Made by a program: the position numbers and the translations under genes
Sequence record: OL631481.1
Source: Escherichia phage ECML-183-2
Strand: one strand, 5' to 3'
Length of the DNA: 64,000 bases
Notes under the pieces: model-generated
What the model saw: the letters and a program-made list of their open reading frames with translations, nothing else
Told to the model about the DNA's origin: nothing
Database searches by the model: none
Shown: positions 1 to 64,000 of the stretch, in pieces
Layout of the letters: the number at the start of each line of letters is the position of its first letter
Position numbering within the stretch: position 1 is the stretch's first letter

Positions 1-422
1 AGGATCTCGTCCGTGTCGTAAGTATAACCTGGAACACCAAGTTCACATTTCTTAAGATAGCTTTCTAACCAGCGGTGATAATTCTTAACCCATTCATACT
101 GTGCTACCTTTTCTTTTACCCAATCTACACGATCTTTATCATAATGTTGAGTGCCAAGGAAAAAACCATTGTGGAAACTTTCCTCACCGAAAGGATAAAT
201 TGGATCTAAACCATCTTCTTCAAATAACATTTTTAATCTGTTTGATGTAGATTTCTTAGTTTCTGAATTGTAGTTTGTGGTTATAAGCCAATCTTCCAAA
301 CAACGACACAAACCTTGACGAGAATCCCAAGGAAAAACACAATCTCCGACAGGAGCTTGTTTCGCCCATTTCAACCAGCCTTTAAAAAAGTTATACAGTA
401 TGTAGTCTTCAGTGTAATACAT
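1..422 (-). CDS. paralog family A protein, partial (continues beyond window start)
   Basis: ATG at 422 preceded by AAAGGAGGAG; frame checked open down to position 3; N-terminus shares W/Y-L-W..AP and GLC..L motifs with five other copies in window. Confidence 0.5.
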   Translation of the reverse strand, partial: MYYTEDYILYNFFKGWLKWAKQAPVGDCVFPWDSRQGLCRCLEDWLITTNYNSETKKSTSNRLKMLFEEDGLDPIYPFGEESFHNGFFLGTQHYDKDRVDWVKEKVAQYEWVKNYHRWLESYLKKCELGVPGYTYDTDEI

Positions 423-473
423 TATCTCCTCCTTTACGTATACAATAACACCCCGAAGAACGGGGTGCAACTG

Positions 474-1085
474 TTATTTAATCTGTTTGAAAATTTCGTT
501 TGGAACGGTACCGTTTAAAATACCTTCTACGATCTCTTGTGCAGATGTGTAAGAGAGTCCAAAAGAAGCTACGCCTAAAATTGCCTCCTTCAAAGGATCT
601 GGCAGGGGTTCAAAATTACCTGCAACAAAGCCACCTGCACAAGCAGCGCCTTCATCATCCCAGAAAACAACTGCTACATCGTTACCATGCGAAGTTGTGC
701 GATGTGCAATAACTTCAACTTCGGTGCCTTCTTTAGGAACAGAATAAGAACTGTCCCAAGAATATCTTTCCAAGTCAGGAACAAAGATAACCTTTTCACC
801 TACTGGCGGCAGTTCACAACGATAATACCAAGAATTTTTTTCGTTCATTGCTTTATTTTCCTCCACGTCTTCAAAAGTAACGATCCAATCGTAGCCGTAA
901 GAAAACGGATATTTTAGATCTAAAGAATAAGTTTGACCTAGATCGTCCTCAACAAGAACCATCCTGTCAAAGTTTGCGATGTTAGGATTATGTTTAATGA
1001 CAGGGTATGTTTCCCCTACAGTAAATTGTCCTAAATGGTAAAGTTCATCTCTCCAAGTAATTTGGACATAAGTGCATTGAATCAT
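474..1085 (-). CDS. hypothetical protein (203 aa)
   Basis: long ORF in minus-strand block; GGGGGTG upstream of ATG. Confidence 0.5.
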   Translation of the reverse strand: MIQCTYVQITWRDELYHLGQFTVGETYPVIKHNPNIANFDRMVLVEDDLGQTYSLDLKYPFSYGYDWIVTFEDVEENKAMNEKNSWYYRCELPPVGEKVIFVPDLERYSWDSSYSVPKEGTEVEVIAHRTTSHGNDVAVVFWDDEGAACAGGFVAGNFEPLPDPLKEAILGVASFGLSYTSAQEIVEGILNGTVPNEIFKQIK

Positions 1086-1089
1086 AAAA

Positions 1090-1362
1090 TCACCCCCAAG
1101 AAATATTTATATATCTTACAATGTTTGCACTGTCTAAAGCCATGTTTGCACCACACCCACGCTCGCGCCAGTAACTAACAATACCTTCACAGATACTCTC
1201 TTGTATCTTCTTATCACTTGGCATTTCTAGTATAAGACTTGGGTTGTGGATGTTTATGTTATAATATCCTTCCTCTGCGGCTTGAGCTACCAATTTACTT
1301 ACTTTTTCAAAGTACGGGGAATTAGTGGCATCTGCTATTGTTTTTAAGGTTTGTCTATCCAT
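1090..1362 (-). CDS. hypothetical protein (90 aa)
   Basis: ORF tightly packed in minus-strand block. Confidence 0.45.
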   Translation of the reverse strand: MDRQTLKTIADATNSPYFEKVSKLVAQAAEEGYYNINIHNPSLILEMPSDKKIQESICEGIVSYWRERGCGANMALDSANIVRYINISWG

Positions 1363-1727
1363 TATTCTGCCTCATCATAGAAGAAATCCAACTCTTGTTC
1401 CAGTTGTTTAACTTGATCCTTAACCCACTGTACACGTTTTTCATTAAACATGCAACGTTTTTCCTTACACTCTTGCTCAAAAGATTTTGCTGTGTTAAAC
1501 GGGAAAGTTGTATCTAAACCAGCATTTTCAAAACTGGCTAATTGCATACCATAAACAGAATATGCTAAAGAATGATCGGCTCGAAATTCATCACTTATAT
1601 ACATACGTAGACCTCGGCATAAGCCAACATCAGCGTAACCACTTTCTCTTGGAAAGAGACGGAGGTGTTCTAACCAATTATTATAGAAATCTAAAAGAAT
1701 CCTCTTACACTTCAAATCGATTGTCAT
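1362..1727 (-). CDS. paralog family A protein
   Basis: start moved to internal ATG (MTIDL) with GAAGGAGA RBS; motifs DFY..WL, GLC..L, FPFN, WVKDQ. Confidence 0.5.
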   Translation of the reverse strand: MTIDLKCKRILLDFYNNWLEHLRLFPRESGYADVGLCRGLRMYISDEFRADHSLAYSVYGMQLASFENAGLDTTFPFNTAKSFEQECKEKRCMFNEKRVQWVKDQVKQLEQELDFFYDEAE

Positions 1728-2127
1728 AAAAAGTTTCTCCTTCATCGAACAAGTTGGCAAGATTGTTCACGGCAATCTGGGTGGAAAGAAGACAACTGTT
1801 TGCAGACACATAAGCACGAGCTATTTTGTAAACATAGGCTTTCGTATTACAATTGTCTAGGATCGGAAGACTTTCGTCGATAGCATCTATAACACTAAAC
1901 ATCACATCTAAAACTTTAATTGTAAGTATTGTATCTATATCTTCGTAACCTTTTTCAATCCGACCTGAATAGAAAGCATAGTCCTCAACAGTTCGTCGTT
2001 TAAACTGGCGCATAAAATCGGAACCATCTGTAGTAGAATTGAACAAATTTTCAAAAAATACCTCCCATCCGGCAAAAAGGGCTGACAGCATGATTAAGTG
2101 ATCTACAGATTCATTTTCTTGTTTCAT
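1705..2127 (-). CDS. hypothetical protein (140 aa)
   Basis: ORF with AGGAGAGG RBS. Confidence 0.5.
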   Translation of the reverse strand: MKQENESVDHLIMLSALFAGWEVFFENLFNSTTDGSDFMRQFKRRTVEDYAFYSGRIEKGYEDIDTILTIKVLDVMFSVIDAIDESLPILDNCNTKAYVYKIARAYVSANSCLLSTQIAVNNLANLFDEGETFYDNRFEV

Positions 2128-2135
2128 ATCCTCTC

Positions 2136-2807
2136 CTATTTAATGTTCAATCTAGCACACAAGCGAGAAACAGTTTTAGCATCCCACTTACCACCACGTG
2201 CTGTTGCGATTTTCTTACTATTGAATTTTTCAGCAATAGTTTTGTAAGGTGTATTTAAATCTCTAAGGATCTCCAAGCGTTCACGAAATGTCTCTGCAAA
2301 AGCGTCTGCTTTAACAGAATTGTATTCCATTTTTCCTTTTCTACGTGCAGCGGCAGTTTTAGGATTAGCACTGCCTAACAAAACACCTTTGCTTTTTGCT
2401 ACAGCAAGACCCTTTTTAATACGATCAGCAATACCTCTAACTTCTTGTTCAGCCAGAACAGACAGAAGCTGTATAACCATTTTATCTGCGTCTGGCATGA
2501 TGGCTATCTTAACATCGATCATTTCTAGAAGAGTTGCTACGGAGGCGTTGTTACGACCCAAGCGGTCAACTTTAGCTACCAATAAAGTTGCTCCGGTAGC
2601 TTTACACATTTCAACCGCTTTAACCAGTTCCTTACGTTGCTTCCAATCGCCCTTACCAGAATAGTATTCAGAAAATTGACCAATAACTTCAGCATCAGGC
2701 ACAGAGTCTAAGAAGTAACGGATATCGTTCTCTTGGCTCTCCATACCATATTGTGCCTCACCTTTTTTCTGTTTAGAAAGACGACTGTAAACAACAAACT
2801 TTTTCAT
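2136..2807 (-). CDS. serine recombinase (resolvase/invertase family)
   Basis: N-terminal YSRLSKQ serine-nucleophile motif, DRLGRN motif, C-terminal HTH-like region; AGGAG RBS before ATG 2807. Confidence 0.7.
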   Translation of the reverse strand: MKKFVVYSRLSKQKKGEAQYGMESQENDIRYFLDSVPDAEVIGQFSEYYSGKGDWKQRKELVKAVEMCKATGATLLVAKVDRLGRNNASVATLLEMIDVKIAIMPDADKMVIQLLSVLAEQEVRGIADRIKKGLAVAKSKGVLLGSANPKTAAARRKGKMEYNSVKADAFAETFRERLEILRDLNTPYKTIAEKFNSKKIATARGGKWDAKTVSRLCARLNIK

Positions 2808-2836
2808 AACCACTCCTAAACCATTGCTGTATTCTC

Positions 2837-2865
2837 ACTTTACAAAACGAATAAACACTTGTCAA
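2837..2865 (-). promoter_or_regulatory. sigma70-like promoter for recombinase gene
   Basis: minus strand TTGACA-N17-TAAAGT. Confidence 0.5.
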
Positions 2866-2877
2866 GGTATTTATTAT

Positions 2878-3090
2878 TTACAGCCATTCTACTTTTAAGC
2901 AGTATTCTTCGACATGTTGTTTACGCTTGTTTTTGTCTATGTAAGTGTATTCAACAAATGTCCCAAGATAATCCTTGTCCACATTGTGTTGGCTATTAAT
3001 TGGACATTTAGTACGACAAACCCGTTGCCACTGACGAAGAATTACGGCTTTGTTTTTAGGATCAAAGGGATGAGGGTAATGTGCCTTCAT
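2878..3090 (-). CDS. hypothetical protein (70 aa)
   Basis: ORF with GGAGG RBS. Confidence 0.4.
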   Translation of the reverse strand: MKAHYPHPFDPKNKAVILRQWQRVCRTKCPINSQHNVDKDYLGTFVEYTYIDKNKRKQHVEEYCLKVEWL

Positions 3091-3414
3091 TCACGCCTCC
3101 TGTTTTAGTCGAAAAATATTTTGAATAACGAGAGATGTATAGTTATCACTTAGTCCCATAAGTTCTACTTCCAAGTTTCGAATATCTTCCACCGTAGGAG
3201 GATATGTTGGTAAAAATGCTTGAGCATTGCCAGATCCAACCTCATTGCTGTAAGCAGTTGTAAAATTGTAAGATACAAAACATGAAACACCTTTTTGTCG
3301 GTACCCGATTAATCGACGAATACACCAGATAAGAGCCAAACCTATGAGAACACCTCCTAAACCAGCTAACAAGAAGGATAAGTTCATAATAGCTTCGTTA
3401 ACAACTGCTTGCAT
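3091..3414 (-). CDS. hypothetical membrane protein (107 aa)
   Basis: hydrophobic N-terminal helix; AAGGAGA RBS. Confidence 0.5.
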   Translation of the reverse strand: MQAVVNEAIMNLSFLLAGLGGVLIGLALIWCIRRLIGYRQKGVSCFVSYNFTTAYSNEVGSGNAQAFLPTYPPTVEDIRNLEVELMGLSDNYTSLVIQNIFRLKQEA

Positions 3415-3424
3415 TCTTTTCTCC

Positions 3425-3724
3425 TTAGTTATGTAAACCCAAATGTGCTACAACTTCTCTACGATAAGATAACTGCATAGCGATTTTATAGCCAGGATGA
3501 AAACCATTTACATCAATGTCATCAAACCAAACCTCAAACGAACCGTGCTTAAGAGTCATTAAGTTGATATACCATTCGATAATATAATGATCGTCAGCAA
3601 TACCTTCGATGTAAAATTCTCGGCAACAGTGAGATAGGTCTTCACTTGTTTCACGTTTCCAGTCTTTGATAGCACCCTTCTCTTTGGCTTTATTCAGAAT
3701 CTTGATCAGGTCTTCAACTTGCAT
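3425..3724 (-). CDS. hypothetical protein (99 aa)
   Basis: ORF with GGAGAGA RBS. Confidence 0.5.
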   Translation of the reverse strand: MQVEDLIKILNKAKEKGAIKDWKRETSEDLSHCCREFYIEGIADDHYIIEWYINLMTLKHGSFEVWFDDIDVNGFHPGYKIAMQLSYRREVVAHLGLHN

Positions 3725-3753
3725 GTTTCTCTCCTTTTGTGGTTAATCTTTAT

Positions 3754-3782
3754 ATTTTAAATATTGTACCGTCTTCTGTCAA
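3754..3782 (-). promoter_or_regulatory. sigma70-like promoter
   Basis: minus strand TTGACA-N17-TAAAAT upstream of 3425-3724. Confidence 0.45.
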
Positions 3783-4192
3783 ATAGCCTCTTTCTCTAAA
3801 ACAACTCTTTGGATCACAACATCTTCAATGTTTGCCAAACAATGACCCAAAGTCAATCCTGCCTTGAAAGGTGCTTGTAGTTTGGATTCGGCTTCTACGC
3901 GAACAGAATGTTCCGCTCCGCACATGGTGTAATCTACACGGTAAACATTTAAACCTAAGAACATAGATTCTTCTTCTTCACAACAAGGATTGAGTTCAGC
4001 CCATTCCCAAGCATCTCCTTCTAAAGCAAATGGAGTGTTGTAATTGAAGAAAGTGCAGCGCGGATATTCCCCGTTGAAAGAATCTTTCAACAGGATATAT
4101 TTCTTACCATTTGCATGGAAGAGTTCTCCTTTGATAACCTTACCTACAAGGATATCACTGTTAGTGGAACGGGTGCAAATAAATTTTTTCAT
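3779..4192 (-). CDS. hypothetical protein (137 aa)
   Basis: ORF with GAGGAGA RBS. Confidence 0.5.
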   Translation of the reverse strand: MKKFICTRSTNSDILVGKVIKGELFHANGKKYILLKDSFNGEYPRCTFFNYNTPFALEGDAWEWAELNPCCEEEESMFLGLNVYRVDYTMCGAEHSVRVEAESKLQAPFKAGLTLGHCLANIEDVVIQRVVLEKEAI

Positions 4193-4221
4193 GATTTTCT
4201 CCTCTCTGTTTCGATGAGATG

Positions 4222-4250
4222 ATTATGACAAAGACAGATCCTTCTGTCAA
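4222..4250 (-). promoter_or_regulatory. sigma70-like promoter
   Basis: minus strand TTGACA-N17-CATAAT upstream of 3779-4192. Confidence 0.4.
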
Positions 4251-4567
4251 CCAATTATTTCTTCTGCTACACGTTCTTTTACCCAGTTCACACGATCCAC
4301 ATTCAAATGACAACGGCTTTTTTCCGCTTCTAAGGTGTACTTTCCAAAATTACTGTTGAAAGGCAACACCATAACCAAACCTTTGAGGTAGAACTGCTCA
4401 TGCATTTCATCCAGTACAGGTTCGTATCGTTCGCTTTCTCCTATGTCGTAAAAATCATAGAGGTTCGTGCACAAACCTGTGCAACGGGTGAACGGTTCAC
4501 CTTCAGGAGCACCAGCTTCCAACCATGCCAAATACGTGCGGTAAAATGTTAATAGTTCTTCGCTCAT
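4247..4567 (-). CDS. paralog family A protein
   Basis: AAGGAGA RBS before ATG 4567; motifs FY..YL.WL..GAP, GLC.NL, PFN, R.NWVK.R. Confidence 0.5.
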   Translation of the reverse strand: MSEELLTFYRTYLAWLEAGAPEGEPFTRCTGLCTNLYDFYDIGESERYEPVLDEMHEQFYLKGLVMVLPFNSNFGKYTLEAEKSRCHLNVDRVNWVKERVAEEIIG

Positions 4568-4776
4568 TTCCACTCTCCTTCGTGATAGTAAACCTCAAAA
4601 GAATAGTAAGTGAACATGCTCATTGTAACACCTGCCATTTCTGGATCAAAGGGGGTGTTGTTATACATGTCAACTACTGCCTGACCCGCTGCTTTGGCAT
4701 GTGCTGCTGAATCACAGGCACAAACATCTTTCTCCCACGGAAACTTGCCATCATACTTAAGACGGACAATCCACAT
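4564..4776 (-). CDS. hypothetical protein (70 aa)
   Basis: ORF with GGAGG RBS. Confidence 0.45.
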   Translation of the reverse strand: MWIVRLKYDGKFPWEKDVCACDSAAHAKAAGQAVVDMYNNTPFDPEMAGVTMSMFTYYSFEVYYHEGEWK

Positions 4777-4778
4777 GC

Positions 4779-5006
4779 TTATTCCTCCATCTCAAACCAT
4801 TCAGGGAACACTTTATGGAAGACACGGGTTGTTTCCAAAAGGAATTCCAATTCTTTTTCCAGATCTGCGTTCCAATCGTGCACTTTAACATTGATTGCCA
4901 ATGCACTTGCACGGCGACTTAATTCTTGACAGATTGGATCACGCAGAACTATTGAGTCGTAAAACTGACAAACAGCTTCAAGTTCATACCAGTTATAATC
5001 CGACAT
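4779..5006 (-). CDS. hypothetical protein (75 aa)
   Basis: ORF with GAGGAGG RBS. Confidence 0.45.
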   Translation of the reverse strand: MSDYNWYELEAVCQFYDSIVLRDPICQELSRRASALAINVKVHDWNADLEKELEFLLETTRVFHKVFPEWFEMEE

Positions 5007-5332
5007 TATTCATCCTCCTCTGCAATACGATCTCTTACCCAATTAATTCTGTCCACGTTCAGGTGACAGGCATCTGCATCTGACTCTAAGACATATGCAT
5101 CGTAGTTCTCATTGAAAGGGAGTTCTTGATTCAACACTTTATGGTAAAACTGTGCGTGCATTTCATCTGACAAGGTTGTTATAATGGGGTTGTAATTACC
5201 TCTGTGCACATAATCGAACAAGTTGGCACACAAACCACAATCCCGCCGAAAAGGTTTACCATCAGGAGCACCAACATCAATCCATGCTAGATAAATTTTA
5301 TAAAACTCCATCAACCTTGCGCTTGTTTTCAT
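5006..5332 (-). CDS. paralog family A protein
   Basis: GAGGTGG RBS; same motif set as other family A copies. Confidence 0.5.
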   Translation of the reverse strand: MKTSARLMEFYKIYLAWIDVGAPDGKPFRRDCGLCANLFDYVHRGNYNPIITTLSDEMHAQFYHKVLNQELPFNENYDAYVLESDADACHLNVDRINWVRDRIAEEDE

Positions 5333-5570
5333 TTAGCCACCTCGTTAGTTTTTCTTGCTCTTTGTTTGCGCGTTCTAAGCTTCTGAACTTTAAACAGAGG
5401 GAACGAGAATCCCTACCCATGCACAAGCTTTCATCTAAGCTGTGCTCCCCAACCAACCAAAGAGAGTATGTTTGAACATCTAACCCATAGTTTCTGTCTT
5501 TCCATAATCTCACCCCAAGAACATCAAAAGGAGCTTCCGCGACTAAAGAAAGGAACCGATCTTTATTCAT
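5298..5570 (-). CDS. hypothetical protein (90 aa)
   Basis: ORF with AAGGTGG RBS. Confidence 0.45.
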   Translation of the reverse strand: MNKDRFLSLVAEAPFDVLGVRLWKDRNYGLDVQTYSLWLVGEHSLDESLCMGRDSRSLCLKFRSLERANKEQEKLTRWLNENKRKVDGVL

Positions 5571-5601
5571 ATTACACCACCTTACTCACGTTGATAATGT
5601 A

Positions 5602-5629
5602 TGTATACCATACATAAAATAAATGTCAA
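5602..5629 (-). promoter_or_regulatory. sigma70-like promoter
   Basis: minus strand TTGACA-N16-TATACA upstream of 5298-5570. Confidence 0.4.
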
Positions 5630-5632
5630 GGC

Positions 5633-5833
5633 TTATCGACACAGATAGTTGTAACGATCTGCTTTATCCTCTGCTTCAGCAAAGTCAGCAATCAAGGAAG
5701 TTTTAAGTTCTTCCAACTCTTTCACCCAAGAGTCGTAATCGTTCTGTGTTTCTCCAATAGTTTGGAGAAAACAATCGTCGTAGCCAATAGACATGGCTAA
5801 CTCGATAATACGTTCCAGTTTTTCTTCCATCAC
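5633..5833 (-). CDS. hypothetical protein (66 aa)
   Basis: ORF with AAGGAGAG RBS. Confidence 0.45.
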   Translation of the reverse strand: MMEEKLERIIELAMSIGYDDCFLQTIGETQNDYDSWVKELEELKTSLIADFAEAEDKADRYNYLCR

Positions 5834-6192
5834 TTCTCTCCTTCTACAGACTTCTGTTTAACATAGAAGTAAGCACCACGAGCAAGATACAAATCATGTT
5901 CAATATCGCTCACAGGAAAACCATTTGGATTTTTAAAACCATCTTCTACAGCCAAAATGAGAGATCGTAAACTGATAGCTAACAACTCCATTTGATCTTG
6001 TAGTTTTCTATTTTCTGCGTAAAGGTTTTTGCATTTTTGTTCTGCATTTTTCCATTGTTCTAATGCATGATCATAGCGGTGCATAAGAATAGCTTTTTCT
6101 TGTTCACGCTTAAAAGTTTCTTCACAAATGAAACCTGTGCCTAAACCAGTTTCTTCGTCTTTGACAAACACTTCAACAAAATCTTTAGACAT
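5830..6192 (-). CDS. hypothetical protein (120 aa)
   Basis: start moved to internal ATG (MSKDF) with AGGAGA RBS, removing overlap with upstream ORF. Confidence 0.45.
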   Translation of the reverse strand: MSKDFVEVFVKDEETGLGTGFICEETFKREQEKAILMHRYDHALEQWKNAEQKCKNLYAENRKLQDQMELLAISLRSLILAVEDGFKNPNGFPVSDIEHDLYLARGAYFYVKQKSVEGEK

Positions 6193-6193
6193 A

Positions 6194-6484
6194 TTATCTC
6201 CTATTTGCTTTCGGATACTCCCAACCCTCTGGGAGATCTTCTTTACACATCCACTCAAAAGGCCAGCGACAATAACTGTGCCACTTTCCATCGAGATACA
6301 AACAATCTTCATCTACTGGTCCACAAGGGTTGATAACTACAACACACCCTTTCGCTCGCCAATATTGAACTATTTCAGGGTAAAAACAAGAAACGTCGGT
6401 CCACTCCCAAATACGTTCATCATTCAGACGGTAGGCTGCTGGTAATGTTTCTTTCATAGTATTAAACCTGAGCCAAGGAGTCAC
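6194..6484 (-). CDS. hypothetical Cys/Trp-rich protein
   Basis: ORF; start codon uncertain (GTG at 6484 or ATG at 6457). Confidence 0.4.
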   Translation of the reverse strand: MTPWLRFNTMKETLPAAYRLNDERIWEWTDVSCFYPEIVQYWRAKGCVVVINPCGPVDEDCLYLDGKWHSYCRWPFEWMCKEDLPEGWEYPKANRR

Positions 6485-6698
6485 GCCAATTACGGCTATC
6501 TCCTTCTCCTAAATACCAGTAATCCGCAGCATTAAAAACTTGATAAGGAATACGCCACGCATAAGCGAAATCTGGAATCTCCGGTTTATGACTGTAACCA
6601 TAACGCTCGCCACTCGAATCTGTTGCAATATAATTAACAAATTCAGGAACCTCTAAAATTTCACCTTGATACTCTACACGCTTGAAGCCATCTTCCAC
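6462..6698 (-). CDS. hypothetical protein (78 aa)
   Basis: GTG start with GGGGGAGG RBS. Confidence 0.45.
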   Translation of the reverse strand: MEDGFKRVEYQGEILEVPEFVNYIATDSSGERYGYSHKPEIPDFAYAWRIPYQVFNAADYWYLGEGDSRNWRDSLAQV

Positions 6699-6918
6699 TT
6701 GTTCCTCCCCCTTCTACCAGAAGGGCAAGAAGTTTGATGTGAGGGCAAGTGAAATCTTGTCCTGGATAACGTGAACGGATATCAGTTAACAATGCGATCA
6801 CAGCATCCGATAACTCTTTATAATCCTCATATCTTACAAATGTGCCTTCTGTCGGATCATCAGGACACAAACGCCAAACATCGTTGCAGTTTACAGCATA
6901 ATGTCGCACTTTAGTCAT
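6661..6918 (-). CDS. hypothetical protein (85 aa)
   Basis: ORF with AAGGGG RBS. Confidence 0.45.
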   Translation of the reverse strand: MTKVRHYAVNCNDVWRLCPDDPTEGTFVRYEDYKELSDAVIALLTDIRSRYPGQDFTCPHIKLLALLVEGGGTSGRWLQACRVSR

Positions 6919-6927
6919 AAATACCCC

Positions 6928-7326
6928 TTATCGTTGCGTACAATCAGCTTCTAGAGTAAGAACATTCGTTATTGTTTTATCATTTTTTAGAAATGCAAAC
7001 CAAGCCAAAGTGTCTCGATACTCTGTGCGCATCATTACTACTTCAGTAGTGCCAATAAATTGTTGTGAACCGTACATAGCACTACCATCTTTACTTTTTT
7101 CTCCTGTGTATTGCAGAATGCCACTCATCAAAGCACCGCCTGAATTTTTAAGGATAAAGGAGTTATCTTTATTAATGACAACAGAAGCCATTTTCTTAGG
7201 ACCAGAAATCACTTCACCTTTCAGATTTTTAACAACCACATCTGACACACACTCATAAACTTGAGACGCACTTGCTGTTCCAAGTGATGCAATGAGTAAC
7301 AACAAACCTACGATGATCTTTTTCAT
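6928..7326 (-). CDS. secreted protein with N-terminal signal peptide (132 aa)
   Basis: MKKIIVGLLLLIASLGTASA signal-like N-terminus; AGAGGAGAG RBS. Confidence 0.5.
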   Translation of the reverse strand: MKKIIVGLLLLIASLGTASASQVYECVSDVVVKNLKGEVISGPKKMASVVINKDNSFILKNSGGALMSGILQYTGEKSKDGSAMYGSQQFIGTTEVVMMRTEYRDTLAWFAFLKNDKTITNVLTLEADCTQR

Positions 7327-7422
7327 ATAAACTCTCCTCTTTGTTTACCCGATGCGCCCCCTGTTGGGCGGAAAGGGTTGTACGCAAAATTTTTAGCTCC
7401 AATCGTCGGGTGTCCCGACTCC

Positions 7423-7629
7423 TTACGCTTTTAATGTTTTAACAGAATGACAAGCTTTGCAAACAATAACCGGAACAAGTTCATCTCCATTATCCGCATA
7501 AATCACTGTTTTCTTCATTCTGCCACCACATGAACAATACTCTGTATGATCCGCTGGAATATTAAATATTCCGTAATCACTTTCATACTGTTTCTTACAT
7601 ATGGACACTGCTTTCGTAAAACAAGACAT
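7423..7629 (-). CDS. small zinc-ribbon-like protein (68 aa)
   Basis: two Cys pairs (C..C.....C..C); GGAGTAGG RBS. Confidence 0.45.
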   Translation of the reverse strand: MSCFTKAVSICKKQYESDYGIFNIPADHTEYCSCGGRMKKTVIYADNGDELVPVIVCKACHSVKTLKA

Positions 7630-7631
7630 GC

Positions 7632-7853
7632 CTACTCCGCAAGAACCTTCACTTCGTCAGAGAAGAATACGTAATCACAACCTTCCCAAACATCTTCTTC
7701 AAACCACTCCCATCCCTCGACTTTGGACATTTCTTCTATCGTAACAAAGAATGTTGTCATATCCTCACTAACAAGATGTGCTTCAACAACAAAAGGAATC
7801 TGAACATTCTCAAAACCAACATAACCCAATACATCACAAACTCTAATTTTCAT
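7632..7853 (-). CDS. paralog family C protein (73 aa)
   Basis: shares W.WFEEDV.EG.DYVFF motif with 11967-12188. Confidence 0.45.
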   Translation of the reverse strand: MKIRVCDVLGYVGFENVQIPFVVEAHLVSEDMTTFFVTIEEMSKVEGWEWFEEDVWEGCDYVFFSDEVKVLAE

Positions 7854-7854
7854 A

Positions 7855-8043
7855 TTATGCTCCTCTGTAGATTATGTTGGTGCGTTCACACTCTGCTACC
7901 AGCAAGCGATTAGCAATGTTATCCATAGGAACATCAATCTCTACACTCCAGGCATTGATACACACTTCTTCAATCTTTGCTCCCAACGTTTGTGCGATCA
8001 GAGCAACAGCCCCAGCATATTCAAGTTTAATCTCAATTACCAT
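7855..8043 (-). CDS. hypothetical protein (62 aa)
   Basis: start moved to ATG with GAGGTG RBS. Confidence 0.4.
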   Translation of the reverse strand: MVIEIKLEYAGAVALIAQTLGAKIEEVCINAWSVEIDVPMDNIANRLLVAECERTNIIYRGA

Positions 8044-8057
8044 TTTGCACCTCAAGG

Positions 8058-8288
8058 TTATTTGTCTTGCTTGTATCTTACAAGGCGATCACACTCCAGG
8101 TCAAGAAATTTCTCCGCATTTCGTTCATGTTTGAGCACAATACATTGTTCTTTCCAGTCTGTAGCTCTTTGCTGCGCTGCTCCTGGGTCAAAATCCCAAA
8201 GCCATGCCGCGAAAAGAACAACTACCCAAAGCCATACCGCGAAAAGAACAACTATAACAATTACTAAGAAACTAAACACTATTGGCAT
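8058..8288 (-). CDS. small membrane protein with internal tandem repeat
   Basis: hydrophobic; AGGAGG RBS before ATG 8288; contains about 30-bp tandem duplication. Confidence 0.4.
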   Translation of the reverse strand: MPIVFSFLVIVIVVLFAVWLWVVVLFAAWLWDFDPGAAQQRATDWKEQCIVLKHERNAEKFLDLECDRLVRYKQDK

Positions 8289-8593
8289 TGCACATCCTCC
8301 TGTGTAGCATGATCTTTTACCCATTTTATACGGGCAGCATTCAAATGCAATAGCCCGTTTCTTTGTGCAAAATCATATTTAAACCAGTCTCCGTCATCAA
8401 ACGGGTATTCTTCAGACAACCCTGCTTCTCGAAATTGCATTTGCATTTCATAATTTAGATCATCGTAACCACCAGTCCAAAGGTAGAGGCAACTGCACAA
8501 ACCTTTATCGTGCCAGAAAGGATTATTATCTGGAGCACCAGCTAACAGCCAATTATGATAGGCTTGATAAAATTCTTTAAGTTCTTCTGACAT
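8279..8593 (-). CDS. paralog family A protein
   Basis: AGGGGGT RBS; motifs FY..Y..WL.AGAP, GLC, PFD, WVKD. Confidence 0.5.
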   Translation of the reverse strand: MSEELKEFYQAYHNWLLAGAPDNNPFWHDKGLCSCLYLWTGGYDDLNYEMQMQFREAGLSEEYPFDDGDWFKYDFAQRNGLLHLNAARIKWVKDHATQEDVQCQ

Positions 8594-8770
8594 TTAACCC
8601 CCTGTGTACAGTGTTGAAAGATACACAGCAAAAGCATTCTCGGCTGTTTTAACCTCCTCTTCAAGATCTTCACGCTCTGTTGGCGTTAGCGCATTTCGCA
8701 CAGCAGCGTCTGCTTCTCGGATTTTTCTTACTAAACGTGAAACATCTTTCAGTTGTTGAAAAGTAGCCAT
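8594..8770 (-). CDS. hypothetical protein (58 aa)
   Basis: start moved to ATG after AAAGGAGG RBS. Confidence 0.4.
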   Translation of the reverse strand: MATFQQLKDVSRLVRKIREADAAVRNALTPTEREDLEEEVKTAENAFAVYLSTLYTGG

Positions 8771-8783
8771 AATCTTCCTCCTT

Positions 8784-9017
8784 TTAGTCAAACCAGTTGT
8801 ATTCGGAAGGGTAACGAGCGTAGTTTGGCTTGTACCCCAGTCTTTTCATCTTAACAGACATACGAGTGAAGCCAAAGGTTGTTTTGCCCTTAGACATAAA
8901 CTTCTTCCCACTCTTCATTGGCTTCTTAGGGTTTTTGATCGTCTGGTGTAACGCTCGCGCAAGCCACAGAGTGTATGCGCTCGGCACTTGATTAACTTTC
9001 ATCTTGTTACCTTTCAT
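8784..9017 (-). CDS. small basic protein (77 aa)
   Basis: start moved to ATG after AAGGAGG RBS; K/R-rich. Confidence 0.4.
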   Translation of the reverse strand: MKGNKMKVNQVPSAYTLWLARALHQTIKNPKKPMKSGKKFMSKGKTTFGFTRMSVKMKRLGYKPNYARYPSEYNWFD

Positions 9018-9027
9018 CGAAACCTCC

Positions 9028-9237
9028 TTAGTGAACTTCGTGCCAAGTGCCAAACTCTTCTGCTGATACTTTAGGAACGGCATGAGTTTCTCGATATTTG
9101 TTTAAAGCTTTCTCAATGGCTGTAGCAAAAACATCTTGTGATTTATAAGGCATATAATAAGAGCGTCCCATGTATGCCACTGCATCACGTAATTCTTCTG
9201 CTTGCTCTTGTGTAACTGTCAATGTGATAGTAACCAT
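9028..9237 (-). CDS. hypothetical protein (69 aa)
   Basis: start moved to ATG after GGAGGTG RBS. Confidence 0.4.
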   Translation of the reverse strand: MVTITLTVTQEQAEELRDAVAYMGRSYYMPYKSQDVFATAIEKALNKYRETHAVPKVSAEEFGTWHEVH

Positions 9238-9536
9238 TATTTCACCTCCGACCAATCAATAGTGATCCACTCGTATGCCCCGTTCAGATCCATTTCTTTA
9301 TAAACAATAAGCCCACGCTCACGAAGAATTGCTACTGCTTCATCCATCCACTTCACCTGATTGTAGATCGCCCCTGGGTGGGTAGGGGAATTATCTAGAC
9401 CAAAATCAGATGGCGTGAAATTTCTTGAAGAGTTTCCCGCTCGTGCTTCAGCAAAACATGTCTCGATCACTTCTTCAACAGGGAAGTTGAAGGAAGCTTC
9501 TTTTGCAATACGGCGTAACTGTTCAGTCAGATTCAT
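9237..9536 (-). CDS. hypothetical protein (99 aa)
   Basis: ORF with AAAGGAGA RBS. Confidence 0.45.
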   Translation of the reverse strand: MNLTEQLRRIAKEASFNFPVEEVIETCFAEARAGNSSRNFTPSDFGLDNSPTHPGAIYNQVKWMDEAVAILRERGLIVYKEMDLNGAYEWITIDWSEVK

Positions 9537-9563
9537 CTTATTCTCCTTTCGTTGTGTGAAACA

Positions 9564-10001
9564 TTACAGCAGATCTAATGCTTTCAACTCTTCTTTCAAT
9601 GATTCAGGCAGGTCACATTCAATGTCAATCAGAGATAACAAGTGACCAACAATGCCTTCCAGATGTTGATACTCACTATAACTTATAAATTCAGAATTGT
9701 AAACAGAAACATCCTTAGTTTCTTTCACAACTTCCCCCGCAGACACACACATAAAAAAGTTACGCTCTCCGCGAGCTAACAATATCTCCCAACTCCTGAA
9801 CGGATACTGTCCAGCTTCAATAATATCTCCGCTGTCCAATAAAGTCAATGAGCAAACAGACCCTGATTCACTAACATCTTCGACGCGGAAACAAGACCCT
9901 TCAATCAAAGCTGCCATTTTGAAATTTTCATCAGAAATCATAGAGAAAGCTTCACATGCAGCTTTGCTTTTGAAACAGTAAACAGCATTAACTTTGAACA
10001 T
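9564..10001 (-). CDS. paralog family B protein (145 aa)
   Basis: N-terminus MFKV..Y.FKS shared with 10011-10796 and 10809-11264; AAGGAG RBS. Confidence 0.5.
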   Translation of the reverse strand: MFKVNAVYCFKSKAACEAFSMISDENFKMAALIEGSCFRVEDVSESGSVCSLTLLDSGDIIEAGQYPFRSWEILLARGERNFFMCVSAGEVVKETKDVSVYNSEFISYSEYQHLEGIVGHLLSLIDIECDLPESLKEELKALDLL

Positions 10002-10010
10002 AATAGCTCC

Positions 10011-10796
10011 TTATTTTATTACCGCAGTAGGCTCAATACTAACAACACCAATACGCTCATAGATCTCAACAGTAGAAATTGGATATTCTTCCTTCATCTT
10101 TTTTGCTTCCGTGGCGATCTCTTCATAAGAATGTGACACCAATTGGACATTCATGCCTTTAACAATAGCATAGTGTTTAAAATTCGCTGCGGATTCCTCT
10201 TGTTTAGGCTCAACAACATCTTTAATATTTTTAAAATAAGGGTTATCGCTTTTGATTAGCAGTGCACAAGCTTCCTTGAACCAGCCTTCACCTGCTACAT
10301 GATTTGTATTACATACAAGCCTACGGATTGCTGTTACATCTTGTCCAACCATCTTTGTGATCACGAAAGGATCATCGCCAATAAGATCGGAAATTTTTCG
10401 GTTTACATTGTTTGTCGTTTGTCCTCCGTCAATATAATTGGCGAAAAGCTTACGATCTTGTTCACTTGCAAACTTATAGACACCACCTTCTACAAAGACA
10501 CAGCCTCCTGTAGGAGAATCTTCATAATCTTCAGGAGTATGTTCTTCAAAACGAGCATAATCCATACAACTTACAAGCTTATAACCTTCAGGGAAAAGCC
10601 CAGAACCAGCTTCGATGATTTTATTTGTGTCTAATACCTTCACCTTAGATACAGAACCAAGAAAATCAACATCCAAAACTTTAAACTTGCTATCTTGAAT
10701 GCAACCTACAAAGAAAGCGTTACCAATACTAGCTTTACCAAAATTCTTTTTGGTATCTTCCGATTTGAAATTATAAATAAAACCTACTTTAAACAT
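10011..10796 (-). CDS. paralog family B protein (261 aa)
   Basis: MFKVGFIYNFKSED N-terminus and IIEAG motif shared with family members; AAGGGG RBS. Confidence 0.5.
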   Translation of the reverse strand: MFKVGFIYNFKSEDTKKNFGKASIGNAFFVGCIQDSKFKVLDVDFLGSVSKVKVLDTNKIIEAGSGLFPEGYKLVSCMDYARFEEHTPEDYEDSPTGGCVFVEGGVYKFASEQDRKLFANYIDGGQTTNNVNRKISDLIGDDPFVITKMVGQDVTAIRRLVCNTNHVAGEGWFKEACALLIKSDNPYFKNIKDVVEPKQEESAANFKHYAIVKGMNVQLVSHSYEEIATEAKKMKEEYPISTVEIYERIGVVSIEPTAVIK

Positions 10797-10808
10797 AACA
10801 TTCCCCTT

Positions 10809-11264
10809 TTAAACAAAAGATACGCCGATGGTAGCAACAACCATACGTTTATAAACTTCAACCTCTTCTGTAGGATTAGCCATTTTATGCTCTGCTGCTT
10901 CTTTCAAAGCTTCTTCATAACTTTCAAATCCAGAAATACAGGTGTCATCAGTCATTACAACATACCACTCTTCTTTTGTTGTATCAACAGGTTCTTCTTG
11001 GGGTTTTCCACGACCACCACGAACACCACCGTCAACAAAATAATCTATATGAGCAGAATTGATTATGTAACGATCCCCATCACTAGCAGTGATAATACCG
11101 TCTCTCCCTATCACAACAATTGACAAGATATTACCATTTGCATCAGTGCTCAACACCTCGAAAAAATTCTCTCCAATGATAGCAGCAATACTGTTATCAA
11201 AGGTAGAATATAATCGCATATAGTCTTCATCCTGGAAACGGTAGACATGACCTTCTTTAAACAT
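10809..11264 (-). CDS. paralog family B protein (151 aa)
   Basis: MFKEGHVYRFQDED N-terminus; AGGAGGAGAG RBS. Confidence 0.5.
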   Translation of the reverse strand: MFKEGHVYRFQDEDYMRLYSTFDNSIAAIIGENFFEVLSTDANGNILSIVVIGRDGIITASDGDRYIINSAHIDYFVDGGVRGGRGKPQEEPVDTTKEEWYVVMTDDTCISGFESYEEALKEAAEHKMANPTEEVEVYKRMVVATIGVSFV

Positions 11265-11718
11265 TGCTCTCTCCTCCTAGTTCATCATACCATTTCAAAG
11301 CGTCTTTTGGAAGCATACCAAAATCTTCTTTTAGTTCTTTTTCAATCTCTTCTTGCATTTCCATCAGCATTTTCAATTGACGAACTTTTTTGTGCATAGC
11401 CACATTTCTTTCATTAAGATTTGTCACTACATTATTTGCACGACTTGGTGGAAATGACAAAGGTTTCACGGGAAGATAATCTTCAATATTATCTAGTGCG
11501 TTACGAAAATTATGATCCAAGAAACGCACATCTACACGATTGTAATCGGCAGCTACAACAGTGAACACTTTAAACGGCACATTGGATAAAGTATGTTGCA
11601 CACAGACAGTACCCATATTACCTTCAATTTTACTGGTAACTTCCAGCAAACCTGTATGAGCACTAACATAATCGTGAACACATTGCACATAAGCTGCCAG
11701 TATAGTGAATTGTCTCAT
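11257..11718 (-). CDS. hypothetical protein (153 aa)
   Basis: ORF with GGGGAGG RBS. Confidence 0.5.
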   Translation of the reverse strand: MRQFTILAAYVQCVHDYVSAHTGLLEVTSKIEGNMGTVCVQHTLSNVPFKVFTVVAADYNRVDVRFLDHNFRNALDNIEDYLPVKPLSFPPSRANNVVTNLNERNVAMHKKVRQLKMLMEMQEEIEKELKEDFGMLPKDALKWYDELGGESNV

Positions 11719-11963
11719 TTTCTACCTCCCCATAATGCTAACATTTTATTGAAAATGGAAACGCGTCGTGCGCGAGATGCCATATCATAATTCATTCTTT
11801 CCGTCTCTGCAAGAAATTGATCTACGGTAATCAACGCTTCTGTCTTCTCTTTCAGAGTTTGCATATTCATCCATTCACATTCAGAGTACCAATTATCGAA
11901 ATACAAACTATCAAGAAGATCCATTGCTGCTTCATTCTGTTGTGGTGTGATCATTGCACACAA
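11715..11963 (-). CDS. hypothetical protein (82 aa)
   Basis: ORF overlapping neighbours by 4 nt. Confidence 0.45.
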   Translation of the reverse strand: MCAMITPQQNEAAMDLLDSLYFDNWYSECEWMNMQTLKEKTEALITVDQFLAETERMNYDMASRARRVSIFNKMLALWGGRK

Positions 11964-11966
11964 CCC

Positions 11967-12188
11967 TTAATAGACAATTTCATATTCGTGAGGAAAGAAA
12001 ACATAATCTTCCCCTTCTCGTGCATCTATCTCGTCCCAAAACCATTCCTGCACTTCCATCATCTTCGAGAATCGCACATGAGCAAGCCCACTGTATTCCA
12101 CAGTAGCTTCCAACACAAGTGGAAATTTTGCATGGACAAGTCCTTTATAACCACCATCATTCTCAATACGAATTTTCATGCGTTTCAT
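11967..12188 (-). CDS. paralog family C protein
   Basis: W.WF..E.D..EGEDYVFF motif shared with 7632-7853; start position approximate. Confidence 0.4.
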   Translation of the reverse strand: MKRMKIRIENDGGYKGLVHAKFPLVLEATVEYSGLAHVRFSKMMEVQEWFWDEIDAREGEDYVFFPHEYEIVY

Positions 12189-12189
12189 G

Positions 12190-12399
12190 TTATGCATCCT
12201 TCAGACCCTTAATAAAGTAACGACCAACCGGATTCCCTCGGAAGTATTCGTTAATGAAATCGATAACACACGTTTCACTGCCTGTCACAACGGACGGCTT
12301 AAAGTTTTGGAATTCTACAGCTACACGGCTGGCTTTAGCCAGTGCTTGCACACGTGTAGGATCAGTCAAGAACATTGTGACAGTTTTCAAATTCTTCAT
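12190..12399 (-). CDS. hypothetical protein (69 aa)
   Basis: ORF with GAGGAGA RBS. Confidence 0.45.
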   Translation of the reverse strand: MKNLKTVTMFLTDPTRVQALAKASRVAVEFQNFKPSVVTGSETCVIDFINEYFRGNPVGRYFIKGLKDA

Positions 12400-12448
12400 T
12401 TCATCTCCTCATTGGCTATCTGTTATGTCGTCCATTATACAAACATCT

Positions 12449-12787
12449 TTATTCAATGCAAGCATTATTTGCATCTTCAATGCGATCTTTCACCCACTGA
12501 AGACGTAACTCGTTGGTATGACACGCTAAACCTATGCACTCTGAAAGGTAATCCATGCAATCTGCATTAAACGGGAAATTGTAATCTAGTCCTGCACCAA
12601 TAAACTGGGATTTCATCTCTTGTTGTAGACGAGGTAACAGTTCATCAGGGTATGTTCCCTCTACATACTTAATCAAACATATGCACAAACCACTCGTTGT
12701 GTGACCTTCTACCTCACCAGCAAGCCAAGCTTTGTAAAACTTCATTAGACGTAAACTACTTAACGGAACATTTTTACTCTCTTGCAT
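12449..12787 (-). CDS. paralog family A protein
   Basis: GAGGAG RBS; motifs FYKAWL, GLC.CL, FPFN, WVKDR. Confidence 0.5.
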   Translation of the reverse strand: MQESKNVPLSSLRLMKFYKAWLAGEVEGHTTSGLCICLIKYVEGTYPDELLPRLQQEMKSQFIGAGLDYNFPFNADCMDYLSECIGLACHTNELRLQWVKDRIEDANNACIE

Positions 12788-13130
12788 GACAATCTCCTCT
12801 CATCGTTAGCCATCTTTCATGGCAATCATCAATCACCAACATCATACGATCAATCTTAAGGAATTACAATCGAATTATCATAGGGGATTCCTATCAATTA
12901 TCCCATATATACCGATTATTTTTGACACCCCATTCTTGTATAAAAAGTAACCCAAAATATCCACGGGGAGAGATTATTTCGACACACCCTGTTTCATGGC
13001 AATCATGGCAAGAATATCTAATAGAATCAATATCATATGGCAAAAATCATGGCGCATACGTAAGAAGTGCTTAACGCGAATTTTCGGGCCGTCAGGTCCA
13101 CGCAGCGACAATTCCCAAATATCATGCGAA

Positions 13131-13149
13131 TGAGAATAATTATCATTCG
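13131..13149. promoter_or_regulatory. Fur-box-like palindromic site
   Basis: GAGAATAATTATCATTCGT, 12 of 19 matches to GATAATGATAATCATTATC. Confidence 0.25.
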
Positions 13150-13310
13150 TATTCAATGACTTATGCAAGGCTCATGCCAACATAGCGACAAGGTGGGCCA
13201 CCTGATTATAAATCACACAAACACTTATTTATCAATGGTTTGGCAACTTCATCATATGACGGAACAATGTCAACTAATCCCGCTCATGACAGACGGACTA
13301 TTATTTATAT

Positions 13311-13329
13311 GAGAATGATTATTATTTAA
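13311..13329. promoter_or_regulatory. Fur-box-like palindromic site
   Basis: GAGAATGATTATTATTTAA. Confidence 0.25.
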
Positions 13330-14363
13330 ACGTTTATTAACATATAAACTAAAATAAATCAAGAATTTTCTGATTTTATTTACGTTTAAGAGAAGGTGCT
13401 CAACATCCTACCGGATCGCCGTTGGCAATCCTCGGATATTTACGCCCCCATGATTAAGGTTTATCTCTTTTATAGCTCAACATTCCCGCCTGTGGCGGTA
13501 ACATTTCGCCCCCAAAATTATTGACTTTTATTCTATTATGTGCATAGTGTGCAATGTATCGGAATGATGATAATCATCCTCCCATTGCCCCCATAATTAT
13601 TGCCATGCTAATTGTTTCATTACGTAATTATTACAATGACTATTGTTATTGCGCTAATGTTATGATCTTGGTAATTACATATAATGCTAATAATAAGCCA
13701 GCGCAATAAGTGTAAGCGTCATTACGCTTGCAATTATTGCAAGCTACGCAGTAACAAGAAATAACCATCACCGATGGTTATGATTGTTGGGGTGTAGTTG
13801 GCTTATTATTAGCTCGCTATGTGTCCGGCATAGCGTGCTAATGATGACTCTGTGAATGATTCGTTTTGTAATGATTTCATTCAGGCACTATTTTGCTAAT
13901 AGTTATTATTTTAATGGTTTCGTTTGTTATTGTTCGTTAGTTGGTTGTTTTGTCGTGTTATCGTTATTTTGCTTAGTATTTATCATGGTTTGATTGTTTG
14001 TCGTTATCAATCATCTTGCTATTATTCCTTTGATTATGATTAGTTTGCTTATTGTTTTATGTTGTTTGTTGGTTAGTTGTTGCGAACTATTATCAACATT
14101 ATAATTATGCGCTTATATTGCATAGATAATCATGGGTAGATGATAATGGTTATCATTGCACTAGAAAGGAGGTAAAAGGGTGTTTTTGATGGTTTGTTGT
14201 TGGTTGTTGATCGATTTTAACCGCTCTAAATAGCTCTCTAACAGCCTGTTGCCCTGGGATGTATGGTTATTCGTTTAATGGTCGATTAGCTCGATACCGT
14301 GATTTATTCAGTTTTGTTCTGTGTCGGTTTTTCATAGGCGAAAGCTATCAACATTGTTCGGGC

Positions 14364-14390
14364 AAAAAGAAAGGGCGCTTTGTGCGCCCT
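14364..14390 (-). terminator. rho-independent terminator closing the minus-strand array
   Basis: hairpin AGGGCGC-tttgt-GCGCCCT followed on the minus strand by TTTCTTTTT. Confidence 0.55.
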
Positions 14391-14405
14391 GGTATGAAAT
14401 GTTAT

Positions 14406-14788
14406 TTACTGATAAGCTGGATCGTTTGTTATATCAATCCAATGAGATAAATTAATTTTATTTTTTGCTTTCATTTTCTCGATCAAACGTTCGGCTAATG
14501 TCTCGGAACGAATATAAACGTTTTCGCTAAAATCTTGCCCCGTTTCTTCGTCGATCATCTCACGATATTCGATTTTTCCGATAAACGCGTGATTCAGCGC
14601 ATAAGTTTTACCCGTGTACCAGTTATGCAAATGGATCTCACATTTATAATCATCGCTATACCCTTCGGTTGTTCTAACTTCAACCAGGTCGCCTTTAAAC
14701 ACTGATAAGCACCACATAGGATCACGGTCTACAGCGCCGTTAAAGTCTTTACCGTTTACAGTCGCTGCCAGGTTGATGATATTGCTCA
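14406..14788 (-). CDS. hypothetical protein (127 aa)
   Basis: start set at ATG downstream of promoter 14822-14864; GAGG RBS. Confidence 0.5.
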
Positions 14789-14821
14789 TGGTGATTCCTC
14801 GTTTACCGTTTAAAATGATTT

Positions 14822-14864
14822 GCCCTACGTGATAAATAATAATGCAAGCGTGATCCGGTGTCAA
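14822..14864 (-). promoter_or_regulatory. early promoter cassette (variant without GC hairpin)
   Basis: minus strand TTGACA-N17-TATTAT then conserved ttatcACGTAGGGC leader. Confidence 0.55.
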
Positions 14865-15038
14865 TAGGTAAAATTGTAAAGATTTGATAGTTTGTTCCTT
14901 TGATGTTTTGTTGTTTGATAGGCGTTAGTTATCAATATATAGCGGGGTCTTCCGGTGATTATCTTCCCCTGCTCCCAGGTGCCGCCCGTTCAATAAGTAT
15001 AACAAAAAATAGGACTATTGCAAGCCCTATTTATTATC

Positions 15039-15173
15039 TTAAAACCAGGTGCCAACCGTTTCCAATAGGTCACTGACTACAAGGACAACACTGATCAGCA
15101 CATGTTCAACCATGAAAGGGATAAGCGCCAGCGTTGCTACTACGATCCCCATTGTGATGATTACCTTTCTCAT
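15039..15173 (-). CDS. small hydrophobic peptide (44 aa)
   Basis: ATGA start/stop overlap with upstream gene; hand-translated, two hydrophobic segments. Confidence 0.3.
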   Translation of the reverse strand: MRKVIITMGIVVATLALIPFMVEHVLISVVLVVSDLLETVGTWF

Positions 15174-15460
15174 TGTTGGCGGTTTACGTAAGCTTTACCG
15201 TTTACGGTCATCGGTATGGCCTCAAGGTCTGGATCTTCCTTAAGGTCGCGTGCAAGCTCACCGCAGCGGATACCCTCGAATCCGTAGTACTCTGTTGTGC
15301 CGTCCTGGAAAGTTTTAGCGGCAAGGCATAGGCGATAATTAACGCCGATCCGGTTTATTGCGTTGATATCGGTTAGCGTGATGGATTCTGGCAACTCATT
15401 AGCCAGTACAGGCGCGTTAATACCAACAACCAGGGCAACTACTGCGATCATCTTTTTCAT
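15170..15460 (-). CDS. secreted protein with signal peptide (96 aa)
   Basis: MKKMIAVVALVVGINAPVLA N-terminus. Confidence 0.5.
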   Translation of the reverse strand: MKKMIAVVALVVGINAPVLANELPESITLTDINAINRIGVNYRLCLAAKTFQDGTTEYYGFEGIRCGELARDLKEDPDLEAIPMTVNGKAYVNRQQ

Positions 15461-15514
15461 GCGTCTATCCTCTTCCTATTGCGTTTAATGGGGCGTTACC
15501 GCCCCGCTTATGGT

Positions 15515-15751
15515 TTATTGATTGATGTTATGATGAAAGTTATTTTCTTCAATAGCTTTTAAAATAAAAGCCGTGATCGCTTTCGTGTCTACTTGTTCGA
15601 ACGTATCAGAATAAGCCCAATAATAATCATCCCCTACTTTCGGCGGGTAAACCTGGACAAGGAGATCGCCACCTGGTTGATCTATAAGCTCAACATGTAA
15701 GCCGGATGATTCAGCGGTTTTAACGGCGTTTAATACTGTTGCAATACTCAT
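15515..15751 (-). CDS. hypothetical protein (78 aa)
   Basis: AAAGGAAAAG RBS; preceded by GC hairpin. Confidence 0.5.
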   Translation of the reverse strand: MSIATVLNAVKTAESSGLHVELIDQPGGDLLVQVYPPKVGDDYYWAYSDTFEQVDTKAITAFILKAIEENNFHHNINQ

Positions 15752-15795
15752 AATCTTTTCCTTTCTGATGTGGGGCGTTGCCGCCCCTTTGTTGA

Positions 15796-16095
15796 TTAGA
15801 TCGCTGTTTCCAGTAGTTCGGCTAACGTCTTACCGCCTGATAGTTGGTCTAACGTTTGCTCTTCTGGCAAGAAATTAGCTGATATTAATCCGACTTGATT
15901 TCCTTTGTGCCAATTAGCTTGACGGATGATTCCATCCTTTAAAGATTTTACCGCCATTGTGCAACCGTCGCCAAATGATTCATTTTTATGATCCATTACT
16001 TCATAAGCGCCCAGCTTGCTGCTGTTAGGCACCATTAACGCGAATACATCACCAACAACCAGCTTTTCTACGGTAACAATAGCGATAGTTTCCAT
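15796..16095 (-). CDS. hypothetical protein (99 aa)
   Basis: first gene downstream of cassette 16115-16170. Confidence 0.5.
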   Translation of the reverse strand: METIAIVTVEKLVVGDVFALMVPNSSKLGAYEVMDHKNESFGDGCTMAVKSLKDGIIRQANWHKGNQVGLISANFLPEEQTLDQLSGGKTLAELLETAI

Positions 16096-16114
16096 TTTAC
16101 TTTCCTCATTATCG

Positions 16115-16170
16115 GCGGCACCATTGCCGCCCTACGCATTAAATATAAGTTATCTAAGAGATTAGATCAA
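16115..16170 (-). promoter_or_regulatory. promoter plus leader-hairpin cassette
   Basis: minus strand TTGATC-N16-TTATAT, leader GCGTAGGG and hairpin GCGGCAATGGTGCCGC. Confidence 0.55.
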
Positions 16171-16173
16171 GGA

Positions 16174-16365
16174 TTATTTTGTAAAGATTACAGCTTCATC
16201 AAAATTTTCAACATAGTAAGCAAGCTCTTCATTTGCTGCAACCATTCCTAAAAGTTGGCTATAAGATAAACCTTTGATCCCTTCCTCGTTGTTTAATGCT
16301 TCGATGATTTCATCAACGGGCGCAAAAAACATGTTATTCGATTCCAGGTAGGAGATGGTTTTCAT
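16174..16365 (-). CDS. hypothetical protein (63 aa)
   Basis: downstream of cassette 16387-16442. Confidence 0.5.
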   Translation of the reverse strand: MKTISYLESNNMFFAPVDEIIEALNNEEGIKGLSYSQLLGMVAANEELAYYVENFDEAVIFTK

Positions 16366-16386
16366 AATGTTTACCTTTTTCGGGGA

Positions 16387-16442
16387 GCGGCACCATTGCC
16401 GCCCTACGTGGTAAATATTAGCACACTGGCGATCTGTGTCAA
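16387..16442 (-). promoter_or_regulatory. promoter plus leader-hairpin cassette
   Basis: TTGACA-N16-TAATAT, ttaccACGTAGGG, hairpin GCGGCAATGGTGCCGC. Confidence 0.6.
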
Positions 16443-16448
16443 TACTTT

Positions 16449-16835
16449 TTATTCAATATAAATCAAATTATCTTCACCAATGTAAGCCGACACGTTCGGC
16501 ATAAACTTAGCTGCATTGGTTAGGCGGTTCGCCGTGTTAGTGGTGTATATTTCAGGGCGATCCCAAAAGCCTACGCCGTGACCGTTACGGGTAAAATGTA
16601 AATCATTCCCGATCTGGTTGGCTGTTGCGCCGTCGCTCATTGCCTCAGAGATAGCGGCAAGATTAGCATTAATAAAGGCTGTTACATCCTGGGCGATCCG
16701 TTGATGGGCTTGATCTGAAAAATCATAATCAGTCATGTCATCTATAAAATTACCTTCATGATCCCTTGCGGATTCAGCAAAAATAAAGGCTTCTTTATAA
16801 CCGTTGATGATTTCAATAATGATTTCTGTTTTCAT
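16449..16835 (-). CDS. hypothetical protein (128 aa)
   Basis: ATGA-coupled to upstream ORF. Confidence 0.5.
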   Translation of the reverse strand: MKTEIIIEIINGYKEAFIFAESARDHEGNFIDDMTDYDFSDQAHQRIAQDVTAFINANLAAISEAMSDGATANQIGNDLHFTRNGHGVGFWDRPEIYTTNTANRLTNAAKFMPNVSAYIGEDNLIYIE

Positions 16836-17056
16836 GCTGTACGCTCGACAATAATAATAGTTTGCGGGATCTCGTTTTCTACTACTAACAAGGCTTTTTT
16901 CTGTGTGATAGATATTTTAACACGTTGTAAAGTAGCGGTGAAATCTTTCATTTCATTATGCGCGGACTTCGTGCAATGCCAGATCTCAGGCTTACCAACT
17001 TGTAAGCCGCGTAAAAATTCCGTTTTGCCTGTTTTGTTCGTGATCATTTGTTTCAC
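16832..17056 (-). CDS. hypothetical protein (74 aa)
   Basis: AAGGTGA RBS. Confidence 0.5.
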   Translation of the reverse strand: MKQMITNKTGKTEFLRGLQVGKPEIWHCTKSAHNEMKDFTATLQRVKISITQKKALLVVENEIPQTIIIVERTA

Positions 17057-17057
17057 C

Positions 17058-17162
17058 TTAACCGATACCGTGGGAAGATAGGATCATGTTAGCCATAGTT
17101 GCAACCACTCCAACCGATAACGCCAGGCCCACTATTACAACCGTGAAAATTTTCTCTAACAT
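17058..17162 (-). CDS. small hydrophobic peptide (34 aa)
   Basis: track ORF trimmed to ATG downstream of the cassette; GAGGG RBS. Confidence 0.35.
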   Translation of the reverse strand: MLEKIFTVVIVGLALSVGVVATMANMILSSHGIG

Positions 17163-17180
17163 GATTCTACCCTCATTAAT

Positions 17181-17242
17181 GGGCGTTGCACCATTGCCCC
17201 GCCCTACGTAATACACTTTACCAGATAACAAATTATTGTCAA
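17181..17242 (-). promoter_or_regulatory. promoter plus leader-hairpin cassette
   Basis: TTGACA-N16-TAAAGT, ACGTAGGG, GC hairpin. Confidence 0.55.
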
Positions 17243-17306
17243 GGTTTATTTTACTTCCCAAACGGAAAATTCACTGCGTGGCGGGAAGTATTCCCCGCCT
17301 TATTAA

Positions 17307-17477
17307 TTACTCTTCATCGTCGCCGTTATAGTATTCAATGCCGTTTTCATCGGTTACGGTGATGTTAACGCCACCGATAGCAACACGATCACGGGCAAAC
17401 GTCATAGCTTCATTTAAATCTTCAGACCAAAAAATATTGTGACCTTTGCGCGATACATAAAACATAGTCGGGATCAT
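17307..17477 (-). CDS. hypothetical protein (56 aa)
   Basis: track ORF trimmed to ATG (MIPTMF) downstream of hairpin. Confidence 0.45.
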   Translation of the reverse strand: MIPTMFYVSRKGHNIFWSEDLNEAMTFARDRVAIGGVNITVTDENGIEYYNGDDEE

Positions 17478-17499
17478 GATTTGTTTCTCTTCTGTTGTG

Positions 17500-17561
17500 A
17501 GCGGTGGACCATTCCGCCGCCCTATGTGGTAAACTTTACTACGTTGTTTGCCTGTTGTCAA
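17500..17561 (-). promoter_or_regulatory. promoter plus leader-hairpin cassette
   Basis: TTGACA-N17-TAAAGT, ttaccACATAGGG, hairpin GGCGGCGGAATGGTCCACCGC. Confidence 0.6.
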
Positions 17562-17562
17562 A

Positions 17563-17847
17563 TTATTTTTTAATGTTTTGCCCTACAAAATTGATCACTT
17601 CCTTAAGCTGTCTCTCTGTCATGATCGTACCTGGTAACTCTTCTTTAATTTCTTCCGGTAAATAGATATTACCGCGCCAGGTTAACAAACAACCGTTTTG
17701 ATCTTCGCAGATAGAATAAGAAAACATCCACTCGCAATCATTTTCAAGCTCCCAAAAACACAAAAAGTCTTCTTTCCCTAAGTTTTCAACGGTTAAACAT
17801 AATCCGCGACGTGCTGCATAATTAGTCAGGCTTTTTGTGATTTTCAT
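17563..17847 (-). CDS. hypothetical Cys-rich protein (94 aa)
   Basis: track ORF trimmed to ATG (MKITKS) downstream of hairpin. Confidence 0.5.
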   Translation of the reverse strand: MKITKSLTNYAARRGLCLTVENLGKEDFLCFWELENDCEWMFSYSICEDQNGCLLTWRGNIYLPEEIKEELPGTIMTERQLKEVINFVGQNIKK

Positions 17848-17869
17848 GATTTTTCTCTCTTCTTGTGAG

Positions 17870-17924
17870 CGGCACCATTGCCGCCCTACAAGATACATAT
17901 TATCAGACTAGGCGGACTTGTCAA
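17870..17924 (-). promoter_or_regulatory. promoter plus leader-hairpin cassette
   Basis: TTGACA-N16-TAATAT, hairpin GCGGCAATGGTGCCGC. Confidence 0.6.
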
Positions 17925-17925
17925 A

Positions 17926-18036
17926 CTATTTTTTCTTTTTCTTTGCTTCCAACCGTCTAAGGTTACGGCTTGACTTATTTCGCAAGGCGCTTAGATCGTC
18001 GTACCCTTTCCATGCTTGCATATCTTTCGGATTCAT
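17926..18036 (-). CDS. small basic protein (36 aa)
   Basis: hand-translated MNPKDMQAWKGYDD...; AAGGGG RBS. Confidence 0.3.
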   Translation of the reverse strand: MNPKDMQAWKGYDDLSALRNKSSRNLRRLEAKKKKK

Positions 18037-18045
18037 GTTATCCCC

Positions 18046-18207
18046 TTACTTGTTAGCCGGATCATATACCAGGACCGCGCCGCTTGCTTTCACGCTTTCC
18101 GCTTCATAGTTGCGCAGATCGTTTTCTGTAAGGTTGAGCGCGATCACTTCCTCGATCTCAACGTCAGCGGCAAGGGCGATCTCTTTGATAATGTCTGTTG
18201 TTTTCAT
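18046..18207 (-). CDS. small protein (53 aa)
   Basis: hand-translated MKTTDIIKEIALAADVE...; AAGGTG RBS. Confidence 0.35.
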   Translation of the reverse strand: MKTTDIIKEIALAADVEIEEVIALNLTENDLRNYEAESVKASGAVLVYDPANK

Positions 18208-18217
18208 AGTACGCACC

Positions 18218-18337
18218 TTATAAGATGATTGATAAGATAGTGATAACGAAAGCGATTATACTGATGGCAAATGTCATCTTTTTACCTTCGGATACTGCCG
18301 GATTTTCTACCGTGTATTCTACTGTGTACTTGCTCAT
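18218..18337 (-). CDS. small membrane-anchored peptide (39 aa)
   Basis: hand-translated; GAGAGG RBS; C-terminal hydrophobic helix. Confidence 0.3.
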   Translation of the reverse strand: MSKYTVEYTVENPAVSEGKKMTFAISIIAFVITILSIIL

Positions 18338-18360
18338 CGTGTAATCCTCTCGTTTGCTTT

Positions 18361-18418
18361 GGGAACTATTCCCGCCGCCTTATGAATTAAATATACACTA
18401 TCTCAAAATGATTGCAAG
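18361..18418 (-). promoter_or_regulatory. promoter plus leader-hairpin cassette
   Basis: TTGCAA-N16-TATATT, hairpin GGCGGCGGGAATAGTTCCC. Confidence 0.5.
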
Positions 18419-18434
18419 CCTTTTTCTAAATTAT

Positions 18435-18719
18435 TTATGCAGTAAACAAACCATCATTTACAACGGCGGCGATGATCTCCCGTGCCATTGATTCAGGGAA
18501 AGGGGCGCTATAGTCCTGGCTTGTCTCATCGGTATCAGTGATCCAATGATAAGCTAACGAGTAAAAGCCTTTACTAACTGTTTTCAGTGAGATGATGATC
18601 ACTCGGTCAAGCTTATTGGTGAATGTTGCCGTTAATGTGTTACCCTCCTGCGTCATGTTGGACAAGTAAGCGGGATCATTAATCAGGGAAAACATTAGCA
18701 CGGTGTTAGCTTTACTCAT
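18435..18719 (-). CDS. hypothetical protein (94 aa)
   Basis: track ORF trimmed to ATG (MSKANTV) downstream of hairpin. Confidence 0.5.
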   Translation of the reverse strand: MSKANTVLMFSLINDPAYLSNMTQEGNTLTATFTNKLDRVIIISLKTVSKGFYSLAYHWITDTDETSQDYSAPFPESMAREIIAAVVNDGLFTA

Positions 18720-18737
18720 GATTGCATCCTCAAAGGG

Positions 18738-18794
18738 GCGCGGCACCATTGCCGCCCTACACGATAACTATAACACAATGTAAAACAGGATCAA
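18738..18794 (-). promoter_or_regulatory. promoter plus leader-hairpin cassette
   Basis: TTGATC-N16-TATAGT, hairpin GCGGCAATGGTGCCGC. Confidence 0.55.
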
Positions 18795-18997
18795 CCTTTA
18801 TTTTTCCACGGTGTCAGCTTGTTAATCATTGGTGATAAATAGCGTTTACCAACGTAAAACAGTACGCCAACTGATGCAACGGCGGCGATCTCATGTAAGG
18901 AGGAAGGTCGCGCGGTGTCATAATAGGTACCAATAATAGCAATAGCGGCTACTGCGGCAATGTCTGTAATAATTTTTTCTTGTTTTGCGGTGATCAT
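18791..18997 (-). CDS. small membrane protein (68 aa)
   Basis: track ORF trimmed to ATG (MITAKQ); two hydrophobic segments. Confidence 0.45.
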   Translation of the reverse strand: MITAKQEKIITDIAAVAAIAIIGTYYDTARPSSLHEIAAVASVGVLFYVGKRYLSPMINKLTPWKNKG

Positions 18998-19019
18998 AAT
19001 ATTTACCTTTTTGTATGGT

Positions 19020-19078
19020 GGGGGAACTATTCCCCGCCTGATGTAATACAGTTTAACAGGTCCGGTTATGGTGTCAAC
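19020..19078 (-). promoter_or_regulatory. promoter plus leader-hairpin cassette
   Basis: TTGACA-N16-TAAACT, hairpin GGCGGGGAATAGTTCCCC. Confidence 0.55.
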
Positions 19079-19083
19079 CACTT

Positions 19084-19269
19084 TTAAAGATATTTTATAT
19101 TGATAACGTTTTCAGGTTTAACCTTGTTGTGATGTGCATCAACATAGATCAAACCATCGTCAGAAAAGCCCAGGATCACGCCCTGCGCAATAAAACCGTA
19201 TTCGTCACGGTAACGCACGGCTATTTTTAACGTTGCGTTGTAGGCTGTTTTAAGCTCGTTTAAAGTCAT
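19084..19269 (-). CDS. hypothetical protein (61 aa)
   Basis: AGAGGA RBS. Confidence 0.45.
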   Translation of the reverse strand: MTLNELKTAYNATLKIAVRYRDEYGFIAQGVILGFSDDGLIYVDAHHNKVKPENVINIKYL

Positions 19270-19290
19270 TTTTGTTTATCCTCTACATGT

Positions 19291-19318
19291 AAAAAGAAAG
19301 GGCGCTTGGTGCGCCCTT
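19291..19318 (-). terminator. intra-array terminator or attenuator hairpin
   Basis: hairpin AAGGGCGC-accaa-GCGCCCTT followed by TTTCTTTTT on the minus strand. Confidence 0.4.
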
Positions 19319-19324
19319 GTTATG

Positions 19325-19471
19325 TTAATCCTCTAAATCCATCCAATTATATTTGTCACTCTTCCCGCGCTTTGTTTTATTACGCTTGTCGCCTTTTCGG
19401 ATCACTTCCTCGTTCCAGGCCTTGCGGATCTTGGAAGATTGAATTTTTTCTGCGCGATTAGATGTATTCAT
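19325..19471 (-). CDS. small basic protein (48 aa)
   Basis: hand-translated MNTSNRAEKIQSSKIRK...; AAGAGGA RBS. Confidence 0.35.
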   Translation of the reverse strand: MNTSNRAEKIQSSKIRKAWNEEVIRKGDKRNKTKRGKSDKYNWMDLED

Positions 19472-19491
19472 TTTGTTTCCTCTTTATATGA

Positions 19492-19544
19492 GCGGCACCA
19501 TTGCCGCTATATTATTAATTTAAACTGTTTTGTAAAATTGTCAA
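19492..19544 (-). promoter_or_regulatory. promoter plus leader-hairpin cassette
   Basis: TTGACA-N16-TAAATT, hairpin GCGGCAATGGTGCCGC. Confidence 0.5.
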
Positions 19545-19550
19545 GGTTTA

Positions 19551-19904
19551 TCATTGATAAGAGCAAGCAAGGATCACGCCTGCAATATAAAGCCAATAAT
19601 TTTCCCTTTCTCGTTGGATTTTATCATCGCTGCTATTCTCTTTAATGTATCCCCAGGATGTTAACAGGCGATCAATTTCCCAATATTCGAAAGCGATATT
19701 GATATCTGATGGCAAGCCTTGTAACCATGATGCAAGTGCTTTAACAATACTATAATTAAAACGTGATTGGTTATCAGGGTACCAGTACTCGGAATTAAAA
19801 CGGTGCATCAATTCCGCGATCTTCTCTTTTTCGGTTGTAATACCGTAATCATTAAAATCGATAGCGGCAAGGATGTACTCTTTAATTGCATTTTGTGCTT
19901 TCAT
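19551..19904 (-). CDS. hypothetical protein (117 aa)
   Basis: AAGAGAGAAAG RBS. Confidence 0.5.
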   Translation of the reverse strand: MKAQNAIKEYILAAIDFNDYGITTEKEKIAELMHRFNSEYWYPDNQSRFNYSIVKALASWLQGLPSDINIAFEYWEIDRLLTSWGYIKENSSDDKIQRERENYWLYIAGVILACSYQ

Positions 19905-19922
19905 GGTCTTTCTCTCTTTTTG

Positions 19923-19979
19923 AGCGGGAACTATTCCCGCCCTACGTGTAACAGTTTACTAAAAATTAAATCCGTGTCA
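19923..19979 (-). promoter_or_regulatory. promoter plus leader-hairpin cassette
   Basis: TTGACA-N16-TAAACT, ACGTAGGG, hairpin GCGGGAATAGTTCCCGC. Confidence 0.6.
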
Positions 19980-19983
19980 AGCT

Positions 19984-20205
19984 TTATTTTGTTACTACCA
20001 TTTGGTACCCTGTTTCAATGTTAGTAAATACTGTTATCCCGTCCTGGCGTTCACTCATTAGCATACAAGGCGCTAACATCCTTTCTACTGCCTTGCACTC
20101 ATTGTAAACGGCGGTTATGTCTCCTGCGGCCTTGTCTTCTGTGGTGAATGTATCGTTTACGTAAACCTGACCAGCGACAACGGCGACAATAGCGAAAGTG
20201 ATCAT
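19984..20205 (-). CDS. hypothetical protein (73 aa)
   Basis: starts MITFA; AAGGAA RBS. Confidence 0.45.
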   Translation of the reverse strand: MITFAIVAVVAGQVYVNDTFTTEDKAAGDITAVYNECKAVERMLAPCMLMSERQDGITVFTNIETGYQMVVTK

Positions 20206-20240
20206 GATGTTTCCTTGTTAGTAGTGGTTTCTCTTCTCTA

Positions 20241-20276
20241 TAGCGCCCATTGTAAGGCGCTATAACGAAAAGTCAA
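20241..20276 (-). promoter_or_regulatory. variant promoter with -10 inside a hairpin
   Basis: TTGACT-N16-TACAAT; hairpin TATAGCGCC....GGCGCTATA. Confidence 0.4.
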
Positions 20277-20279
20277 CGA

Positions 20280-20447
20280 TTATTTTTTAAGGCTTAAAGT
20301 ACCTAACTTGTCAGCATGACGCAGACCAGGGAAGATCCATTTGCCTGATTCATCTTTCACCGGGGCTTTAAGCGTAGCGCCCAGGTTGGCGGCGTTAACT
20401 TTACGTGCAACGTTGCGAGCGGCTTCACGGGTAGCGAAAGTGATCAT
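20280..20447 (-). CDS. small protein (55 aa)
   Basis: hand-translated MITFATREAARNVARK...; AGAGGA RBS. Confidence 0.35.
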   Translation of the reverse strand: MITFATREAARNVARKVNAANLGATLKAPVKDESGKWIFPGLRHADKLGTLSLKK

Positions 20448-20471
20448 GATATTTTCCTCTTCTCTTTGTTA

Positions 20472-20533
20472 GGCGGTGGACCATTCCGCCGCCTTGATGT
20501 AATACAGTTTACTTTATTTTTGCAGTATTGCAA
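20472..20533 (-). promoter_or_regulatory. promoter plus leader-hairpin cassette
   Basis: TTGCAA-N16-TAAACT, hairpin GGCGGCGGAATGGTCCACCGCC. Confidence 0.5.
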
Positions 20534-20539
20534 GCGGTT

Positions 20540-20752
20540 TTATGAAATAATCGTCAAAGTAAAATTGTAATCACCTGATTGATACAATACTTTATCACCG
20601 AACGTTCCAACACGTTTAACATTGCAATATATACCCATAACACTTTTTACATCTTTGATATTCTTCACGCCTGTAATATCTTTATTAAAATGATCGTGAT
20701 CAGAAAATAAAACTTGTTTTGCATTTTTCAACAAGGTGCGGATATTAGCCAT
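20540..20752 (-). CDS. hypothetical protein (70 aa)
   Basis: downstream of cassette. Confidence 0.5.
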   Translation of the reverse strand: MANIRTLLKNAKQVLFSDHDHFNKDITGVKNIKDVKSVMGIYCNVKRVGTFGDKVLYQSGDYNFTLTIIS

Positions 20753-20775
20753 CGTGATAATCTCTCTTCTGTTGT

Positions 20776-20833
20776 GAGCGGCACTATTGCCGCCCTACGT
20801 AATACAGTTTACTCTTTTTCTTTCCCGTGTCAA
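20776..20833 (-). promoter_or_regulatory. promoter plus leader-hairpin cassette
   Basis: TTGACA-N16-TAAACT, ACGTAGGG, hairpin GCGGCAATAGTGCCGC. Confidence 0.6.
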
Positions 20834-20842
20834 CAATCTTTT

Positions 20843-21070
20843 TCAGATTAATTCATCCAGGCATAACAGGCGATCAACGTTGAGATCGGTTAGGCTGATG
20901 GTTGGCACCTGGTAGGATTCGATGTACTCGACGCTCGCATATTCTCCAAAATTAGCAATAGCCCACTTATTCAAGATCTCACATACATCATTAATCTTTT
21001 TGTTTGTTACAACTGCTACAACCTGGGAACTGCCAACGGTGCCGGATACACGAACAATATTGATAGCCAT
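20843..21070 (-). CDS. hypothetical protein (75 aa)
   Basis: downstream of cassette. Confidence 0.5.
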   Translation of the reverse strand: MAINIVRVSGTVGSSQVVAVVTNKKINDVCEILNKWAIANFGEYASVEYIESYQVPTISLTDLNVDRLLCLDELI

Positions 21071-21092
21071 AATCTTTAATCTCTCTGTTGTT

Positions 21093-21152
21093 GGCGGGAA
21101 ACCATTTCCCGCCCTATGTGATACATCTTACACTAATTTTAAACGTTGTCAA
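21093..21152 (-). promoter_or_regulatory. promoter plus leader-hairpin cassette
   Basis: TTGACA-N16-TAAGAT, gtatcACATAGGG, hairpin GGCGGGAAATGGTTTCCCGCC. Confidence 0.6.
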
Positions 21153-21162
21153 CTGTTTTTTA

Positions 21163-21402
21163 TTACATTCCAACCATCGCGGCACGGATCGCAGTAGTGC
21201 TATATTTGAAACCGTCTGGAGTTTTATCTTGTCCAGTTTGTTCCAGAAAAAGCATCATATCCCGCGCCGCATCATTACGATTAGCATTAGCGTTAATAAA
21301 ATCCAAGGCCAACCGATACAATGATTCATCGTTATTAATCCAAAGGCTTACATTCCAATGAGTTTTGTTTTTGTGACCGTTGTACATTTTAGATTTAGCC
21401 AT
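21163..21402 (-). CDS. hypothetical protein (79 aa)
   Basis: downstream of cassette. Confidence 0.5.
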   Translation of the reverse strand: MAKSKMYNGHKNKTHWNVSLWINNDESLYRLALDFINANANRNDAARDMMLFLEQTGQDKTPDGFKYSTTAIRAAMVGM

Positions 21403-21426
21403 GATTTTTCTCTCTTTTTCAGTGAG

Positions 21427-21485
21427 GCGGGAAGTGTTCCCGCTCTCTATGTAATACAGTTTACTCTTTTTATTCGTGCTGTCAA
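21427..21485 (-). promoter_or_regulatory. promoter plus leader-hairpin cassette
   Basis: TTGACA-N16-TAAACT, hairpin GCGGGAACACTTCCCGC. Confidence 0.55.
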
Positions 21486-21491
21486 TGCTTT

Positions 21492-21857
21492 TTATAAATC
21501 TTTTTTACGTTTTACATCGCTTGCATGACTGTATACAGTGATCCCATTGTCACGGCAAAAACGGGAAAGATACGCGCCGCGTGAAAATTCCTTGCCCTCA
21601 AGGTTGATAACCTTGCTAAATTCTTCCAGGGCGACGGTATCAAAATGATCACCATAGCCATATTGAAACGGAACGTTAACCACCTCGATCAGTTTACCGC
21701 CGATCTCAACGTCAACCAGTAAAGAAAAATATGTGTTACCGTAGGACTGTTGAAACCAGCGACGGGCACTAATATGCACCGCCTCAATGCTGGATAATTC
21801 AATTTTAGCCGTGTTAGCCAGGGTAGCATAAGCGGAAACATTGATATTAATAGCCAT
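21492..21857 (-). CDS. hypothetical protein (121 aa)
   Basis: downstream of cassette. Confidence 0.5.
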   Translation of the reverse strand: MAININVSAYATLANTAKIELSSIEAVHISARRWFQQSYGNTYFSLLVDVEIGGKLIEVVNVPFQYGYGDHFDTVALEEFSKVINLEGKEFSRGAYLSRFCRDNGITVYSHASDVKRKKDL

Positions 21858-21883
21858 GGTGTCACTCTCTCTTTTTGGTTAGT

Positions 21884-21935
21884 GGGAAGTATTCCCGATA
21901 AAAGTTATTATGCTTATACTATCACTCATTGTCAA
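21884..21935 (-). promoter_or_regulatory. promoter plus leader-hairpin cassette
   Basis: TTGACA-N17-CATAAT, hairpin GGGAATACTTCCC. Confidence 0.5.
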
Positions 21936-21954
21936 TAGTATAAGACTAAAACTT

Positions 21955-22134
21955 TTAACGATAATCATTATAGGCTTTATTGACCTGGCGAATGTAACAT
22001 TCGAAAGCAAGATCAATGTATTCGTATTCACGCACATAATCACCATAGGTCACTACATACATTTTTAAAGTTTCCTCATAAGCCAGGAGGATCGAATCTA
22101 AACCTATAATCTCAGTTTTTGCAATGATAGCCAT
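21955..22134 (-). CDS. small protein (59 aa)
   Basis: hand-translated MAIIAKTEIIGLDS...; below the 60-aa cutoff of the supplied track. Confidence 0.4.
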   Translation of the reverse strand: MAIIAKTEIIGLDSILLAYEETLKMYVVTYGDYVREYEYIDLAFECYIRQVNKAYNDYR

Positions 22135-22155
22135 GATGTTAACCTTTTATTGTTG

Positions 22156-22211
22156 GCGGCACCATTGCCGCCCTACGTGATAAACTATACCAGAAGTTTA
22201 AACAGTGTCAA
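22156..22211 (-). promoter_or_regulatory. promoter plus leader-hairpin cassette
   Basis: TTGACA-N16-TATAGT, ttatcACGTAGGG, hairpin GCGGCAATGGTGCCGC. Confidence 0.6.
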
Positions 22212-22217
22212 CCGTTT

Positions 22218-22580
22218 TTATTCGTAAATTTTACCGCTTTCGGCCCATACCATAACGCGGCGCATACTATCCCAAGTGTTTTGATCCAGGTTTAAGCCGT
22301 GCAACTCTTCGGTACTTCCCAGACCAGGTACCGCTTTGTTGTAAGTCGCATATAAGCGCCCTTGATACTCATACGCCAGAGTAAGATCCGTTTGAATCAT
22401 CTTTTTAAGCATAGCATTAAGCATCATATTAGCGGCATGTTGATCACGTTTTAGCGGTAACATGTCAATAAGGGCGCGATAAGCTGAAACATGAATATCA
22501 ACCGTTTCACGTGGTAAATTTTTCATATCATCGCGGAAGGACACCAGGTTTAACATGATAGTATTGATTTGCTTGCTCAT
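22218..22580 (-). CDS. hypothetical protein (120 aa)
   Basis: downstream of cassette. Confidence 0.5.
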   Translation of the reverse strand: MSKQINTIMLNLVSFRDDMKNLPRETVDIHVSAYRALIDMLPLKRDQHAANMMLNAMLKKMIQTDLTLAYEYQGRLYATYNKAVPGLGSTEELHGLNLDQNTWDSMRRVMVWAESGKIYE

Positions 22581-22601
22581 TGTGTTACCCTTTTTTGTTT
22601 T

Positions 22602-22662
22602 GGCGGGGAAGTATTCCGCCGCCCTATGTGATACATCTTATCAGATTAAAAAACGTTGTCAA
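22602..22662 (-). promoter_or_regulatory. promoter plus leader-hairpin cassette
   Basis: TTGACA-N16-TAAGAT, gtatcACATAGGG, hairpin GGCGGCGGAATACTTCCCCGCC. Confidence 0.6.
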
Positions 22663-22670
22663 GAATATTT

Positions 22671-22766
22671 TTAGAAAATAATAGCCGCTACTACAATCCA
22701 AAATGGAACGGCTAGAATGATAGCGTTAATCGTTCCAACCGTCAAGCTATTTTCTTTATTAATCAT
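22671..22766 (-). CDS. micro membrane peptide (31 aa) with its own cassette
   Basis: hand-translated MINKENSLTVGTINAIILAVPFWIVVAAIIF; AAGAGG RBS. Confidence 0.25.
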   Translation of the reverse strand: MINKENSLTVGTINAIILAVPFWIVVAAIIF

Positions 22767-22795
22767 TGTAAGCCTCTTGCATAATTTCACTATGA

Positions 22796-22852
22796 GCGGC
22801 ACCATTGCCGCCCTACGTGGTAAATATTATGCCAGTGGCGGCGATATGTCAA
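22796..22852 (-). promoter_or_regulatory. promoter plus leader-hairpin cassette
   Basis: TTGACA-N17-TAATAT, ttaccACGTAGGG, hairpin GCGGCAATGGTGCCGC. Confidence 0.6.
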
Positions 22853-23406
22853 AGACTATTTTCAAAGTTTTCTAGTGCGATCCTTTTTTCTTCCTCTGTC
22901 GGCTGATAATCAGGAAAAGCATCAACACACAACAACGGCGGGATCTCTTCGTACTCTTCCTCTTCCGTTGTCTCCTCGTCTTCCTCCTGGGCTATGGCTG
23001 CAATTTTGGCTAATTTTCTTTCAGCTTGAATCAATTTACCATCAAGTACGTTTTTTGCCATGTTGTAAGCGGTCCAGGTGATGCGCTTACTTTCCAGTGC
23101 TTGATCAAGCGCCGCTATCTTGCTGGGGTATTCATCCAGGACACGAAAAGCCGGATCAACTTTGTACAAAGGATTATCTTTCGCGCCGTCGCTCGCATCT
23201 TCCGCACTGGATAAATCAGCGTTACCATTTGCCAGCCAGCCAGGGCGCACATAACGCGCTTTTACGTTGCCGTTACTACGTGCTAATCTGTTACCTATTT
23301 GCTCACCACTATATCCCGTGGATTCATCGATAAGATGATCGGGAATGATGCGCGGATCATCTGCTTCATGTTTTACCCAAGACTGGATCACATATTCGCG
23401 GCCCAT
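22849..23406 (-). CDS. hypothetical protein with acidic C-terminal tail (185 aa)
   Basis: start moved to ATG (MGREY) after GGTGG RBS. Confidence 0.5.
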   Translation of the reverse strand: MGREYVIQSWVKHEADDPRIIPDHLIDESTGYSGEQIGNRLARSNGNVKARYVRPGWLANGNADLSSAEDASDGAKDNPLYKVDPAFRVLDEYPSKIAALDQALESKRITWTAYNMAKNVLDGKLIQAERKLAKIAAIAQEEDEETTEEEEYEEIPPLLCVDAFPDYQPTEEEKRIALENFENSL

Positions 23407-23407
23407 A

Positions 23408-23665
23408 TTAACCACCTTTTTTCAACAATTGGCATACTTTAAAAAGACTTGCTGAATCCTTGCAAGGGTAGAAAGATGTACGATAATCACGTACGCCAAC
23501 CTTGCGGATCTCGATGTTCTCGCATGTTGTTTGATCAAAGATATTTATTTCATCACGCCCCCTTATATAAACATAGTGGGGATGTATTAACGCATATTTT
23601 GCTAATCTGTAAAAAGCGTTATCTTTGAACGCGATCACGTGACCTTTTAATTTGATGTAAAACAT
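23408..23665 (-). CDS. hypothetical protein (85 aa)
   Basis: GGTGG RBS; downstream of cassette. Confidence 0.5.
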   Translation of the reverse strand: MFYIKLKGHVIAFKDNAFYRLAKYALIHPHYVYIRGRDEINIFDQTTCENIEIRKVGVRDYRTSFYPCKDSASLFKVCQLLKKGG

Positions 23666-23683
23666 TCTACCACCTTACAAATA

Positions 23684-23738
23684 GCGGGAACTATTCCCGC
23701 TTTATGTAACATATTAACAAATTATTCGTTAATGTCAA
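23684..23738 (-). promoter_or_regulatory. promoter plus leader-hairpin cassette
   Basis: TTGACA-N16-TAATAT, hairpin GCGGGAATAGTTCCCGC. Confidence 0.55.
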
Positions 23739-23741
23739 ACC

Positions 23742-24014
23742 TTAAAGCAAAAACGCTACATCTTGCGCTTTTAGTGTAGTATCAACCATTTTCGGGCTTT
23801 TATAATCAACAAAGCGCGCGGTTTTTTCAATAGCGAAACCGAGATAATCTTGTTTATTGAATTTACATTCTTTCTTAAATGTTTCCCGCGCCACGGTGAT
23901 CGCTGCGTCCAGGGATAAACGCCCGTCAATGTTGATATTTGCGAAAGATCCGCCACCGCTCATAGGTTTACCAGTGGTGCCAGCTACGATCATTGTTGCG
24001 CTATATGATGCCAT
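23742..24014 (-). CDS. hypothetical protein (90 aa)
   Basis: track ORF trimmed to ATG (MASYSA) downstream of hairpin. Confidence 0.5.
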   Translation of the reverse strand: MASYSATMIVAGTTGKPMSGGGSFANINIDGRLSLDAAITVARETFKKECKFNKQDYLGFAIEKTARFVDYKSPKMVDTTLKAQDVAFLL

Positions 24015-24038
24015 GATTATAATCTCTCTTCTGTTGTG

Positions 24039-24100
24039 AGCGGCTGGACCATTCCGCCGCCCTATGTGATACATCTTATCAGGTTGTTGTTTGTTGTCAA
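24039..24100 (-). promoter_or_regulatory. promoter plus leader-hairpin cassette
   Basis: TTGACA-N16-TAAGAT, gtatcACATAGGG, hairpin GGCGGCGGAATGGTCCAGCCGC. Confidence 0.6.
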
Positions 24101-24106
24101 TACTTT

Positions 24107-24304
24107 TTATTCTATTCCTGCAATTTGATTAACGCGCTTGCATTTTGTAGCGTGCTGGTCTTCTGTAATGACTCCCATTTCTAACAGGGAATCAATGAAA
24201 GATAAAACCGTTTCATGATCATCCTGGGGATGACTGAACTCAGTAAAACCGTTTACCACGACGCTGATTTGTCCTGCTTTCGCTACTATGTGCAATGTTG
24301 CCAT
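24107..24304 (-). CDS. hypothetical protein (65 aa)
   Basis: track ORF trimmed to ATG (MATLHIV) downstream of hairpin. Confidence 0.5.
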   Translation of the reverse strand: MATLHIVAKAGQISVVVNGFTEFSHPQDDHETVLSFIDSLLEMGVITEDQHATKCKRVNQIAGIE

Positions 24305-24325
24305 GATTTTAACTCCAAATAATGA

Positions 24326-24382
24326 GCGGCACCATTGCCGCCCTACGTGGTAAATATTATGCCGCCACCTGGCGAACGTCAA
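24326..24382 (-). promoter_or_regulatory. promoter plus leader-hairpin cassette (first of array)
   Basis: TTGACG-N17-TAATAT, ttaccACGTAGGG, hairpin GCGGCAATGGTGCCGC. Confidence 0.55.
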
Positions 24383-24491
24383 TCACTTTTTCAATCTTTT
24401 TTATTTTCTTTTTGCTTGCTATATATAAAAGAAAGGGCTATCATCTTTCTACCGCGCCAACCAGGGCGCACATCAAAGAAAGGGCGATACC

Positions 24492-24758
24492 ATGACAAAT
24501 ACTACATTACACCTTATGCACTCATTGGGCTGGCAAGGCGGCACGGTGCACCAGGTAGCAAGCGCAACGGGCTTAAAGGTTGAAACAGTTCTCAACCTGG
24601 GCGATCATAAGGTGGAAGAAATAGATCATTTTGATACGTTCGCAAATGGTTATCTATGGGCTTGCAGTGGCGGCGGGGAAAGCAAGATACCACCAGGGGC
24701 GCGGGGCGATATGTATTTTTGGTTAGGTGTCCTATCCTGGCAAGAAAACAAAAAATAA
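24492..24758 (+). CDS. hypothetical protein (88 aa), possible small DNA-binding regulator
   Basis: only plus-strand ORF at the head of the array; AAGGG RBS; candidate extended -10 (TGcTATATA) upstream. Confidence 0.4.
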   Translation: MTNTTLHLMHSLGWQGGTVHQVASATGLKVETVLNLGDHKVEEIDHFDTFANGYLWACSGGGESKIPPGARGDMYFWLGVLSWQENKK

Positions 24759-24760
24759 TC

Positions 24761-24789
24761 TTGACAAGCCCAGGGATCGGGCTTATACT
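24761..24789 (+). promoter_or_regulatory. sigma70-like promoter with no CDS downstream
   Basis: TTGACA-N17-TATACT on the plus strand. Confidence 0.5.
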
Positions 24790-24795
24790 GTTTTA

Positions 24796-24900
24796 CATAC
24801 AGAAGAGGAAGCGCCACCCCACGGCGTAAAGGCGGGGCTAACATACCAGGGGGGGCACTGGTTGGAAGGTTGATCGCCGGTAGGCTGGGCGCTATATATT
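24796..24900 (+). ncRNA. candidate small structured RNA (GC-rich island)
   Basis: begins after promoter 24761-24789; GC-rich with paired GCGCC / GGCGC ends, followed by TATATATTT; no ORF with RBS. Confidence 0.3.
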
Positions 24901-25023
24901 TGTAAAGAAATGTAAAGATAAAATAATCGCTTGCTTTCCTGGCTGGATCTGTTATTCTTATTACATGGCGAGGGGACACGGGAGCGCGAGACAAACACCG
25001 CCCCTGCGCGTCATTCTCTAAAT

Positions 25024-25042
25024 GAGAATGATTATCATTTAC
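25024..25042. promoter_or_regulatory. Fur-box-like palindromic site
   Basis: GAGAATGATTATCATTTAC, 15 of 19 matches to Fur consensus; flanked by inverted repeat TCATTCTC / GAGAATGA. Confidence 0.3.
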
Positions 25043-25081
25043 CTTATCAAATAAGAATCAATCTCATTTATAAACCTAAAT

Positions 25082-25100
25082 GCGAATCATTATCATTTGC
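25082..25100. promoter_or_regulatory. Fur-box-like palindromic site
   Basis: GCGAATCATTATCATTTGC. Confidence 0.25.
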
Positions 25101-25145
25101 ATTTCCATATGAGAACTCTTCTCATTCCCATCTGCATAAATTTTT

Positions 25146-25328
25146 GTAAACTTTAAATTTTGCTTTTGTACTTTCATTTTTGTAAAAGCAAAAAAACTTT
25201 AAATACTGTGGGCGCGCAAAATTTTTAAAATTTTCCTTGACTTTTGAGTTTTGTTTTGTATCTAACATTTTAAGATAATTTTCCTAAACTTTAAATTTTG
25301 GTTTTCAACTTTCACTTTTGTAAATTCT
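25146..25328. repeat. AT-rich direct repeats (two copies of about 43 bp plus shorter reiterations)
   Basis: aactttaaattttgcttttgtactttcatttttgtaaaa repeated as aactttaaattttggttttcaactttcacttttgtaaat; tttgagata reiterated at 25350-25390. Confidence 0.5.
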
Positions 25329-25566
25329 TAAAAAGTTTAAATAATTTGAGGGATTTTTGAGATAATAGGTAGTGGGAATTTGAGATAACCTTTAATCTTA
25401 TTAGTAGACCTTCAGGAACCCACTCAGATCGAATCCTAGTGATGCAAACTGAAAAAGACAAGGGTTTGTATAGGACAAAATAACAGGCTCTCTACGGTGC
25501 TGTAGGAGCCTTATTTCTGTGCTACAAAGTGACACCTTTGTTCTAAAAATGAAAAAAGTTAAAATA

Positions 25567-26109
25567 TCACAAATATCGTCTTTGCGGTATTTTGTCTGGG
25601 AAAAGTATTTCGATCAGTTTGTTATGATATTTACCTAAAAGATTTTGCCCTTTCCAGTTGACCGGATTTAGCACCCCTGGTTCATACATTCCCATTCCAA
25701 TACCGTAAACCTTATCGTAAGGACTTGCTTCAACAAACGTTTTGTATTGGTAAAGGTGTAAGTCTGCATACAAATCTGGATTCTGTACATATTTCAAGCA
25801 TAAACCTCGCATAACAATACGCTCACGGTTCTCTTCCCATACGTTGTTATCAAAATCCGACACTGCCCTACCCATACGTTTGTAATAAGCTTGAATCTTC
25901 TCATCTTTCCGTATCAAACTATGAGTCAGAATAGCCTGTGCAGTGTTGTGATCATTAAAAAGCAAAGCTTTACGCCACATTATGTATTGTTCGACACAAT
26001 TAAATGTCTGATTGTAACCTGGTTCGGTTTCTGTAAAGGGTGCAATATACCAATTACTAAAAACATCTTTATGTGAAAAGAAGAATACATAATCATCAGT
26101 TATTCGCAT
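25567..26109 (-). CDS. NADAR-domain protein (YbiA-like, DUF1768)
   Basis: YVFFFSHKDVFSNWYIAPF and EQYIMWRKALLF motifs typical of NADAR N-glycosidase domain. Confidence 0.6.
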   Translation of the reverse strand: MRITDDYVFFFSHKDVFSNWYIAPFTETEPGYNQTFNCVEQYIMWRKALLFNDHNTAQAILTHSLIRKDEKIQAYYKRMGRAVSDFDNNVWEENRERIVMRGLCLKYVQNPDLYADLHLYQYKTFVEASPYDKVYGIGMGMYEPGVLNPVNWKGQNLLGKYHNKLIEILFPDKIPQRRYL

Positions 26110-26284
26110 TTTTCATACTCTCCAAAATTTCACGTTGCCCTTGCTGATAGGCTTTCATCAGAACTACTTTAAGGTTTGTCTCCAAGAGGTCTTCATTGTA
26201 ATTATACCGCTCCACAACATATGTCAATTCATCATAAAGATGAAGAACGGGGTAGAATACAGGGTTATCTGCTAAACGTGCCAT
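26096..26284 (-). CDS. hypothetical protein (62 aa)
   Basis: start moved to ATG (MARLAD) after AAAGGAGA RBS. Confidence 0.4.
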   Translation of the reverse strand: MARLADNPVFYPVLHLYDELTYVVERYNYNEDLLETNLKVVLMKAYQQGQREILESMKNANN

Positions 26285-26297
26285 AGTTTCTCCTTTG

Positions 26298-26663
26298 TTA
26301 ATCCATCCACCAGTAGCCATAAACTGCGTCTGCGTCGATGAGTTTGTGTTTGTTGTTCCGCATGTAGTCTAAGATAAGTAGACGTTTATTGTATCTGGAG
26401 AGATTATGACCCTCTTTTCCGCCATAGTCAAAATATTTTGCAAGATCTTTACACTCAAACAAAATCAGTTCGGGAGTTTCTTCACACTGGTCTGTCTGGT
26501 ACACTTGACGAATGATCATGTATACATCGTCGTCTTCCGCTAAATGCTCTACTGGTCCACATCCAGCAGGAACAAATTCATAGTCCCATCTGATCAGATG
26601 TTTCTCTACTGCTTCAAAGAAGTCCATTCTTTCGTTGCGCATAATTTGAACGTCAACTAACAT
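26298..26663 (-). CDS. hypothetical protein (121 aa)
   Basis: AGGAGG RBS. Confidence 0.5.
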   Translation of the reverse strand: MLVDVQIMRNERMDFFEAVEKHLIRWDYEFVPAGCGPVEHLAEDDDVYMIIRQVYQTDQCEETPELILFECKDLAKYFDYGGKEGHNLSRYNKRLLILDYMRNNKHKLIDADAVYGYWWMD

Positions 26664-27841
26664 GTTTCCTCCTGTAATGTTCCACCATAAAGTTTATAAA
26701 TGTTTTGTATTGATGCCATGCAAGATAACTCCGCTGTCTCTGTGTAGCCATCTGGCATAGCATATTTGCTCACTGCTTCCGTGTGAAGGACACGCTTACA
26801 ACGCTTTTCTGCATCTTTGCATTGCTTCACAGTAGGGAAGTGCCACACTTGGCCCTGTTTCATAGTAAACACATTACGACTATTTTGTTCTTTGATACGG
26901 CGATTACTATTATTAGCAATACCAAACTTCAGTGCACAGATAATATCTTGCTCATCGTAAATATAATTAATGTAGGCTTGTTGTTGATTTTTGTTAGCAC
27001 ACTGCGGACAACCTTGTCCTATGTTTAAAAGGTTGTTTGCAGTTCCTTTTTGTTCCCCATGACTCTTACATACGTATTTAAACTTACCTATAGAAGATGG
27101 TTTGGTAATCCATCCTATCCAAACATACCCTTTCTTTTCTATTTTCTTTCTTACTTTATACGTAATCTGTTCCGCTGTATACCTATAAGATGCAGAGCAA
27201 CGGCAGGGTAAGTGTCCATATTTAAGATTGCTACGCGTCATATAAAACTTACCATCACATAGTCCAGCTTTAACATATTCATCATGAGAACAAACAGGAC
27301 ACTGAACCATCCATACTGGATCACACCCTTTACGTTCCCCCGTGTTGGTGAAAATAGTGCCTTCCTTAAACTTCCCTGTAGAAAAGAAATCTGCAATATG
27401 TTGATCGTCGGGTATTGTTTGTGACCTCCTTGTGTTCTCATACCTACATATAAGACAACCACTGCCATGTTTAAAACTATCAAAACTACATGTATTCCAT
27501 TCATGACCATACCTACAACGTAGCATCATTTTCGTACGCGCACCTTTAAACGGTTCTACGATACCTATGATGGTAATCCCCTTAGCTTCCGCTATTGGTT
27601 TACATTCAGTAAGGTATGTTTTTAAATCTTTAATTTGACCTGCACACATAGGACAACCACTACCACGTTTAAAACTGTTAATACTTGTAGTATCCCATTT
27701 ATAACCACAATGACACAACAAATCAAGTTTTGTATTAACCCCTTTCCATTCTCCCGTCCATCCTAAGATTTGGATTTGCTTACTCTCTGCTATTGGTTGA
27801 CACTCTTCTTTATATTGTTCCCATGATTTTGGTGCTGCCAT
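26657..27841 (-). CDS. zinc-finger repeat protein with C-terminal GIY-YIG-like (T5orf172-type) domain
   Basis: three repeats of C.{2,3}G..W.T.S..SFK.GSGCP.C treble-clef-like units; C-terminal YINYIY...KFGIAN...R...E pattern; AGAGGAG RBS. Confidence 0.5.
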   Translation of the reverse strand: MAAPKSWEQYKEECQPIAESKQIQILGWTGEWKGVNTKLDLLCHCGYKWDTTSINSFKRGSGCPMCAGQIKDLKTYLTECKPIAEAKGITIIGIVEPFKGARTKMMLRCRYGHEWNTCSFDSFKHGSGCLICRYENTRRSQTIPDDQHIADFFSTGKFKEGTIFTNTGERKGCDPVWMVQCPVCSHDEYVKAGLCDGKFYMTRSNLKYGHLPCRCSASYRYTAEQITYKVRKKIEKKGYVWIGWITKPSSIGKFKYVCKSHGEQKGTANNLLNIGQGCPQCANKNQQQAYINYIYDEQDIICALKFGIANNSNRRIKEQNSRNVFTMKQGQVWHFPTVKQCKDAEKRCKRVLHTEAVSKYAMPDGYTETAELSCMASIQNIYKLYGGTLQEETC

Positions 27842-27916
27842 CTGTTGCTCCTCTTATTAATCTGATATCCATACAAGAGAAAACCCGCCGAAGCGGGTTT
27901 AATAAATCTCAACTTA

Positions 27917-29056
27917 TTAGAACACGCTACCTAATGTGGTGGAACGTTGTGTTACAGGCTCCAGCACCACTCGCAGAGTGTTTCCTGGTGTAGTGCTCAT
28001 CACCAGGATCTTACCACCTTCAATCAGATCACAAGTTAGACCATCAGCAGTTGCACATAGATCAATATGTGGATCACCATCTTCATCCAGGATAACATAA
28101 CTGTTGGTTTCCATTGCTTCAACTTCATCATCTTTCAAGCTTTGCAGATAGATGTTCAGGGAACAAGCACCCGACAAAAACTTAGTAGGGGTGAAGTCGT
28201 GCCAGTTATTGATCCAATTCACCTTCAGAGTTTTGCCATTAGCTACGATAGAAGCCACATTCCATTTAGCATCATTGCCTAAAGAAATACCCATCATTTC
28301 AAGGCATTCTTTAAAAGTCATTTTTGGATAGAAATTCAATTCTTCTACAATGCCTTGAATAACATCGAAAGACAACTCTGTGCTAACATCCCATAAACGT
28401 TGGAAGTTATCTACGTGTTTTTTATTTACCAAGTTCTTATCCAAGTAATCTAACATAGTTTCACTAGACAGTTTATCGTAATTGAAACTGTAATAGATAC
28501 GACTAGGACGGTTTACAAAATATTCCGAGATATAGCCGCTATTTTTAGTGAGGATGTAAAGTTTATTTCCACTTCCTGTTCCATCCAACAAGGTCAACAG
28601 TGCTTCCTGATCTTCTTTCTTAGCGTACACTTTATCAAATTCGTCAAATAAAACAACAGCACGATCTGTAATTTTACTCATAAATTCTAAGAATCCAGCA
28701 TCTGTGTAAGGCTGTGTCACCAAAATGGTTGGAATACCTAAACCTTCTGTGGACATTAGGGACATGCTAATTAGTTTAGCCAACATCGTCTTACCACTGC
28801 CTTTTGTCCCTGTCAGTAACACCCCAGTATTTTTACCTTCTTTACTACGACGAGCAAATGTTTTAATAACATGTGCGGCGCGATCTTTAGTTTCCCCATA
28901 AAGAGTGTTCGGAAGAGAGAAACTTTCACCACGCACTAAAGAGTAGTTACCGTGCGGATCGCAGTTGACAACCCAAACTCCAGCAGGAAGTTTATTAGCT
29001 TCAACGCCATATTCCTTATTTACAACAGCTACATCTCCAAAAATAGTGTATTTCAT
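27917..29056 (-). CDS. AAA+ family ATPase
   Basis: Walker A GTKGSGKT and Walker B VVLFDEFD. Confidence 0.65.
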   Translation of the reverse strand: MKYTIFGDVAVVNKEYGVEANKLPAGVWVVNCDPHGNYSLVRGESFSLPNTLYGETKDRAAHVIKTFARRSKEGKNTGVLLTGTKGSGKTMLAKLISMSLMSTEGLGIPTILVTQPYTDAGFLEFMSKITDRAVVLFDEFDKVYAKKEDQEALLTLLDGTGSGNKLYILTKNSGYISEYFVNRPSRIYYSFNYDKLSSETMLDYLDKNLVNKKHVDNFQRLWDVSTELSFDVIQGIVEELNFYPKMTFKECLEMMGISLGNDAKWNVASIVANGKTLKVNWINNWHDFTPTKFLSGACSLNIYLQSLKDDEVEAMETNSYVILDEDGDPHIDLCATADGLTCDLIEGGKILVMSTTPGNTLRVVLEPVTQRSTTLGSVF

Positions 29057-29412
29057 TAGAACGTTTCTCCTTTTAAAATAATTACTGTAAACTTTGCAGT
29101 TTTTTCACTCTTAATATTCTTGACTAATAAGTATTCTCCTCCAAGGGCATCTTTGTATTGTTTAATAGCTACTATTTCATTTTTGCAAGTAGCTATAATC
29201 GAATAAAAAGGACGTTCCGTGTTATCTTCTTTTCCTGTATATGCCTCAACATCTTTGCACTCTTCTAGAACACCATTCCCAGGTGTATAGTAAAACTTGT
29301 TGCCTGTGATCACAACATCTTTACCAATATCCGTTTTAACTGCTACAAATTTTTGAGCGTAAGTGGTGAAGCTTACGGTAGCCAGCAATGTGGCTAAGAT
29401 TAATTTTTTCAT
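29056..29412 (-). CDS. secreted protein with signal peptide
   Basis: start at ATG after AGGAGGG RBS; MKKLILATLLATVSFTTYAQ signal-like N-terminus. Confidence 0.5.
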   Translation of the reverse strand: MKKLILATLLATVSFTTYAQKFVAVKTDIGKDVVITGNKFYYTPGNGVLEECKDVEAYTGKEDNTERPFYSIIATCKNEIVAIKQYKDALGGEYLLVKNIKSEKTAKFTVIILKGETF

Positions 29413-29423
29413 AAACTTCCCTC

Positions 29424-29588
29424 CTATTCCCACAACATACAAATCGCAGCGACAAACATATTAGCAATAGCCGCACCAAGAACTATAAACATCGCCAGTT
29501 CAGAACAATATTCACCAACCAGAGGGGATACTATTGCACAAAGTAGTCCCAATGTCAAACACAAATTGATGATGAAGTTTAAAATCAT
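29424..29588 (-). CDS. small membrane protein (54 aa)
   Basis: hand-translated MILNFIINLCLTLGLLCAIV...; AAGGAGAG RBS. Confidence 0.35.
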   Translation of the reverse strand: MILNFIINLCLTLGLLCAIVSPLVGEYCSELAMFIVLGAAIANMFVAAICMLWE

Positions 29589-29597
29589 ATTCTCTCC

Positions 29598-29762
29598 TTA
29601 CAACCAACCCTTTGCCTGGTAGCCTTTAGAAAATCCATCTTCCCATTCTTCGAATTCCTTTTTGTGTGTCATTGGACAATATGGATTTACTTTATTAAAC
29701 ATACCAAACTTGAACCCTGCGGTATACCCCTTCTTAAAAGCTATTGATTCTAAAGAGATCAT
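29598..29762 (-). CDS. hypothetical protein (54 aa)
   Basis: start moved to ATG (MISLES) after AGAGGAGA RBS. Confidence 0.4.
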   Translation of the reverse strand: MISLESIAFKKGYTAGFKFGMFNKVNPYCPMTHKKEFEEWEDGFSKGYQAKGWL

Positions 29763-29775
29763 ATTCTTTCTCCTC

Positions 29776-30027
29776 TTAGAACTCGACAATTATTTTGTCT
29801 AAGTGTTCTGCTTCAACTTGGGATAATGTTAACACCTGCACCAAACCTCTGTCAATGCCTAATTTGATCACTTGCAAATAATCGCCAAAAAGATCAGAGA
29901 TTTCAATCTGGTGTTCAGTAACCACCACGACCTCGTTACCCTTGGTATACTCTCTCCAGATTCGTCCACACTTGTAAATGAAATCTTTCTGGTCTTCACT
30001 GATCATCTTAGGCTTAACGCTTAACAT
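29776..30027 (-). CDS. hypothetical protein (83 aa)
   Basis: TAATG stop-start overlap with upstream gene. Confidence 0.45.
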   Translation of the reverse strand: MLSVKPKMISEDQKDFIYKCGRIWREYTKGNEVVVVTEHQIEISDLFGDYLQVIKLGIDRGLVQVLTLSQVEAEHLDKIIVEF

Positions 30028-30365
30028 TACATACTCCCGTATTCTGGTTCAATATTATGTTTACGACAAATGGTATCCCAACGTTCATTACCAAAACTTC
30101 TTCCATGTAGAGCGTTAAATGCGAAATGCTCTGCCAACCACAATACTACATCATCAGGATCTGTGTCAAGAGGAATTCTAAACTCTCGATCATAACGCAT
30201 ACGCAGAATAAAATCCTTATCATCTTCAAGGAGATACATGTGACTTTTAGCCCGTGATGCCAAATCAAAGAAAGGAGGCTCGTCTTTCCAAACGTGACGC
30301 TCAACTTCAACACCATGATCAACTACCAGAGTAGCGATCACCTCTCTCATTTCTTTACTAAACAT
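30027..30365 (-). CDS. hypothetical protein (112 aa)
   Basis: start moved to ATG (MFSKEM) after GGAGGT RBS. Confidence 0.45.
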   Translation of the reverse strand: MFSKEMREVIATLVVDHGVEVERHVWKDEPPFFDLASRAKSHMYLLEDDKDFILRMRYDREFRIPLDTDPDDVVLWLAEHFAFNALHGRSFGNERWDTICRKHNIEPEYGSM

Positions 30366-30375
30366 ATTACCTCCA

Positions 30376-30552
30376 TTAACCAATTAGTTCAACCGATTTG
30401 CAAATGTAGATCCAAACTGGAGTGAGCATAAGAGTTATACCGAATGCACAATTCCACTTAATTCCCATTTCCTCTATTAGAGACATGATTAAGCCAACAG
30501 CACTAATAATCAGATAAATCCCTAAGAAAGCCATTGTGAAGAATTCAGACAT
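30376..30552 (-). CDS. small membrane protein (58 aa)
   Basis: start moved to ATG (MSEFFT) after GGAG RBS; hydrophobic. Confidence 0.4.
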   Translation of the reverse strand: MSEFFTMAFLGIYLIISAVGLIMSLIEEMGIKWNCAFGITLMLTPVWIYICKSVELIG

Positions 30553-30554
30553 AT

Positions 30555-30911
30555 TTAGCTCCAAAGATTATCAAAATAACTAGCGAATAAAAGACGGCCC
30601 TCTAACCGTGCCTTCCTTTGATCTTCAGCATACACGATTTCTGGATTACCACTATCAATAAAAGCATTCTCCATCTTTTCTAAAATATTTAACCACTCTC
30701 TTCTACCTGTCTCCTCTTCTTCATCTGTATACGGCGCACTTCTATTTGGATACAAAACACGCATCAGTTTAGTGGGGATCATGACAAACGTGCTATTGTT
30801 TGTCTTCTCACGGAAGGCTTTAATTCCTGCATAGATTACCTTCCCCAAAGCTGCATCCAAATCCATCAGGTCACTTTCTTCTATTTGAATTTCATCGTGT
30901 ACAATTTTCAT
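30555..30911 (-). CDS. hypothetical protein (118 aa)
   Basis: GGGAGAAGG RBS. Confidence 0.5.
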   Translation of the reverse strand: MKIVHDEIQIEESDLMDLDAALGKVIYAGIKAFREKTNNSTFVMIPTKLMRVLYPNRSAPYTDEEEETGRREWLNILEKMENAFIDSGNPEIVYAEDQRKARLEGRLLFASYFDNLWS

Positions 30912-31195
30912 CGTGCCTTCTCCCGATCTGCATCTAATTTCAACAAGAAAGCTGTATACTCTTCCGAACCTTGGTGTAAAAACATGTGATAAGAGCTTAC
31001 CAGTTTCTTCGTTGTCGTATAACGTTCCATTTCCCCAACAACACCTCCACCTAGTGTGTAGAGCACAATACCTTCAACTCCAACATGGGTTACTACTTCA
31101 ACCAAATCTCTGTTATCCCAATAGTAGTTAGGTGACACAATAAGATCTCCCACTGCCAGTTTAATGTTTGCTACTTCGTCTTGTGAATAGTACAT
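30908..31195 (-). CDS. hypothetical protein (95 aa)
   Basis: GAGAGGAGA RBS. Confidence 0.5.
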   Translation of the reverse strand: MYYSQDEVANIKLAVGDLIVSPNYYWDNRDLVEVVTHVGVEGIVLYTLGGGVVGEMERYTTTKKLVSSYHMFLHQGSEEYTAFLLKLDADREKAR

Positions 31196-31207
31196 TTTGT
31201 TCTCCTC

Positions 31208-31501
31208 TCACATTAAGACACGTTTTGTATCGATGGGTGCATTATCAAACATGTTAAGAACATTGTCAAGCAGTTTTACTAATTCATTTGTAATTTGTTC
31301 TTTTGAACGGGAGGAAGTGAGCACTTTGCTTTCACCAATGATATGCATAACTTTTATAGGGGCATCTAAAATAATGTTGTGTTGACGATCCTCTTCAAAA
31401 GAAGCCAACCATTTCTCATTGTTACCGTGCAAGGCTACAATCACACCAAAACCGTTAATTGTTTCAGAAATATTCTTAGTTGCTAAAGTAATGTTCATCA
31501 T
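31208..31501 (-). CDS. hypothetical protein (97 aa)
   Basis: AGAGGTAG RBS; first gene of minus-strand operon. Confidence 0.5.
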   Translation of the reverse strand: MMNITLATKNISETINGFGVIVALHGNNEKWLASFEEDRQHNIILDAPIKVMHIIGESKVLTSSRSKEQITNELVKLLDNVLNMFDNAPIDTKRVLM

Positions 31502-31557
31502 CTACCTCTCTTGTTAATGTTCATACATGATACCTGAAAATAATTTCAGATCAAGTA

Positions 31558-31585
31558 TTGACATACTTTTTAATCTTGTTAAGAT
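31558..31585 (+). promoter_or_regulatory. sigma70-like promoter opening the plus-strand module
   Basis: TTGACA-N16-TAAGAT then AAAAGGAG RBS and ATG 31616. Confidence 0.6.
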
Positions 31586-31615
31586 CAACTCCTACCAAAC
31601 AAAAGGAGAAAACAA

Positions 31616-32059
31616 ATGCAAAACATCCAAAACATCAAACTGACTTGGCCCGAAGCTAAAGAAGCAATGAAGGAAGGTAGACGTGTTGAGCACCGCCATT
31701 TTTGTGGTGGCGAATGGTTTGAGATGCGAGATGGTGTTATTCTCGACGAACAAGGTTATAACATGGAAACTTGGTTCAGAGGGGAAGCTTGGCAGGAAGA
31801 GGGTTGGTCTGTAATTGAAAAAGAAGACAGTAAGGAAGAAGGCGTGTTGTCTAATGTAGAACGCGAGATGAGGGAAACAAAGATACCTGCTTTGGATTTT
31901 GTATACCTGGAAGAACTTGTGGCAGCATCTTTTGTAGCAGGAAACCTTTGGAATACACCTGTTAGCCGACTGGAGAACCAAAATAACCCGTCTACTCGTA
32001 ATCACAAGCTTTATAAGGGTAAAGGTCACAACAAATTAAAGAAAGGAAAGAAGAAATGA
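31616..32059 (+). CDS. hypothetical protein with lysine-rich C-terminus (147 aa)
   Basis: first ORF after promoter. Confidence 0.55.
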   Translation: MQNIQNIKLTWPEAKEAMKEGRRVEHRHFCGGEWFEMRDGVILDEQGYNMETWFRGEAWQEEGWSVIEKEDSKEEGVLSNVEREMRETKIPALDFVYLEELVAASFVAGNLWNTPVSRLENQNNPSTRNHKLYKGKGHNKLKKGKKK

Positions 32060-32202
32060 TCTACAAAAACAAGTTCACTGGTTGTCTTCGTAAATTTATC
32101 GATAAGAAAGGGTATGTTTCTCTTGACAACGGGGCTACATGGATAGAGAATGGCGCTTCAGAACAATTGATTAAAGCTTTGCCTTACTACGAGGAGGTTT
32201 AA
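32056..32202 (+). CDS. small protein (48 aa)
   Basis: ATGA overlap with upstream gene; fills gap exactly to next gene. Confidence 0.35.
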   Translation: MIYKNKFTGCLRKFIDKKGYVSLDNGATWIENGASEQLIKALPYYEEV

Positions 32203-32526
32203 ATGTCAAACAGTCTGTTTAGCGTGTCAATTGCACCACGTGTCAATATCCGTTGTCAGTTTGTTACTTTACCTGGTGTAACGCATATCACATTAGAATA
32301 CGATCCTCGCTCACGAGACAACCCAATCACAGGGAAAATTGATTGTGCTTATGGAGACTTTGTTATGGATCACCAAACCCTCTTATGCTGTGTGCAACGC
32401 TTACAGGCAGGATCTTTATACATCTTTAAGAAAACAGTGTTCCAAGAGATTGCTCAAGCAGTTGAAAGCGGTATGGAGACTCTTAACGTTATGATTGAAG
32501 CAGCCAACAAGAAGGAGGTTTTATGA
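32203..32526 (+). CDS. hypothetical protein (107 aa)
   Basis: GAGGAGG RBS. Confidence 0.5.
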   Translation: MSNSLFSVSIAPRVNIRCQFVTLPGVTHITLEYDPRSRDNPITGKIDCAYGDFVMDHQTLLCCVQRLQAGSLYIFKKTVFQEIAQAVESGMETLNVMIEAANKKEVL

Positions 32527-32783
32527 CACTTTATCACGTAACTACAGAAGGCGACTGTGAAGGCCGCACTACAAAAGATTTGGGGTATGTTGAAGCAGAT
32601 TCACCTGAACATGCTATCAAATACCTGCATTCCATCGGGAAGTATGCGGGTTATGAGTATACTATCTACGAGGTTGAAATTATTAACCTTATACAAGTGG
32701 CAACTCCTATGGCAGAGTTGAAACATCTTAAGGCAAAAGTAAGACCTGGTATAGTGTCCGATTACAAAGGGGAAGTAAAGTGA
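32523..32783 (+). CDS. hypothetical protein (86 aa)
   Basis: GAAGGAGG RBS. Confidence 0.5.
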   Translation: MTLYHVTTEGDCEGRTTKDLGYVEADSPEHAIKYLHSIGKYAGYEYTIYEVEIINLIQVATPMAELKHLKAKVRPGIVSDYKGEVK

Positions 32784-32992
32784 GTGGATGGATTAAAGTA
32801 TCTGGTACCGAGGATGTTCCTATCGGAGAGTGGCTTGTAATCATGGCAAACGGCAAGAAGGGATTCTGTGAAGTTAACAAAACACGCAATGGCACGATAG
32901 CTGTTATCAATGGTCATTTTTATTTTGACTTGGCACCTGTGATCGCATACCATGCACTACCAACATATGAAGAGGAGATTAACAATGGCTAA
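32780..32992 (+). CDS. hypothetical protein (70 aa)
   Basis: GTG start after AAAGGGGAAG. Confidence 0.45.
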   Translation: MSGWIKVSGTEDVPIGEWLVIMANGKKGFCEVNKTRNGTIAVINGHFYFDLAPVIAYHALPTYEEEINNG

Positions 32993-33302
32993 CAAAGAAC
33001 CACATGTATATACTGCACTGGTAAAGCACTTGAACAAAGAACGTAACAGGATCATTGCAGATTATCGTAAATTTAAACGTAGTAGTCTAAATCGTAAATA
33101 CATGCCACATGCAGCTTTTGACGCTACACGTGCAGTATTTCGTGCAAAGATTGCGGAAATGGATAATCTGCTTAAGCTTGCACGATTATCTATTCATGCA
33201 TCCAAAGTAACAGGAGTCACTCACTTCTTTGACTTCGATACTAAAGCACTATATGCACCAGAAGCAGGTGAACAATTGATTTATCTACTTACCAAAAAAT
33301 AA
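32985..33302 (+). CDS. hypothetical basic protein (105 aa)
   Basis: start at ATG (MANKEP) after GAAGAGGAG RBS. Confidence 0.5.
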   Translation: MANKEPHVYTALVKHLNKERNRIIADYRKFKRSSLNRKYMPHAAFDATRAVFRAKIAEMDNLLKLARLSIHASKVTGVTHFFDFDTKALYAPEAGEQLIYLLTKK

Positions 33303-33304
33303 GT

Positions 33305-33478
33305 GTTGACTTTTTTCAAAAAATATGCTACCCTAACCCCGAAGGGTCGAGCGATAGCGAGTATAGATTATGTAATAGATTAATCTCTATCGTTAGATGT
33401 TCGAAGAACAGAGATTTAAGTACTTGTTCTTATCGGTAGATGATCGTAAGATCAAGAACAATAATAGGAGAGTGTGTT
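33305..33478 (+). promoter_or_regulatory. candidate promoter plus long structured leader
   Basis: TTGACT-N17-TACCCT; leader has AAGAACA (x3) / TGTTCTT complementary segments and GATCgtaaGATC palindrome. Confidence 0.35.
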
Positions 33479-33676
33479 ATGTTAGTCAGTGAAATACTAC
33501 CTGACTCTAATGGTAATCAGATCACTGTTGATTGGTTTCCTGGTACTGGTACACTAGATCTAACTGCTGAATGGTCTGGTGATATTTATGGAGAAGGTGT
33601 ATTATCATTGTCTACAGAACAAATGATCATCCTTCGTGACTTCTTAATTAGTTTAGATCTAGGAGAAAACAAATGA
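33479..33676 (+). CDS. hypothetical protein (65 aa)
   Basis: start at ATG after AGGAGAG RBS. Confidence 0.45.
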   Translation: MLVSEILPDSNGNQITVDWFPGTGTLDLTAEWSGDIYGEGVLSLSTEQMIILRDFLISLDLGENK

Positions 33677-33942
33677 GTAAAACTTCTGTTGAGTTTATCG
33701 AGAAATCCCCTGTTCCAAAGTTATACCGTTTATCTGAAATTGAACCTATGTCTGTTTTCTACTATTACATTGCAGAAGTAGATGAACAAGAACGGGAATA
33801 CTATTTGGCTACAGATACAGGTGCAGTGTGCTTAACAGGTTCTCGTGCAGGAGAATACATTGTGAATAGTCGTTTTAATGAAGCAGACTCCTGTTGGGCT
33901 AAGGTTGAAACTAAGATTGTCATCAACATCACCAATCATTAA
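33673..33942 (+). CDS. hypothetical protein (89 aa)
   Basis: AGGAGAAAA RBS. Confidence 0.5.
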   Translation: MSKTSVEFIEKSPVPKLYRLSEIEPMSVFYYYIAEVDEQEREYYLATDTGAVCLTGSRAGEYIVNSRFNEADSCWAKVETKIVINITNH

Positions 33943-33964
33943 GACTAATCTGACAAAGAGTTAC

Positions 33965-33994
33965 TTGACATGTGCAAAGCTCTTTGTGTAGAAT
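33965..33994 (+). promoter_or_regulatory. sigma70-like promoter
   Basis: TTGACA-N18-TAGAAT. Confidence 0.5.
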
Positions 33995-34024
33995 AAAGAT
34001 TCACTTACTAAGGAGATTTTATAA

Positions 34025-34222
34025 ATGGCTACAAAGAAACAGAAAATGAAATGTCTTACTCTCACTGAACTGGGTCAAGCTTCCAACTGCGTTACTGTTG
34101 GTAAGATTTATTCTACAGTTCTTGATAAAGACAACAACAGTTTTACTTTCAAAGATGATAACGGAAACCCTCAAGTTGGAATCTACCCTTCCTGTGCTTT
34201 TGGTACTTGGGAAAAAGTTTAA
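34025..34222 (+). CDS. hypothetical protein (65 aa)
   Basis: AAGGAGA RBS. Confidence 0.5.
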   Translation: MATKKQKMKCLTLTELGQASNCVTVGKIYSTVLDKDNNSFTFKDDNGNPQVGIYPSCAFGTWEKV

Positions 34223-34241
34223 TTAACTGATCGGAGGGAGT

Positions 34242-34415
34242 ATGCAAGACAAGAAAAACAATGTTCGTTATGCTTTGTACGGACGTATGGGCGTAGACTG
34301 TGAATGGAGACTTCTGTTACAGCGTATTCCCTCTTATCAAGAAGCTATGACGAAGCGAGAACATTATAAGAAGACGTGGAGACACGTTGTTTGCAAACAT
34401 TACGAGGAGGCATGA
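34242..34415 (+). CDS. small basic protein (57 aa)
   Basis: GGAGGGAG RBS; hand-translated MQDKKNNVRYALYGRMGVDCEWR... Confidence 0.4.
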   Translation: MQDKKNNVRYALYGRMGVDCEWRLLLQRIPSYQEAMTKREHYKKTWRHVVCKHYEEA

Positions 34416-34723
34416 TGAGCACATTATCAACAGCAGTCAAGTTCCACCAGGATTATGAAGAAGCTGTCAAAGATGCTGACAATCCTTCCTCATTAGTGTT
34501 TGAGGATCGTACAGGTTTGAAGTGGGTTAAATCTTTCGATGAGATCTATTTCTGGTATCCGCAGGGAGCCACAAGCGATAGTTCTCTGTATAGCTACGAA
34601 CTGGAATACCGTGGCCCTGTAGACGAAGATGAAAACTTTATCATGTATTTCGTAAATAATGGTTGCGGTGAAACGTTTAATGTTGTATTCTCTAAAGCAG
34701 ATGAGTCTGACGAGGAGGTGTAA
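34412..34723 (+). CDS. tandem-paralog protein 1 (103 aa)
   Basis: GAGGAGG RBS; shares FIM..VN.G.GE...VVF motif with 34723-35028. Confidence 0.5.
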   Translation: MMSTLSTAVKFHQDYEEAVKDADNPSSLVFEDRTGLKWVKSFDEIYFWYPQGATSDSSLYSYELEYRGPVDEDENFIMYFVNNGCGETFNVVFSKADESDEEV

Positions 34724-35028
34724 TGTTGTATAATCCGACTTTAAGCTTGGCAGTTGCAGCCCACATGCTGTACAATGATTCTGTGAAGGATGAGTTGTCG
34801 CCTGTGAGTTTAGCTTTCTATCTGATAGACAGGGATTGGATGTTCTCTGGTGAGGATGAAATCTACTACGTAAATTCACGAGGTTTTATTGAAAGTTTTG
34901 AACTTGAACATCGCGCACCAACAGCAGAAGATGATCGTTTTATTATGTTCTGTGTAAATGATGGTTACGGAGAGGTATATGACGTAGTATTCTTCAAAAA
35001 CCGACAGAAGACTGAAGAGGAATTCTAA
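34723..35028 (+). CDS. tandem-paralog protein 2 (101 aa)
   Basis: TAATG overlap; paralog of 34412-34723. Confidence 0.5.
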   Translation: MLYNPTLSLAVAAHMLYNDSVKDELSPVSLAFYLIDRDWMFSGEDEIYYVNSRGFIESFELEHRAPTAEDDRFIMFCVNDGYGEVYDVVFFKNRQKTEEEF

Positions 35029-35391
35029 ATGAAAAGGCTACTTTGTGTCCTGATGTTGATGATTGCCACCAATGCTACAGCCGCCCGTGATGGTTTCAAG
35101 ATTGGGGTGGAAGGTAGCCAATTCTTCACTTGGTATGGTGGTGAAGCTGTCTACCAGGTGGATGATAAAAAGTATAACTGCAAGTTTGATCGTATAGATC
35201 GTGGAGTGGATAATTGGGGTGACGCTTACAAAGCCACAGGTTTCTATTGCACAAAAGATTTATATATTACAGTCAAAGAACCACAAGACAATAGAAAGGT
35301 GTTGTTCATTGTGGTAAACCCTGCTAAATTTGAAGAACGTAAAGCTTACTATGCAGATATGTTCATTGAATACAAAAAGGAGGAAAAATGA
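35029..35391 (+). CDS. secreted protein with signal peptide (120 aa)
   Basis: MKRLLCVLMLMIATNATAA N-terminus. Confidence 0.5.
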   Translation: MKRLLCVLMLMIATNATAARDGFKIGVEGSQFFTWYGGEAVYQVDDKKYNCKFDRIDRGVDNWGDAYKATGFYCTKDLYITVKEPQDNRKVLFIVVNPAKFEERKAYYADMFIEYKKEEK

Positions 35392-35750
35392 GAGAAACAA
35401 TCGTAGATGTTGTTATTAATGGTCAACGTTATGTGCCTGTTGTAGAGAAAGCTGAACCAGACGCTTTAGATGTTGTTTTTGAAGACGATGATCTTGGAAC
35501 TGTTACTGTGCGTGAATATTTCAGACGACTGCTCTCTACACTTTGGGAAGAAGAAGATAGTTTCAGTGGTAAACGTCCATTCGGTAACTCTTGCTGGCAG
35601 TTTGATTTGATTATCGGTTTGATCGATGCTGGTTATCTGGAGGGTAAAGTTTATCGTGATGAAGATGGTGGTATAGAAGATACCGACTATGATCGTGAAG
35701 AAGCAGATAAACTCATCCAAGGTCTGATCGCACGTATGTGTTTAGGTTAA
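35388..35750 (+). CDS. hypothetical acidic protein (120 aa)
   Basis: AAAAGGAGGAAAA RBS. Confidence 0.5.
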   Translation: MRETIVDVVINGQRYVPVVEKAEPDALDVVFEDDDLGTVTVREYFRRLLSTLWEEEDSFSGKRPFGNSCWQFDLIIGLIDAGYLEGKVYRDEDGGIEDTDYDREEADKLIQGLIARMCLG

Positions 35751-35751
35751 T

Positions 35752-36120
35752 ATGAAGGTATTAAACTTTTACCATTTAGGCAAAACAATCCCAGAAGGTG
35801 CTGTTTATATTGGTAGAGCTATGCCTCACATGGGGCTAAAAGCCTCCAAGTTCGCAAATCCTTTTAAGTTAAAAGAGGATGAACCACGAGGATCAACTAT
35901 ACAAAGGTATAAAGAGTGGTTGTGGGAGCAAATTCGTTGTGGTAAGATCACTCTTGAAGATTTATTAGAGTTAGAAGGGAAAGATTTAGTTTGCTTCTGC
36001 TCACCTCAACCTTGTCATGGAGATGTATTGGTAGCAGCCGTAGCTTGGGCTAGAAAAGAGTGGGACAAAAGGCATCCTACTTATGTAGACAATTATTGGA
36101 TTTGGGAGGAGAATTTTTGA
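35752..36120 (+). CDS. hypothetical protein (122 aa)
   Basis: ORF in operon; no family assigned with confidence. Confidence 0.45.
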   Translation: MKVLNFYHLGKTIPEGAVYIGRAMPHMGLKASKFANPFKLKEDEPRGSTIQRYKEWLWEQIRCGKITLEDLLELEGKDLVCFCSPQPCHGDVLVAAVAWARKEWDKRHPTYVDNYWIWEENF

Positions 36121-36470
36121 AAAATATTATTGATGTAGATGTGTTTGGTATCACAACACTACAAGACAAACAAGCAACATTGTATTATCATAAAAAAGAG
36201 GACCAAGCTTACATCTACATCGGGGCAGAAAAGTTTGGTGTCGGAGATATGGTTTTAAATGTTGAAGGAGATCTTCCTTTAGAACAAAAGTTGAAAGTTT
36301 TTCGTTTCACAGGAGATGTTAAACTAGACGGCGTTATCGCAATCCTACAAGAAGACCATTATTATATGGTAACTTTCGTTACTCCTGCTTTCTCTGGCCT
36401 TAATGGAGAAGACGCTCTTAATGATGTTATTATCTTAAAGATTGGTAATGCTCTAAACGATGTAAACTAA
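36117..36470 (+). CDS. hypothetical protein (118 aa)
   Basis: TTG start after GGGAGGAG RBS, overlapping upstream stop. Confidence 0.4.
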   Translation: MKNIIDVDVFGITTLQDKQATLYYHKKEDQAYIYIGAEKFGVGDMVLNVEGDLPLEQKLKVFRFTGDVKLDGVIAILQEDHYYMVTFVTPAFSGLNGEDALNDVIILKIGNALNDVN

Positions 36471-36483
36471 AGGGGGAGTGAGT

Positions 36484-36993
36484 ATGTTCTTTGATGCAAA
36501 TTCTCTTTTTGTATCTACAGCAGGGCAGTCTGCTGTTAATGCAGAATTTGAGGAAAGAGAAGAATGGATTGATAATCACAACTACGATCCAGGTAATTTA
36601 AACTGGTGCAGTTTGGATGTTGGTAATCTTAGTCGAGATAATGCACTTAGAGCATACTACTCTGTATATACTGTTGACAATCTTTATCAATACTACGTGT
36701 TTCGTAGTCTTATTGTTAATCTTAATTTAGCTGGACGTTTAAAGAACAATAAGGCATTCACATTGGGACATTATATTCCCTTCCGTAAAGGGGGTGTGCA
36801 TTTTCCATGTAATTGGATCATTCAAACACGAAAAGAAAACAGTTTAGCAGGAGACACCATGCCAAGATTTAAAGATAAGTGGACATGGGAAAAACAAATG
36901 GGATACATTAATGCACATTTGCCACCTAATCTAAAAGAACCTTACGCCAGCAGAGCTAAGGAAATGATGAGGATTGTCAAGAGTTTTTATTAA
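36484..36993 (+). CDS. HNH endonuclease
   Basis: GHYIPFRKGGVHFPCNWIIQTRKEN fits the HNH H..P..GG...N....N pattern. Confidence 0.6.
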   Translation: MFFDANSLFVSTAGQSAVNAEFEEREEWIDNHNYDPGNLNWCSLDVGNLSRDNALRAYYSVYTVDNLYQYYVFRSLIVNLNLAGRLKNNKAFTLGHYIPFRKGGVHFPCNWIIQTRKENSLAGDTMPRFKDKWTWEKQMGYINAHLPPNLKEPYASRAKEMMRIVKSFY

Positions 36994-37007
36994 GAGAGGA
37001 GAAATAC

Positions 37008-38600
37008 GTGTCTACACAATTGAGTTTTACACCTACCGATGAACAATACGCTATTGAAAGTGGGTATCAAGAAAATCGTTTCGTTACAATTCAAGCTAAA
37101 TCTGGATCAGGTAAAACGTCAACACTGTATATGTTGGCTAATGGCACAAATGATAGTATTCTATACTTGGCGTTTAACAAAAGTATGGCAGAGGAAGCTC
37201 GACGTAAAATGCCGCCTAATGTTATGTGCCGAACGCTACATTCAATCTGTTACCAGCGTCTTCCACAAAACCTTCGACACAAATTGTCTCGTCCAGAAGG
37301 TCAATATGTTAACGTAGCTGGAACTGGTAGTGAGATTGCCAAAAAATTCAAGATTCAGAATTTGATTGATAAGAATGGTAAAGTGCTACTGACTCGTGCA
37401 ATGATCGGGTTAATGGTAAAACAAACTTTAGCTAAATATGAGTTTTCTGACGATGAACATATTGGACATAAACATTTTCCTAAAGTGCATATGTCAGATC
37501 TTAAACGTAAGAACATCAACGAACAAAAACTTATTAATGAAGTTGTTAAATATGCGAAGCAACTTTGGCGTGAGCGTATTGATCCTAAATCAGAAACCAT
37601 TATGACTCATGACACCTATGTGAAACTCTTTGAATTGAGTAAAGAAGATTTAGGATACGATATTATTTTTGGAGATGAATTCCAGGATGTTAACCCTGCA
37701 TTCCTGTCTATCCTTCGCAATGCTAAATCGGCTAAACGTATTGTTGTTGTGGGTGATGAATTTCAGAGTATTTATCAGTTCCGTGGAAGCCAGAACATGA
37801 TGAAGCAAACGGCTACATATGGGGTTGAGTTGCCTCTGACAGCTTGTTTTCGCTTTGGTCCTAAAGTTGCGGACATTGCCAATGCGATCCTTTCTGATCG
37901 CTCACCTCTGAAGCATCCGCTGGTAGGCAAAGGTTATGATACTGTCACTGGAAGTTTTCATTCTGATGTGGTAGATTATAGTAAACCTTACACCATTATT
38001 TTCCGTAAGAATTTGACCCTGTTGCTCGAAGCTATGGATCGAATCGCTAACGGAGAAGAGATTATTATTAACGTAGATACCAAAGATTTCATTTCTATGG
38101 TTGATAGTGTTAATGCTTTACGTAGAGGTGATTTGGACAAAGTTAAGCATGAGACAGTTCTACCTTACACTTCTTGGGAAGAATTTGTAGAGTGTGCAGA
38201 ATCAGATCCTGATGCAAAACGACTTTTAAACATTGTTGTTTCTGGTAAAGCTAATAATATTGCATACACTTTACGTATGCACCGTAACTCTCCAACGGCT
38301 AAAGTTACTTTAACTACGGCCCATAAATCAAAAGGTTTGGAGTGGGATCAGGTTATTGTTGCAAATGACTTTCCTTCTAATTATGATAAGAAGGGTGAGT
38401 GGGTAGGTCTTGAAGAATCAGAACGAAATCTTCTGTATGTTGCACATACACGTTGTATTAAATGTCTACAATGGAACCGGACTGTTCAAGAGATTCTAGA
38501 CATGCATCGTTTAGGTAAGAGCACGGCTCCTGTATCCGAAGAAGATAAACTTATAGCTGCCCTTGCTCGTAAGATTAATCAAATCAGAGAGGATCGTTAA
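37008..38600 (+). CDS. SF1 DNA helicase (UvrD/Rep-like)
   Basis: GTG start; Walker A GSGKTST, motif II IFGDEFQD, motif III VVGDEFQSIYQFRGS. Confidence 0.75.
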   Translation: MSTQLSFTPTDEQYAIESGYQENRFVTIQAKSGSGKTSTLYMLANGTNDSILYLAFNKSMAEEARRKMPPNVMCRTLHSICYQRLPQNLRHKLSRPEGQYVNVAGTGSEIAKKFKIQNLIDKNGKVLLTRAMIGLMVKQTLAKYEFSDDEHIGHKHFPKVHMSDLKRKNINEQKLINEVVKYAKQLWRERIDPKSETIMTHDTYVKLFELSKEDLGYDIIFGDEFQDVNPAFLSILRNAKSAKRIVVVGDEFQSIYQFRGSQNMMKQTATYGVELPLTACFRFGPKVADIANAILSDRSPLKHPLVGKGYDTVTGSFHSDVVDYSKPYTIIFRKNLTLLLEAMDRIANGEEIIINVDTKDFISMVDSVNALRRGDLDKVKHETVLPYTSWEEFVECAESDPDAKRLLNIVVSGKANNIAYTLRMHRNSPTAKVTLTTAHKSKGLEWDQVIVANDFPSNYDKKGEWVGLEESERNLLYVAHTRCIKCLQWNRTVQEILDMHRLGKSTAPVSEEDKLIAALARKINQIREDR

Positions 38601-38852
38601 ATGGCAGGGTATCACATAACAGACATTAAGAAACAACCTTATGGCAGCATAGAAAAGATTAAAGAGGAAGTAGAAGAACTTTTTGATGCTGTTGAACAGG
38701 ATTGCAAAATAATGCAACTTGTTGAATTATCAGATATTATAGGGGCTGTTGAAGGAGTTTTAGAACAACAGTTCCCAGATATGACTTTACAAGATTTAAT
38801 CATTATGTCCGGCATTACTAAACGCGCTTTCCGCACAGGAGGAAGATCATGA
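38601..38852 (+). CDS. MazG-like nucleotide pyrophosphohydrolase (small all-alpha type)
   Basis: EEVEEL...ELSDIIGAVEGVLEQ pattern; 83 aa. Confidence 0.45.
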   Translation: MAGYHITDIKKQPYGSIEKIKEEVEELFDAVEQDCKIMQLVELSDIIGAVEGVLEQQFPDMTLQDLIIMSGITKRAFRTGGRS

Positions 38853-39403
38853 ACGTAGCTGTTATTGCTCAAGCTATTGATTACTACGGGCGATTTGCGG
38901 AGATGTTGGAAGTCCCTTATCTTGTAGATGCGGATATCCTTGCATATACATTACCAGAAGGTAAAGAGGATCGCCCCTTGGGGCATCCTAATGGTAAGTT
39001 CTACGTAGCCAGTGCAGAGCAGTCTTTCCTCCAGATGGAGAAAGATGGGTTTGAATTTTCAACAGATCATCCTTATATGGCTCTAACACCTTGCTACCGA
39101 ACAGAAGAAGAGTTGGATGATGCTCATTTTAACATTTTCTTAAAGTTGGAAATTATTGAGTTTTATCCAGGAGCGTCCGTCAAAGAATATGCCGAAACTA
39201 TGCGCTATTTCTTTTGGACGTATTACAAAGTTCAAACTCAAATCATAGAGACAGATATTGGTCTTGACGTGGAAGATATGTATGGGTTAGAATTAGGTTC
39301 GTTTGGGATGAGAACTTCTCCACAAGGTCATCCATATTTATACGCCACTGGTATCGCAGAGCCTAGGGCATCTATTGCAATAAAACGAGGAGGGTTATTA
39401 TGA
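38849..39403 (+). CDS. hypothetical protein (184 aa)
   Basis: CAGGAGGAAG RBS. Confidence 0.5.
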   Translation: MNVAVIAQAIDYYGRFAEMLEVPYLVDADILAYTLPEGKEDRPLGHPNGKFYVASAEQSFLQMEKDGFEFSTDHPYMALTPCYRTEEELDDAHFNIFLKLEIIEFYPGASVKEYAETMRYFFWTYYKVQTQIIETDIGLDVEDMYGLELGSFGMRTSPQGHPYLYATGIAEPRASIAIKRGGLL

Positions 39404-40761
39404 ATGTATATGCACATAAGCAAGATTTGGTAACAGCGGCAAACAATCGGGGCTTGTTCGATAGGCTTTGCAAAGCTATTGAGATTGCATATGGTTGGAC
39501 TAAAGAGACAGATCCTAAACTTACAGGACAATATGCTCTTTTACACGGTTGCACAAATTTTCCATACATCTGTCACACAGTCGGGACCGATGAATTTTCT
39601 GGAGAGCCGACAATAGGAGATAATGAACTACGTTTTACAGGAGATGCAATGCTAGATTTAATTTTTAAGAAAACTAAAATGCTAAAAATTGAAGATGTTT
39701 ACACAGACACTAGTAACCTTTCTGAAGAAGAAATTGGAGAAATGATTACTACTTTCAATAATACAACAGGGAAGAGTTTTTGGACTAAAAGCGATGCTTC
39801 CCGTCTTAAACGAGTAGACCCTGCTATTCCAGAAGACGGTAAGAAGTATCGAAAAGTTATCTTTTACGATAAAATGGCAGGTCTGGATGCTCTACATCTT
39901 GAGTGTGGAAGCCTTGTGCCTCCGGCTGTTAGAGAACATGAATTTGCAGTTGAGGTTGAAGCACAGGAGTTTAAAGATATGTTTTATACTAAGCATGTAA
40001 GAAAAGTGGAAGATGTGGAACAACAAAAAGAGACTTTTGAACCAGAAGACACAGAGCCTACCTATATTCCTAATACAGGTGTTATGCCTTCAGAAGATTT
40101 CGTGCAGGTTCGCTTCAACAACGGTAAAACAGAGGTTGCTAAGGGGACAGTATTCAACTGGAGTGTTGACAATAATCACGATCTGGAAGAATGGGCGATT
40201 AAAGAATACTTCATTCTCCCGCGCACGGCAAAATACAACTATCATAATGGTGGACACCGCCCTTGTGGTGGTCACGTAGAAGTTCTCTTCCGTGACGGAA
40301 CTACGGATAGTGGATCGGCTACGCATTTCACTTGGGGTCATCATGAACAGGATCGGGATATTGTTGGTTGGCTTCCAACTAACAACCCTAAACCACGTTA
40401 CCGCAAGCGTCGTCAGAAGCCGCCAGTAGGTAAGAAGAGTGTCGTTCGTGTCCTCTACACTACACAACAGACCTACACATTTAAAAATGTGGTAGACGTG
40501 CAAGTGACTGAGGAGCGAGTTTATATCCAATATGATCGTGAAGTTACAGAGGGTATCAAAGAATCGGTTACTACCGAAATTGAAAATAAGCTTGTTATGG
40601 CGATCATTGTGGAAGAAAGTAAAGTAGAGAACGGTAAAGCCTACACTGTTCGTGATAGCTTCTTGCGTAATATCGATGGAACTTGGGATTATAATGGACA
40701 TGATGGGACCGCTGTAAAGAACGGTAAGATTATGGGAAGACAATTCCTCTCCAAACGATAA
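39400..40761 (+). CDS. hypothetical protein (453 aa)
   Basis: long ORF; GAGGAGGG RBS; no recognised motif. Confidence 0.55.
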   Translation: MNVYAHKQDLVTAANNRGLFDRLCKAIEIAYGWTKETDPKLTGQYALLHGCTNFPYICHTVGTDEFSGEPTIGDNELRFTGDAMLDLIFKKTKMLKIEDVYTDTSNLSEEEIGEMITTFNNTTGKSFWTKSDASRLKRVDPAIPEDGKKYRKVIFYDKMAGLDALHLECGSLVPPAVREHEFAVEVEAQEFKDMFYTKHVRKVEDVEQQKETFEPEDTEPTYIPNTGVMPSEDFVQVRFNNGKTEVAKGTVFNWSVDNNHDLEEWAIKEYFILPRTAKYNYHNGGHRPCGGHVEVLFRDGTTDSGSATHFTWGHHEQDRDIVGWLPTNNPKPRYRKRRQKPPVGKKSVVRVLYTTQQTYTFKNVVDVQVTEERVYIQYDREVTEGIKESVTTEIENKLVMAIIVEESKVENGKAYTVRDSFLRNIDGTWDYNGHDGTAVKNGKIMGRQFLSKR

Positions 40762-40767
40762 AACTTA

Positions 40768-40792
40768 AAGGCGCACTTTGCGCCTTTTTTTG
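40768..40792 (+). terminator. rho-independent terminator
   Basis: GGCGC-acttt-GCGCC hairpin followed by seven T. Confidence 0.7.
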
Positions 40793-40862
40793 ATTTTACT
40801 CAAAGCTTTTTTCGGTTGGAAGAGGTAGAATAATAGTTCTACTCACAAAATAAGGATTAATA

Positions 40863-42677
40863 ATGAAAGATTTGTACCAAGATGTTTTTTCTTTTTTAGA
40901 TCGTACTTCAGAAACATACACTAGAGAGAATGCAAACAAACCTTCCCACCTCGTTAACACGCATAGGGATCTCTTGGCGGGGATTTTAAGCAAACATATG
41001 GCAATGACACAGATACTGCCAAAAAACTTGTCAGAGTGGCATACAGAAGGTTTTGGACATATTCACGACTTGGATTATCTACTCTCTCCTCTTACAAACT
41101 GTTGTCTTGTTAATTATCAAGATATGTTAGAGAATGGTTTTAAGATCGGAGCCGCACAGATAGAAAAACCAAAATCTATTGGGGTAGCTACCACAGTACT
41201 AACTCAAATTATCCAAGCTGTTGCCTCCAGTCAGTATGGAGGTCAGACGTGTGCGCACATTGATAAAGGTCTTAGTCCTTATGTTGAAGCTAGTTTCCTT
41301 AAAAACATGGAGATAACCAAACGTCGCTACGGTTGTTATGCAAGGAAAGAAGCCCTAGAAATGACCGAACAAGATGTATATGATGCTATGCAAACTCTCT
41401 TGTATCAGGTTAATACTTTAATGAGTGTTAATGGACAATCTCCTTTTATTACAATCAGTATGGGTCTGGATACCTCTGTTTTTGGCAGAATGATCACAGC
41501 TAACTATCTTAAAGTGCATAGTAACGGTCTAGGCAAAGATCATGTAACACCTGTATTCCCTAAAGTTATTTTCTTTTTACAAGAAGGTGTTAACATGAAA
41601 CCTAGTGATCCTAATTATGACCTTAAGCAACAAGCTTTGGCATGTTGTGCTGATCGTATTTATCCAGATTTTATTTCTGTTCCTTTGAACAAAGAAGTTA
41701 CGGGATCAGCAGATGGTACTGTTACGAGTATGGGTTGTCGTTCCTTTTTGTCGTACTATGCCACCGAACAAGGAGAAAAATATGATGGACGATTCAACCT
41801 TGGAGTAGTTTCTATCAATTTACCTCTGATGGCTGCGGAAGCGAGAAGTAAAGGAGAATCTTTCACCGACCTCCTTAATAAACATATGGAGATAGCCTAC
41901 GATGCTCACATGTTACGTGTAAACCGTATTAGGCATACCAAAGCATCTGAAAACCCTATTCTTTTCATGGAAGGGGCTTTAGCGCGTTTAAATGCCAATG
42001 ATGAAATTGGTGTTTTGTTTGAAGGTGGTTATGCTTCTATTAGTATTGGTTATGTAGGTCTTGCCGAAGCTTTGGAAATCCTTTATCCAGAAGAAAAAGA
42101 TAAAAAGGAACTTGGTAAAAGCATTCTGCAACATATGAAAGATGTGTGTGCTGTGTTTAAAGAACGATCTAATTTGGCGTTTAGTCTTTATGGAACTCCA
42201 GCAGAATCCTTGTGCTATAAGTTTGCAACAGCTTTAAATGAAAAATACCCAGGTTTGGTAGAAAGAGACTATCTTACCAACTCTTTTCACCAACCTGTAT
42301 GGTTGGTAACAAATCCTTTTGAAAAATGGGATTATGAAGCAGGTTTTGCACAGATTAGCAATGGTGGTAACATAAGTTATGTCGAAACACCAAACTTAAA
42401 GAATAACTTAGAAGCTTTGGAGACTTTAGTGGACTACGCTTATGAACATATTCACTATTTTGGTATTAATCAGCCCGTGGATCAATGCTTTAAGTGTGGT
42501 TTTCATGGAGAATTTAAGGCAACGGCTAAAGGGTTTGAGTGTCCTGATTGTGGCAACCATGAAGAAGAAACTATTTCTGTAGTTAGACGTGTGTCAGGGT
42601 ATCTTTCTGCCCCTAATTCACGCCCTTACAACAAAGGTAAAATGCAGGAAGTTTTGCAAAGGGAGAAACATCTTTGA
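40863..42677 (+). CDS. nrdD: anaerobic ribonucleoside-triphosphate reductase (class III)
   Basis: 604 aa; C-terminal Zn-ribbon CFKCG...CPDCG and glycyl-radical motif RRVSGYLS; followed by activase gene. Confidence 0.8.
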   Translation: MKDLYQDVFSFLDRTSETYTRENANKPSHLVNTHRDLLAGILSKHMAMTQILPKNLSEWHTEGFGHIHDLDYLLSPLTNCCLVNYQDMLENGFKIGAAQIEKPKSIGVATTVLTQIIQAVASSQYGGQTCAHIDKGLSPYVEASFLKNMEITKRRYGCYARKEALEMTEQDVYDAMQTLLYQVNTLMSVNGQSPFITISMGLDTSVFGRMITANYLKVHSNGLGKDHVTPVFPKVIFFLQEGVNMKPSDPNYDLKQQALACCADRIYPDFISVPLNKEVTGSADGTVTSMGCRSFLSYYATEQGEKYDGRFNLGVVSINLPLMAAEARSKGESFTDLLNKHMEIAYDAHMLRVNRIRHTKASENPILFMEGALARLNANDEIGVLFEGGYASISIGYVGLAEALEILYPEEKDKKELGKSILQHMKDVCAVFKERSNLAFSLYGTPAESLCYKFATALNEKYPGLVERDYLTNSFHQPVWLVTNPFEKWDYEAGFAQISNGGNISYVETPNLKNNLEALETLVDYAYEHIHYFGINQPVDQCFKCGFHGEFKATAKGFECPDCGNHEEETISVVRRVSGYLSAPNSRPYNKGKMQEVLQREKHL

Positions 42678-43144
42678 ATTTTGCAGGATATGAACCTGTA
42701 GATCTTATTAATGGTGAGGGAGTTAGGTGCTCCCTCTGGGTTAGTGGTTGTAGCCACGGTTGTCGTGGCTGTTTTAACCAAAAAGCCTGGTCTTATTCTT
42801 ATGGGAAACCGTTTACTGACGAAAATGTAGAGCAAGTTTTAAAAGATTTGTCAAGACCGTTTGTAAAAGGTTTAACAATTTTAGGAGGAGAACCATTAGA
42901 TCCGCAGAATATTCACAATGTTAAAAGCCTTATAGAAAAGGTTAGAGACGTTTATGGGTCAAGCAAAGATATAATGGTGTATACAGGATATACTTTTGAG
43001 GAAGTGCCTTTGTATATTAAAAATCTTGTTGACATTATTGTAGACGGAAAGTACGAAATAAACAATCCAACTACAAAACCTTTCAGAGGGTCAGATAATC
43101 AAAGATTATGGACCAAAACGGCAAGTGGTTGGCAATCAGATTAA
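42674..43144 (+). CDS. nrdG: anaerobic RNR activating protein (radical SAM)
   Basis: CSHGCRGC radical-SAM cysteine motif; TTG start overlapping nrdD stop. Confidence 0.75.
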   Translation: MNFAGYEPVDLINGEGVRCSLWVSGCSHGCRGCFNQKAWSYSYGKPFTDENVEQVLKDLSRPFVKGLTILGGEPLDPQNIHNVKSLIEKVRDVYGSSKDIMVYTGYTFEEVPLYIKNLVDIIVDGKYEINNPTTKPFRGSDNQRLWTKTASGWQSD

Positions 43145-43157
43145 CTTAGGAGGTTTC

Positions 43158-43349
43158 ATGGTTACATATTTTGCTGTAGGAGATAGAGTAGGGACGGCAG
43201 GAGAACTGTTGAAGAACAGTAATCGGGACGTTAAGGAGATTCTTGCAACCCTTGTGGATATTTTACAAAGAAAAGAGTTGCTTTCTGATCGAGATGTTGC
43301 TAAATTACTTGATATCGGAGGAGATGAACTTCAAAGACTTCCATTTTAA
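43158..43349 (+). CDS. hypothetical protein (63 aa)
   Basis: AGGAGG RBS. Confidence 0.45.
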   Translation: MVTYFAVGDRVGTAGELLKNSNRDVKEILATLVDILQRKELLSDRDVAKLLDIGGDELQRLPF

Positions 43350-43364
43350 GTGAGGAGATAAGTA

Positions 43365-43970
43365 ATGCAACATAGTGTAGTAGTCAACATGCCGAACAGC
43401 GGGGATAAATCTTTTGGTGTCCCTGCTAAAAAAGTGTGGAAAGCCCATTTTCATCTTACTTTATCTAACGTTAGTTCTGAAGAGTTGATGAAAGCAGCTA
43501 AGATTATTGGTGCCAAATGCACAACAATTGATTTACATCGGGATACAAAGTCTCAACGTGATCGTATGTTAACAAAGTATCAAAGCGATTTCGACACTAC
43601 TTTAATGTTGCAGTGTGTAGAAAAACTTGAGAATGCAGGTTTCAATGTTGTTCGTTACAAACTGGAACGAATGTTTAAACATGTTGCCTGTGTTCTTTTC
43701 ATGGATCTAAGCAAAGAAAATTATGGAGAAGTTCACATTAAGACTTCAGCAAGTGATCCCGAAGTAGAAACAAACTTCTTCCGTATTTCTTCTAATGCTG
43801 AAGAAATTGATTACCGATTTTATAATGCTCGCTTATATTCCGCAGAAGACAAGTTGCGTTTCAATGAAGCATATGATATGCTCTTGAACAGTGGGATACA
43901 GATAAAAGGCTACCACATAGAACAAGTTGTGGTAGACAGTAATCTTAACTTAGACGCATGGTGGGCTTAA
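43365..43970 (+). CDS. hypothetical protein (201 aa); weak 2H-phosphoesterase-like hint
   Basis: GAGGAGA RBS; single H-x-T-x motif (HFHLTL) only. Confidence 0.5.
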   Translation: MQHSVVVNMPNSGDKSFGVPAKKVWKAHFHLTLSNVSSEELMKAAKIIGAKCTTIDLHRDTKSQRDRMLTKYQSDFDTTLMLQCVEKLENAGFNVVRYKLERMFKHVACVLFMDLSKENYGEVHIKTSASDPEVETNFFRISSNAEEIDYRFYNARLYSAEDKLRFNEAYDMLLNSGIQIKGYHIEQVVVDSNLNLDAWWA

Positions 43971-43971
43971 T

Positions 43972-44628
43972 ATGACTATTAAACATATCTCTTTTGATGT
44001 ATGGAACACACTGATCACAGCAAACTCCAATTACGCAGACATGCGAGCCTGGACTATCGCAAAATATGGAGATATTACGGAAGTGGAAGCAAGAGCAGCT
44101 TATAAGAAGATCAAAAAGGAACTGGATAATGCAGCACTTCAAGGCAAAGCCGAGTGTGCAGCATACGCTTGGGAAAGACTTGGTTCTGAACTTGGGATAA
44201 CGCCTTGGAAGTCTGCAAAACTTCGTTTCGAGTGTGAACAGTGGTTCCTTAAGTTTCCACCACACGTAGCCGTGGATCTGCCGATGTACTTGCTGTATCT
44301 TTCAGGGCGTTATGATTTGAGTATTAAGAGCAATACCAACTTCATATCAGGGGATATCCTGCGTCGTGCTTGTAAGTTTGATAGTTGGAATTGTTTTGAG
44401 TTCACCCATTTCTCGGATGAAGCTTTACTTTGTAAACCAGATCCGCGATTCTTTGCTCGCACGCTCACGTATTCTCCGATCCCTCTGTTAGGGCACGAAG
44501 TATTGCACGTAGGCGATAGTGAAGAATATGATGGAAAATGTGTTGACTTAGGATTTAACTTCTGTCATATTAAGAACCCTAACGACTTACTAGAGAAACT
44601 TAAAAGAGGAGAAATTGTAAATGCGTAA
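43972..44628 (+). CDS. HAD-superfamily hydrolase-like protein
   Basis: motif I-like ISFDVWNTLI, motif III KPDPRFF, motif IV HVGDSEEYDG. Confidence 0.55.
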   Translation: MTIKHISFDVWNTLITANSNYADMRAWTIAKYGDITEVEARAAYKKIKKELDNAALQGKAECAAYAWERLGSELGITPWKSAKLRFECEQWFLKFPPHVAVDLPMYLLYLSGRYDLSIKSNTNFISGDILRRACKFDSWNCFEFTHFSDEALLCKPDPRFFARTLTYSPIPLLGHEVLHVGDSEEYDGKCVDLGFNFCHIKNPNDLLEKLKRGEIVNA

Positions 44629-45448
44629 TCAAACTCAAATTTTTGCAAATAAATTTGATGACCTGGAAACTGCTACTTTTGATATCCAAGATTATTCAAA
44701 ATTGAAATTTGGTAGTAACCAAGCTGCGCGTCGTATGGGTAAAGAATTGGCACTTCAGTTTTTTGCTCAAGTGGCAATGAAACATATTGGGGAACAATTT
44801 GTTATCATCCCTTCTCCTTATAACCATGTGCATAATGCTGCAACAATGATGACAGATCATTTTATTAATTACTTTAATATGTTGCAAGCACAATATGATC
44901 AAGGTCGTTCAGCAGAACTGGATATTATTCATCGTAAAGTTAGCTATATCAACGATTATGGTTTCTTGGATAAAGCTAGTCGTAAGAAACTTATTGATGG
45001 GGATACATTCTACTGCAACAAAGAATTCTGGGGTGATAAGAAGCTTGTGTTCATTGATGATGTAAATATCACCGGAACTCATGAAGACAAACTGATTGAG
45101 ATTCTTGATGAAAATCAAGTTAAAAATGATGTTTACTTCTTGTATTTTGCAAAATATGAAGGTAATCAAGCAGATACTGAAGCTAAACTGAATTTTAACT
45201 ACATCAATACACCAGAAGCGTTTGTTAAAATGATTAATGAAGAACGTGATGCACAGTGTCTTGTTCGTCCTATTAAGTATCTTATGGGCCAAAATCACGA
45301 AGACTTCAAAATCATTCTTAGCCAATTGCCACACTACTATGTAGAGCAACTTTTCTTCGGATGTTTGGGAGAAGGCTATAATCGAATTGCAAAGTATACT
45401 GAAAACTTTGAGTTCTTGGATCGCTACACAAAACAACATATTCTATAA
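44621..45448 (+). CDS. phosphoribosyltransferase (PRTase type I)-like protein
   Basis: KLVFIDDVNITGTH matches the PRPP-binding loop pattern of type I PRTases. Confidence 0.5.
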   Translation: MRNQTQIFANKFDDLETATFDIQDYSKLKFGSNQAARRMGKELALQFFAQVAMKHIGEQFVIIPSPYNHVHNAATMMTDHFINYFNMLQAQYDQGRSAELDIIHRKVSYINDYGFLDKASRKKLIDGDTFYCNKEFWGDKKLVFIDDVNITGTHEDKLIEILDENQVKNDVYFLYFAKYEGNQADTEAKLNFNYINTPEAFVKMINEERDAQCLVRPIKYLMGQNHEDFKIILSQLPHYYVEQLFFGCLGEGYNRIAKYTENFEFLDRYTKQHIL

Positions 45449-45457
45449 GGAGGAAAA

Positions 45458-45940
45458 ATGTTGAAGGTTGTTACTGGGAATCTGATCGATGCAGCGAAGA
45501 ATGGGGAAGTGAACGTTATAGCCCACTGTTGTAACTGTATGTGTAATATGGGTGCAGGGATTGCTCCGCAAATTAAACGAGCATTTCCTTATGCATATGC
45601 AGCCGACTTGGACACATCCGCAGGTGATCAAAGTAAGCTGGGTTCTTTTAGTTTAGGTGTGCCGGAGGAGGTGTCTGGCCCACTGGTTTATAACCTATAC
45701 GGACAGTACCGTTACGGGTATAACGGTAAAGGTCGTCAGTTGGACTATGATGCGCTGTATGATGCTCTTGAGGCTATGGCAAAGGATCTCCACAAATGGG
45801 TGAACACATCTGCCGAACATAAGATTGGTTTACCTATGATCGGAGCAGGGTTGGCAGGAGGTAATTGGGCTATCATCGAAGTGATGATTGAAGAAACTTT
45901 AGTAAAAGCAGGTCACGATGTGACTATTTATAAACTTTAA
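45458..45940 (+). CDS. macro-domain protein (ADP-ribose binding/processing)
   Basis: VNVIAHCCNCMCNMGAGIA and IGLPMIGAGLAGGNW resemble macro-domain ligand-binding loops. Confidence 0.65.
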   Translation: MLKVVTGNLIDAAKNGEVNVIAHCCNCMCNMGAGIAPQIKRAFPYAYAADLDTSAGDQSKLGSFSLGVPEEVSGPLVYNLYGQYRYGYNGKGRQLDYDALYDALEAMAKDLHKWVNTSAEHKIGLPMIGAGLAGGNWAIIEVMIEETLVKAGHDVTIYKL

Positions 45941-45952
45941 GAGGAGATTAGT

Positions 45953-46174
45953 ATGGGTGTTTTTGCAGGTATTGTTGCAGTGGTAAGCTTTTTTGTTATT
46001 GCTTTTATGCTTAGTTTGATTCCAGCTTGGTTACTGTTGCTGGCTTACAACTATGTTGCTGAAGTTATGGGTCATGCAGATATCACTGTCCCAGTAACCT
46101 TCTGGACCGTGGTTTGTGTTTCGTTTATTCTGGCGGTATTACGAGGAATCTTTTCCTCTCATTCAACAAAATAA
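45953..46174 (+). CDS. small membrane protein (73 aa, two TM helices)
   Basis: AAGAGGAGA RBS; hydrophobic. Confidence 0.5.
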   Translation: MGVFAGIVAVVSFFVIAFMLSLIPAWLLLLAYNYVAEVMGHADITVPVTFWTVVCVSFILAVLRGIFSSHSTK

Positions 46175-46177
46175 GTG

Positions 46178-46236
46178 TTGACATAGTTCTTAAAAAGAGT
46201 AAGATATATCACATGAAGCGGGGAATAGTTCCCCGC
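46178..46236 (+). promoter_or_regulatory. promoter plus leader-hairpin cassette (plus-strand copy) in front of TerC gene
   Basis: TTGACA-N16-TAAGAT, atatcACATGAAG, hairpin GCGGGGAATAGTTCCCCGC; same architecture as minus-strand array. Confidence 0.6.
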
Positions 46237-46253
46237 AAAGAGAGGAGAAAAGA

Positions 46254-47228
46254 ATGCAACTTGGTTTCCCAATTATCGATGTAGTTGTTTTAGTTGGTAT
46301 TTTGGCATTGTCTATTGGTATCGATTTCTTTGGTCATAAAGAGAATAAAGAAATTGGAATTAAATCTGCTTTGCTTTGGTCTGTTTTTTGGATTGCTTTA
46401 GCTTTAGGATATTACGCATTCATTTGGGTAGAACATGGTAAAGAGTTTGCCGCGCTTTTCCTAAGTGGCTATGTGTTGGAAAAGAGTCTTTCTGTAGATA
46501 ACCTAATGGTGTTCATGGCAATTTTTGCAAGCTTTGGAATTAAGAGCACACATCTCCAACATAAGATTTTACTTTGGGGTATTGCAGGTGCCATTGTCTT
46601 CCGAGGTGTTTTTGTTGCAGCAGGGACAGCTTTGTTTAACCTGCATTGGTCGGTCCAAGTGTTGTTCGGTTTGATTGTAGCTTGGTCTGCCGTTGCTATT
46701 ATCAAAGGTGGTGACGAAGAAGAGGATATTGATTACTCTAAGCATTGGGCTGTTCGTTTAGTAGGTAAAGTTCTGCCTGTTCACAATGCACTGGATGGGG
46801 AAAAGTTCATCACCATTAAGAATGGTATTAAATATGCAACTCCTGCTCTTCTTTGTGTGTTTGTTATCGAGCTTACAGATATTGTCTTCTCTTTTGATTC
46901 AGTTCCGGCTGTGATCGGTGTGACACAAGAACCTCTGCTAGTTTATTCTGCAATGCTGATGGCTGTTCTTGGTTTACGTGCACTTTTCTTTGTGTTAAGT
47001 GTAGCTGTGAAATATCTGGTTCACTTAGAGAAAGCTGTTGCTGTGGTTCTGGTGTTTGTTGGTGCTAAACTTATGTATCACCCGTTCGGTGAAACACTTC
47101 ATGCCAAGTGGTCATTCCTCCCGCATGATATTTCCCCTAACGTAAGTCTGATGATTGTTCTAGGCACATTAGCTCTTGGTGTTATTGCAAGCTTTATCTT
47201 CCCTGAAAAAGAAGAAGCTGCTGTTTAA
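46254..47228 (+). CDS. TerC-family integral membrane protein
   Basis: multiple TM helices; EKSLSVDN and ELTDIVFSFDSVPAV motifs. Confidence 0.75.
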   Translation: MQLGFPIIDVVVLVGILALSIGIDFFGHKENKEIGIKSALLWSVFWIALALGYYAFIWVEHGKEFAALFLSGYVLEKSLSVDNLMVFMAIFASFGIKSTHLQHKILLWGIAGAIVFRGVFVAAGTALFNLHWSVQVLFGLIVAWSAVAIIKGGDEEEDIDYSKHWAVRLVGKVLPVHNALDGEKFITIKNGIKYATPALLCVFVIELTDIVFSFDSVPAVIGVTQEPLLVYSAMLMAVLGLRALFFVLSVAVKYLVHLEKAVAVVLVFVGAKLMYHPFGETLHAKWSFLPHDISPNVSLMIVLGTLALGVIASFIFPEKEEAAV

Positions 47229-47234
47229 TAGATG

Positions 47235-47259
47235 AGCCTCCTTCGGGAGGCTATTTTAT
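47235..47259 (+). terminator. rho-independent terminator
   Basis: AGCCTCC-ttcg-GGAGGCT hairpin followed by ATTTTAT. Confidence 0.6.
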
Positions 47260-47270
47260 AGGAGAGACTT

Positions 47271-47621
47271 ATGAATAATTTTGATGAAATTCAAGAACTT
47301 GTTTGGGATTTATCTGGTGATGTGGATTACGTTTTAGATTATCTTTCAAAAGTTTACCCTGGGGTAAGCGTTATGATCGTGACCAAAGATCCAATTAATT
47401 TGCCTCCTAATGTTGTAGCTTGTTGTGGAAGTGGTTCAGGAGAAGTAGAGCCTGTATCTCGTTGGGAATTAACTAAAGCTGTTTCAAAACGAAACGGTGA
47501 AGTTTTGAATATTGATATCGAACAAATATGGACTTCTCCAGCAGCCAAATGGAACGATCCAAATGGTTGGGATTTGTTCTTCTGGGATAATGAAACTGAT
47601 GATGAGGTATTTTTAAAATGA
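47271..47621 (+). CDS. hypothetical protein (116 aa)
   Basis: AGGAGAGA RBS. Confidence 0.5.
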   Translation: MNNFDEIQELVWDLSGDVDYVLDYLSKVYPGVSVMIVTKDPINLPPNVVACCGSGSGEVEPVSRWELTKAVSKRNGEVLNIDIEQIWTSPAAKWNDPNGWDLFFWDNETDDEVFLK

Positions 47622-47863
47622 AATACTTGTTGGTTGTGTTTGAAAATATCTGTTTTGCAATAGGGTTGTTTGTTGTAATTTTTGTATTGACAAGCGTAAT
47701 CAACGGCAGTAAAGTGAGTTTATACCGAGATGGAGAGCAACTTTATTGCTTCTCTGGAGATTTCAAACACAGATGTATTAATAGCCAAAACGAGGAAAGC
47801 AAATATGAAAAAACTAGCCCTGATTTTAATTGGTTGTATCTTTTTAACAGCTTGCGAGGATGA
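47618..47863 (+). CDS. small membrane protein (81 aa), overlaps next gene
   Basis: N-terminal TM helix; weak RBS; 59-nt overlap with lipoprotein gene. Confidence 0.3.
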   Translation: MKYLLVVFENICFAIGLFVVIFVLTSVINGSKVSLYRDGEQLYCFSGDFKHRCINSQNEESKYEKTSPDFNWLYLFNSLRG

Positions 47864-48242
47864 AACAAATCCTGCACAATACCAACAACCTCCTCAACAA
47901 TACGCTCAACAAGGATCTGACGGAGATACAACTATTATCAACAATGGTGGCGGTTCTAGTAGTAGCGGTGTTGGTGAGTTTGCTACAGGTATGTTGTTAG
48001 GGCATATGATGAGTGGCGGTAGTAATCGTAGCAGTGGGGATTATAACGATAACAGAACGATTATTAATAAGCATTATAATACACCTAAACCGAAAACTAA
48101 TTTTTATAGTAAGCCTAAACAAGAGATAAAAACTTATGAAAAGCCGAGACAAACTTTTAAAACAAATAGTAGCTATACAACTCGTAAATCTTACAATAGC
48201 CCTTTAAGTAAAAAGAGTTCATCTCGTAGCAAGCGACGTTAA
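47805..48242 (+). CDS. lipoprotein, low-complexity Q/S/G-rich with basic C-terminus
   Basis: MKKLALILIGCIFLTAC signal peptide with lipobox LTAC; GAGGAAAG RBS. Confidence 0.6.
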   Translation: MKKLALILIGCIFLTACEDETNPAQYQQPPQQYAQQGSDGDTTIINNGGGSSSSGVGEFATGMLLGHMMSGGSNRSSGDYNDNRTIINKHYNTPKPKTNFYSKPKQEIKTYEKPRQTFKTNSSYTTRKSYNSPLSKKSSSRSKRR

Positions 48243-48256
48243 TAAGGAGAAAAACA

Positions 48257-48850
48257 ATGACAATTTCTATTCGTACTTCCATTACAGGTGTTAAAAGTTT
48301 GCCTAATGCTTTGCAAATCACACGTGCTTTGAGGGATACGTTCTCTGCTGTGGATGAGCATAAGATGCTCGATAATCTCTCAAATTGGCCCTATTTTCAT
48401 TATTTTAAAAATGAAGACGACGAGTTTATAGACGCTGTTTCTTACGGTTATGATTTCGGTAAGGAGGTTTCTCCTGAAGAATTTGTAGCTACGGTATTTC
48501 CAAACGGTTTGCCTACTCGCAGTAAACGTAAAAAAGGACCAAAAAACAAGAAACGTGCTACTAATAAAGCTACCATTTTCTTTACTGATGGCACACAATA
48601 TACGATTAAAGATTTTGAAGAGGTATCTTATACAGCAGGTGGGAGTCTTTCTTTCTACACCATCAAAAAACAAAACTATACGTTCAGCCATGTTTCTAAC
48701 ATGATTGAAATGTTAGTAGAAGATATTGAAAGCGTGGCTGTGTTAGGTATGCATAAAAGCTTTTTAATTACAAATATTTCAGATTTCAGTGCAAGTTTAT
48801 CTGGCCCTGATTTTGAAGCCACGACCACGTATTTCGCTTTTAAGGTGTAA
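48257..48850 (+). CDS. hypothetical protein (197 aa)
   Basis: AAGGAGAAA RBS. Confidence 0.5.
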   Translation: MTISIRTSITGVKSLPNALQITRALRDTFSAVDEHKMLDNLSNWPYFHYFKNEDDEFIDAVSYGYDFGKEVSPEEFVATVFPNGLPTRSKRKKGPKNKKRATNKATIFFTDGTQYTIKDFEEVSYTAGGSLSFYTIKKQNYTFSHVSNMIEMLVEDIESVAVLGMHKSFLITNISDFSASLSGPDFEATTTYFAFKV

Positions 48851-48853
48851 GTT

Positions 48854-49444
48854 ATGCATACCGAGAGAGACTTGCAACTCTTGTGGTGGGAAGTGATGCA
48901 GGAAATAAAAGAAGATTTTCCTGTTTACTACAACATGTTACGTGAAGCAGGATATAAAGCTTGTGTTAGAAACAAAGTTAATAACTCTTTCGGTTGGTGC
49001 AACTACCGAGATAAAATTGTTGTTGTAAATTGGCACTTGCATAAGAACTCTACAAGAGATATGATCGTGGATACAATGAAGCACGAAATTGCTCATGCTA
49101 TTGATGGTTGTATGGGTAAGTTTAGTCGGCACGGTGCTCATTGGCAAAAACTGGCAGCAGAATTAGGAGCTAATCCTAAAGCCACTTCCAAAGAGCCGTT
49201 GAACCACGAATATAAATATGTTCTTGTTCTGGTAGATAGGTTTGCGACAAGATGTGTTAGAGGTTATAATCGTAAACCTAATCGCATGTACCCAGGCAAG
49301 CAACCTAACATGTGGTTGAAATCAGATAAAGAAGGAACTGAAGGAAAATTATGGTTGTATAAATGGGATGATTGGGTTAAAGTAGCTAAAGAGTACGGTG
49401 TTTCACCATATATAAGAGATGCAGAAGAGGAGAATGAAGAATGA
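48854..49444 (+). CDS. SprT-like zinc metallopeptidase-domain protein
   Basis: HEIAHAI HExxH motif followed by GAHWQKL. Confidence 0.55.
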   Translation: MHTERDLQLLWWEVMQEIKEDFPVYYNMLREAGYKACVRNKVNNSFGWCNYRDKIVVVNWHLHKNSTRDMIVDTMKHEIAHAIDGCMGKFSRHGAHWQKLAAELGANPKATSKEPLNHEYKYVLVLVDRFATRCVRGYNRKPNRMYPGKQPNMWLKSDKEGTEGKLWLYKWDDWVKVAKEYGVSPYIRDAEEENEE

Positions 49445-50553
49445 CAAGTCCATTTTTAAAAGCAGCTACTGGTGGTCAGAAGAAGTCTGAAATGAGTGTA
49501 TTCGCTGCAACAACAGATGCAAGTAAATCTGTATTTGCTCCAAGTGTGTTAGATGCCAGTCCTGTTTATGCACCAGCAGCACCGCAAGAAGTTCCAGTTT
49601 TACCTTCTATGACCCGACAAGAGATCGAAGAGATTGGGGCAGAGGCAGGCACAACCTTGCGTTCCTTGAATGCCGAGGTATTAAAACATCAACGTAGTAA
49701 TCAAGGCGATCAGATGAGTGAACGACTCACAGCTTTGATTAAACAGGCAAAACAACTTGATCCAAACTCTATTAAACAAAGCAAAGGTATTACTAAACTC
49801 ATTAAAAAAGTTATGGGTATGAAAGAAGACCTGTTTGGGGAGTTTGATAATGTTAATAACCGTATTGAAGAGTTGGTAAAGAACCTTCAAATGGATATTC
49901 GCAAAGAAGAAGATTCCTTGGTATATCTTGAAAAACTACATCAAGCTATTGGACAATATGCTGCAAGTTTGAACCGAGATATGCAGCTTCTAACAGCAAC
50001 CTATGAAAAAGAAGAACAAGCTTTAGCTGCTCTTCCAGAAGATGCAGTAGAACAGCGACAAGTGATCCGAGACACTTTGGATCTTCTGGAGATTCGTATT
50101 GCAGATTTAAAGGCATTGCGTCTACTGTGTGTCCAAATGGGACCGCGTGTACAAGGTATGCAAAAAGTTTCTGCAAGCTTAATGCGATCTGCGCGTAACA
50201 TAGTAAATAATGTTATTCCTGCTTACTCTGCTAACTTCTCAATGTATATTGAAAGCTTACGTCAAATGAAAGCCGCAGAGACGCAGAATAACGTTCTTGA
50301 TGAATTTAACCTGGCAATTAAACTGGGTAGCGATCTTGCCACACAGAATCAGATCGAAGCAGCAGCCCTGGCTAACCGTCAAGTGCTCGATATTGAAACT
50401 CTGCGTCACGATCAGGAAAACTTGGTTAAAATGTTGGAAGAAACTAACCGCATCAATACGGAAGCCCGTGCTGCTCGTGTTGATTATATTAATGAAGTTC
50501 AATCTCTGGAAGACGGGATGGTAGCTGCTGTGAAACGAGGGCTTGGTAAATGA
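49441..50553 (+). CDS. TelA-like (toxic anion resistance family) protein
   Basis: 370 aa, all-helical; conserved-looking RQVLDIETLR segment; neighbours TerC/TerD/vWA genes. Confidence 0.5.
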   Translation: MTSPFLKAATGGQKKSEMSVFAATTDASKSVFAPSVLDASPVYAPAAPQEVPVLPSMTRQEIEEIGAEAGTTLRSLNAEVLKHQRSNQGDQMSERLTALIKQAKQLDPNSIKQSKGITKLIKKVMGMKEDLFGEFDNVNNRIEELVKNLQMDIRKEEDSLVYLEKLHQAIGQYAASLNRDMQLLTATYEKEEQALAALPEDAVEQRQVIRDTLDLLEIRIADLKALRLLCVQMGPRVQGMQKVSASLMRSARNIVNNVIPAYSANFSMYIESLRQMKAAETQNNVLDEFNLAIKLGSDLATQNQIEAAALANRQVLDIETLRHDQENLVKMLEETNRINTEARAARVDYINEVQSLEDGMVAAVKRGLGK

Positions 50554-50744
50554 GAATCCGTATCTATATAATTGATGAAGACATTGGTGTCCGTTATGAT
50601 GACGAAAAACGATTCGCACCGATGGGAGGTATATATCCCCCAAGTGTTCTAGCAGTTTGTCGTGATTGTTATATTTATGAAGGTTGTCGTAACTTCCGTA
50701 AATTCCAACTCCTTGCAGATATTGACTTCAATGAGGAGGAGTAA
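50550..50744 (+). CDS. hypothetical Cys-containing protein (64 aa)
   Basis: ORF overlapping neighbours. Confidence 0.45.
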   Translation: MRIRIYIIDEDIGVRYDDEKRFAPMGGIYPPSVLAVCRDCYIYEGCRNFRKFQLLADIDFNEEE

Positions 50745-50917
50745 TGAAAATATTACGAGTGAATATTGAAACTGCTTGGTGTGGATGCAATGAGGTTGTG
50801 GATATCGAAATTGAAGATGATATGTCTCAAGAGGATATAGAAGATCTTGCGCACGAAACCTTTCAGGACTATTGTAATTACGGGTTCCATATTTTAGAGG
50901 AGGAAGAGGATGTTTAA
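50744..50917 (+). CDS. small acidic protein (57 aa)
   Basis: GAGGAGGAG RBS; below the track cutoff. Confidence 0.4.
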   Translation: MKILRVNIETAWCGCNEVVDIEIEDDMSQEDIEDLAHETFQDYCNYGFHILEEEEDV

Positions 50918-51113
50918 CTACGATAACGACCCTAATATTATCCAGTTAACCCGACAAGAACTGATCACAATCATTGAAGATGCTTTTATTGATGGCTGGA
51001 ATACACAAGACAATGATTGGGGTGGACCCGAAGCTTTTCTGGAACATCATAAAGCTTATGGAGAATTTTGTGAAACCACTGTAGCTCTTGATAATCTGAA
51101 GGAGGGTTTGTAA
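50910..51113 (+). CDS. hypothetical protein (67 aa)
   Basis: AGAGGAGGAAGAGG RBS. Confidence 0.5.
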   Translation: MFNYDNDPNIIQLTRQELITIIEDAFIDGWNTQDNDWGGPEAFLEHHKAYGEFCETTVALDNLKEGL

Positions 51114-51676
51114 TGGGTTGTTTTAGTTTTTTGTGCAAAGAATCGGGCAAAGCTGCCCTTTCTACTTCTTTCGACGGATCACCTTGCTACCTCTTTCTTT
51201 TGAAGGACGGTGTTGTTATTGAAGAGATGTATGGCAACTATGATAGTTATGGTTGTGTTTTCTCTGGGAAGGAGGATGAAAATGGTGTTCGTGAACGATT
51301 TGAATGGGCTATGGATTGGAGTAAGGTTTGTGATTTGATGCATTCCTCAAATCCAAGGGACGGTATCGCTATGGTGCTGGAAGAGTACTTTACAGGTGAA
51401 ATCCCTACAGAACAATCTGACGGAGATCCTAACCAAGGTTGGGGTGATGGTGAAGAAGATCCAGATTGTTTTTTCAGCACAGAAAAGAATAAGTTTAAAC
51501 GTGTTGACAACCCTTATCACAAAGTGCATAATACTCTCATTGAAACAGAAGATGACAAGATGGAAATTGAAGAAGATGATCCTCTTGTAACACTTCCTAT
51601 AAGTGAGTTACAAAAGATCACTAAGGAAGCTTACGATTTGGGCTTCAAAATTGGTAGAGGAGGTATGCGTGTTTAG
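51113..51676 (+). CDS. hypothetical acidic protein (187 aa)
   Basis: GAAGGAGGG RBS. Confidence 0.5.
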   Translation: MGCFSFLCKESGKAALSTSFDGSPCYLFLLKDGVVIEEMYGNYDSYGCVFSGKEDENGVRERFEWAMDWSKVCDLMHSSNPRDGIAMVLEEYFTGEIPTEQSDGDPNQGWGDGEEDPDCFFSTEKNKFKRVDNPYHKVHNTLIETEDDKMEIEEDDPLVTLPISELQKITKEAYDLGFKIGRGGMRV

Positions 51677-51947
51677 ATTCAATATTCAAGAAGAAAAAAG
51701 TCAGGATTTACCTATTGCTTTCGAAGATCTTGACGTAGGGGCCACATTTATGTATTATGATGCCTATGAAGACGCAGGGTTGGATACCTACCGTAACTTG
51801 GTGTTCATTAAAAATTCCACAAACAGTGCGATTTGTATTAATGGATCACTAGCACAACGAGGCTATACTCATTGCATCCCACCAGATACAAATATGGTGG
51901 AAGTAGATTTAGAAGTTACCAATATTACACTTAAGAAGGAGAAATAA
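51669..51947 (+). CDS. small paralog protein preceding vWA gene
   Basis: GTG start after AGAGGAGG; shares DLDVG.TF.Y..A..E.GLD motif with 52969-53238. Confidence 0.45.
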   Translation: MFRFNIQEEKSQDLPIAFEDLDVGATFMYYDAYEDAGLDTYRNLVFIKNSTNSAICINGSLAQRGYTHCIPPDTNMVEVDLEVTNITLKKEK

Positions 51948-51948
51948 T

Positions 51949-52743
51949 ATGTCCGAGAAAATCAGCCTGAAAAAACGTCAAGAAAACCTTGCTTTCTCTC
52001 TGAAAAAGAATAAGAACCTGAATGAAGGTAAGATTGTTCTTCGTGTAGCATGTGCTCTAGATATTTCTGGTAGTATGCACGGTCTATATTCTAGTGGGGT
52101 AGTGAGTGATTTTGTAGGTAAACTGCTTCCTTTTGGTATGCTGTTCGACGATAATCAACAAATTGATATGTGGGCCTTCAATACGAGTTCCCAAGAGCTT
52201 ACTCCAGCAACAGCAGACGTTTACGATGACTATGTTGGTAAATGTATGCGTAATGTTCGTATCGGAGGTGGAACAAATTACGCCCCTGTAATGGCAGATA
52301 TCTACGATGAGTATTTTGGCACTGTTACCAAATATATTACCACTAAACAAGTGGTACAAGAGGAGGCTCCAAAGAAAGGCTTCTTTAATCGTCTGCTTGG
52401 TAAAACTGAAACAGTGTCTGTAGAGCGTGAAAAAGTTGTAGCTGTATCTGAACCAGGTGCTGATGTTACCCCTGGTGTTGTATTCTTCCAGACGGATGGT
52501 GAGAATGGTGATCCTAGTGCTGTTCGTCGTCTTATTGAAGAGAATAAGAATAAACCTATTTATTGGTTCATGGTTGGCGTTGGTAATGAGAAGTTTGGCT
52601 TCCTGAAAGAACTGGCAAATGCTTATGATAATGTTGGTTTTATTGGCATTAAAGATTTAGACTTGACAGATTCAGAACTTTATGACAAACTCTTATCTGA
52701 GGAGTTCGGAGAGTGGGTTGTTAAAGTAGGTGCTAAAAAATGA
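51949..52743 (+). CDS. vWA-domain protein (TerY-like)
   Basis: MIDAS motif DISGSM; GGTNYAPVM; sits in ter-like cluster. Confidence 0.65.
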   Translation: MSEKISLKKRQENLAFSLKKNKNLNEGKIVLRVACALDISGSMHGLYSSGVVSDFVGKLLPFGMLFDDNQQIDMWAFNTSSQELTPATADVYDDYVGKCMRNVRIGGGTNYAPVMADIYDEYFGTVTKYITTKQVVQEEAPKKGFFNRLLGKTETVSVEREKVVAVSEPGADVTPGVVFFQTDGENGDPSAVRRLIEENKNKPIYWFMVGVGNEKFGFLKELANAYDNVGFIGIKDLDLTDSELYDKLLSEEFGEWVVKVGAKK

Positions 52744-52988
52744 TCGACGAGCTTGCCTCTCAAGTCGTAGAAAATTATTGGCGCGAGAGAGAAGCTTTCA
52801 TTATGCGCAGTCTCAAAGAGTATTTCATTGGGACTGTGCGAATGGAAGATATTGTAAGTAGAGTAGAGATTCATGTATGGCCCGATTATGAAGAATGGGT
52901 TGACAAAGAAAATGAAAATGCTATAATTCTTCGTATATACAAACCGGAGATAACATTAGGAGGAAGAAGTGTTAAACTTCGAAATTGA
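52740..52988 (+). CDS. hypothetical protein (82 aa)
   Basis: AGGTG RBS. Confidence 0.45.
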   Translation: MIDELASQVVENYWREREAFIMRSLKEYFIGTVRMEDIVSRVEIHVWPDYEEWVDKENENAIILRIYKPEITLGGRSVKLRN

Positions 52989-53238
52989 TGAGCAAAAAGT
53001 AAATAAACGATGCCTTACCATTAAAGATTTGGATGTAGGAGATACTTTCGTCTATGAAAATGCATTTGACGAAAATGGTTTAGACCTTAGTGAAATCATT
53101 GTTTATTTAAAAGTAGATGATGGGGAAAATGATTATTCTGCTGTAGAACTAAACCATCATGCACAATTAGTATCAATCCAAAACACATCTAAGCTTTTGG
53201 AAGTAGAATTGACTGTAACTGGTATTACACTTAAATAA
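52969..53238 (+). CDS. small paralog protein preceding TerD gene
   Basis: GTG start after AGGAGG; paralog of 51669-51947. Confidence 0.45.
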   Translation: MLNFEIDEQKVNKRCLTIKDLDVGDTFVYENAFDENGLDLSEIIVYLKVDDGENDYSAVELNHHAQLVSIQNTSKLLEVELTVTGITLK

Positions 53239-53253
53239 TAGAGGAGACAAAAG

Positions 53254-53856
53254 ATGACTGATAAAATTTCCCTGAAAAAAGGCTCTAGCGAAAAAATTTC
53301 CCTGAAGAAAGTTGCTCCGGCTCTGAAAGAACTGCGCCTGGAATTCTCTTGGAAATCTGATTCTAAACTGGATCTGGATGTAAGTGCACTGGTTTGTCGT
53401 CATAATGCCGCTGGCAATCCTGAAATGCTGTCCGCACGTCATCTGGTTTGCTATGCTAACAAGTTTGATCCTGAACGTTCTACCTTCGCTGGTGACGATG
53501 TTCGTGATGGAACTGGGAGCATGGAGCAGATTGATATTACTCTGGCTAAAATCTCTCCTGATGCACAAGAGATTGCCTTTGTTCTGACCATTGATGATGA
53601 TACAGGTCTGAAACGTTTTGGTCATGCTTCTGAAGGTATGCTTAAAATCTTCGATTCCGAGCGCAATGTGGAAATTCTGGATTTTGACTTCCTGGCTCCT
53701 GAAGTAGCTGGCAACACAATCTGCCACGTGGCTTCCCTGGTTCGTGAAGATGGGGAATGGAAGCTGAAAGCATATGGTGTAGGTAAAGCTGGTCTGGATA
53801 TTTGCGATGTGGTGATGGCCTTCGGTGGTAAAAAAGAATGGTATGAATGTCCATAA
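53254..53856 (+). CDS. TerD-domain protein
   Basis: ISLKK...LDLDVSALV...GDDVRDGTG...FVLTIDD pattern typical of TerD; strongly host-like codon usage (CTG, AAA, GAA). Confidence 0.75.
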   Translation: MTDKISLKKGSSEKISLKKVAPALKELRLEFSWKSDSKLDLDVSALVCRHNAAGNPEMLSARHLVCYANKFDPERSTFAGDDVRDGTGSMEQIDITLAKISPDAQEIAFVLTIDDDTGLKRFGHASEGMLKIFDSERNVEILDFDFLAPEVAGNTICHVASLVREDGEWKLKAYGVGKAGLDICDVVMAFGGKKEWYECP

Positions 53857-53874
53857 TAATTAACAAATGATTTT

Positions 53875-53894
53875 GAGGGGGAGAAATCCCCCTC
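53875..53894 (+). terminator. strong hairpin, probable terminator
   Basis: GAGGGGG-agaaat-CCCCCTC followed by TTGCAAT (imperfect U-tract). Confidence 0.4.
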
Positions 53895-53923
53895 TTGCAA
53901 TAAAGCCTCTATCGTGTTATACT
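53895..53923 (+). promoter_or_regulatory. extended -10 promoter
   Basis: TTGCAA ... TGtTATACT upstream of cell-wall hydrolase gene. Confidence 0.45.
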
Positions 53924-53955
53924 AGAAGTTCGTTAACTTAAAAAGGAGGCAAAAT

Positions 53956-54477
53956 TTGCTGATAAAAAACTTTGTAACAGTTGCGTTACTATCCTTAACT
54001 GCTTTTACATTTACACCTGTTGTGGCGAAAGCCGAAGCTGCAAACGTAAAAACCGCTAAAGTAGTTCACAAATGTACAAAGCAATATAATGATAAAATTC
54101 TATTAGCTTGTGCAATTTACGCAGAAGGTCGTGGTCTGGGTAAAAAAGGAATGAATGCCGTTGGGAATGTGGTAATCAACAGAAGAAATGATGCCTACTT
54201 CCCTAACACAGTCAAGGGAGTCTTGTTCCAGAAAGGGCAATTCTCATATGCGAAAACTTTTAACGTAACAGAGAAAGATAAGTGGCAGGAAGCAAAAGCA
54301 ATAGCGGAGCGTTTACTTTATTTAGAGAAACATTTTCCTGAATTGCGGTCTGTTTTAGATGTTACTAAAGGTGCTCTATACTTCAAGAAACGGAATATAA
54401 GGACACACTGGGAACGTGATATGCGTCTTGTTTATCGAGATAAAGTGCATGGTTTCTATCTACCAAAGGGGAGTTAA
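53956..54477 (+). CDS. secreted cell-wall hydrolase (SleB-like)
   Basis: TTG start after AAGGAGG; signal peptide; CAIYAEGRG...VVINRRND...FQKGQFSY pattern. Confidence 0.6.
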   Translation: MLIKNFVTVALLSLTAFTFTPVVAKAEAANVKTAKVVHKCTKQYNDKILLACAIYAEGRGLGKKGMNAVGNVVINRRNDAYFPNTVKGVLFQKGQFSYAKTFNVTEKDKWQEAKAIAERLLYLEKHFPELRSVLDVTKGALYFKKRNIRTHWERDMRLVYRDKVHGFYLPKGS

Positions 54478-54478
54478 A

Positions 54479-54763
54479 ATGCAAGAAGATAATACTGTTG
54501 TTGTAGCAAGTTACCTGGTTGTCGGTCTTACCGAAGAGGATGTATACTACACCCGTAAGCATTTAGAAGCATACGCTACTTTGTTTATGGAAGATGAAAA
54601 GGATGTAGATAAATATAGCATTGATATGATCAACGACAGTATTTATCCTTGTATGGTTCTTAAAGTAGATGCTGTATTGTGGGAGCGTTTTGCAAGGACT
54701 CATGATGCTGTAGAATGCTCCGCAGTAATGTCTCAAAACAATATTTTAGGGGAGATTCACTGA
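54479..54763 (+). CDS. hypothetical protein (94 aa)
   Basis: start at ATG after AAAGGGGAG RBS. Confidence 0.45.
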   Translation: MQEDNTVVVASYLVVGLTEEDVYYTRKHLEAYATLFMEDEKDVDKYSIDMINDSIYPCMVLKVDAVLWERFARTHDAVECSAVMSQNNILGEIH

Positions 54764-54993
54764 TGGGAGAAGTCATTGAAGTCAATTTTCGCACTAAACA
54801 GAAAGTGCAAAAATATGTCGTTATTAAAAACATTTGCGTTGTCTGCTTCAATACAGTAATATACGATTCACGACGCGGAGAAAACGAAAATGAACCTTAC
54901 ATTGAAATTTCTAAAAACAAAGGTCAATGTATTTGTAAGAACTGTGCAGTAGCTATTAAGGAGGTTGTAAATGAAAACGCTTGGGACCAATGA
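54763..54993 (+). CDS. small zinc-ribbon-like protein (76 aa)
   Basis: ATGA overlap; CVVC ... CKNC pairs. Confidence 0.45.
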   Translation: MGEVIEVNFRTKQKVQKYVVIKNICVVCFNTVIYDSRRGENENEPYIEISKNKGQCICKNCAVAIKEVVNENAWDQ

Positions 54994-55162
54994 AACTGGC
55001 GAAATCTCTCTTCAAGAAGTGACAAACGACAAACTGATTAAGCTACGAGACGTAGCTCGTGACCATCTTCAAGAATCTTTTAAAGAATACATGGAAGCAC
55101 GAGATCGTGTCATCCAGATTCAACAAGAAATGATTAAACGTGGGATTGTAGCCGACAGTTAA
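54971..55162 (+). CDS. hypothetical protein (63 aa)
   Basis: AAGGAGG RBS. Confidence 0.45.
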   Translation: MKTLGTNETGEISLQEVTNDKLIKLRDVARDHLQESFKEYMEARDRVIQIQQEMIKRGIVADS

Positions 55163-55178
55163 TATAACGGAGGGGAGA

Positions 55179-55742
55179 ATGATTTATTATATTACTCCCT
55201 ATCTGACAGGAAATATCGGCAAGGCTATCAATGAAGCCATTGCCGTTCTTCCAGATGATAGTTGGGTGTGTTTAAGAGATACCGATACAATGTTCCTCCT
55301 ACCTGATCAACCATCTATGCTTGAAGAGCTTGTTATGTCAAACCCGCCTTTTGATGTAATAGGTGCAACTTGTAACAGGTTAGGTAGTGGTTATCAGCTT
55401 TTCTCTAACCAAATTAACGATGATCCAGATATTCTAAACCATATAGAATATGCTAAGATTGCAAGAGAATATCATAAAGTGAGTGTTGAAGAAGTTCCTT
55501 TCGGAACACCTCTGGCAGGTTTCTTTTTGCTTTTTAGAAAATCATTGTGGAATGAAATTCCTTTCGAAGAAAAATCTATCCAATTCGACTTAATTTTCTC
55601 TCGCACTTTACATGAAAAAGGAAAGAGGTTAGGATTGATGCGGGGAATGTATCTGTTTCACATTTACAGATTAGGTCAAACAAATCCTCAACGGTCTATA
55701 CATCATTTATTACACTGTCATGATCACAGTAAAACTATTTAG
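55179..55742 (+). CDS. putative glycosyltransferase (GT-A-like)
   Basis: LRDTDTMF DxD-like motif; GGGGAGA RBS. Confidence 0.4.
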   Translation: MIYYITPYLTGNIGKAINEAIAVLPDDSWVCLRDTDTMFLLPDQPSMLEELVMSNPPFDVIGATCNRLGSGYQLFSNQINDDPDILNHIEYAKIAREYHKVSVEEVPFGTPLAGFFLLFRKSLWNEIPFEEKSIQFDLIFSRTLHEKGKRLGLMRGMYLFHIYRLGQTNPQRSIHHLLHCHDHSKTI

Positions 55743-55750
55743 GAGAGAAA

Positions 55751-56434
55751 ATGGAAAATATTAAAATCGGAGTGGGTGTTATCACTGTAGGTGTCCGTCC
55801 GCTTAAAGACTACCTTGTAACAGATCCACGTGCAGATTTTCGAGTATTCAACGATCCAGATCGTAAAGGTGTAGCTTATGCCAGGAATGAACTTATGCAC
55901 CAGTTTTATGAAGAAGGTTATGATTATTGGTTTATTTTTGACGACGATTGCTACCCAGTCATGGAAGGATGGGAAACATACTTTGTAGATCAAGCTGTTT
56001 CTGGAGGATGGGATTTCTTTGGTATGCCGGAGTACTTCAAAGATAAAGTTGTTGGAAGCAAAGGAGAAGTTATTCTCTGGGAACTTGCAATGTGTCAATT
56101 TGCAATGTATTCTCGTGCCGTTGTTGAGAAGATGGGTTATTTCCGCCCTTACACTCACGGTTATGGTTTTGAAGATGCCGAATGGGGACACCGTTTGAAA
56201 GCTGCTGGTTTGAATCATGGTATTCAGGCAACACCTTGTCCGCTTCGTATCATGGCTTATATCCACCCAGACGATGTTTTTGGAAACAATCCTATGCCTT
56301 TTGCTAATCTGACAAAAGAAGAGAAAGAAGCTGCTATTGGGATTAACTGGGAAGAATATAAAGCATCTTTAGAGGATATTAAAAATGGGAAAATCCGAAT
56401 TTCTTATGAGGAGGCACTAGCACATGTCAAATAA
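55751..56434 (+). CDS. glycosyltransferase family 2-like protein
   Basis: FIFDDDCYP (DxD) and GYGFEDAEWGHRL motifs. Confidence 0.6.
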   Translation: MENIKIGVGVITVGVRPLKDYLVTDPRADFRVFNDPDRKGVAYARNELMHQFYEEGYDYWFIFDDDCYPVMEGWETYFVDQAVSGGWDFFGMPEYFKDKVVGSKGEVILWELAMCQFAMYSRAVVEKMGYFRPYTHGYGFEDAEWGHRLKAAGLNHGIQATPCPLRIMAYIHPDDVFGNNPMPFANLTKEEKEAAIGINWEEYKASLEDIKNGKIRISYEEALAHVK

Positions 56435-57371
56435 AAAATGGACTAAACTGAAAATTGATGCAAAACCCCACAGTGGTTGTGATTATCATCGTATTGTTAT
56501 ACCATTTAACAACAATAATTTTCAGCCTAAGAAAGATGTTGTCGTGTTTAACCGTATTCATTCTAAAGGGGCAGAATACGTTCTGTCCCTGAAACGTCAA
56601 GGTGTTAAGATTGTTGTAGATTTAGATGATTTCTACCAACTTAATCCAGAACATTATTTAGCAAGTTTATATGAGTCAAACACTCGTGCTATTGTAGCTA
56701 TGGTTAAGCTTGCCGATGTGGTCATTGTGACTACGGAATATTTGGCATATAAGATCCGTCACTTAAATAGGAATGTTGTTGTAATCCGAAATGCACTTCC
56801 TTTTGATAGCGGACAATTTACTTTGTCAAATGACCGTTCATCCGGTACCCCTATTGTATGGGCTGGAGGTGCTAGTCATGAACCTGATTTACGACTAGTC
56901 TCTAACACTTTTGATGATGAACTTCTTACTATTGCGGGGTATGAAGCTTCGCAGAGTATCACAGGGCAAGAGTGGATTAAGATCCGTAGAAATTTACCAA
57001 ATGCCAAATATAAAGCTGCTGTAAAAGATTTAGATAATTACATGAGTGTTTACGAAAGTCATGCTATTGCTATAGCTCCTTTGGTAGACAATGATTTTAA
57101 TAATTGTAAAAGTAATCTCAAAATCCTTGAAGCTGGGGCAAAAGGTATTCCGATTGTTTGTTCTAAGGTATTACCTTATTTTAACCCTGTAGATGCTCGC
57201 GCTGTTGCTTATGCAGAGAATAAAGCAGAATGGCATTACGAAATTGTTAAGCTTCTTCGCAATCCGAACTATCGGGAAGATCGCGGCTTGTTCTTAGCGG
57301 AACATGTTCGAACACATTATAATCTGGCAGATGCAAACGAATTGCGACGCCAGGTTATTGAAAGTTTGTAG
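56424..57371 (+). CDS. GT-B fold glycosyltransferase (paralog 1)
   Basis: C-terminal NNCKSNLKILEAGAKGIPIV motif; paralog of 57379-58323. Confidence 0.55.
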   Translation: MSNKKWTKLKIDAKPHSGCDYHRIVIPFNNNNFQPKKDVVVFNRIHSKGAEYVLSLKRQGVKIVVDLDDFYQLNPEHYLASLYESNTRAIVAMVKLADVVIVTTEYLAYKIRHLNRNVVVIRNALPFDSGQFTLSNDRSSGTPIVWAGGASHEPDLRLVSNTFDDELLTIAGYEASQSITGQEWIKIRRNLPNAKYKAAVKDLDNYMSVYESHAIAIAPLVDNDFNNCKSNLKILEAGAKGIPIVCSKVLPYFNPVDARAVAYAENKAEWHYEIVKLLRNPNYREDRGLFLAEHVRTHYNLADANELRRQVIESL

Positions 57372-57378
57372 GTGAAGT

Positions 57379-58323
57379 ATGGGACAAATAATTCTTGACA
57401 ATCGTAACGGAATCAATTATAGTGTCTGCGATTTCCATAGGGTATTGCTGCCTTACTCAAGGCAGTTCTCTTCACAACCTAAACACAACGTTTTCGTTTT
57501 TAACGGAGTGCCAACAAAAGGTAAAGAGGGCTTTTTAGCCCTTAAAAACCTAGGTTTTAAAATGGTTATGGATTTGGATGACTCGTTAGTTATTCCAAAA
57601 GGACACATGTTAGAAGGTATTTTTGAATCAGGTATTCGTGAACATTTAAAATGGTTTTTAGAGCACAGCGATCTTGTTACAACTACGACACCTGCTTTGC
57701 AAGTTGAACTTTCACAATACAATGATAATGTGCACATAATCCCTAATGGACTTCCTTACGATGAAGGTCAATTTGTGTTGACCCGTGATCGCTACTCCAA
57801 AACTCCATTAGTCTGGGCTGGAAGTGAAACACATAAACAAGATTTGGCTATCTTGCCCGATTTTGGTAAAGATCTTACAATATGTGGTTTTCGTAGGGAT
57901 TCTGAAGTTTTAAGTAGTCGTGAATGGTCTGTAATCAGAGAAAATGTAGCACCAACTTGTGTTTATGAAGGTGTAAGACCATATGCCAACTACATGGAAT
58001 CTTACGATGGTCATCAAATCAGTCTTGCACCATTGATCGATAACGTGTTTAATAATGCAAAAAGCAATCTTAAAATTCTTGAGGCAGGTGCTAAGGGTTT
58101 ACCTTTAATCTGCTCTCCTCGTGAGAATTATCATACACAAGAGTTTAAAGATTTGTTATTCTTTGCTGAAACACCTTCCGAGTGGAAAGATATTACGGAA
58201 TACTTATTAAGTGCTCCCGATGTTTGCATGGAGAAAGGATTAGCATTAGCTAAGTATGTCAGGACTCATTATCACATTGATGTGTTGAATGAGCGTCGTA
58301 GACTTTTATTTGAGGAGCTATAA
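57379..58323 (+). CDS. GT-B fold glycosyltransferase (paralog 2)
   Basis: NNAKSNLKILEAGAKGLPLI motif; collinear similarity with 56424-57371. Confidence 0.55.
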   Translation: MGQIILDNRNGINYSVCDFHRVLLPYSRQFSSQPKHNVFVFNGVPTKGKEGFLALKNLGFKMVMDLDDSLVIPKGHMLEGIFESGIREHLKWFLEHSDLVTTTTPALQVELSQYNDNVHIIPNGLPYDEGQFVLTRDRYSKTPLVWAGSETHKQDLAILPDFGKDLTICGFRRDSEVLSSREWSVIRENVAPTCVYEGVRPYANYMESYDGHQISLAPLIDNVFNNAKSNLKILEAGAKGLPLICSPRENYHTQEFKDLLFFAETPSEWKDITEYLLSAPDVCMEKGLALAKYVRTHYHIDVLNERRRLLFEEL

Positions 58324-58601
58324 TGATTAACACTTTTGATTTTGAATACACCACTCGTAACGGGAAAGCCTTGGTTGTGGAGGTGGATTACTATTATGAA
58401 GAACCTAATCCACTTTCTCGTGAAAGCGATTGGGATTACCACGGAGGGCTTTTAATTGACGGTATTCGTTTTTATGAAGGATCTACAGAAGTTTTTGAAA
58501 AAGATTTAAATGTAACTGTAGCAGAAATTGCTTTCCAATTTAGAAAGCACATGGAAGAACTAGAAGCAGAATATATGATGGAGACTAACGAACCATTTTA
58601 A
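58323..58601 (+). CDS. hypothetical protein (92 aa)
   Basis: GAGGAG RBS. Confidence 0.5.
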   Translation: MINTFDFEYTTRNGKALVVEVDYYYEEPNPLSRESDWDYHGGLLIDGIRFYEGSTEVFEKDLNVTVAEIAFQFRKHMEELEAEYMMETNEPF

Positions 58602-58613
58602 CAGGAGAACAAA

Positions 58614-60392
58614 GTGTCGCACATTATAACTAAATATGGATTTGATGTTGATCTTAGCAAGGAAGGGCATACAGGTTGTCCGCGCTGCATGAAAAATGGC
58701 AAGGATCGCTCTCGTAATAACCTGATGGTTTATGGATTAGATTCTAATGGAGAGCATAAAGGTGCTAAGTGCTTTGCGTGTGAATACACTATTCCTAGCG
58801 TAGAATGGTTACGAGAAAATGGTGAAGTTTTAGAAGAAGAGGAGGAGATTGTGGGTTCGGAATTTAATAAACAGATTCATCGTAAAATTGTTCAAGAAAC
58901 ATCAACCAACCCACGTGGTTATCGAGGCATTAAAGAAAAAGTTTCATCTTTCTATGGTGTTCGTTATGAATATCGTCAGGAAGGGGATCAGATGGTAGTA
59001 GAAAGTTGTTTATATCCAACTACTATCGGTAAAGAATTGGTTGGTTTTAAGCGTCGTATTCATCCTAAAGATTTCAGTAAACCTATTGGTCAAGTAGGTA
59101 AAGATGTAGATCTTTTTGGACAAATTCGTTTTGCAGACCGTTCTCATACTGTGGTAATTACAGGTGGTGAACACGATGCTCTGGCAGCTTATCAAATGCT
59201 GTCTGAAAACTTGGACAACAAATATGAACTTCCAGCAGTAGTTAGTGGCACAACTGGTGAAACCAGTATGTATAAACAAGTTCAGGCACAATACCCTTTC
59301 TTTGAAAAATTTAAGAAGATTATTGTTTGCATGGATAATGACAAAGCAGGTAATGAGGCATTTGAAAATATTGTTAAGGTGCTGCCTCGTAACAAAGTCT
59401 ACCGTATGCAGATGGATCTTAAGGATGCCAATCAGTATCTGGAAGAAGGTCGTGCAAAAGATTTCGTAAAAGCTTTTTGGAGTGCTCGTCTATACACCCC
59501 AGCAGGTGTTTATGCTTCTAATGTCTTGTATGAAGCTGCATTAGAATGCTTGGAATCCAAGATGATTACCTTGCCTCCTTTTATGCGTGTTGCTGCAAAT
59601 ATGCTGGGTGGTGGTTTAGTAGAGGAAGAGATTACAGTCATCCTGGCAAAGACCAGTATCGGTAAAACTTTGATGGTGAACGAGATCACCAAACATATTA
59701 TCGTTGCACACCCAGAACATACCCTCGGTATTCTGTCATTGGAAGCAACTTATAAGAAATATTCTCGTAACCTGTTGTCCTCGTTCCTGCATATTCCTCT
59801 ACACAGGAAAACACCGGAAGAGAAATTTCAAATCTTGGAAGAGAATAAAGAAAAAATCCTAGATTTTTACGAAAGAGAAGATGGATCACCACGTTTTTAT
59901 GTGTGTGATGATCGTGGAGCAGATGTGGAGTCTATCAAAGAAAAAGTTTTGGAGATGATCATCTATTTTGGAGTAACAATTCTTGTTATCGACCCTTATT
60001 CTGATTTGCTTTCTGGTATGGATGTTCAAGCCCAGGAAGAGTTAGCAACATGGTTGAAGCGCATCATGAAAGAGTATGCTATAACTATTATCGTCATCTC
60101 ACACGTTAAGAAATCGGCTAATGGTGGCAATGAACACTTAACAGAGGACGATGCAATGGGTAGTAGTTTCTTGGCTAAAGGTGCTGGTATTACCTTGGCT
60201 TTGGAACGAGATAAAGCCGCTGAAGACCCTGTAGAACGCAATACGACTCATTGCTTTATCCTAAAAAACCGTGAGTTCTCGGAAACGGGTCCGGCAGGGC
60301 AGTTTTACTATGATATTAGAACTGCAACTCTGCATGACAAAGAGCAGTATTTCAACAATCCTGCTAATTTGCCTACGGATAGCAATTATTAA
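58614..60392 (+). CDS. bifunctional DNA primase-helicase (T7 gp4-like)
   Basis: GTG start; N-terminal CPRC...CFAC zinc ribbon, TOPRIM-like TGGEHDALAA, helicase Walker A AKTSIGKT and Walker B VLVIDPYSD. Confidence 0.8.
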   Translation: MSHIITKYGFDVDLSKEGHTGCPRCMKNGKDRSRNNLMVYGLDSNGEHKGAKCFACEYTIPSVEWLRENGEVLEEEEEIVGSEFNKQIHRKIVQETSTNPRGYRGIKEKVSSFYGVRYEYRQEGDQMVVESCLYPTTIGKELVGFKRRIHPKDFSKPIGQVGKDVDLFGQIRFADRSHTVVITGGEHDALAAYQMLSENLDNKYELPAVVSGTTGETSMYKQVQAQYPFFEKFKKIIVCMDNDKAGNEAFENIVKVLPRNKVYRMQMDLKDANQYLEEGRAKDFVKAFWSARLYTPAGVYASNVLYEAALECLESKMITLPPFMRVAANMLGGGLVEEEITVILAKTSIGKTLMVNEITKHIIVAHPEHTLGILSLEATYKKYSRNLLSSFLHIPLHRKTPEEKFQILEENKEKILDFYEREDGSPRFYVCDDRGADVESIKEKVLEMIIYFGVTILVIDPYSDLLSGMDVQAQEELATWLKRIMKEYAITIIVISHVKKSANGGNEHLTEDDAMGSSFLAKGAGITLALERDKAAEDPVERNTTHCFILKNREFSETGPAGQFYYDIRTATLHDKEQYFNNPANLPTDSNY

Positions 60393-60412
60393 GGGCTTCG
60401 GCCCTTTTATTA
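60392..60412 (+). terminator. rho-independent terminator
   Basis: AAGGGC-ttcg-GCCCTT followed by TTTATT. Confidence 0.6.
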
Positions 60413-60423
60413 AAAAATACCTG

Positions 60424-60452
60424 TTGACAACTTTACGGAAGGGACTTATACT
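60424..60452 (+). promoter_or_regulatory. sigma70-like promoter
   Basis: TTGACA-N17-TATACT. Confidence 0.6.
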
Positions 60453-60485
60453 TGTCTCATCAACCAAACAAGAGGAGAAGTAAAA

Positions 60486-60917
60486 ATGCGTATGACAATC
60501 GATCTGAATGCAAAAGTTAAAGCTGCTGGTGCTCTGGGTGCTGGTGTTATTAAACACAAACAAGCGTTGGCATTTGCCATCCCACATATGATTGTTGAGG
60601 ATCATCCTGAAGAGTTTGCTGTAAAAGTTGTTGAGAACAATGTCTCTGTTATTGAACATCTTCCAACTGGACGTTCTTACCGTGTTGTTTCTTCTAAAGG
60701 TTTCCGTTTCGATGTAAGCCCTTCTTTCACAAAAGGTGCTGGTCGTAGTAAAGTGGGTATTCTTTCTTACAAATATTATATCGATAAAGTTGCAGATGGT
60801 GTTGCATTCTGTCGTGTAAGTGAAGGTAAAGTAGATATCATCTTTAAAAATACCAAAAACATGGTTATTTCTGACGATGGTAAAGTTGACCTCACTATTG
60901 AGTTCGCTAACAACTAA
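60486..60917 (+). CDS. hypothetical protein (143 aa) with host-optimised codon usage, probably abundant
   Basis: dedicated promoter and upstream terminator; AGAGGAGAAG RBS; CTG/GGT/AAA-biased codons. Confidence 0.6.
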   Translation: MRMTIDLNAKVKAAGALGAGVIKHKQALAFAIPHMIVEDHPEEFAVKVVENNVSVIEHLPTGRSYRVVSSKGFRFDVSPSFTKGAGRSKVGILSYKYYIDKVADGVAFCRVSEGKVDIIFKNTKNMVISDDGKVDLTIEFANN

Positions 60918-60926
60918 GGAGGACTA

Positions 60927-61721
60927 TTGAGCAAGTTGAACACACTTGATCAATATTACACTAACCCCGCTTATGCGGGGTTCTTATGTGATAAGATCAA
61001 AGAAATTTTTGGAGAGGAAGCTAACTACGTAGAACCATCTGCGGGAGAAGGAGCTTTCTCTTCTTGTTTTAAAAACATAACTTCTTTTGATATTGACCCT
61101 AAGTTTGAAGATTGTATTGAGGCAGATTTTTTAGCTCAATCTGTTGAGTCTGTTGGTAGTGTAACTGCTTTTGTCGGTAATCCTCCGTTTGGAAAAAATG
61201 CTAGTCTTGCCATTAAGTTCTTTAACCATTGTGCTGAAATGTTGGATAACGAAGGTGGTATTTGTTTTATCTTGCCTCGCACATTTCAAAAAATCTTTTT
61301 TGCACACAAATTAAATCCCCATATGCATCTTCTTTACGAAGAAGAATGTCCAAAAGGATCTTTTATTCTTCATGGAGAACCTTGGGATGTTCCTTGTGTA
61401 TTCCAGATATGGATTAAACGCAATGAGAAGCGTTCTCCTGTTGTTTTAGGAGAGAATCGACTATTCGTATTAGGCAACAGTAAAGACTACGACATAGCCG
61501 TTAGGAGAGCGGGAGCAAGTGCAGGTAAAGTGTTATCAGAAGAAGATTCTTTATCTGAAGCATCTACCTATTTTTTAAAAGCCTTGACTTCTGATCTTAA
61601 AACGCGTATCATTGAGGCTTACCCGTTACTTAAAGCTGAAGCTAGTAAAACTGCGGGAGTAAGAAGTTTAAGTTTAAAAGAACTTCAGTGGGTTCTGGAG
61701 AACATTAGAAAGGAGGAATAG
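60927..61721 (+). CDS. DNA methyltransferase (amino-methyltransferase with NPPF motif, probably N6-adenine)
   Basis: TTG start after AAGGAGG; motif I EPSAGEGAF and motif IV NPPF. Confidence 0.7.
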   Translation: MSKLNTLDQYYTNPAYAGFLCDKIKEIFGEEANYVEPSAGEGAFSSCFKNITSFDIDPKFEDCIEADFLAQSVESVGSVTAFVGNPPFGKNASLAIKFFNHCAEMLDNEGGICFILPRTFQKIFFAHKLNPHMHLLYEEECPKGSFILHGEPWDVPCVFQIWIKRNEKRSPVVLGENRLFVLGNSKDYDIAVRRAGASAGKVLSEEDSLSEASTYFLKALTSDLKTRIIEAYPLLKAEASKTAGVRSLSLKELQWVLENIRKEE

Positions 61722-64000
61722 TGAGTAAGTTTACATGGGATATTGAAGCAAACGGATTGTTGAATAATGACACTATCGATTATTTAGCTAGTCCTTATCG
61801 TCTCAAAGATACATTTCAAATGCACTGTATTGTCTTAGAGAACCATGAAACAGGAGAAATAGTAGCTTTCCACGATGGCCCTAAATACATCTTTGATGGG
61901 CGTCCTTATGAAGAGTCAGATGGTAAATACACATATGTTCTTAAAGAGTATGTGGCGCAGGATTACACGCATTTTCAACTAAAAGATTTCCCAGACTTTA
62001 TTAATCATGAAGGTTATTTTAAAGACAAGCCTGAATATCTGGTTGAAATGGCTGTGGCTCACAACGGTATCAACTACGACTGGTTGGCTACAAAACTGTT
62101 TTATGGATTAGATTACAGTGTTAAATATAATACGTGGGGCAAAAATAAGGTAAAACTTATTGACTCCTTGATTTTGAGTAAAGTGTTAAACCCAGATCGA
62201 AAGATTGAGGGCAAATCAGGACATAGCTTGGCAGCACTTTCTCGAAAAGCAGGTGGTGATGTAAAAATAGATTTCCGTAAAGAGATTCCAGAAGAAGATC
62301 GATTTAAGACTTTTGCTGCGGATATGCTTTATTACTGTATCTATGACAACAAAGCTAATACGAGCGTATATAATTACCTTATGGAAGAATGGGGCGATTA
62401 TCACAAATGGGAAGGTCCATTTGAACTTGAACAACGTGTAGCAGACATTATTACACGCCAGGAACACCGTGGGTTTGCTTTTAACATGAAACAAGCAGAA
62501 GAGAACCTTGCTTTTTTGGATGCAGAAATGGAGCGTCTTCGTTTACTCGTTGAGCCTATTTTGCCACCTAAACCAGCAACAAAAGGTTATCTTAAAGCTT
62601 TTATTCCACCTAAGTTGCAAATTAAAAAGAACTTAGAGCCAACTAACCATATGATCAATTTTGCTAAAAAACATGATGGTCGTTTGGAAGAGAGGGATGG
62701 AGATTGGTGGTTAGTTATGCTGGGGAAAGAGTGGAAACTGCCAGTTGCAGCAGATGAACCTCTATGTGATCCTCACATCCCTGCAACATTGAACGATACA
62801 ACCCATATTAAAAACTGGCTTGTAGGATTAGGTTGGGTACCGTCTGAATATAAAGATAAAGACTTGACTCTTAAATCTGGCACCAAGATTAAAAAGAGCG
62901 AGGAAGAACTTCAGAAAGGTATTCGAGCTTACGTTGAGCAAACTTTATCTTCTAATTTTTGTCAGGACCGTTGTGATCATCTGGAGTGCACACCGGAAAC
63001 CTTGGAAAGGAAGATTCAAGAGCGTATAGCAAAAGGTAAAGGTCGCGGTCTTAAAGTATTGACTAACCCATGTTTTACCAAAGGTCAGGAAAAAGAAATC
63101 TGTCCTAACCTGCAAGCTTTGGGTGAGAAATTCCCTTATGCTACACAGATTGTAGAATACTTAACGTATAAGCATCGTAGGAACTCTATTTTAGGTGGCG
63201 GTGCTGATTGGGAAGAAGATGAAGAAGATCAAGAATACGATAAAGGTTTCTTAGCCGCAGTAAGGGCGGATGGTCGTATTCCTACCCCAGCAGCTACATG
63301 TGATGCTGCAACCTCTCGTATGAAGCATAGGTCTGTAGCTAACATTCCTCGTGTCACATCTTTGTTTGGATGGGAGATGCGTAACTTGTTTGGTGTAGAG
63401 GTTCCTAAATACTTCCAGATCGGCTACGACTTCGACTCTTTGGAAGCAAAAATTGAATCACACTACTGTTGGCGGTACGAGCCGGAGCCACATGAATATT
63501 GTAACGCTCTGTTGTTAGAGAAACCTAACGATGTTCACACAATGATGGCAAAACGTATCACTGAAACTATTGGACGTAAATTTGAACGTAGTCCTGCTAA
63601 ATCTGTTAAGTATGGTATTACCTATGGTGCACAAGCCGACAAGGTTGCTAAAACAATTGGTAGCGATAAGTTTACAGGTCAATTGGTGTTTGATGCTTTC
63701 TGGGAAGCTGCATTCCCACTGGCACGTCTTAAAGAACGTTTAAACGATTTCTGGGTTAAGACTGGTAAACAGTATGTTTTGGGTATTGACGGTCGTAAGG
63801 TTCCTACTCGTTCTGCTCACGCGATTCTTAACTCTCTGTTCCAAAGTGGTGGGGTTATCTGCGCTAAACGTGCAATGGTTATTTATGACGACATGATCGA
63901 AGAAGAAGGGCTAAGTGTTGACTTCTTTAAAGATGACTGGAAGAATAAAGACTTCGTGCAACAAATGATTGCATACCACGATGAAGCCCAGCTTGAAGTT
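61721..64000 (+). CDS. family A DNA polymerase (T7-like), partial, continues beyond window
   Basis: GTG start overlapping methyltransferase stop; exonuclease motif WDIEANGL; motif B-like RSPAKSVKYGITYG; no stop before window end. Confidence 0.8.
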   Translation, partial: MSKFTWDIEANGLLNNDTIDYLASPYRLKDTFQMHCIVLENHETGEIVAFHDGPKYIFDGRPYEESDGKYTYVLKEYVAQDYTHFQLKDFPDFINHEGYFKDKPEYLVEMAVAHNGINYDWLATKLFYGLDYSVKYNTWGKNKVKLIDSLILSKVLNPDRKIEGKSGHSLAALSRKAGGDVKIDFRKEIPEEDRFKTFAADMLYYCIYDNKANTSVYNYLMEEWGDYHKWEGPFELEQRVADIITRQEHRGFAFNMKQAEENLAFLDAEMERLRLLVEPILPPKPATKGYLKAFIPPKLQIKKNLEPTNHMINFAKKHDGRLEERDGDWWLVMLGKEWKLPVAADEPLCDPHIPATLNDTTHIKNWLVGLGWVPSEYKDKDLTLKSGTKIKKSEEELQKGIRAYVEQTLSSNFCQDRCDHLECTPETLERKIQERIAKGKGRGLKVLTNPCFTKGQEKEICPNLQALGEKFPYATQIVEYLTYKHRRNSILGGGADWEEDEEDQEYDKGFLAAVRADGRIPTPAATCDAATSRMKHRSVANIPRVTSLFGWEMRNLFGVEVPKYFQIGYDFDSLEAKIESHYCWRYEPEPHEYCNALLLEKPNDVHTMMAKRITETIGRKFERSPAKSVKYGITYGAQADKVAKTIGSDKFTGQLVFDAFWEAAFPLARLKERLNDFWVKTGKQYVLGIDGRKVPTRSAHAILNSLFQSGGVICAKRAMVIYDDMIEEEGLSVDFFKDDWKNKDFVQQMIAYHDEAQLEV

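Follow-up and report, generated by a model that had tools for sequence, protein, structure and literature searches.

The Fur boxes of the iron regulon of Escherichia coli, for instance those of fecI, fhuA, fhuF, and entC, are 19-bp sequences with a 7-1-7 inverted repeat, and the −35 and −10 sites of promoters are the usual place of Fur repression. The same inverted repeat was found in Escherichia phage ECML-183-2 (OL631481.1), a Phapecoctavirus (phAPEC8-like, about 150 kb), of which a stretch of 64,000 nucleotides, here “the window,” was analyzed. Boxes in the phage overlapped with a phase of 6 bp as in E. coli Fur clusters, their scores were within the range of footprinted operators, and the GAGAAT variant of the fecI and fhuA operators was identical to that of the phage boxes. 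In contrast to the E. coli operators, the phage boxes overlapped no promoter of an iron-related or any other protein gene, occupied extended non-coding regions of a virulent phage as well as its terminal repeat, and favored G more strongly at position 4 of the half-site.

The closest described arrangement is that of Repeat Region 3 in the long terminal repeat of T5, where the DRC repeats and the palindromes palE-palJ adjoin the signal for the injection stop (Davison, bioRxiv 10.1101/866236; the word Fur is absent from this paper). This region contains the same box sequence, and blastn aligned positions 25019-25104 of the window with T5-like terminal repeats. In both phages, the arrays are untranslated, lie at a distance of about 8% of the genome length from an end, and border an early-gene block that is transcribed toward that end. 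The T5 repeat of 10 kb holds the whole early block, however, while that of this phage has only 329 bp; DnaA boxes, a LexA box, and DRD repeats are present in T5 but not in this phage; and a tblastx comparison of a T5-like terminal repeat with the window revealed no shared proteins. Host Fur sites on phage DNA exist likewise in temperate phages (stx1 promoter; sitABCD, lambdoid prophages, PMC6969025), but each of those is a lone operator at a cargo-gene promoter, compared to arrays in non-coding or terminal DNA without a cargo gene here. In lambda cosB (IHF site I1 and the R sites), repeated protein-binding sites also adjoin a DNA end, and, as a further likeness to such packaging regions, arrays in other viral contigs immediately precede terminase genes. 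The cosB motif differs from that of the boxes, most of which are away from the end in this phage, with the terminase gene far off. A link of the boxes to terminase or packaging is only a candidate.

Fur boxes in the non-coding DNA of the window

The first-pass annotation had reported four copies of a 16-mer, all of which were present, albeit with slightly different start and end positions, and the evidence for them turned out stronger than first described. Allowing up to 3 mismatches, 15 matches of the 16-mer were found compared to 1.48 expected, a number reached in none of 100 shuffles. On the better strand, 16 of the 19 positions of the best copy agreed with the Fur 19-mer, not 15 as counted before, and the core of this copy, TGAGAAT-G-ATTATCA, matched 13 of the 14 specified positions of the 7-1-7 Fur unit. 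An additional perfect palindrome also existed but had been assigned a wrong spacer (CTCT) and wrong positions (25110-25127); it is ATGAGAA-CTC-TTCTCAT with a 3-nt spacer at 25109-25125 and is the last of four boxes in an array with an exact period of 29 bp.

A Fur matrix was constructed from 24 sites in 13 known Fur operators of E. coli K-12 (12 footprinted operators plus fhuA). Scanning the window with this matrix yielded 8 positions with at least 16 bits compared to 0.7 expected from shuffles in 1-kb blocks that preserved the local dinucleotide content (n = 200, highest number 4). All 8 were intergenic and none was inside coding DNA, which upholds the confinement to non-coding DNA. Three sites were added by the scan, at 14136-14160 (17.7 bits), 25047-25071 (13.0 bits), and 21954-21972 (17.4 bits), the last of which sits outside the two large non-coding regions to which the palindromes were thought to be confined. 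The 86.6 kb of the Schickermooser genome, a sister genome, beyond the coverage of the window contained no Fur site with at least 16 bits. The phage boxes scored 16 to 22 bits, and genuine operators, each left out of the training, 10.8 to 21.6 bits with a median of 16.3; the phage scores were stable after operators containing GAGAA had been dropped from the training. The boxes had the form of an extended 7-1-7 inverted repeat, AAA-TGA(G/T)AAT-N-ATT(C/A)TCA-TTT, and pairs with a 6-bp phase started at 13126/13132, 14136/14142, 25018/25024, and 25076/25082, which is the pattern of footprinted Fur sites (Chen et al. 2007, PMC2189734). The features, without strand, are as follows:

13072..13400, direct terminal repeat of 329 bp, by homology corresponding to the physical ends of the genome
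13126..13150, Fur box A, a pair of 19-mers offset by 6 bp, 17.4 and 17.0 bits
13132-13147, 16-mer copy GAGAATAATTATCATT
13305..13329, Fur box B, 18.1 bits
13311-13326, 16-mer copy GAGAATGATTATTATT
14136..14160, Fur box C, 13.1 and 17.7 bits, 6-bp phased
21954..21972, isolated Fur-like box, 17.4 bits, in a short spacer between genes of the early block
25018..25125, four-box Fur array (repeat family D1, 29-bp spacing), centers at 25030, 25059, 25088, and 25117, exact 29-bp period
25018-25042, array box D1, 22.2 bits
25024-25039, 16-mer copy GAGAATGATTATCATT
25047-25071, array box D2, 13.0 bits
25076-25100, array box D3, 17.3 bits
25082-25097, 16-mer copy GCGAATCATTATCATT
25109-25125, array box D4, degenerate

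The GAGAAT variant is common to the E. coli operators of fecI (TGAGAATGGTTATCA) and fhuA (GAGAATGATTATTAT). In bacterial genomes, the phage-type variant TGAGAAT-N-ATTCTCA adjoined genes for TonB receptors, FeoB, iron-binding proteins, and fur genes, and the exact G-variant palindrome AATGAGAATNATTCTCATT occurred in at least 120 bacterial species. Among 110 ORFs of at least 120 aa reading away from this palindrome were 8 with a TonB-receptor Plug, 8 iron-type solute-binding, 6 ZnuA-type, 6 FUR-family, 5 FeoB, and 2 FTR1 proteins. Position 4 of the half-site was G in 53% and T in 40% of the phage boxes compared to 49 to 71% T and 11% G in E. coli operators, a preference that is partly due to ascertainment because the sample of phage boxes was seeded with a G-containing 17-mer. 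This indicates that the optimum of the phage boxes may not be that of E. coli Fur. Binding of Fur should be expected nevertheless, since a known Fur site, that of fecI, departs farther from the consensus than box D1.

Terminal repeat, early block, and conservation

Both boundaries of the terminal repeat carried the motif GTGCT|YAAC, at 13067-13075 and 13396-13404. Positions 1-329 of the Schickermooser record were identical (100%) to its positions 150866-151194 and mapped to 13400-13072 of the window, two further records began at window position 13073, and a terminal repeat of 328 bp had been reported (Korf 2019, PMC6563267). Box A (core TGAGAAT-A-ATTATCA, 13131-13145) was 54 bp inward from the left boundary and box B (core TGAGAAT-G-ATTATTA, 13310-13324) 71 bp inward from the right one; the 15-mer of box B, GAGAATGATTATTAT, was identical to the fhuA operator. 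Box C (core TGATAAT-G-GTTATCA, 14141-14155) was located about 215 bp past the minus-strand terminator at 14372-14390, which closes the last early gene. In Justusliebigvirus muut, the boxes of this first non-coding region were retained with flanks that were unalignable or only about 76% identical: the counterpart of box A at the same place had 20.2 bits, that of box B (GATAATGATTATCATTTGC) 23.9 bits, and two boxes with 21.4 and 18.1 bits occupied the place of box C. On the other side of the early block, two conserved promoters preceded the four-box array:

14406..24382, minus strand, early block bounded by Fur boxes, about 20 called ORFs of at least 80 aa
24761..24893, plus strand, conserved promoter P1, TTGACA-17-TATACT at 24761-24789 (promoter scan)
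24931..25010, plus strand, conserved promoter P2, TTGCTT at 24931-24936, 16-nt spacer, TATTCT at 24953-24958

The early block was dense in promoters, with about 18 minus-strand matches with a perfect TTGACA −35 site between 16.4 and 24.1 kb. Promoter-like sites numbered 76 between 12.4 and 26.2 kb compared to 41.9 expected and were not enriched in 1-12.8 kb or 25.5-45 kb. The array was situated at the inner border of this block, at a distance of about 12.0 kb from the genome end, equal to 7.9% of about 151 kb. P2 was directed into the array and followed by a GC-rich 5' element with an invariant GAGACAAnCACCG in an alignment of 7 phages from 5 genera. The P2 transcript is a prediction, with a start deduced from the hexamers alone; box D1 began about 52 nt past this start, the main array lay 50 to 150 nt downstream of P2, and no ORF was present beyond the array. 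The GC-rich element of about 95 nt behind P1 may be a small RNA; it was 70 to 90% conserved in distant genera, where it is unannotated, its consensus fold had one compensatory pair, and a comparison with Rfam gave no match.

The array was conserved across two subfamilies, the Stephanstirmvirinae and Vequintavirinae, with positions kept and flanks diverging. A homologous region with boxes of 16 to 22 bits existed at the same spot in Justusliebigvirus, Vequintavirus, Seunavirus, and Certrevirus. Some relatives had fully canonical boxes, such as 4MG with GCAAATGATAATGATTATC (21.8 bits), and box strength was swapped between array positions in the close relatives Schickermooser and PsgM04F. The same boxes occupied the palindrome region of T5-like terminal repeats; array matches occurred in 503 phage records, with those in Demerecviridae falling under “terminal repeat” features. 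They were also found in viral contigs with 21 to 49% GC, and in five unrelated contigs (L051, L058, L065, L044, and L095) arrays were 0.3 to 2 kb upstream of terminase genes.

Possible functions of the boxes

The matrix scores, the phasing, the fecI/fhuA variant, the Fur-regulon neighbors, and the conservation support the assignment of these sites to host Fur, one of two options in the first-pass annotation, and we infer that Fur binds them. That they are operators controlling phage genes was not borne out: none of the boxes in the window overlapped the −35 or −10 site of a clear protein-gene promoter, two are in the terminal repeat, and no ORF follows the array. The box at 21954..21972 is immediately upstream of the −35 site of a minus-strand promoter (21935-21907). 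The occurrence of the same boxes in the terminal repeats of T5 relatives indicates that these phages probably recruit the host iron regulator. The consequence of Fur binding is speculative; candidates are that bound Fur blocks transcription, that it acts at the DNA ends, or that the boxes titrate Fur. We give an even chance to the reading that the palindromes are host-Fur boxes under selection in non-coding phage DNA at which bound Fur blocks transcription depending on iron. Fe2+-Fur dimers would occupy the boxes cooperatively via the 6-bp-overlapping sites and the four-box array with its 29-bp period, at three conserved places, the 329-bp terminal repeat, the site past the terminator of the early block, and the site about 12 kb inside downstream of P2. 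Bound Fur may act as an iron-dependent transcription block or insulator that would halt transcripts coming from P1 and P2 and those reading across the terminal repeat, and non-coding transcription at the borders of the early module would thereby track the iron status of the host.

Alternatively, the boxes may serve as nucleoprotein assembly points at the DNA ends and the border of the segment that enters first, instead of in transcription, which is possible but clearly less probable. Such a complex, with Fur as architectural host factor like IHF at lambda cosB, with terminase, or with another protein, would act in packaging or end cutting, in end protection or pairing, or in staged DNA entry. 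The boxes in the terminal repeat and the arrays beside terminase genes elsewhere point in this direction, as do the distances of boxes A and B (54 and 71 bp) to the two repeat boundaries and the “terminal repeat” matches among the 503 records. In T5-like phages, the array is reached 300 to 460 bp inward from the inner boundary of the long repeat, after several elements (DnaA boxes, a perfect LexA box), and belongs to the region associated with the injection stop; the non-coding regions of the window had neither DnaA nor LexA boxes, however. The 7.9% position of the array equals the portion of the T5 genome in the first-step-transfer segment, which may be a coincidence. Against a function at the ends, box C, the box at 21954, and the array are 0.7 to 12 kb away from the end, the large terminase gene is about 60 kb distant in this phage group, the repeat boundaries are marked by a separate motif, and ends of metagenome contigs are often assembly breaks at repeats.

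A phage-encoded dimeric regulator, proposed as the other option by the first-pass annotation, or another host protein might use the boxes, with the likeness to Fur being inconsequential. The systematic preference for TGAGAAT over the enterobacterial TGATAAT, the conserved AAA/TTT flanks, and the majority of early proteins without known function would agree with this, but it is unlikely. The motif recurs in viral contigs of 21 to 49% GC and in unrelated phage lineages, and a T5-like terminal repeat has no detectable protein in common with the window, which favors a host factor; in at least 120 bacterial species, Fur-regulon genes are marked by the exact G-variant palindrome, some relatives have at this position Fur boxes that are fully canonical, and the known fecI site deviates more than D1. 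No FUR-family protein was among the top Pfam families of the window ORFs. Multicopy Fur boxes derepress the Fur regulon of E. coli, the principle of the Fur titration assay, and about ten high-affinity sites per genome in hundreds of replicated copies could be a decoy that titrates Fur, derepresses host iron uptake, and supplies iron-dependent phage enzymes. The location in non-coding DNA without a fixed relation to promoters, the doubling of the terminal-repeat copies in virion DNA, and the class Ia NrdAB plus NrdD with a 4Fe-4S activase encoded by this phage group fit a decoy. A sink needs no positional conservation, phasing, or site downstream of a conserved promoter, though, and derepression of host genes would be of little use in T5, which early on degrades host DNA and shuts off host expression; we consider this quite unlikely. 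Chance matches in the AT-rich (30 to 36% GC) non-coding regions, or hairpins of weak terminators, are highly improbable. Fur boxes indeed look like −10 hexamers, and a terminator scan flagged 25010-25032, but the local-composition shuffles gave 0.7 instead of 8 sites, box positions were kept across genera between divergent flanks, and the flagged hairpin has only 3 G-C pairs, with its upstream arm only partly retained in other genera.

Sequence and position of the Fur-box-like sites

The window is 95 to 99% identical to phAPEC8-like phages (Phapecoctavirus, Stephanstirmvirinae, about 150 kb). Its layout is listed together with the sites that resemble Fur boxes.

Features of the window
0.5-31.5 kb, minus strand: small genes, interrupted by NC1 and NC2; plus-strand genes thereafter
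12788-14405: NC1, non-coding region
About 24760-25566: NC2, non-coding region
13067-13075: left boundary of the terminal repeat, GTGCT/TAAC
13396-13404: right boundary of the terminal repeat, GTGCT/CAAC
13126, 13132, 13311, 14142, 21954, 25018, 25024 (22.2 bits) and 25082: starts of positions with a Fur matrix score of at least 16 bits

The first-pass annotation had reported four copies of a Fur-box-like 16-mer in the two large non-coding regions, and these copies were present at those places, small offsets aside. Up to three mismatches being allowed, the 16-mer was found 15 times, compared to 1.48 expected matches. A "further palindrome" next to the copies in NC2 had been misread and is actually ATGAGAA-CTC-TTCTCAT at positions 25109-25125. 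It is member 4 of the array in NC2, with box centers at 25030, 25059, 25088 and 25117 and thus an exact period of 29 bp.

The scan with a Fur matrix, which had been proposed as a check of these sites, used a symmetric 19-bp matrix made from 24 sites of 13 E. coli K-12 operators, taken from the footprinted Fur regions listed by Chen et al. 2007 (PMC2189734) plus the known fhuA operator. Eight positions in the window scored at least 16 bits, all eight of them intergenic, compared to a mean of 0.7 and a maximum of 4 such positions in shuffles performed in 1-kb blocks that kept the local dinucleotide content. The phage boxes reached 16 to 22 bits, whereas real operators left out of the matrix reached 10.8 to 21.6 bits (median 16.3), and the scores of the boxes were kept when the three operators containing GAGAA were dropped from the training set. 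The boxes match the 19-bp consensus GATAATGATAATCATTATC and the 7-1-7 unit TGATAATnATTATCA as well as footprinted sites do. Box B is identical to GAGAATGATTATTAT within the fhuA operator; the sequence of the fecI operator is TGAGAATGGTTATCA. Overlapping pairs with a spacing of 6 bp were present at 13126/13132, 14136/14142, 25018/25024, 25047/25053 and 25076/25082, and footprinted Fur sites form overlapping clusters with a spacing of 6 (or 3) bp (Chen et al. 2007, PMC2189734). In the 86.6 kb of the sister phage Schickermooser outside the coverage of the window, no site with at least 16 bits and three sites with at least 14 bits were found, the latter being roughly the chance expectation. A chance origin of the boxes is excluded for practical purposes.

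The mapped ends of Schickermooser yielded a direct terminal repeat of 329 bp, published as 328 bp (PMC6563267), which corresponds to positions 13072-13400 of the window, and two further records begin at window position 13073. Both boundaries fit GTGCT/YAAC, a candidate for the cutting motif of the terminase. The left boundary in the Justusliebigvirus relative muut retains GTGCTTAAC; the GTGCT half is not conserved at the right boundary, because this site is TAGGCTCAAC in muut and starts with CTTGCT in Schickermooser. The gene for TerL in Schickermooser is located at 59.7-61.7 kb. With respect to cos or pac sites, boxes A and B are inside the terminal repeat, set in from its boundaries by 54 and 71 bp, and most boxes are 0.7 to 12 kb away from the end. 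Box C (14136-14160) comes about 215 bp after the terminator that closes the last gene of the early block, and the array in NC2 is about 12.0 kb from the end at 13072, which is 7.9% of the genome. A strongly strand-asymmetric stretch (13900-14260), with a plus strand rich in T and G and a minus strand rich in A and C, is situated in the DNA that separates the terminal repeat from the end of the early block, and is without a conserved ORF.

Conservation of the boxes and the G-type variant

NC2 is conserved up to the first box far beyond the genus, without an annotation there. Boxes with 16 to 22 bits, some of them fully canonical, occur at the same position in all relatives examined, which were Justusliebigvirus, an unclassified relative, Certrevirus CR9, Seunavirus 4MG and SSE121, and Vequintavirus rV5. 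NC1 of muut retains boxes with up to 23.9 bits in the positions corresponding to A, B and C, and the sequences flanking them are about 76% identical or unalignable. Single boxes are weaker and neighboring boxes stronger in close relatives, a pattern that selection on the array would produce. Seunavirus EC152 was rejected as a source of evidence on the terminal repeat since its record begins beside the NC2 equivalent and contains no end-to-end repeat, which makes it uninformative.

The phage boxes frequently contain TGAGAAT where E. coli prefers TGATAAT. When one genome per bacterial species was searched for the palindrome in its fully G-type form, AATGAGAATNATTCTCATT, at least 120 species from many phyla contained it. 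The flanking ORFs of at least 120 aa, which start not more than 350 bp away and read away from the palindrome, numbered 110 and were assigned with Pfam. They included eight TonB-receptor Plug, eight iron-type solute-binding, six ZnuA-type and six FUR-family proteins, plus five FeoB and two FTR1 proteins. This gene set is a Fur regulon, and the phage-type box is therefore a bona fide Fur operator motif. On the level of sequence, there is good support for the boxes of the window being Fur boxes that are kept by selection.

Promoters and other elements around the array in NC2

Enrichment of sigma-70-type promoters within the window was restricted to the block from NC1 to NC2 (76 compared to 41.9 expected), and on the minus strand between 14400 and 24400, the promoter scan matched about 18 sites whose −35 hexamer is a perfect TTGACA. 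The inspected phAPEC8 promoters are followed by the hairpin GGGCGGCAATGGTGCCGCTC, annotated in the record as "PHIRE promoters", which is more likely a 5' stabilizing hairpin than a promoter. The boxes are distinct from this motif, which is a GC hairpin located behind early promoters. Rfam at gathering thresholds gave no match in the window and only chance-level hits for NC1 and NC2, and no tRNA was found in the window.

Two conserved, predicted plus-strand promoters, each followed by a GC-rich element, precede the array in NC2, which comprises boxes D1 to D4 (25018-25125). From the predicted start of the second promoter, P2 (24931-24958), it is about 52 nt to the beginning of box D1, and no conserved ORF follows P2 and D1. 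In rV5, there is a Fur box after each of the two GC-rich elements. Promoter scan and alignment revealed no strong promoter overlapping any of the boxes, as would be looked for in a Fur operator; the box at 21954 is upstream of a −35 site.

The first promoter, P1, has the near-consensus sequence TTGACA-17-TATACT, and a GC-rich element some 95 nt long comes after it (24761-24893, plus strand). This element is 70 to 90% conserved in Vequintavirinae, where it is unannotated. Its consensus fold contained one compensatory pair, and Rfam had no match to it; the P1 element may be an undescribed phage small RNA. For the GC-rich element that precedes the array, covariation was weak, with one compensatory pair, so an RNA structure is not claimed there. 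The ORF 24650-24994 on the minus strand, listed in the phAPEC8 record as hypothetical protein 00257, is probably not a gene; it lies across the plus-strand promoters and GC-rich elements, which are conserved, a frameshift breaks it in Schickermooser, and in distant relatives it is unannotated.

Immediately before the −35 site of P2, GTAAAGAAATGTAAA at 24902-24916 forms a direct repeat GTAAA-N5-GTAAA, which is conserved in five of the six aligned relatives, rV5 being the exception, and has the form of a CpxR recognition site. A hairpin at 25010-25032 was considered as an intrinsic terminator and rejected, with three G-C pairs and the tail TTATCATTT; its upstream arm is only partly conserved. 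Downstream of the array are two direct repeats of 72 nt (25139-25210 and 25277-25348), 138 bp apart, 82% identical and rich in TTGTAAA and CTTTAAA. Similar motifs also separate the Fur boxes of L095 (11400-11700), an unrelated viral contig. The 72-nt repeats may be sites for a second factor.

Boxes in other phages and their possible function

A blastn search with NC2 also matched T5-like phages, exactly over the array, and 503 phage records matched the array. The long terminal repeats of T5-like phages contain box arrays of five to nine copies. In the T5-like phage poul124, the array is located at 9506-9670 with the end of the repeat at 9968, and the order is a perfect LexA box plus two DnaA boxes, the Fur-box array and the DRD repeats. 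In poul124 (9366-9480) and in a second locus, L002 (2230-2350), the array is directly preceded by the perfect LexA box TACTGTATATTTATACAGTA and by two DnaA boxes, TGTGGATAA. Consensus sites of three host DNA-binding proteins are therefore next to one another in the T5-like repeats. The region of the poul124-type array is "Repeat Region 3" of T5, next to the injection stop signal, which was described as conserved, complicated and of unexplained function in a paper on the T5 repeats that does not contain the word Fur (Davison, bioRxiv 10.1101/866236). The window resembles Repeat Region 3 in that the same palindromic boxes are arrayed in untranslated DNA near an end, as judged by blastn and alignment, and differs from it in the paired DnaA boxes and the DRD repeats, which flank the array in T5 only. 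No match to a DnaA box was present in NC1 or NC2 and no LexA box in the non-coding regions of the window, the repeats at 25139-25348 bear no relation to DRD, and tblastx identified no homologs of the T5 pre-early genes A1 and A2 in the window.

An exact 17-mer search of IMG/VR yielded at least 120 contigs. Twenty-one of them contained arrays, 15 of these being unrelated at the DNA level to the reference loci compared, and the GC content of nine loci inspected by eye was 21 to 49%. Several unrelated contigs carry the array 0.3 to 2 kb upstream of the genes for the small and large terminase subunits, which is the usual place of cos or pac.

Arrays near terminase genes in IMG/VR contigs
L051, 980-4060
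L058, 153-2560
L065, 1973-3978
L095, 11418-12320

Boxes at both ends of a 41-kb viral contig (L037/L082) were merely a 113-bp assembly overlap. At the junction of this circularly assembled contig (L037, 40-100), a run of eight GAGAAT units continues directly into a Fur box, so that the hexamer unit of the Fur site is repeated as a microsatellite.

The first-pass annotation had regarded the sites as operator-like. Matrix scores, the regulon and conservation uphold their identity as Fur boxes; control of phage genes at promoters is not supported as stated, and the classical operator model is a poor fit, since the promoters of protein genes are free of overlapping boxes. As to the protein reading the boxes, one encoded by the phage is disfavored because the motif is common to lineages without a detectable common protein, equals the operator of bacterial Fur regulons and drifts towards the canonical Fur sequence in relatives. 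A shared phage protein was sought by tblastx with the 12.4-kb terminal repeat of a T5-like phage against the window, which matched the box arrays only, and no FUR-family domain was among the best 25 of the 42 Pfam families of the window ORFs.

The preferred role of the predicted bound Fur is that of an iron-dependent roadblock or insulator, which would act on transcripts from P1 and P2 and on those reading through the terminal repeat. Its main competitor is a function of the boxes at the ends of the DNA or during staged entry, which agrees with their location in the terminal repeat, the parallel to T5 and the arrays neighboring terminase genes elsewhere. A decoy for Fur is possible and poorly compatible with T5, since the host DNA is destroyed early there. 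Beyond the roadblock or insulator, we consider it rather unlikely that Fur-box arrays are a widespread, unrecognized class of phage cis elements marking the termini and the border of first-entering or early DNA. Virulent phages would recruit host Fur through such arrays, in a structural capacity or as a checkpoint, when DNA enters, ends are processed or early genes are transcribed. Such a class would take in the palindromes beside the injection-stop signal of T5 and the terminase-adjacent arrays in unrelated phages.

The main interest is the link to the T5 repeat region, where the same boxes form much of the repeats beside the injection-stop signal. If Fur binds, it would be a concrete host-factor candidate for this region, and infection by several groups of therapy and typing phages would be tied to the iron status of the host; if not, the boxes would still be a conserved multi-lineage phage motif requiring a reader protein. 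The full-text literature, incompletely covered, gave no link of Fur to the non-coding repeats of T5, rV5-like or phAPEC8-like phages. To our knowledge, Fur boxes on phage DNA are otherwise only single operators that precede a cargo gene, for example stx1, in temperate phages. The sit cargo genes of a temperate phage also have a single Fur operator (PMC6969025). In contrast, the boxes here form conserved arrays in the terminal repeat and at non-coding borders of virulent coliphages from two subfamilies.

The plus-strand part of the window (31600-64000) encodes NrdD with its 4Fe-4S activase, UvrD-like and DnaB-like helicases, a resolvase, and a tellurite-resistance-like set, TerC/TerD/TerF/TelA; the class Ia NrdAB is encoded by the sister genome, Schickermooser.

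Follow-up and report, generated by a model that had tools for sequence, protein, structure and literature searches.

The point of comparison is the PeSLs of T4-type phages, in which the stem-loop lies mostly in the gap separating -35 from -10, or over the -10, and terminates transcription arriving from upstream, with an efficiency in reporters about equal to that of the strong rrnB T1 terminator. The element studied here is already known as a sequence through the annotation of phAPEC8, whose RefSeq record gives a host-promoter label to some copies, at their -35/-10 part, and marks other copies at the block as a "PHIRE promoter" ("putative promoter determined with PHIRE"). The stretch of DNA that we analysed (the window, 64,000 nucleotides) comes from Escherichia phage ECML-183-2, a Phapecoctavirus (phAPEC8-like E. 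coli myovirus, about 150 kb), and the original prediction had proposed that it carries 23 promoter-hairpin cassettes analogous to PeSLs. The analogy stood for gene shuffling, with a crossover inside the conserved block, but not for the anatomy: here the hairpin lies past the -10, and 19 of 21 hairpins are without a T-run. The sole copy with a PeSL-like stem-loop position, over the -10, is c12. We consider it somewhat probable that each cassette combines a strong host early promoter, a protective 5'-terminal mRNA hairpin and a recombination substrate.

Reading of the strand together with profile and pattern scans gave 24 sigma-70-type promoter-like units (c01 to c24) on the minus strand, from 24382 down to 14789, the first base of the -35 being the higher coordinate given for each unit below, except in c23, where it is 15023. 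A GC-rich hairpin, with its first base 6-12 nt past the -10 (mostly 10-12), is present in 21 of them, the exceptions being c12, where it overlaps the -10, c23, without a family-type hairpin, and c24, which has the block without a hairpin; the predicted count of 23 was therefore correct within how weak copies are counted. Spacing between units, expected to be 200-500 bp, is 190-500 bp in 19 of the 23 intervals, with a slightly wider full range of 159-1147 bp. The window has 14 exact matches to TAGGGCGG, where shuffles yield 0.48 +/- 0.66, and every one of the 14 is a minus-strand site at 16.1-24.3 kb; GCGGCAATGGTGCCGC is found in 8 copies, and a close variant of it occurs once. The nhmmer E-values for cassettes were as low as 1e-20, and a covariance model run over the whole 64 kb with filters off matched only the array and one copy at 46.2 kb, confirming that the array is real and far above chance expectation.

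As anticipated, the promoters carry a -35 near TTGACA (exact in 18 of the 24 units), a spacer of 16-17 nt and a -10 of the form TAnnnT (TAATAT, TAAGAT, TAAACT, TAAAGT and TATAGT among others), c07 with CATAAT being the exception. Information content reaches 2.0 bits at the TTG and, within the -10, at A2 and T6; an A-rich tract upstream of the -35 holds 1.0-1.4 bits. This supports reading the units as strong promoters of the sigma-70 type with such a tract ahead of them. At the eighth position past the -10, 18 of 22 copies have a purine (G or A), and in 18 of 22 the base before it is a pyrimidine; this conserved purine, 3-5 nt ahead of the stem, is the predicted start. Variation had been said to concentrate in the hairpin and the -10, which is not the case: conservation is weakest in the -35/-10 spacer (0.1-0.4 bit) and in the leader past the hairpin, whereas the stem base (GCGG/CCGC) hardly varies.

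In the following, the -35 is TTGACA unless another is named, and brackets give the extent, the -10, the hairpin and the start codon with the length of its ORF, all on the minus strand. The first unit, c01 (24305..24382; TTGACG 24382-24377; TAATAT 24359-24354; block cacGTAGGG; hairpin 24343-24324; ATG 24304, 65 aa), has a leader that folds with a dG of -14.4 (z -2.9) and a T-rich tail, being one of only two terminator-looking copies. It is followed by c02 (24015..24100; TAAGAT 24078-24073; hairpin 24062-24038, GGGCGGCGGAATGGTCCAGCCGCTC; ATG 24014, 90 aa; dG -16.6, z -3.4) and c03 (23666..23738; TAATAT 23716-23711; hairpin 23701-23683, AGCGGGAATAGTTCCCGCT; ATG 23665, 85 aa, then a 185-aa ORF). 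The 31-aa product of c04 (22767..22852; TAATAT 22829-22824; hairpin 22813-22794; ATG 22766) is membrane-like, and this unit is the top covariance-model match at 44 bits. After c05 (22581..22662; TAAGAT 22640-22635; hairpin 22623-22602, GGCGGCGGAATACTTCCCCGCC; ATG 22580, 120 aa) and c06 (22135..22211; TATAGT 22189-22184; hairpin 22176-22152; ATG 22134, 59 aa) comes the degenerate c07 (21858..21935; CATAAT 21912-21907; ATG 21857, 121 aa), with a weak hairpin at 21896-21884 (GGGAATACTTCCC, -5.5). The next four are c08 (21403..21485; TAAACT 21463-21458; hairpin 21447-21424, GAGAGCGGGAACACTTCCCGCCTC; ATG 21402, 79 aa; z -4.6), c09 (21071..21152; TAAGAT 21130-21125; hairpin 21113-21093, GGCGGGAAATGGTTTCCCGCC; ATG 21070, 75 aa; z -4.2), c10 (20753..20833; TAAACT 20811-20806; hairpin 20798-20774; ATG 20752, 70 aa) and c11 (20448..20533; TTGCAA; TAAACT 20511-20506; hairpin 20494-20471, AGGCGGCGGAATGGTCCACCGCCT; ATG 20447, 55 aa). 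The geometry of c12 (20206..20276; TTGACT; ATG 20205, 73 aa) is different, its -10 (TACAAT, 20254-20249) lying in the loop of a hairpin at about 20264-20239 (TATAGCGCC..GGCGCTATA).

The second half of the array begins with c13 (19905..19980; TAAACT 19958-19953; hairpin 19942-19922, GGGCGGGAATAGTTCCCGCTC; ATG 19904, 117 aa; z -4.0), c14 (19472..19544; TAAATT 19522-19517; hairpin 19508-19491; ATG 19471, 48 aa), c15 (18998..19077; TAAACT 19055-19050; imperfect hairpin 19038-19017; ATG 18997, 68 aa) and c16 (18720..18794; TTGATC; TATAGT 18772-18767; hairpin 18757-about 18736; ATG 18719, 93 aa). A weak copy, c17 (18338..18417; TTGCAA; TATATT 18395-18390), contains TAAGGCGG and a partial hairpin at 18378-18356 (-7.8) ahead of an ATG at 18337 (39 aa) and two more small ORFs. 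Then come c18 (17848..17924; TAATAT 17902-17897; hairpin 17891-17863; ATG 17847, 94 aa; z -4.0), c19 (17478..17561; TAAAGT 17538-17533; hairpin 17522-17499; ATG 17477, 56 aa), c20 (17163..17242; TAAAGT 17220-17215; hairpin 17204-17181, GGGCGGGGCAATGGTGCAACGCCC; ATG 17162, 34 aa, then ORFs ending at 16832 and 16449), c21 (16366..16442; TAATAT 16420-16415; hairpin 16408-16381; ATG 16365, 63 aa) and c22 (16096..16170; TTGATC; TATATT 16147-16142; hairpin 16131-16114; ATG 16095, 99 aa, then ORFs of 78, 96 and 44 aa). With its -35 TTGCAA at 15023-15018 and -10 TATACT at 15001-14996, the c23 unit (14865..15032) belongs to the array as a promoter only; a terminator-like hairpin with a T-run (15032-15007) lies over the -35, and about 125 nt without an ORF follow. 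In c24 (14790..14864; TATTAT 14841-14836; ATG 14789, 127 aa) the block reads cacGTAGGGC, and at the counterpart position some relatives have a full hairpin.

The isolated plus-strand copy that had been predicted at 46178-46236 is present (46178..46253; TTGACA 46178-46183; TAAGAT 46200-46205; hairpin 46218-46236, GCGGGGAATAGTTCCCCGC; z -4.4) and precedes the ATG at 46254 of a TerC-family membrane protein. Hairpins without promoters also occur on the minus strand. One, of the cassette family (TAAGGCGGGGAATACTTCCCGCC), lies at 17278..17302 directly past a stop codon, a site where relatives have not only a hairpin but also a Shine-Dalgarno region and a small ORF; two intercistronic ones with GNRA loops, at 15787-15772 and 15506-15489, flank the 78-aa gene at 15751-15515.

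The conservation of the hairpin is of an RNA-type structure. Across 111 distinct cassettes, taken from the window and from 12 related loci, pairing mostly begins 10-12 nt past the -10. A hairpin at least as stable as -10 kcal/mol forms in 90% of them, and the mean z against dinucleotide shuffles is -3.5. Eleven leaders that were folded gave z from -1.9 to -4.6, the stretch between hairpin and AUG being essentially unpaired except for one short 2-pair helix in c21. In 52 distinct sequences, in an alignment that was itself fitted to the structure by the covariance model and in which 4 of 16 seed rows were shortened by hand, 94.5% of cells pair, a level reached in none of 500 shuffles, while slid partners pair in 36-56%. 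The covariation derives mainly from one flipping pair, 18-37 (CG:31/GC:21); pair 8-48 is GU:25/GC:17/AU:5, and a GU would correspond to A-C, a mismatch, on the opposite strand. Of sense and antisense, the sense strand is the better folder in 81 cases and the antisense in 28.

These data bear on the possibility that block and hairpin act as DNA, either as a phage-specific promoter or as an operator for a phage repressor that silences early promoters. The public phAPEC8 annotation does label the block as a putative promoter, and the imperfect palindrome overlaps +3 to +25, so that a protein bound there would obstruct polymerase, but PHIRE reports repeated 20-mers only, and a consensus sigma-70 promoter already stands directly upstream. 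The covarying arms (CG to GC) and the G-U as commonest outer pair fit a folded single strand rather than a sequence-specific duplex site, stem length ranges between 6 and 10 pairs, and an RNA polymerase gene was not found among the ten large window ORFs tested, nor is one reported for related genera. We regard this explanation as very improbable.

As had been proposed, the hairpin would sit at the 5' end of the transcript, since it is downstream of the -10. The lack of a T-run argues that these hairpins are not intrinsic terminators: at least four T in the 8 nt past the stem are seen in c01 and c03 only. Past the other 19 the sequence is A/C/G-rich, CUCACAACAGAAGAG being an example, and 0-3 of the 8 nt are T. 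Attenuation that insulates each unit from upstream promoters, as with the stem-loops of PeSLs and their rrnB T1-like strength, would make sense because read-through is expected from 24 tandem promoters in one direction, and the T-rich tails of c01 and c03, the c12 hairpin over the -10 and the true terminator-like hairpin over the -35 of c23 agree with it. However, a hairpin downstream of its own promoter would attenuate that promoter's transcripts too, and clear terminator-like sites stand separately, within the array at 19318-19298 (AAGGGCGCACCAAGCGCCCTT followed by TCTTTTT) and closing it at 14390-14372 (AGGGCGCACAAAGCGCCCT followed by TTCTTTTT), both on the minus strand, so we judge general attenuation quite unlikely.

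A search for the element in other phages, as the original prediction had suggested, found the cassette layout with CAC(G/A)TAGGGCGG in Justusliebigvirus (muut), Vequintavirus (slur12) and Certrevirus (PBES 02); the E. coli genomes searched gave no match. In phAPEC8, ESCO13, KKP 3954 and tuntematon the 63-aa gene at 16365-16174 is missing, and the upstream half of c21 is joined to the downstream half of c22 inside an identical 22-nt block, cgtagggcggcaatggtgccgc. phAPEC8 also lacks the c20 promoter, although its hairpin and block are still there, and the junction falls on the T of TAGGGCGG; anhysbys lacks the 78-aa gene at 15751-15515 (breakpoints 15768|15505). At least one gain or loss of a gene among these relatives took place via crossover inside the conserved block. 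Across 13 events, 13 of 26 breakpoints fall in cassettes, which span 25% of the array (binomial p 0.005); as the other half of these indel breakpoints lie at other gene boundaries, much of the enrichment is accounted for by selection for junctions that are viable, and crossover within the block is seen in one or two events only.

Hairpin classes, whose loops are AUGG, UAG, UGG, UAC and CAC, had been thought to define regulatory subsets, but they are not gene-specific: orthologous genes bear different classes in different phages, and in KKP 3954 and anhysbys the c06-equivalent cassette has another class and lies directly ahead of the c07 gene. Such exchange between copies would also be expected if the hairpin were functionless, travelling with a good promoter among recent duplicates homogenised by gene conversion. 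Indeed c01, c04 and c21 do not differ anywhere between the -10 TAATAT and the end of the core stem (...GTGCCGC), and sub-families share long identical stretches. We nevertheless find this account very doubtful, because the hairpin stays in place despite diverged surroundings (c03, c07, c14, Certrevirus and Justusliebigvirus), its stems show compensatory substitutions, and the adjoining spacer varies freely.

For the favoured combination of promoter, protective hairpin and recombination substrate, we propose that each cassette (A-rich tract, TTGACA, 16-17 nt, TAnnnT) would serve as a host sigma-70 early promoter, at which E. coli RNA polymerase would initiate at the conserved purine 8 nt past the -10, in its Y-R context. 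The nascent RNA would begin with (G/A)UA and the hairpin, placing the stem-loop 3-5 nt from the 5' end, and the rest of the leader, purine-rich and carrying the ribosome-binding site, would be unstructured. Such a hairpin may curb 5'-end-dependent attack (RppH/RNase E) and keep the start of the message folded apart from the ribosome-binding site, and the outcome would be uniformly high, context-independent expression of about two dozen small early genes. On read-through transcripts the same hairpins, with the promoterless intercistronic ones, may act as internal decay barriers. Since 25-85 bp are near-identical between copies, the module could be a substrate for homologous recombination, which would delete, insert or re-pair genes and hairpins, like T4-type PeSLs. 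The start site, the stabilising effect and the early timing of the cassettes are what we infer; we found no measured transcription start or RNA half-life in the literature on this phage group.

Classical 5'-hairpin protection needs a 5' tail of about 4 nt or fewer. A start at the A six nt past the -10 would give a tail of 5-7 nt, too long for such protection.

A plain stabiliser role leaves the sequence conservation of the unpaired (G/A)UA, the GGGCGG arm (both conserved across two subfamilies) and the nearly invariant apical AAU(G/A)GU unexplained. The 5' leader, (G/A)UAGGGCGG with its AAU(G/A)GU-capped hairpin, might instead be a recognition tag for a phage or host RNA-binding protein or nuclease, a factor that would co-control the early regulon beyond stabilisation, for example through timed shut-off, selective translation or the sparing of phage messages from a host-shut-off RNase. 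Sequence and structure are both conserved (T5, G11, G12, A14, A15 and T19 are invariant across 22 window copies), the location at the predicted 5' end is fixed, the block is retained in Stephanstirmvirinae and Vequintavirinae, and in phAPEC8 block and hairpin also occur promoterless inside an operon. We hold this to be unlikely, given that apical sequences differ by class and are freely swapped ahead of the same gene, that c03, c07 and c14 are without the TAGGG block, that conservation could stem from copying between cassettes, and that no candidate binding protein was identified.

The cassettes lie, as expected, in a variable region of small genes of unknown function. In each unit a purine-rich Shine-Dalgarno region 15-26 nt past the hairpin leads into an ORF, 31-127 aa long. 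Among the ten largest proteins of the array, nine, seven of them from first ORFs of cassettes, can be assigned along most of their length to PHROG families whose function is unknown, and the 79-aa protein covers about half of its PHROG family profile. In line with the T7-like replication genes reported earlier, the window contains a T7 gp4-like primase-helicase (Toprim and DnaB_C).

Twenty-four units, numbered c01 (at 24382) to c24 (at 14864) along the minus strand, occupy positions 24382-14789 of the window and are built on an A-rich tract, TTGACA, a gap of 16-17 nt and a TAnnnT hexamer. The repeated promoter and hairpin cassettes of the original prediction, which had counted 23 of them, are real, and in 21 units a GC-rich hairpin begins 6-12 nt past the -10, mostly 10-12 nt. 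Each unit continues with a purine-rich Shine-Dalgarno region 15-26 nt past the hairpin and an ORF of 31-127 aa, some units driving two to four ORFs, and the distance from unit to unit is 159-1147 bp (190-500 bp in 19 of the 23 intervals). The deviant units are c12, with its hairpin over the -10, c24, which keeps the conserved block just after the -10 without a hairpin, and c23 (14865-15032, minus strand), with a -35 TTGCAA at 15023 and a -10 TATACT at 15001-14996. The c23 hairpin (15032-15007, minus strand) is terminator-like, has a T-run and overlaps the -35 of this unit. About 125 nt without an ORF lie between the c23 promoter and the next promoter, and this stretch, which had no Rfam match, could represent a small RNA or a long leader.

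The exact octamer of the block, TAGGGCGG, is present in 14 units, all on the minus strand between 16.1 and 24.3 kb, compared with 0.48 ± 0.66 copies in shuffles of the window, and profile HMM E-values for the units were as low as 1e-20. When a covariance model of block and hairpin was run over all 64 kb with filters off, the only matches were the array and one plus-strand copy at 46210-46242, which is a complete cassette ahead of a TerC-family gene. Relatives have gene annotations for the array ORFs. Of the ten largest array proteins, nine align along most of their length with PHROG families of unknown function; for a 79-aa array protein the match covers about half of the family profile.

By megablast, Phapecoctavirus genomes match the array region plus 36-50 kb at 95-98% identity and 80-100% query cover. 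These relatives, including DE16, KKP 3954, Mt1B1_P17, tuntematon, ukendt, anhysbys and phAPEC8-type phages, belong to the subfamily Stephanstirmvirinae and are ~150-kb myoviruses of E. coli. Other products encoded in the window are NrdD, a UvrD-type helicase, and TerC and TelA proteins, as well as a Toprim plus DnaB_C protein similar to the T7 gp4 primase-helicase, which makes the earlier mention of T7-like replication genes reasonable.

Two regions bordering the array were noted. Just upstream, 25018-25348 holds three 29-nt-spaced, partly palindromic repeats, CTAAATGAGAATGATTATCATTT, followed by two AT-rich 72-nt repeats, a pattern that looks like iterons; relatives have an annotated 'repeat_region' at the matching place, and a divergent promoter-like site lies on the plus strand at 24761-24789. 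Past the array terminator, ~1.2 kb (~13170-14400) contain A/C-rich runs (caacaaccaacaacaaacc) and no ORF of at least 65 aa, and since this stretch is 93-97% identical in relatives it is conserved non-coding DNA.

A profile aligned by anchoring on the -35 and -10 hexamers reached 2.0 bits at the TTG of the -35 and at A2 and T6 of the -10, with 1.0-1.4 bits in the A-tract 5-10 nt upstream of the -35 and 0.5-1.4 bits over the 16 nt past the -10, where the maximum falls at TAGGGCG. The proposal that variation is concentrated in the hairpin and the -10 does not hold, since the stem base (GCGG/CCGC) and the apical AAT.GT are near-invariant, with the mid-stem variable, and the spacer between -35 and -10 carries only 0.1-0.4 bits. 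Of 22 copies, 18 have G or A at position 8 past the -10, and in 18 the preceding nucleotide is a pyrimidine; E. coli transcripts usually start in such a context, here with a 7-nt discriminator. Transcripts starting at this conserved purine, as predicted, would have an unpaired 5' tail of 3-5 nt ahead of the stem. We regard it as very probable that the cassettes are sigma-70 promoters.

The hairpin was analysed as RNA in 111 distinct cassettes, taken from the window and from 12 related loci, by folding the 35 nt that start five nt past the -10, with dinucleotide shuffles as control. A hairpin of -10 kcal/mol or better was obtained in 90% of these cassettes (mean z = -3.5), and the better-folding strand was the sense strand in 81 cases and the antisense strand in 28. 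For eleven leaders, folding of the stretch between predicted start and AUG gave -14 to -16.6 kcal/mol (z -1.9 to -4.6), with 3-5 nt free at the 5' end and the stretch from hairpin to AUG essentially unpaired, the sole exception being a 2-pair helix in c21.

Alignment of 22 copies by MAFFT and RNAalifold left the 3' arms out of register and gave only 3 pairs, so a covariance-model alignment (118 hits, 52 distinct) was used instead; 4 of the 16 seed rows (x13-x16) were real sequences shortened to make the seed gap-free, and pair counts were taken from real hits only. In the 52 distinct sequences 94.5% of the cells pair, a value reached by 0 of 500 shuffles, and sliding the partners by 1-3 columns lowered it to 36-56%. 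One stem pair is CG in 31 sequences and GC in 21, and a second is G-U in 25, G-C in 17 and A-U in 5, a covariation to be read knowing that the alignment was fitted to the structure, that the sequences are related and that most of it comes from one pair. Because the antisense equivalent of G-U is an A-C mismatch, these counts favour a folded single strand, and specifically the sense RNA; a duplex operator was rejected on sequence grounds, and the hairpin is most likely RNA of the sense strand. There are at least eight stem classes and G-U is tolerated, so that structure is kept over sequence, as for 5'-terminal stabilisers, within the limit that stem base and apex are conserved in sequence too.

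At 17302-17278 (minus strand), just behind a stop codon, lies a promoterless hairpin of the family type; in relatives this site holds a small ORF together with a Shine-Dalgarno region and a hairpin. Since hairpins are also found ahead of cistrons without a promoter of their own, a role in RNA is favoured over a role in initiation, and we consider it probable that the hairpin is transcribed.

Several known elements were considered for the hairpin. An intrinsic terminator was rejected since 19 of the 21 copies have no T-run: the 8 nt past the stem hold five T in c01, four in c03 and 0-3 in the remaining copies, the usual tail being CUCACAACAGAAGAG, and terminator-like sites separate from the hairpins are found at 19318-19298 and 14390-14372. 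A 61-aa ORF (19084-19269, minus strand) begins 28 nt past the first of these sites with no recognisable promoter of its own, so this site may terminate only partially. An RNase III site of the T7 early-region type, which needs ~20 bp of mostly double-stranded RNA, does not fit stems of 6-10 pairs. The boxB of a lambdoid nut site has a 5-bp stem and an A-rich, GNRA-like pentaloop with a boxA ahead; this candidate was also rejected, since the loops are AUGG, UAG, UGG, UAC or CAC and no boxA was seen. No covariance model of Rfam 15 had a match at E <= 1 in 13500-25500.

The intercistronic REP-type hairpins of malE-malF, which protect the upstream mRNA, resemble the cassette hairpins in lying between cistrons, where both could block exonucleases. 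REPs, in contrast, belong to the host and follow a consensus of their own, and no similarity of the element to E. coli DNA was found: a BLAST search of a cassette against 5,426 E. coli genomes returned no match, so that the element is not host-derived and a host REP element was rejected.

The search for the element in other phage genomes, proposed with the original prediction, found it in the Phapecoctavirus relatives and in Justusliebigvirus, Vequintavirus and Certrevirus. The layout is the same in muut (Justusliebigvirus), slur12 (Vequintavirus) and PBES 02 (Certrevirus), with CAC(G/A)TAGGGCGG at an equal distance from the -10. An exact-pattern scan of IMG/VR (TTGACA-N16/17-TAnnnT-N7/9-TAGGGCGG) returned 64 loci, with true family members only on contigs of ~97-153 kb; most loci were discarded as single hits in one unrelated promoter of ~40-kb contigs, about the chance expectation for 17 fixed bases. 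In phAPEC8 outside 64-134 kb, all covariance-model copies are in the array, which spans the record ends, and none were found at 14-64 kb.

The sequence family is already annotated in phAPEC8, at the homologous place of its RefSeq record NC_020079, and the element is thus partly known. Within the 78 kb covered, this record has 5 features labelled 'putative host dependent promoter determined with MEME', covering -35 to -10, and 10 labelled 'putative promoter determined with PHIRE', which correspond to (G/A)TAGGGCGGCAATGGTGCCG or variants; the two types abut or overlap in two places. Nine of the 10 PHIRE features overlap a covariance-model match, and most start at exactly the purine predicted as +1. 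The record reads the block as a second, phage-specific promoter and is silent on the hairpin, its position in the transcript, covariation and a role in gene shuffling. Since PHIRE reports repeated 20-mers, the 'promoter' label is putative, and most likely these features are transcribed leaders, which corrects the public annotation. A phage-specific promoter, or a hairpin promoter of the N4 type, would call for a phage-encoded RNA polymerase or sigma-like factor and for transcripts that begin downstream of the motif; no RNA polymerase gene was found among the ten large window ORFs tested. Nothing relevant on the motif strings, or on transcript mapping in these phages, turned up in full-text literature searches.

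For rV5 and Certrevirus, 13-33 predicted sigma-70 promoters with a UP-like A-tract have been described, those of Certrevirus clustering among short hypothetical ORFs (Kropinski et al. 2013, PMC3606486; Buttimer et al. 2020, PMC7344957). In the passages searched no phage RNA polymerase is reported, and the descriptions concern the -35, -10 and UP part only, without mention of the downstream hairpin: the words 'hairpin' and 'stem-loop' are absent from the Certrevirus paper (PMC7344957), and in that on rV5 stem-loop is used for terminators only (PMC3606486). Both the TAGGGCGG block and the hairpin are shared by the copies in PBES 02 (Certrevirus) and slur12 (Vequintavirus).

The closest described system is that of the T4-type PeSL cassettes, known from RB49/phi1, T4/PST and KVP40/nt-1, in which the stem-loop, often polyG/polyC, in most cases covers the -10 or sits in the spacer before it and terminates upstream transcription (Arbiol et al. 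2010, PMC2839356; Comeau et al. 2014, PMC4122927). The likeness drawn in the original prediction stands for content, genomic setting and evolutionary effect. Both are repeats of ~70-100 bp in which an AT-rich tract precedes a strong early promoter of sigma-70 type, here judged so by sequence, and which also contain a stem-loop and a Shine-Dalgarno sequence; both are found in variable regions, in front of small genes with no known function, and in both copy-to-copy homology yields insertions and deletions between close relatives. A further trait of the PeSL class is the excision of mini-circles through recombination of adjacent cassettes. For shuffling, the element works like a PeSL. The likeness fails for the stem-loop, which starts 6-12 nt past the -10 in 21 of the 22 hairpin-bearing copies, with only c12 at the PeSL position, and which lies within the transcript of its own unit, without a T-run in 19 of 21 copies and with base and apex conserved. 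Moreover the phage belongs to the Stephanstirmvirinae and is not T4-like, and since the defining position of the stem-loop differs, we do not class the element as a PeSL.

As a 5' leader structure the hairpin resembles two stabilisers of single messages. Emory, Bouvet and Belasco reportedly showed in 1992 that a hairpin in the ompA 5' UTR stabilises the mRNA, and Mertens et al. are said to have shown this in 1996 for the stem-loop of the T7 gene 10 leader, which arises from the conserved initial transcribed sequence of a phage promoter class. In such 5'-terminal stabilisers about 0-4 nt are unpaired between the primary 5' end and the hairpin, and the half-life of the mRNA is lengthened in a manner dependent on RNase E/RppH. 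The cassettes likewise combine a stable hairpin a few nt from the 5' end, here a predicted one, with an open ribosome-binding region. The role of the ompA and T7 gene 10 hairpins comes from half-life measurements on single genes, whereas here we infer it from position; the cassettes also differ in their ~24 repeats, host-type promoters and sequence conservation beyond the needs of pairing. Stabilisation of mRNA as the main role of the hairpin is a serious candidate, although we stop just short of favouring it.

Comparison of the array with seven close relatives revealed 13 distinct insertion, deletion or replacement events. Cassettes make up 25% of the sequence and contain 13 of the 26 breakpoints (binomial p 0.005), the other 13 being at further gene boundaries and none deep inside a gene. 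Selection for viable junctions could explain much of this enrichment, and individual junctions therefore carry more weight. The 63-aa gene at 16365-16174 is missing in phAPEC8, ESCO13, KKP 3954 and tuntematon, where the upstream half of c21 is fused to the downstream half of c22, the changeover falling in an identical 22-nt stretch, cgtagggcggcaatggtgccgc. In phAPEC8 the c20 promoter is missing with block and hairpin retained, the junction being at the T of TAGGGCGG. In KKP 3954, SKA64 and anhysbys both the 59-aa c06 gene and the c07 promoter are missing, with the junction at the common first codons ATGGCTAT, and the c06-type promoter in these phages bears a different hairpin class.

The hairpin class also differs between phages for the genes of c02, c09, c10, c18 and c19. 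Such swapping ahead of the same genes indicates that the classes are exchangeable modules and not gene-specific signals, which rules out the idea that they define regulatory subsets. We think it reasonably likely that the cassettes contribute to gene shuffling. Lambdoid morons are comparable as genes moving in self-contained expression units, but they include a terminator and, in the current view, do not move via homology of their regulatory parts.

Further observations concern the same region. Neighbouring genes have first codons in common, their proteins diverging later (starts at 22134, 21857, 21070 and 20752, and at 20447 and 20205, minus strand): ATGGCTAT for the c06, c07 and c09 genes, ATGGCTAA for c08 and c10, and ATGATCACTTTCGCTA for c11 and c12. 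Cassette homology thus at times extends into coding sequence, and one indel junction lies there. Two promoterless GNRA-loop hairpins, GGGGCGGCAACGCCCC and GGGGCGGTAACGCCCC (15489-15787, minus strand), flank a 78-aa gene (15751-15515) that is missing in anhysbys with breakpoints at these hairpins, a second kind of repeat marking gene-sized indels. In DE16 (locus L003, 10331-10473) and anhysbys an unrelated 142-nt leader ahead of the first-cassette gene replaces the -10, block and hairpin, opposite window positions 24317-24374.

Overall we lean slightly towards a mechanism in which each cassette is at once a host promoter, a 5' protective hairpin and a recombination handle. Of its elements, the anatomy, the RNA-type conservation, the lack of terminator tails, the junctions and the swapping of classes were observed directly, whereas start site, stabilising effect and early timing are predictions. 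Host RNA polymerase with sigma-70 would use the promoters immediately after infection, and the transcript, beginning with (G/A)UA at the predicted start, would fold at once into the hairpin, shielding the end from RppH and RNase E and keeping the ribosome-binding region clear of upstream pairing; in read-through RNA the hairpins would act as internal decay barriers. The common 25-85 bp of sequence would allow homologous recombination to add, remove and re-pair genes and leaders, which would explain the whole-gene differences in the early region among Phapecoctavirus genomes otherwise 95-97% identical. If the start sites are as predicted, ~24 early messages would have the same short structured 5' end, and promoter, 5' hairpin and open ribosome-binding site would form a compact natural expression part that could be reused. 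The use of regulatory cassettes as recombination handles would then extend beyond T4-like phages to an unrelated group, that of therapeutic E. coli, Salmonella and Cronobacter phages.

This mechanism leaves unexplained why the unpaired (G/A)UA, the GGGCGG arm and the AAU(G/A)GU apex are conserved across two subfamilies, which makes a leader-recognising factor conceivable. One 5' tag, (G/A)UAGGGCGG plus the AAU(G/A)GU-apex hairpin, would in that case mark all early messages and be read by a dedicated phage or host factor, a reading we consider unlikely. It is doubtful that such a factor would time decay or translation of the early regulon, or tell phage from host mRNA during shut-off, and improbable that tag reading covers this phage and the related Stephanstirmvirinae and Vequintavirinae; if true, it would be the bacterial-virus counterpart of a common leader sequence.

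Finally, some PBES 02 copies (locus L012, 1828-1909, 2880-2960 and 4358-4416) have, besides the 5' leader hairpin, another GC-rich hairpin, GCCGGGAACCGTCCCGGC, at the PeSL position between -35 and -10, and the c01 spacer holds a short version, CGCCAGGTGGCG, at 24375-24362. The Klebsiella phage DevonBitter (Demerecviridae, T5-like; locus L011, 5996-6036) shares ~36 nt, tgtgctattatttatc.cgtagggcggcaa, with a Certrevirus cassette, its counterpart being at 5999-6060 of the locus of Cronobacter phage PBES 02. The DevonBitter stretch is without a hairpin, and the similarity could be due to chance or to a piece of a cassette having passed between unrelated phage families.

Follow-up and report, generated by a model that had tools for sequence, protein, structure and literature searches.

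A conserved non-coding structured RNA predicted in the early region of phAPEC8-like and rV5-related phages

The oop RNA of phage lambda is a short non-coding transcript with its own sigma-70 promoter, made in the lytic control region next to dyads and AT-rich DNA. It acts as an antisense RNA against cII and ends at a defined terminator. At the primary origin of T7 (1.1A/1.1B plus AT-rich DNA) and at the T4 R-loop origins ori(uvsY) and ori(34), promoters fire into AT-rich, gene-poor DNA. The put RNAs of phage HK022 are structured RNAs that lie just after an early promoter and carry no terminator of their own, and phage phiTE holds pseudo-ToxI, a locus of 1.5 tandem ToxI-like repeats at 106.7 kb. 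For rV5, the genome paper marks a “non-coding” box only. Here we describe a locus of Escherichia phage ECML-183-2 in which a GC-rich island around position 24,800 is, as judged by comparative sequence analysis, the gene for a non-coding RNA on the + strand. The predicted transcript is designated RNA1.

The window, by which we mean the whole stretch of 64,000 nucleotides that was analyzed (sequence record OL631481.1), is a Phapecoctavirus (phAPEC8/ESCO13-like) segment with 96-99% identity to vB_Ec-G1, UP17, ESCO13 and phAPEC8 (Stephanstirmvirinae). About 1.1 kb of it (24383-25566) is without genes and is flanked on both sides by blocks of minus-strand genes; all recognizable elements in this gap lie on the + strand and point rightward. 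The gap is bordered on the right by an operon whose final gene has a NADAR domain (25567-26109) and on the left by a long series of tiny early genes, every one of them behind a sigma-70-type promoter of its own. Note that each of the minus-strand early promoters (TTGACA...TAATAT type) between 16089 and 24382, for example that at 24300-24382, is followed in the 5' leader by a conserved GGGCGGCAATGGTGCCGC-type hairpin, and that this cassette of promoter plus stem-loop is repeated in at least 8-14 copies (repeat families D1-D6). Note also that the cumulative GC skew has its minimum at about 31000-32000, coinciding with the switch from minus- to + strand genes (nucleotide metabolism, DNA helicase).

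A preliminary description of this DNA had taken 24761-25010 as one promoter-driven unit, GC-rich against AT-rich surroundings. The + strand of this interval instead contains two tandem promoter-led units, of which RNA1 is the first (Table 1). The compositional contrast holds downstream, where GC content drops from 0.61 (24800-24899) to 0.18-0.32 (25000-25350), compared with about 0.39-0.41 for the window overall; it lies chiefly on that side because the upstream ORF is already 0.45-0.54 GC. This ORF of 88 aa contains an HTH-like motif (LGWQGGTVHQVAxxTGLxV) and matches phrog_19316, a family with no function assigned. The form GGTVHQVAxxTGLxVxTVL is kept in Escherichia, Klebsiella, Serratia and phiTE relatives. 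As a partner of RNA1 the ORF is inconstant: in GAP31, KB57 and others its place is taken by small ORFs unrelated to it, and CR8 has no annotated ORF there.

Table 1. Coordinates and strand of the features recognized at the RNA1 locus.
Feature	Position	Strand	Remarks
ORF of 88 aa	24492-24758	+	Upstream of the RNA units; sole + strand protein gene here; annotated in ESCO13 and vB_Ec-G1
Promoter P1: TTGACA (24761-66), 17-nt spacer, TATACT (24784-89)	24761-24789	+	11/12 to consensus
GC hairpin AAGCCC-AGGGATC-GGGCTT, then ATACTGTTTT	24766-24784	+	Within the P1 spacer; terminator-like for the upstream + strand ORF
RNA1, conserved structured RNA of ~93 nt (predicted)	24796-24888	+	Covariance-model match, 101.7 bits
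Purine-rich RNA1 leader	24796-24811	+	
RNA1 5' hairpin segments, CGCC/GGCG	24812-15/24823-26	+	
Possible pseudoknot in RNA1, loop CCC with GGG	24818-20 with 24835-37	+	
Hairpin P3	24838-24849 with 24858-24868	+	Loop holds the G7 run
Invariant 11-nt RNA1 tail ATCGCCGGTAG (AUCGCCGGUAG)	24873-24883	+	
Clade-specific 3' arm, TGGGCGC plus TATATATTT	24886-24901	+	Pairs with GCGCCA 24811-16; window's closest relatives only
Direct repeat GTAAA-N5-GTAAA	24902-24916	+	Upstream of P2; only copy in the window (0.43 expected)
Promoter P2: TTGCTT (24931-36), 16-nt spacer, TATTCT (24953-58)	24931-24958	+	Predicted start ~24965
RNA2 unit (predicted)	24965-25042	+	GC-rich variable 5' half, blocks GAGACAAACACC and CTGCGCGTCATTCT, hairpin 25010-25032
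Four 15-bp palindromes, type TGAGAATnATTCTCA	25023-25124		Starts 25023, 25052, 25081, 25110; exactly 29 bp apart
AT-rich region, GC 0.18-0.28	25139-25348		Two 72-nt direct repeats; recurring TTTGTAAA, AAACTTTAAAT
Hairpin AGGCTCTCTAC...GTAGGAGCCT	25485-25511		Matches the position of the terminator annotated in phAPEC8 (upstream minus-strand operon); right border of the non-coding region
Candidate target site of the HNH endonuclease of locus L114, GGATCGCCGGTAG			

A covariance model of RNA1 was built from 16 sequences. It finds a single copy in the 64-kb window. Across isolates, IMG/VR and metagenomes it detects 48 loci, of which 43 are distinct, with each genome carrying one copy. The carriers are phAPEC8/phi92-like phages (Stephanstirmvirinae) and most rV5-related phages (Vequintavirinae). 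Loose scans of genomes and metagenomes gave mostly chance matches in GC-rich bacteria, and the model matched phage-size contigs only. Sensitive blastn with 24740-25020 matched 231 phage records. For distant phages (50+ records), the alignment is reduced to 24792-24918 at 79-85% identity, mostly without annotation; these carriers include Klebsiella KB57/BIS47, Cronobacter CR8/CR9/GAP31, Pectobacterium phiTE, Salmonella PVP-SE1-like, Serratia and Erwinia phages. RNA1 is thus about 80% identical across genera where the flanks fail to align. The order of elements was constant in 17 diverse aligned loci, running from P1 through RNA1 (~90 nt), the motif TTTTGTAAAGAAnTGTAAAGAC, P2 and the RNA2 block to the palindrome array. 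No copy of RNA1 was found in 5,426 E. coli genomes or in PLSDB, in which the sole match to the locus comes from a phage genome of the rV5 type entered among the plasmids. Host labels look doubtful for three records that match closely across the locus, namely those of Campylobacter phages B15 and A150 (96% and 91% identity, respectively, over the queries) and of Acinetobacter phage vB_AbaM_ABPW7 (~99%).

Promoter P1, already recognized in the preliminary description as a consensus-like TTGACA-N17-TATACT, is the top sigma-70 match in the 3 kb covered by the promoter scan (23500-26500). Its predicted start is at about 24796-24797, and an A-rich AAAAAATAATC lies immediately upstream. P1 is kept in most relatives, with −35 and −10 elements found by pattern search in 29 of the 32 distinct upstream sequences. 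Across lineages the −35 hexamer reads TTGACA, TTGACG or TTGCAA, the spacer is 17-18 nt long and the −10 hexamer is TATAnT-like. The latter ends 1-6 nt before the covariance-model match, and the sequence of the spacer is freely variable. Many lineages have a GC hairpin in this spacer, with a stem sequence that depends on lineage and a loop that is often of GNRA type (GCAA, GTAAA-like, GAAA). Since the 17-18-nt spacer forms the hairpin, the promoter overlaps a terminator-like RNA hairpin.

Comparative data provide good support for P3 as a conserved hairpin kept by compensatory changes. In the model-fitted alignment, seven of its nine pairs have changes on both sides, 93.5% of cells are paired and none of 500 shuffles reaches the covariation score. 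Using MAFFT only (36 sequences), both-side changes affect 4/9 pairs and 95.1% of cells are paired; 39 both-side cells were counted versus 11.0 in shuffles, a value again reached by 0/500, and slid-partner controls were 24-49% paired. The RNA1 helices have five G.U cells versus no A.C cells, which favors an RNA of the + strand. The remaining helices are short, GC-rich and invariant, as are the GC-rich segments of 4-5 nt that flank P3, and covariation therefore cannot settle the topology of RNA1. The segment CGCC occurs twice (24812-15 and 24875-78); GGCG is universal at 24823-26 and restricted to the main clade at 24831-34. Pairing in the candidate CCC/GGG pseudoknot is 98%, and one of its pairs switches from C-G to A-U in seven sequences, probably as a single evolutionary event. 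RNAalifold (36 sequences) prefers a long-range CGGCG/CGCCG helix over the 5' hairpin. Another long-range helix (helix P2 of RNA1, GGCGG/UCGCC) was rejected, as it breaks in a variant clade.

Folding of the single sequence is less informative, the minimum free energy (MFE) structure being weakly better than shuffles (z = −1.83, 9/200). It pairs 24810-24815 with the 3' arm. The complementary ends to which the preliminary description had pointed (GCGCCAC, 24811-24817, and TGGGCGC, 24886-24892) exist and pair in this structure, but they are clade-specific: the 3' arm is missing in relatives of 89-93% identity, for example tuntematon and phi92. The closing helix that they form was for this reason rejected as part of the conserved fold.

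RNA1 ranges from 84 to 96 nt across homologues, with the indels in the tip of P3. The G run in the P3 loop, 7 nt in the window (24849-24855), is 6, 5 or 4 nt in otherwise near-identical phages, and its indels of 1, 2 and 5 nt are not multiples of three. Because the length of RNA1 varies through such loop indels, neither strand can code. (The G run itself is either a hypervariable homopolymer or a hotspot of sequencing errors.) A small protein gene on one strand or the other would agree with existing annotation, which places a 114-aa minus-strand ORF here in phAPEC8 and ‘hypothetical proteins’ in other records, and open frames over the island do exist as a result of its high GC content. These frames, however, change or vanish among phages of 96-99% identity: there is one of 71 aa in the window and one of 51 aa in another frame in locus L211, and tuntematon has none of 35 aa or more. 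No ribosome-binding site paired with a start codon was found over the island, as the preliminary description had also held, and the ATG at 24966 is not conserved (ATA in many relatives). We therefore regard the 114-aa ORF and similar annotations as artefacts of GC-rich DNA; a coding gene is scarcely credible here, and for practical purposes the comparison excludes a coding role for RNA1. The earlier proposal of a small RNA is supported by the promoter conserved at a fixed distance, the identity of about 80%, the compensatory changes and the frame-breaking indels.

The tail TATATATTT that had been noted after the GC segment is present at 24893-24901, but it is specific to the clade, and the terminator scan detected no + strand terminator in 24790-25010. 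No conserved hairpin is formed by the sequence after CGCCGGTAG, where the closing helix and UAUAUAUUU occur in the window's clade only. With no conserved terminator behind it, RNA1 would either be cut from a longer P1 transcript or be the 5' domain of one. In a KB57-like locus (L114, 6297-7129, minus strand), a 197-aa ORF with its own Shine-Dalgarno sequence begins directly after ...GGATCGCTGGTA. The ORF matches phrog_953, annotated as HNH endonuclease (7.6e-79), and has no Pfam match. Behind it come a second promoter and a divergent, Erwinia-type copy of RNA1 (25.7 bits), followed by the normal downstream elements. From its sequence the arrangement looks like a homing-endonuclease insertion with co-converted flanks, and we read its position right after RNA1 as indirect evidence of strong constraint on the site and of transcription from P1 continuing past RNA1.

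The second unit begins with the GTAAA direct repeat. GTAAA-N5-6-GTAAA is the published CpxR motif (PMC9600279), and the repeat agrees with its letters upstream of a −35 hexamer, making it a candidate CpxR site. It is conserved, with a degenerate second half-site in Serratia, Erwinia and some other lineages. Its start lies 20 nt from the P2 −35 in most phages and 29-30 nt from it in the window's clade, where an A-rich insert, similar to the sequence that precedes P1, adds to the distance. The P2 hexamers are conserved and their spacer sequence varies among relatives. In RNA2, the conserved blocks can also be given as GAGACAAnCACC and CTGCCCGTCATTCTG, and the terminal hairpin doubles as the first of the four palindromes. 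RNAalifold yields no consensus fold for RNA2. Presentation of its GAGACAAnCA motif in the loop of a hairpin was considered and failed the shuffle test (3.12 versus 3.24 bp). Note that record CP057073.1, a 137.6-kb ‘E. coli plasmid’, has two RNA2-like units at 16411-18319 (L374), each with a palindrome and without RNA1; the record is of rV5 size and carries the phage locus, so it is probably the genome of an rV5-like phage.

The four palindromes downstream are probable protein-binding sites. The Fur box, written as a 7-1-7 inverted repeat, has the consensus letters TGATAATnATTATCA. Allowing up to two mismatches to these letters, the window contains six sites versus 0.70 expected, and five of the six fall in its two gene-free regions. 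The palindromes are candidate Fur sites, with the reservation that the phage consensus, compared with the Fur box, has G or C at the fourth position of each half-site. The 7-1-7 model itself is described in PMC2189734. The second gene-free region is about 1.6 kb long (12790-14400) and contains Fur-box-like palindromes at 13131, 13310, 13568, 14081 and 14141 (TGATAATGGTTATCA). It also contains GGATCGCCG at 13412-13420, which resembles the tail of RNA1, and the two regions (12.8-14.4 kb and 24.4-25.5 kb) bracket the early-gene block.

At the RNA1 locus, the palindromes and the AT-rich DNA together make up a dyad-symmetric site array adjoining AT-rich DNA, as in iteron-type (lambda-like) origins. 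In phiTE and KB57-like relatives, CGAGACC/GATCGAGA iteron-like repeats and A5-6T5-6 tracts are found at the same place; the repeats are lineage-specific (CGAGACC in phiTE). RNA1 stays with RNA2, the palindromes and the AT-rich DNA despite inserts of 260 nt (L215) or ~740 nt (L114). Neither DnaA boxes near the locus nor a replication initiator among the neighboring genes, which are unassigned or NADAR, was recognized. A neighboring 278-aa gene of phiTE was considered as an initiator and has only matches with function unassigned.

Searches for known RNAs gave no counterpart of RNA1. Nothing in Rfam 15 reached its gathering threshold anywhere in the window; when the cut-off was relaxed to E ≤ 10 for 24300-25600, the island gave a single match, Bp1_684 (15 bits versus a threshold of 44). 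This covariance-model scan, one of the checks proposed at the outset, assigns RNA1 to no described family. ARAGORN found no tRNA or tmRNA genes in the window, and 24790-24900 contains no tandem or direct repeats of the ToxI-like kind (~34-36 nt). Several likenesses were dropped: phiTE pseudo-ToxI is in another place (106,714-106,772), the base that matches GGAAGG of 4.5S RNA covaries with its P3 partner, and a resemblance to type I-E CRISPR repeats has no Rfam CRISPR-DR match behind it. We found no paper describing RNA1, which might be included in a catalogue of 10,006 viral structured-RNA candidates (PMC10690425).

As to function, we favor an early structured RNA, made by host RNA polymerase and acting as RNA, probably in trans as a protein-binding or decoy-type molecule, a reading in which our confidence is about evenly balanced with doubt. 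Host RNA polymerase would transcribe RNA1 from P1 early in infection, mature RNA1 would be cut from (or be the 5' domain of) a P1 transcript running through RNA2, and the folded RNA, rather than a peptide or the DNA alone, would be the functional product. A protein-binding type is preferred to a base-pairing sRNA because it is structure and short invariant blocks that are conserved and because the window offers no complementary target; near-complements of the RNA1 tail ATCGCCGGTAG and of the RNA2 motif occur there at chance level. Of the hallmarks of an Hfq-type sRNA, RNA1 has its own promoter and lacks a terminator hairpin with U tail at its 3' end. The constancy of the locus fits a role in cis as well as one in trans, and the main rival is accordingly a cis-acting origin or control element in which transcription from P1 and P2 enters the palindromes and the AT-rich DNA and its products activate or prime replication. 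The tandem promoters, the four evenly spaced dyads, the adjoining DNA of 18-28% GC with its 72-nt repeats, the iteron-like repeats and A/T tracts of relatives, and the retention of RNA1 in the locus despite insertions would all suit an origin, as would the positive GC skew of the + strand, which also makes the RNA G-rich; moreover, the origin of rV5-type phages was never defined (PMC3606486). We nevertheless consider this rival unlikely. DnaA boxes and a recognizable initiator are missing nearby, the GC-skew turn lies away from the locus at ~32 kb, where gene orientation flips, and the same palindromes recur in the second gene-free region (12.8-14.4 kb). Known primer or R-loop origins need no covarying hairpin, and P1 and the AT-rich DNA are separated by a variable distance (~240 to ~1000 nt). 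A more ambitious version, that the RNA1-RNA2-palindrome-AT-rich locus is a replication origin or master control region linked to stress sensors of the host through the CpxR-type box and Fur-box-like palindromes, strikes us as improbable. If true, it would mean that host-polymerase transcripts with a conserved folded RNA activate or prime replication of the rV5/phAPEC8 type.

Two further readings are less likely. RNA1 could be a leader like HK022 put, the nascent RNA modifying RNA polymerase such that transcripts from P1 read through and those from P2, having no RNA1, stop at 25010-25032. Its onset some 16 nt past the predicted start, the palindromes that can form hairpins downstream of a unit with no conserved terminator, and its place as the 5' leader of the homing-endonuclease gene in L114 are in keeping with such a role. 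Yet no + strand gene follows for about 6 kb, so read-through would have no obvious product; RNA1 matches no Rfam family in sequence or structure, and in the window's clade it is followed by the closing helix and a U-rich tail. We give this reading only a small chance. That the element acts purely as DNA, with the blocks serving as protein-binding or recombination sites (for example as a homing-endonuclease target), the hairpin as a cruciform and the transcript as incidental, seems to us very unlikely. Several blocks are indeed invariant and do not covary, the HNH endonuclease gene is inserted at the invariant 3' block and RNA2 is conserved in sequence with no supported fold. Against this, the promoter keeps a fixed distance and its spacer sequence varies, the helices have G.U cells in the absence of A.C cells, and the compensatory changes in P3 are the hallmark of a folded single strand. 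Homing endonucleases target sequence that is already constrained, so the insertion does not explain the constraint.

RNA1 is among the most conserved early-region sequences in several genera and probably does something important early in infection. Phages of the phAPEC8, phi92, PVP-SE1 and KB57 types are common among isolates and serve as candidates for therapy against E. coli, Klebsiella, Salmonella and Cronobacter; their genomes are annotated as empty or with spurious “hypothetical proteins” over RNA1. The locus is a starting point both for correcting these annotations and toward the origin or control region of rV5/phAPEC8-type phages.

By sequence and predicted structure, RNA1 adds a new family to a known kind, the small structured RNAs encoded by phages. 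Its similarity to lambda oop is one of setting and promoter; unlike oop, it lacks both an antisense partner gene and a conserved terminator, and it has a covarying hairpin and invariant GC blocks. We know of no sequence relation between the two. Compared with the T7 and T4 origins, whose promoters are phage-specific or of the middle mode and whose transcripts require no conserved fold, the promoters here are of the host sigma-70 type and RNA1 is conserved in structure; on the rival origin reading, the T7 origin, the T4 ori(uvsY) R-loops and ColE1 RNA II would be the models for activation or priming by RNA1/RNA2. RNA1 resembles the put RNAs in its position and differs from them in sequence and structure and in having no + strand genes behind it to profit from antitermination. 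Pseudo-ToxI, like RNA1, is a non-coding RNA locus in an rV5-like phage of the same subfamily, and it is separate from the RNA1 homologue of phiTE, which lies at about 39.7-39.9 kb and is without tandem repeats.
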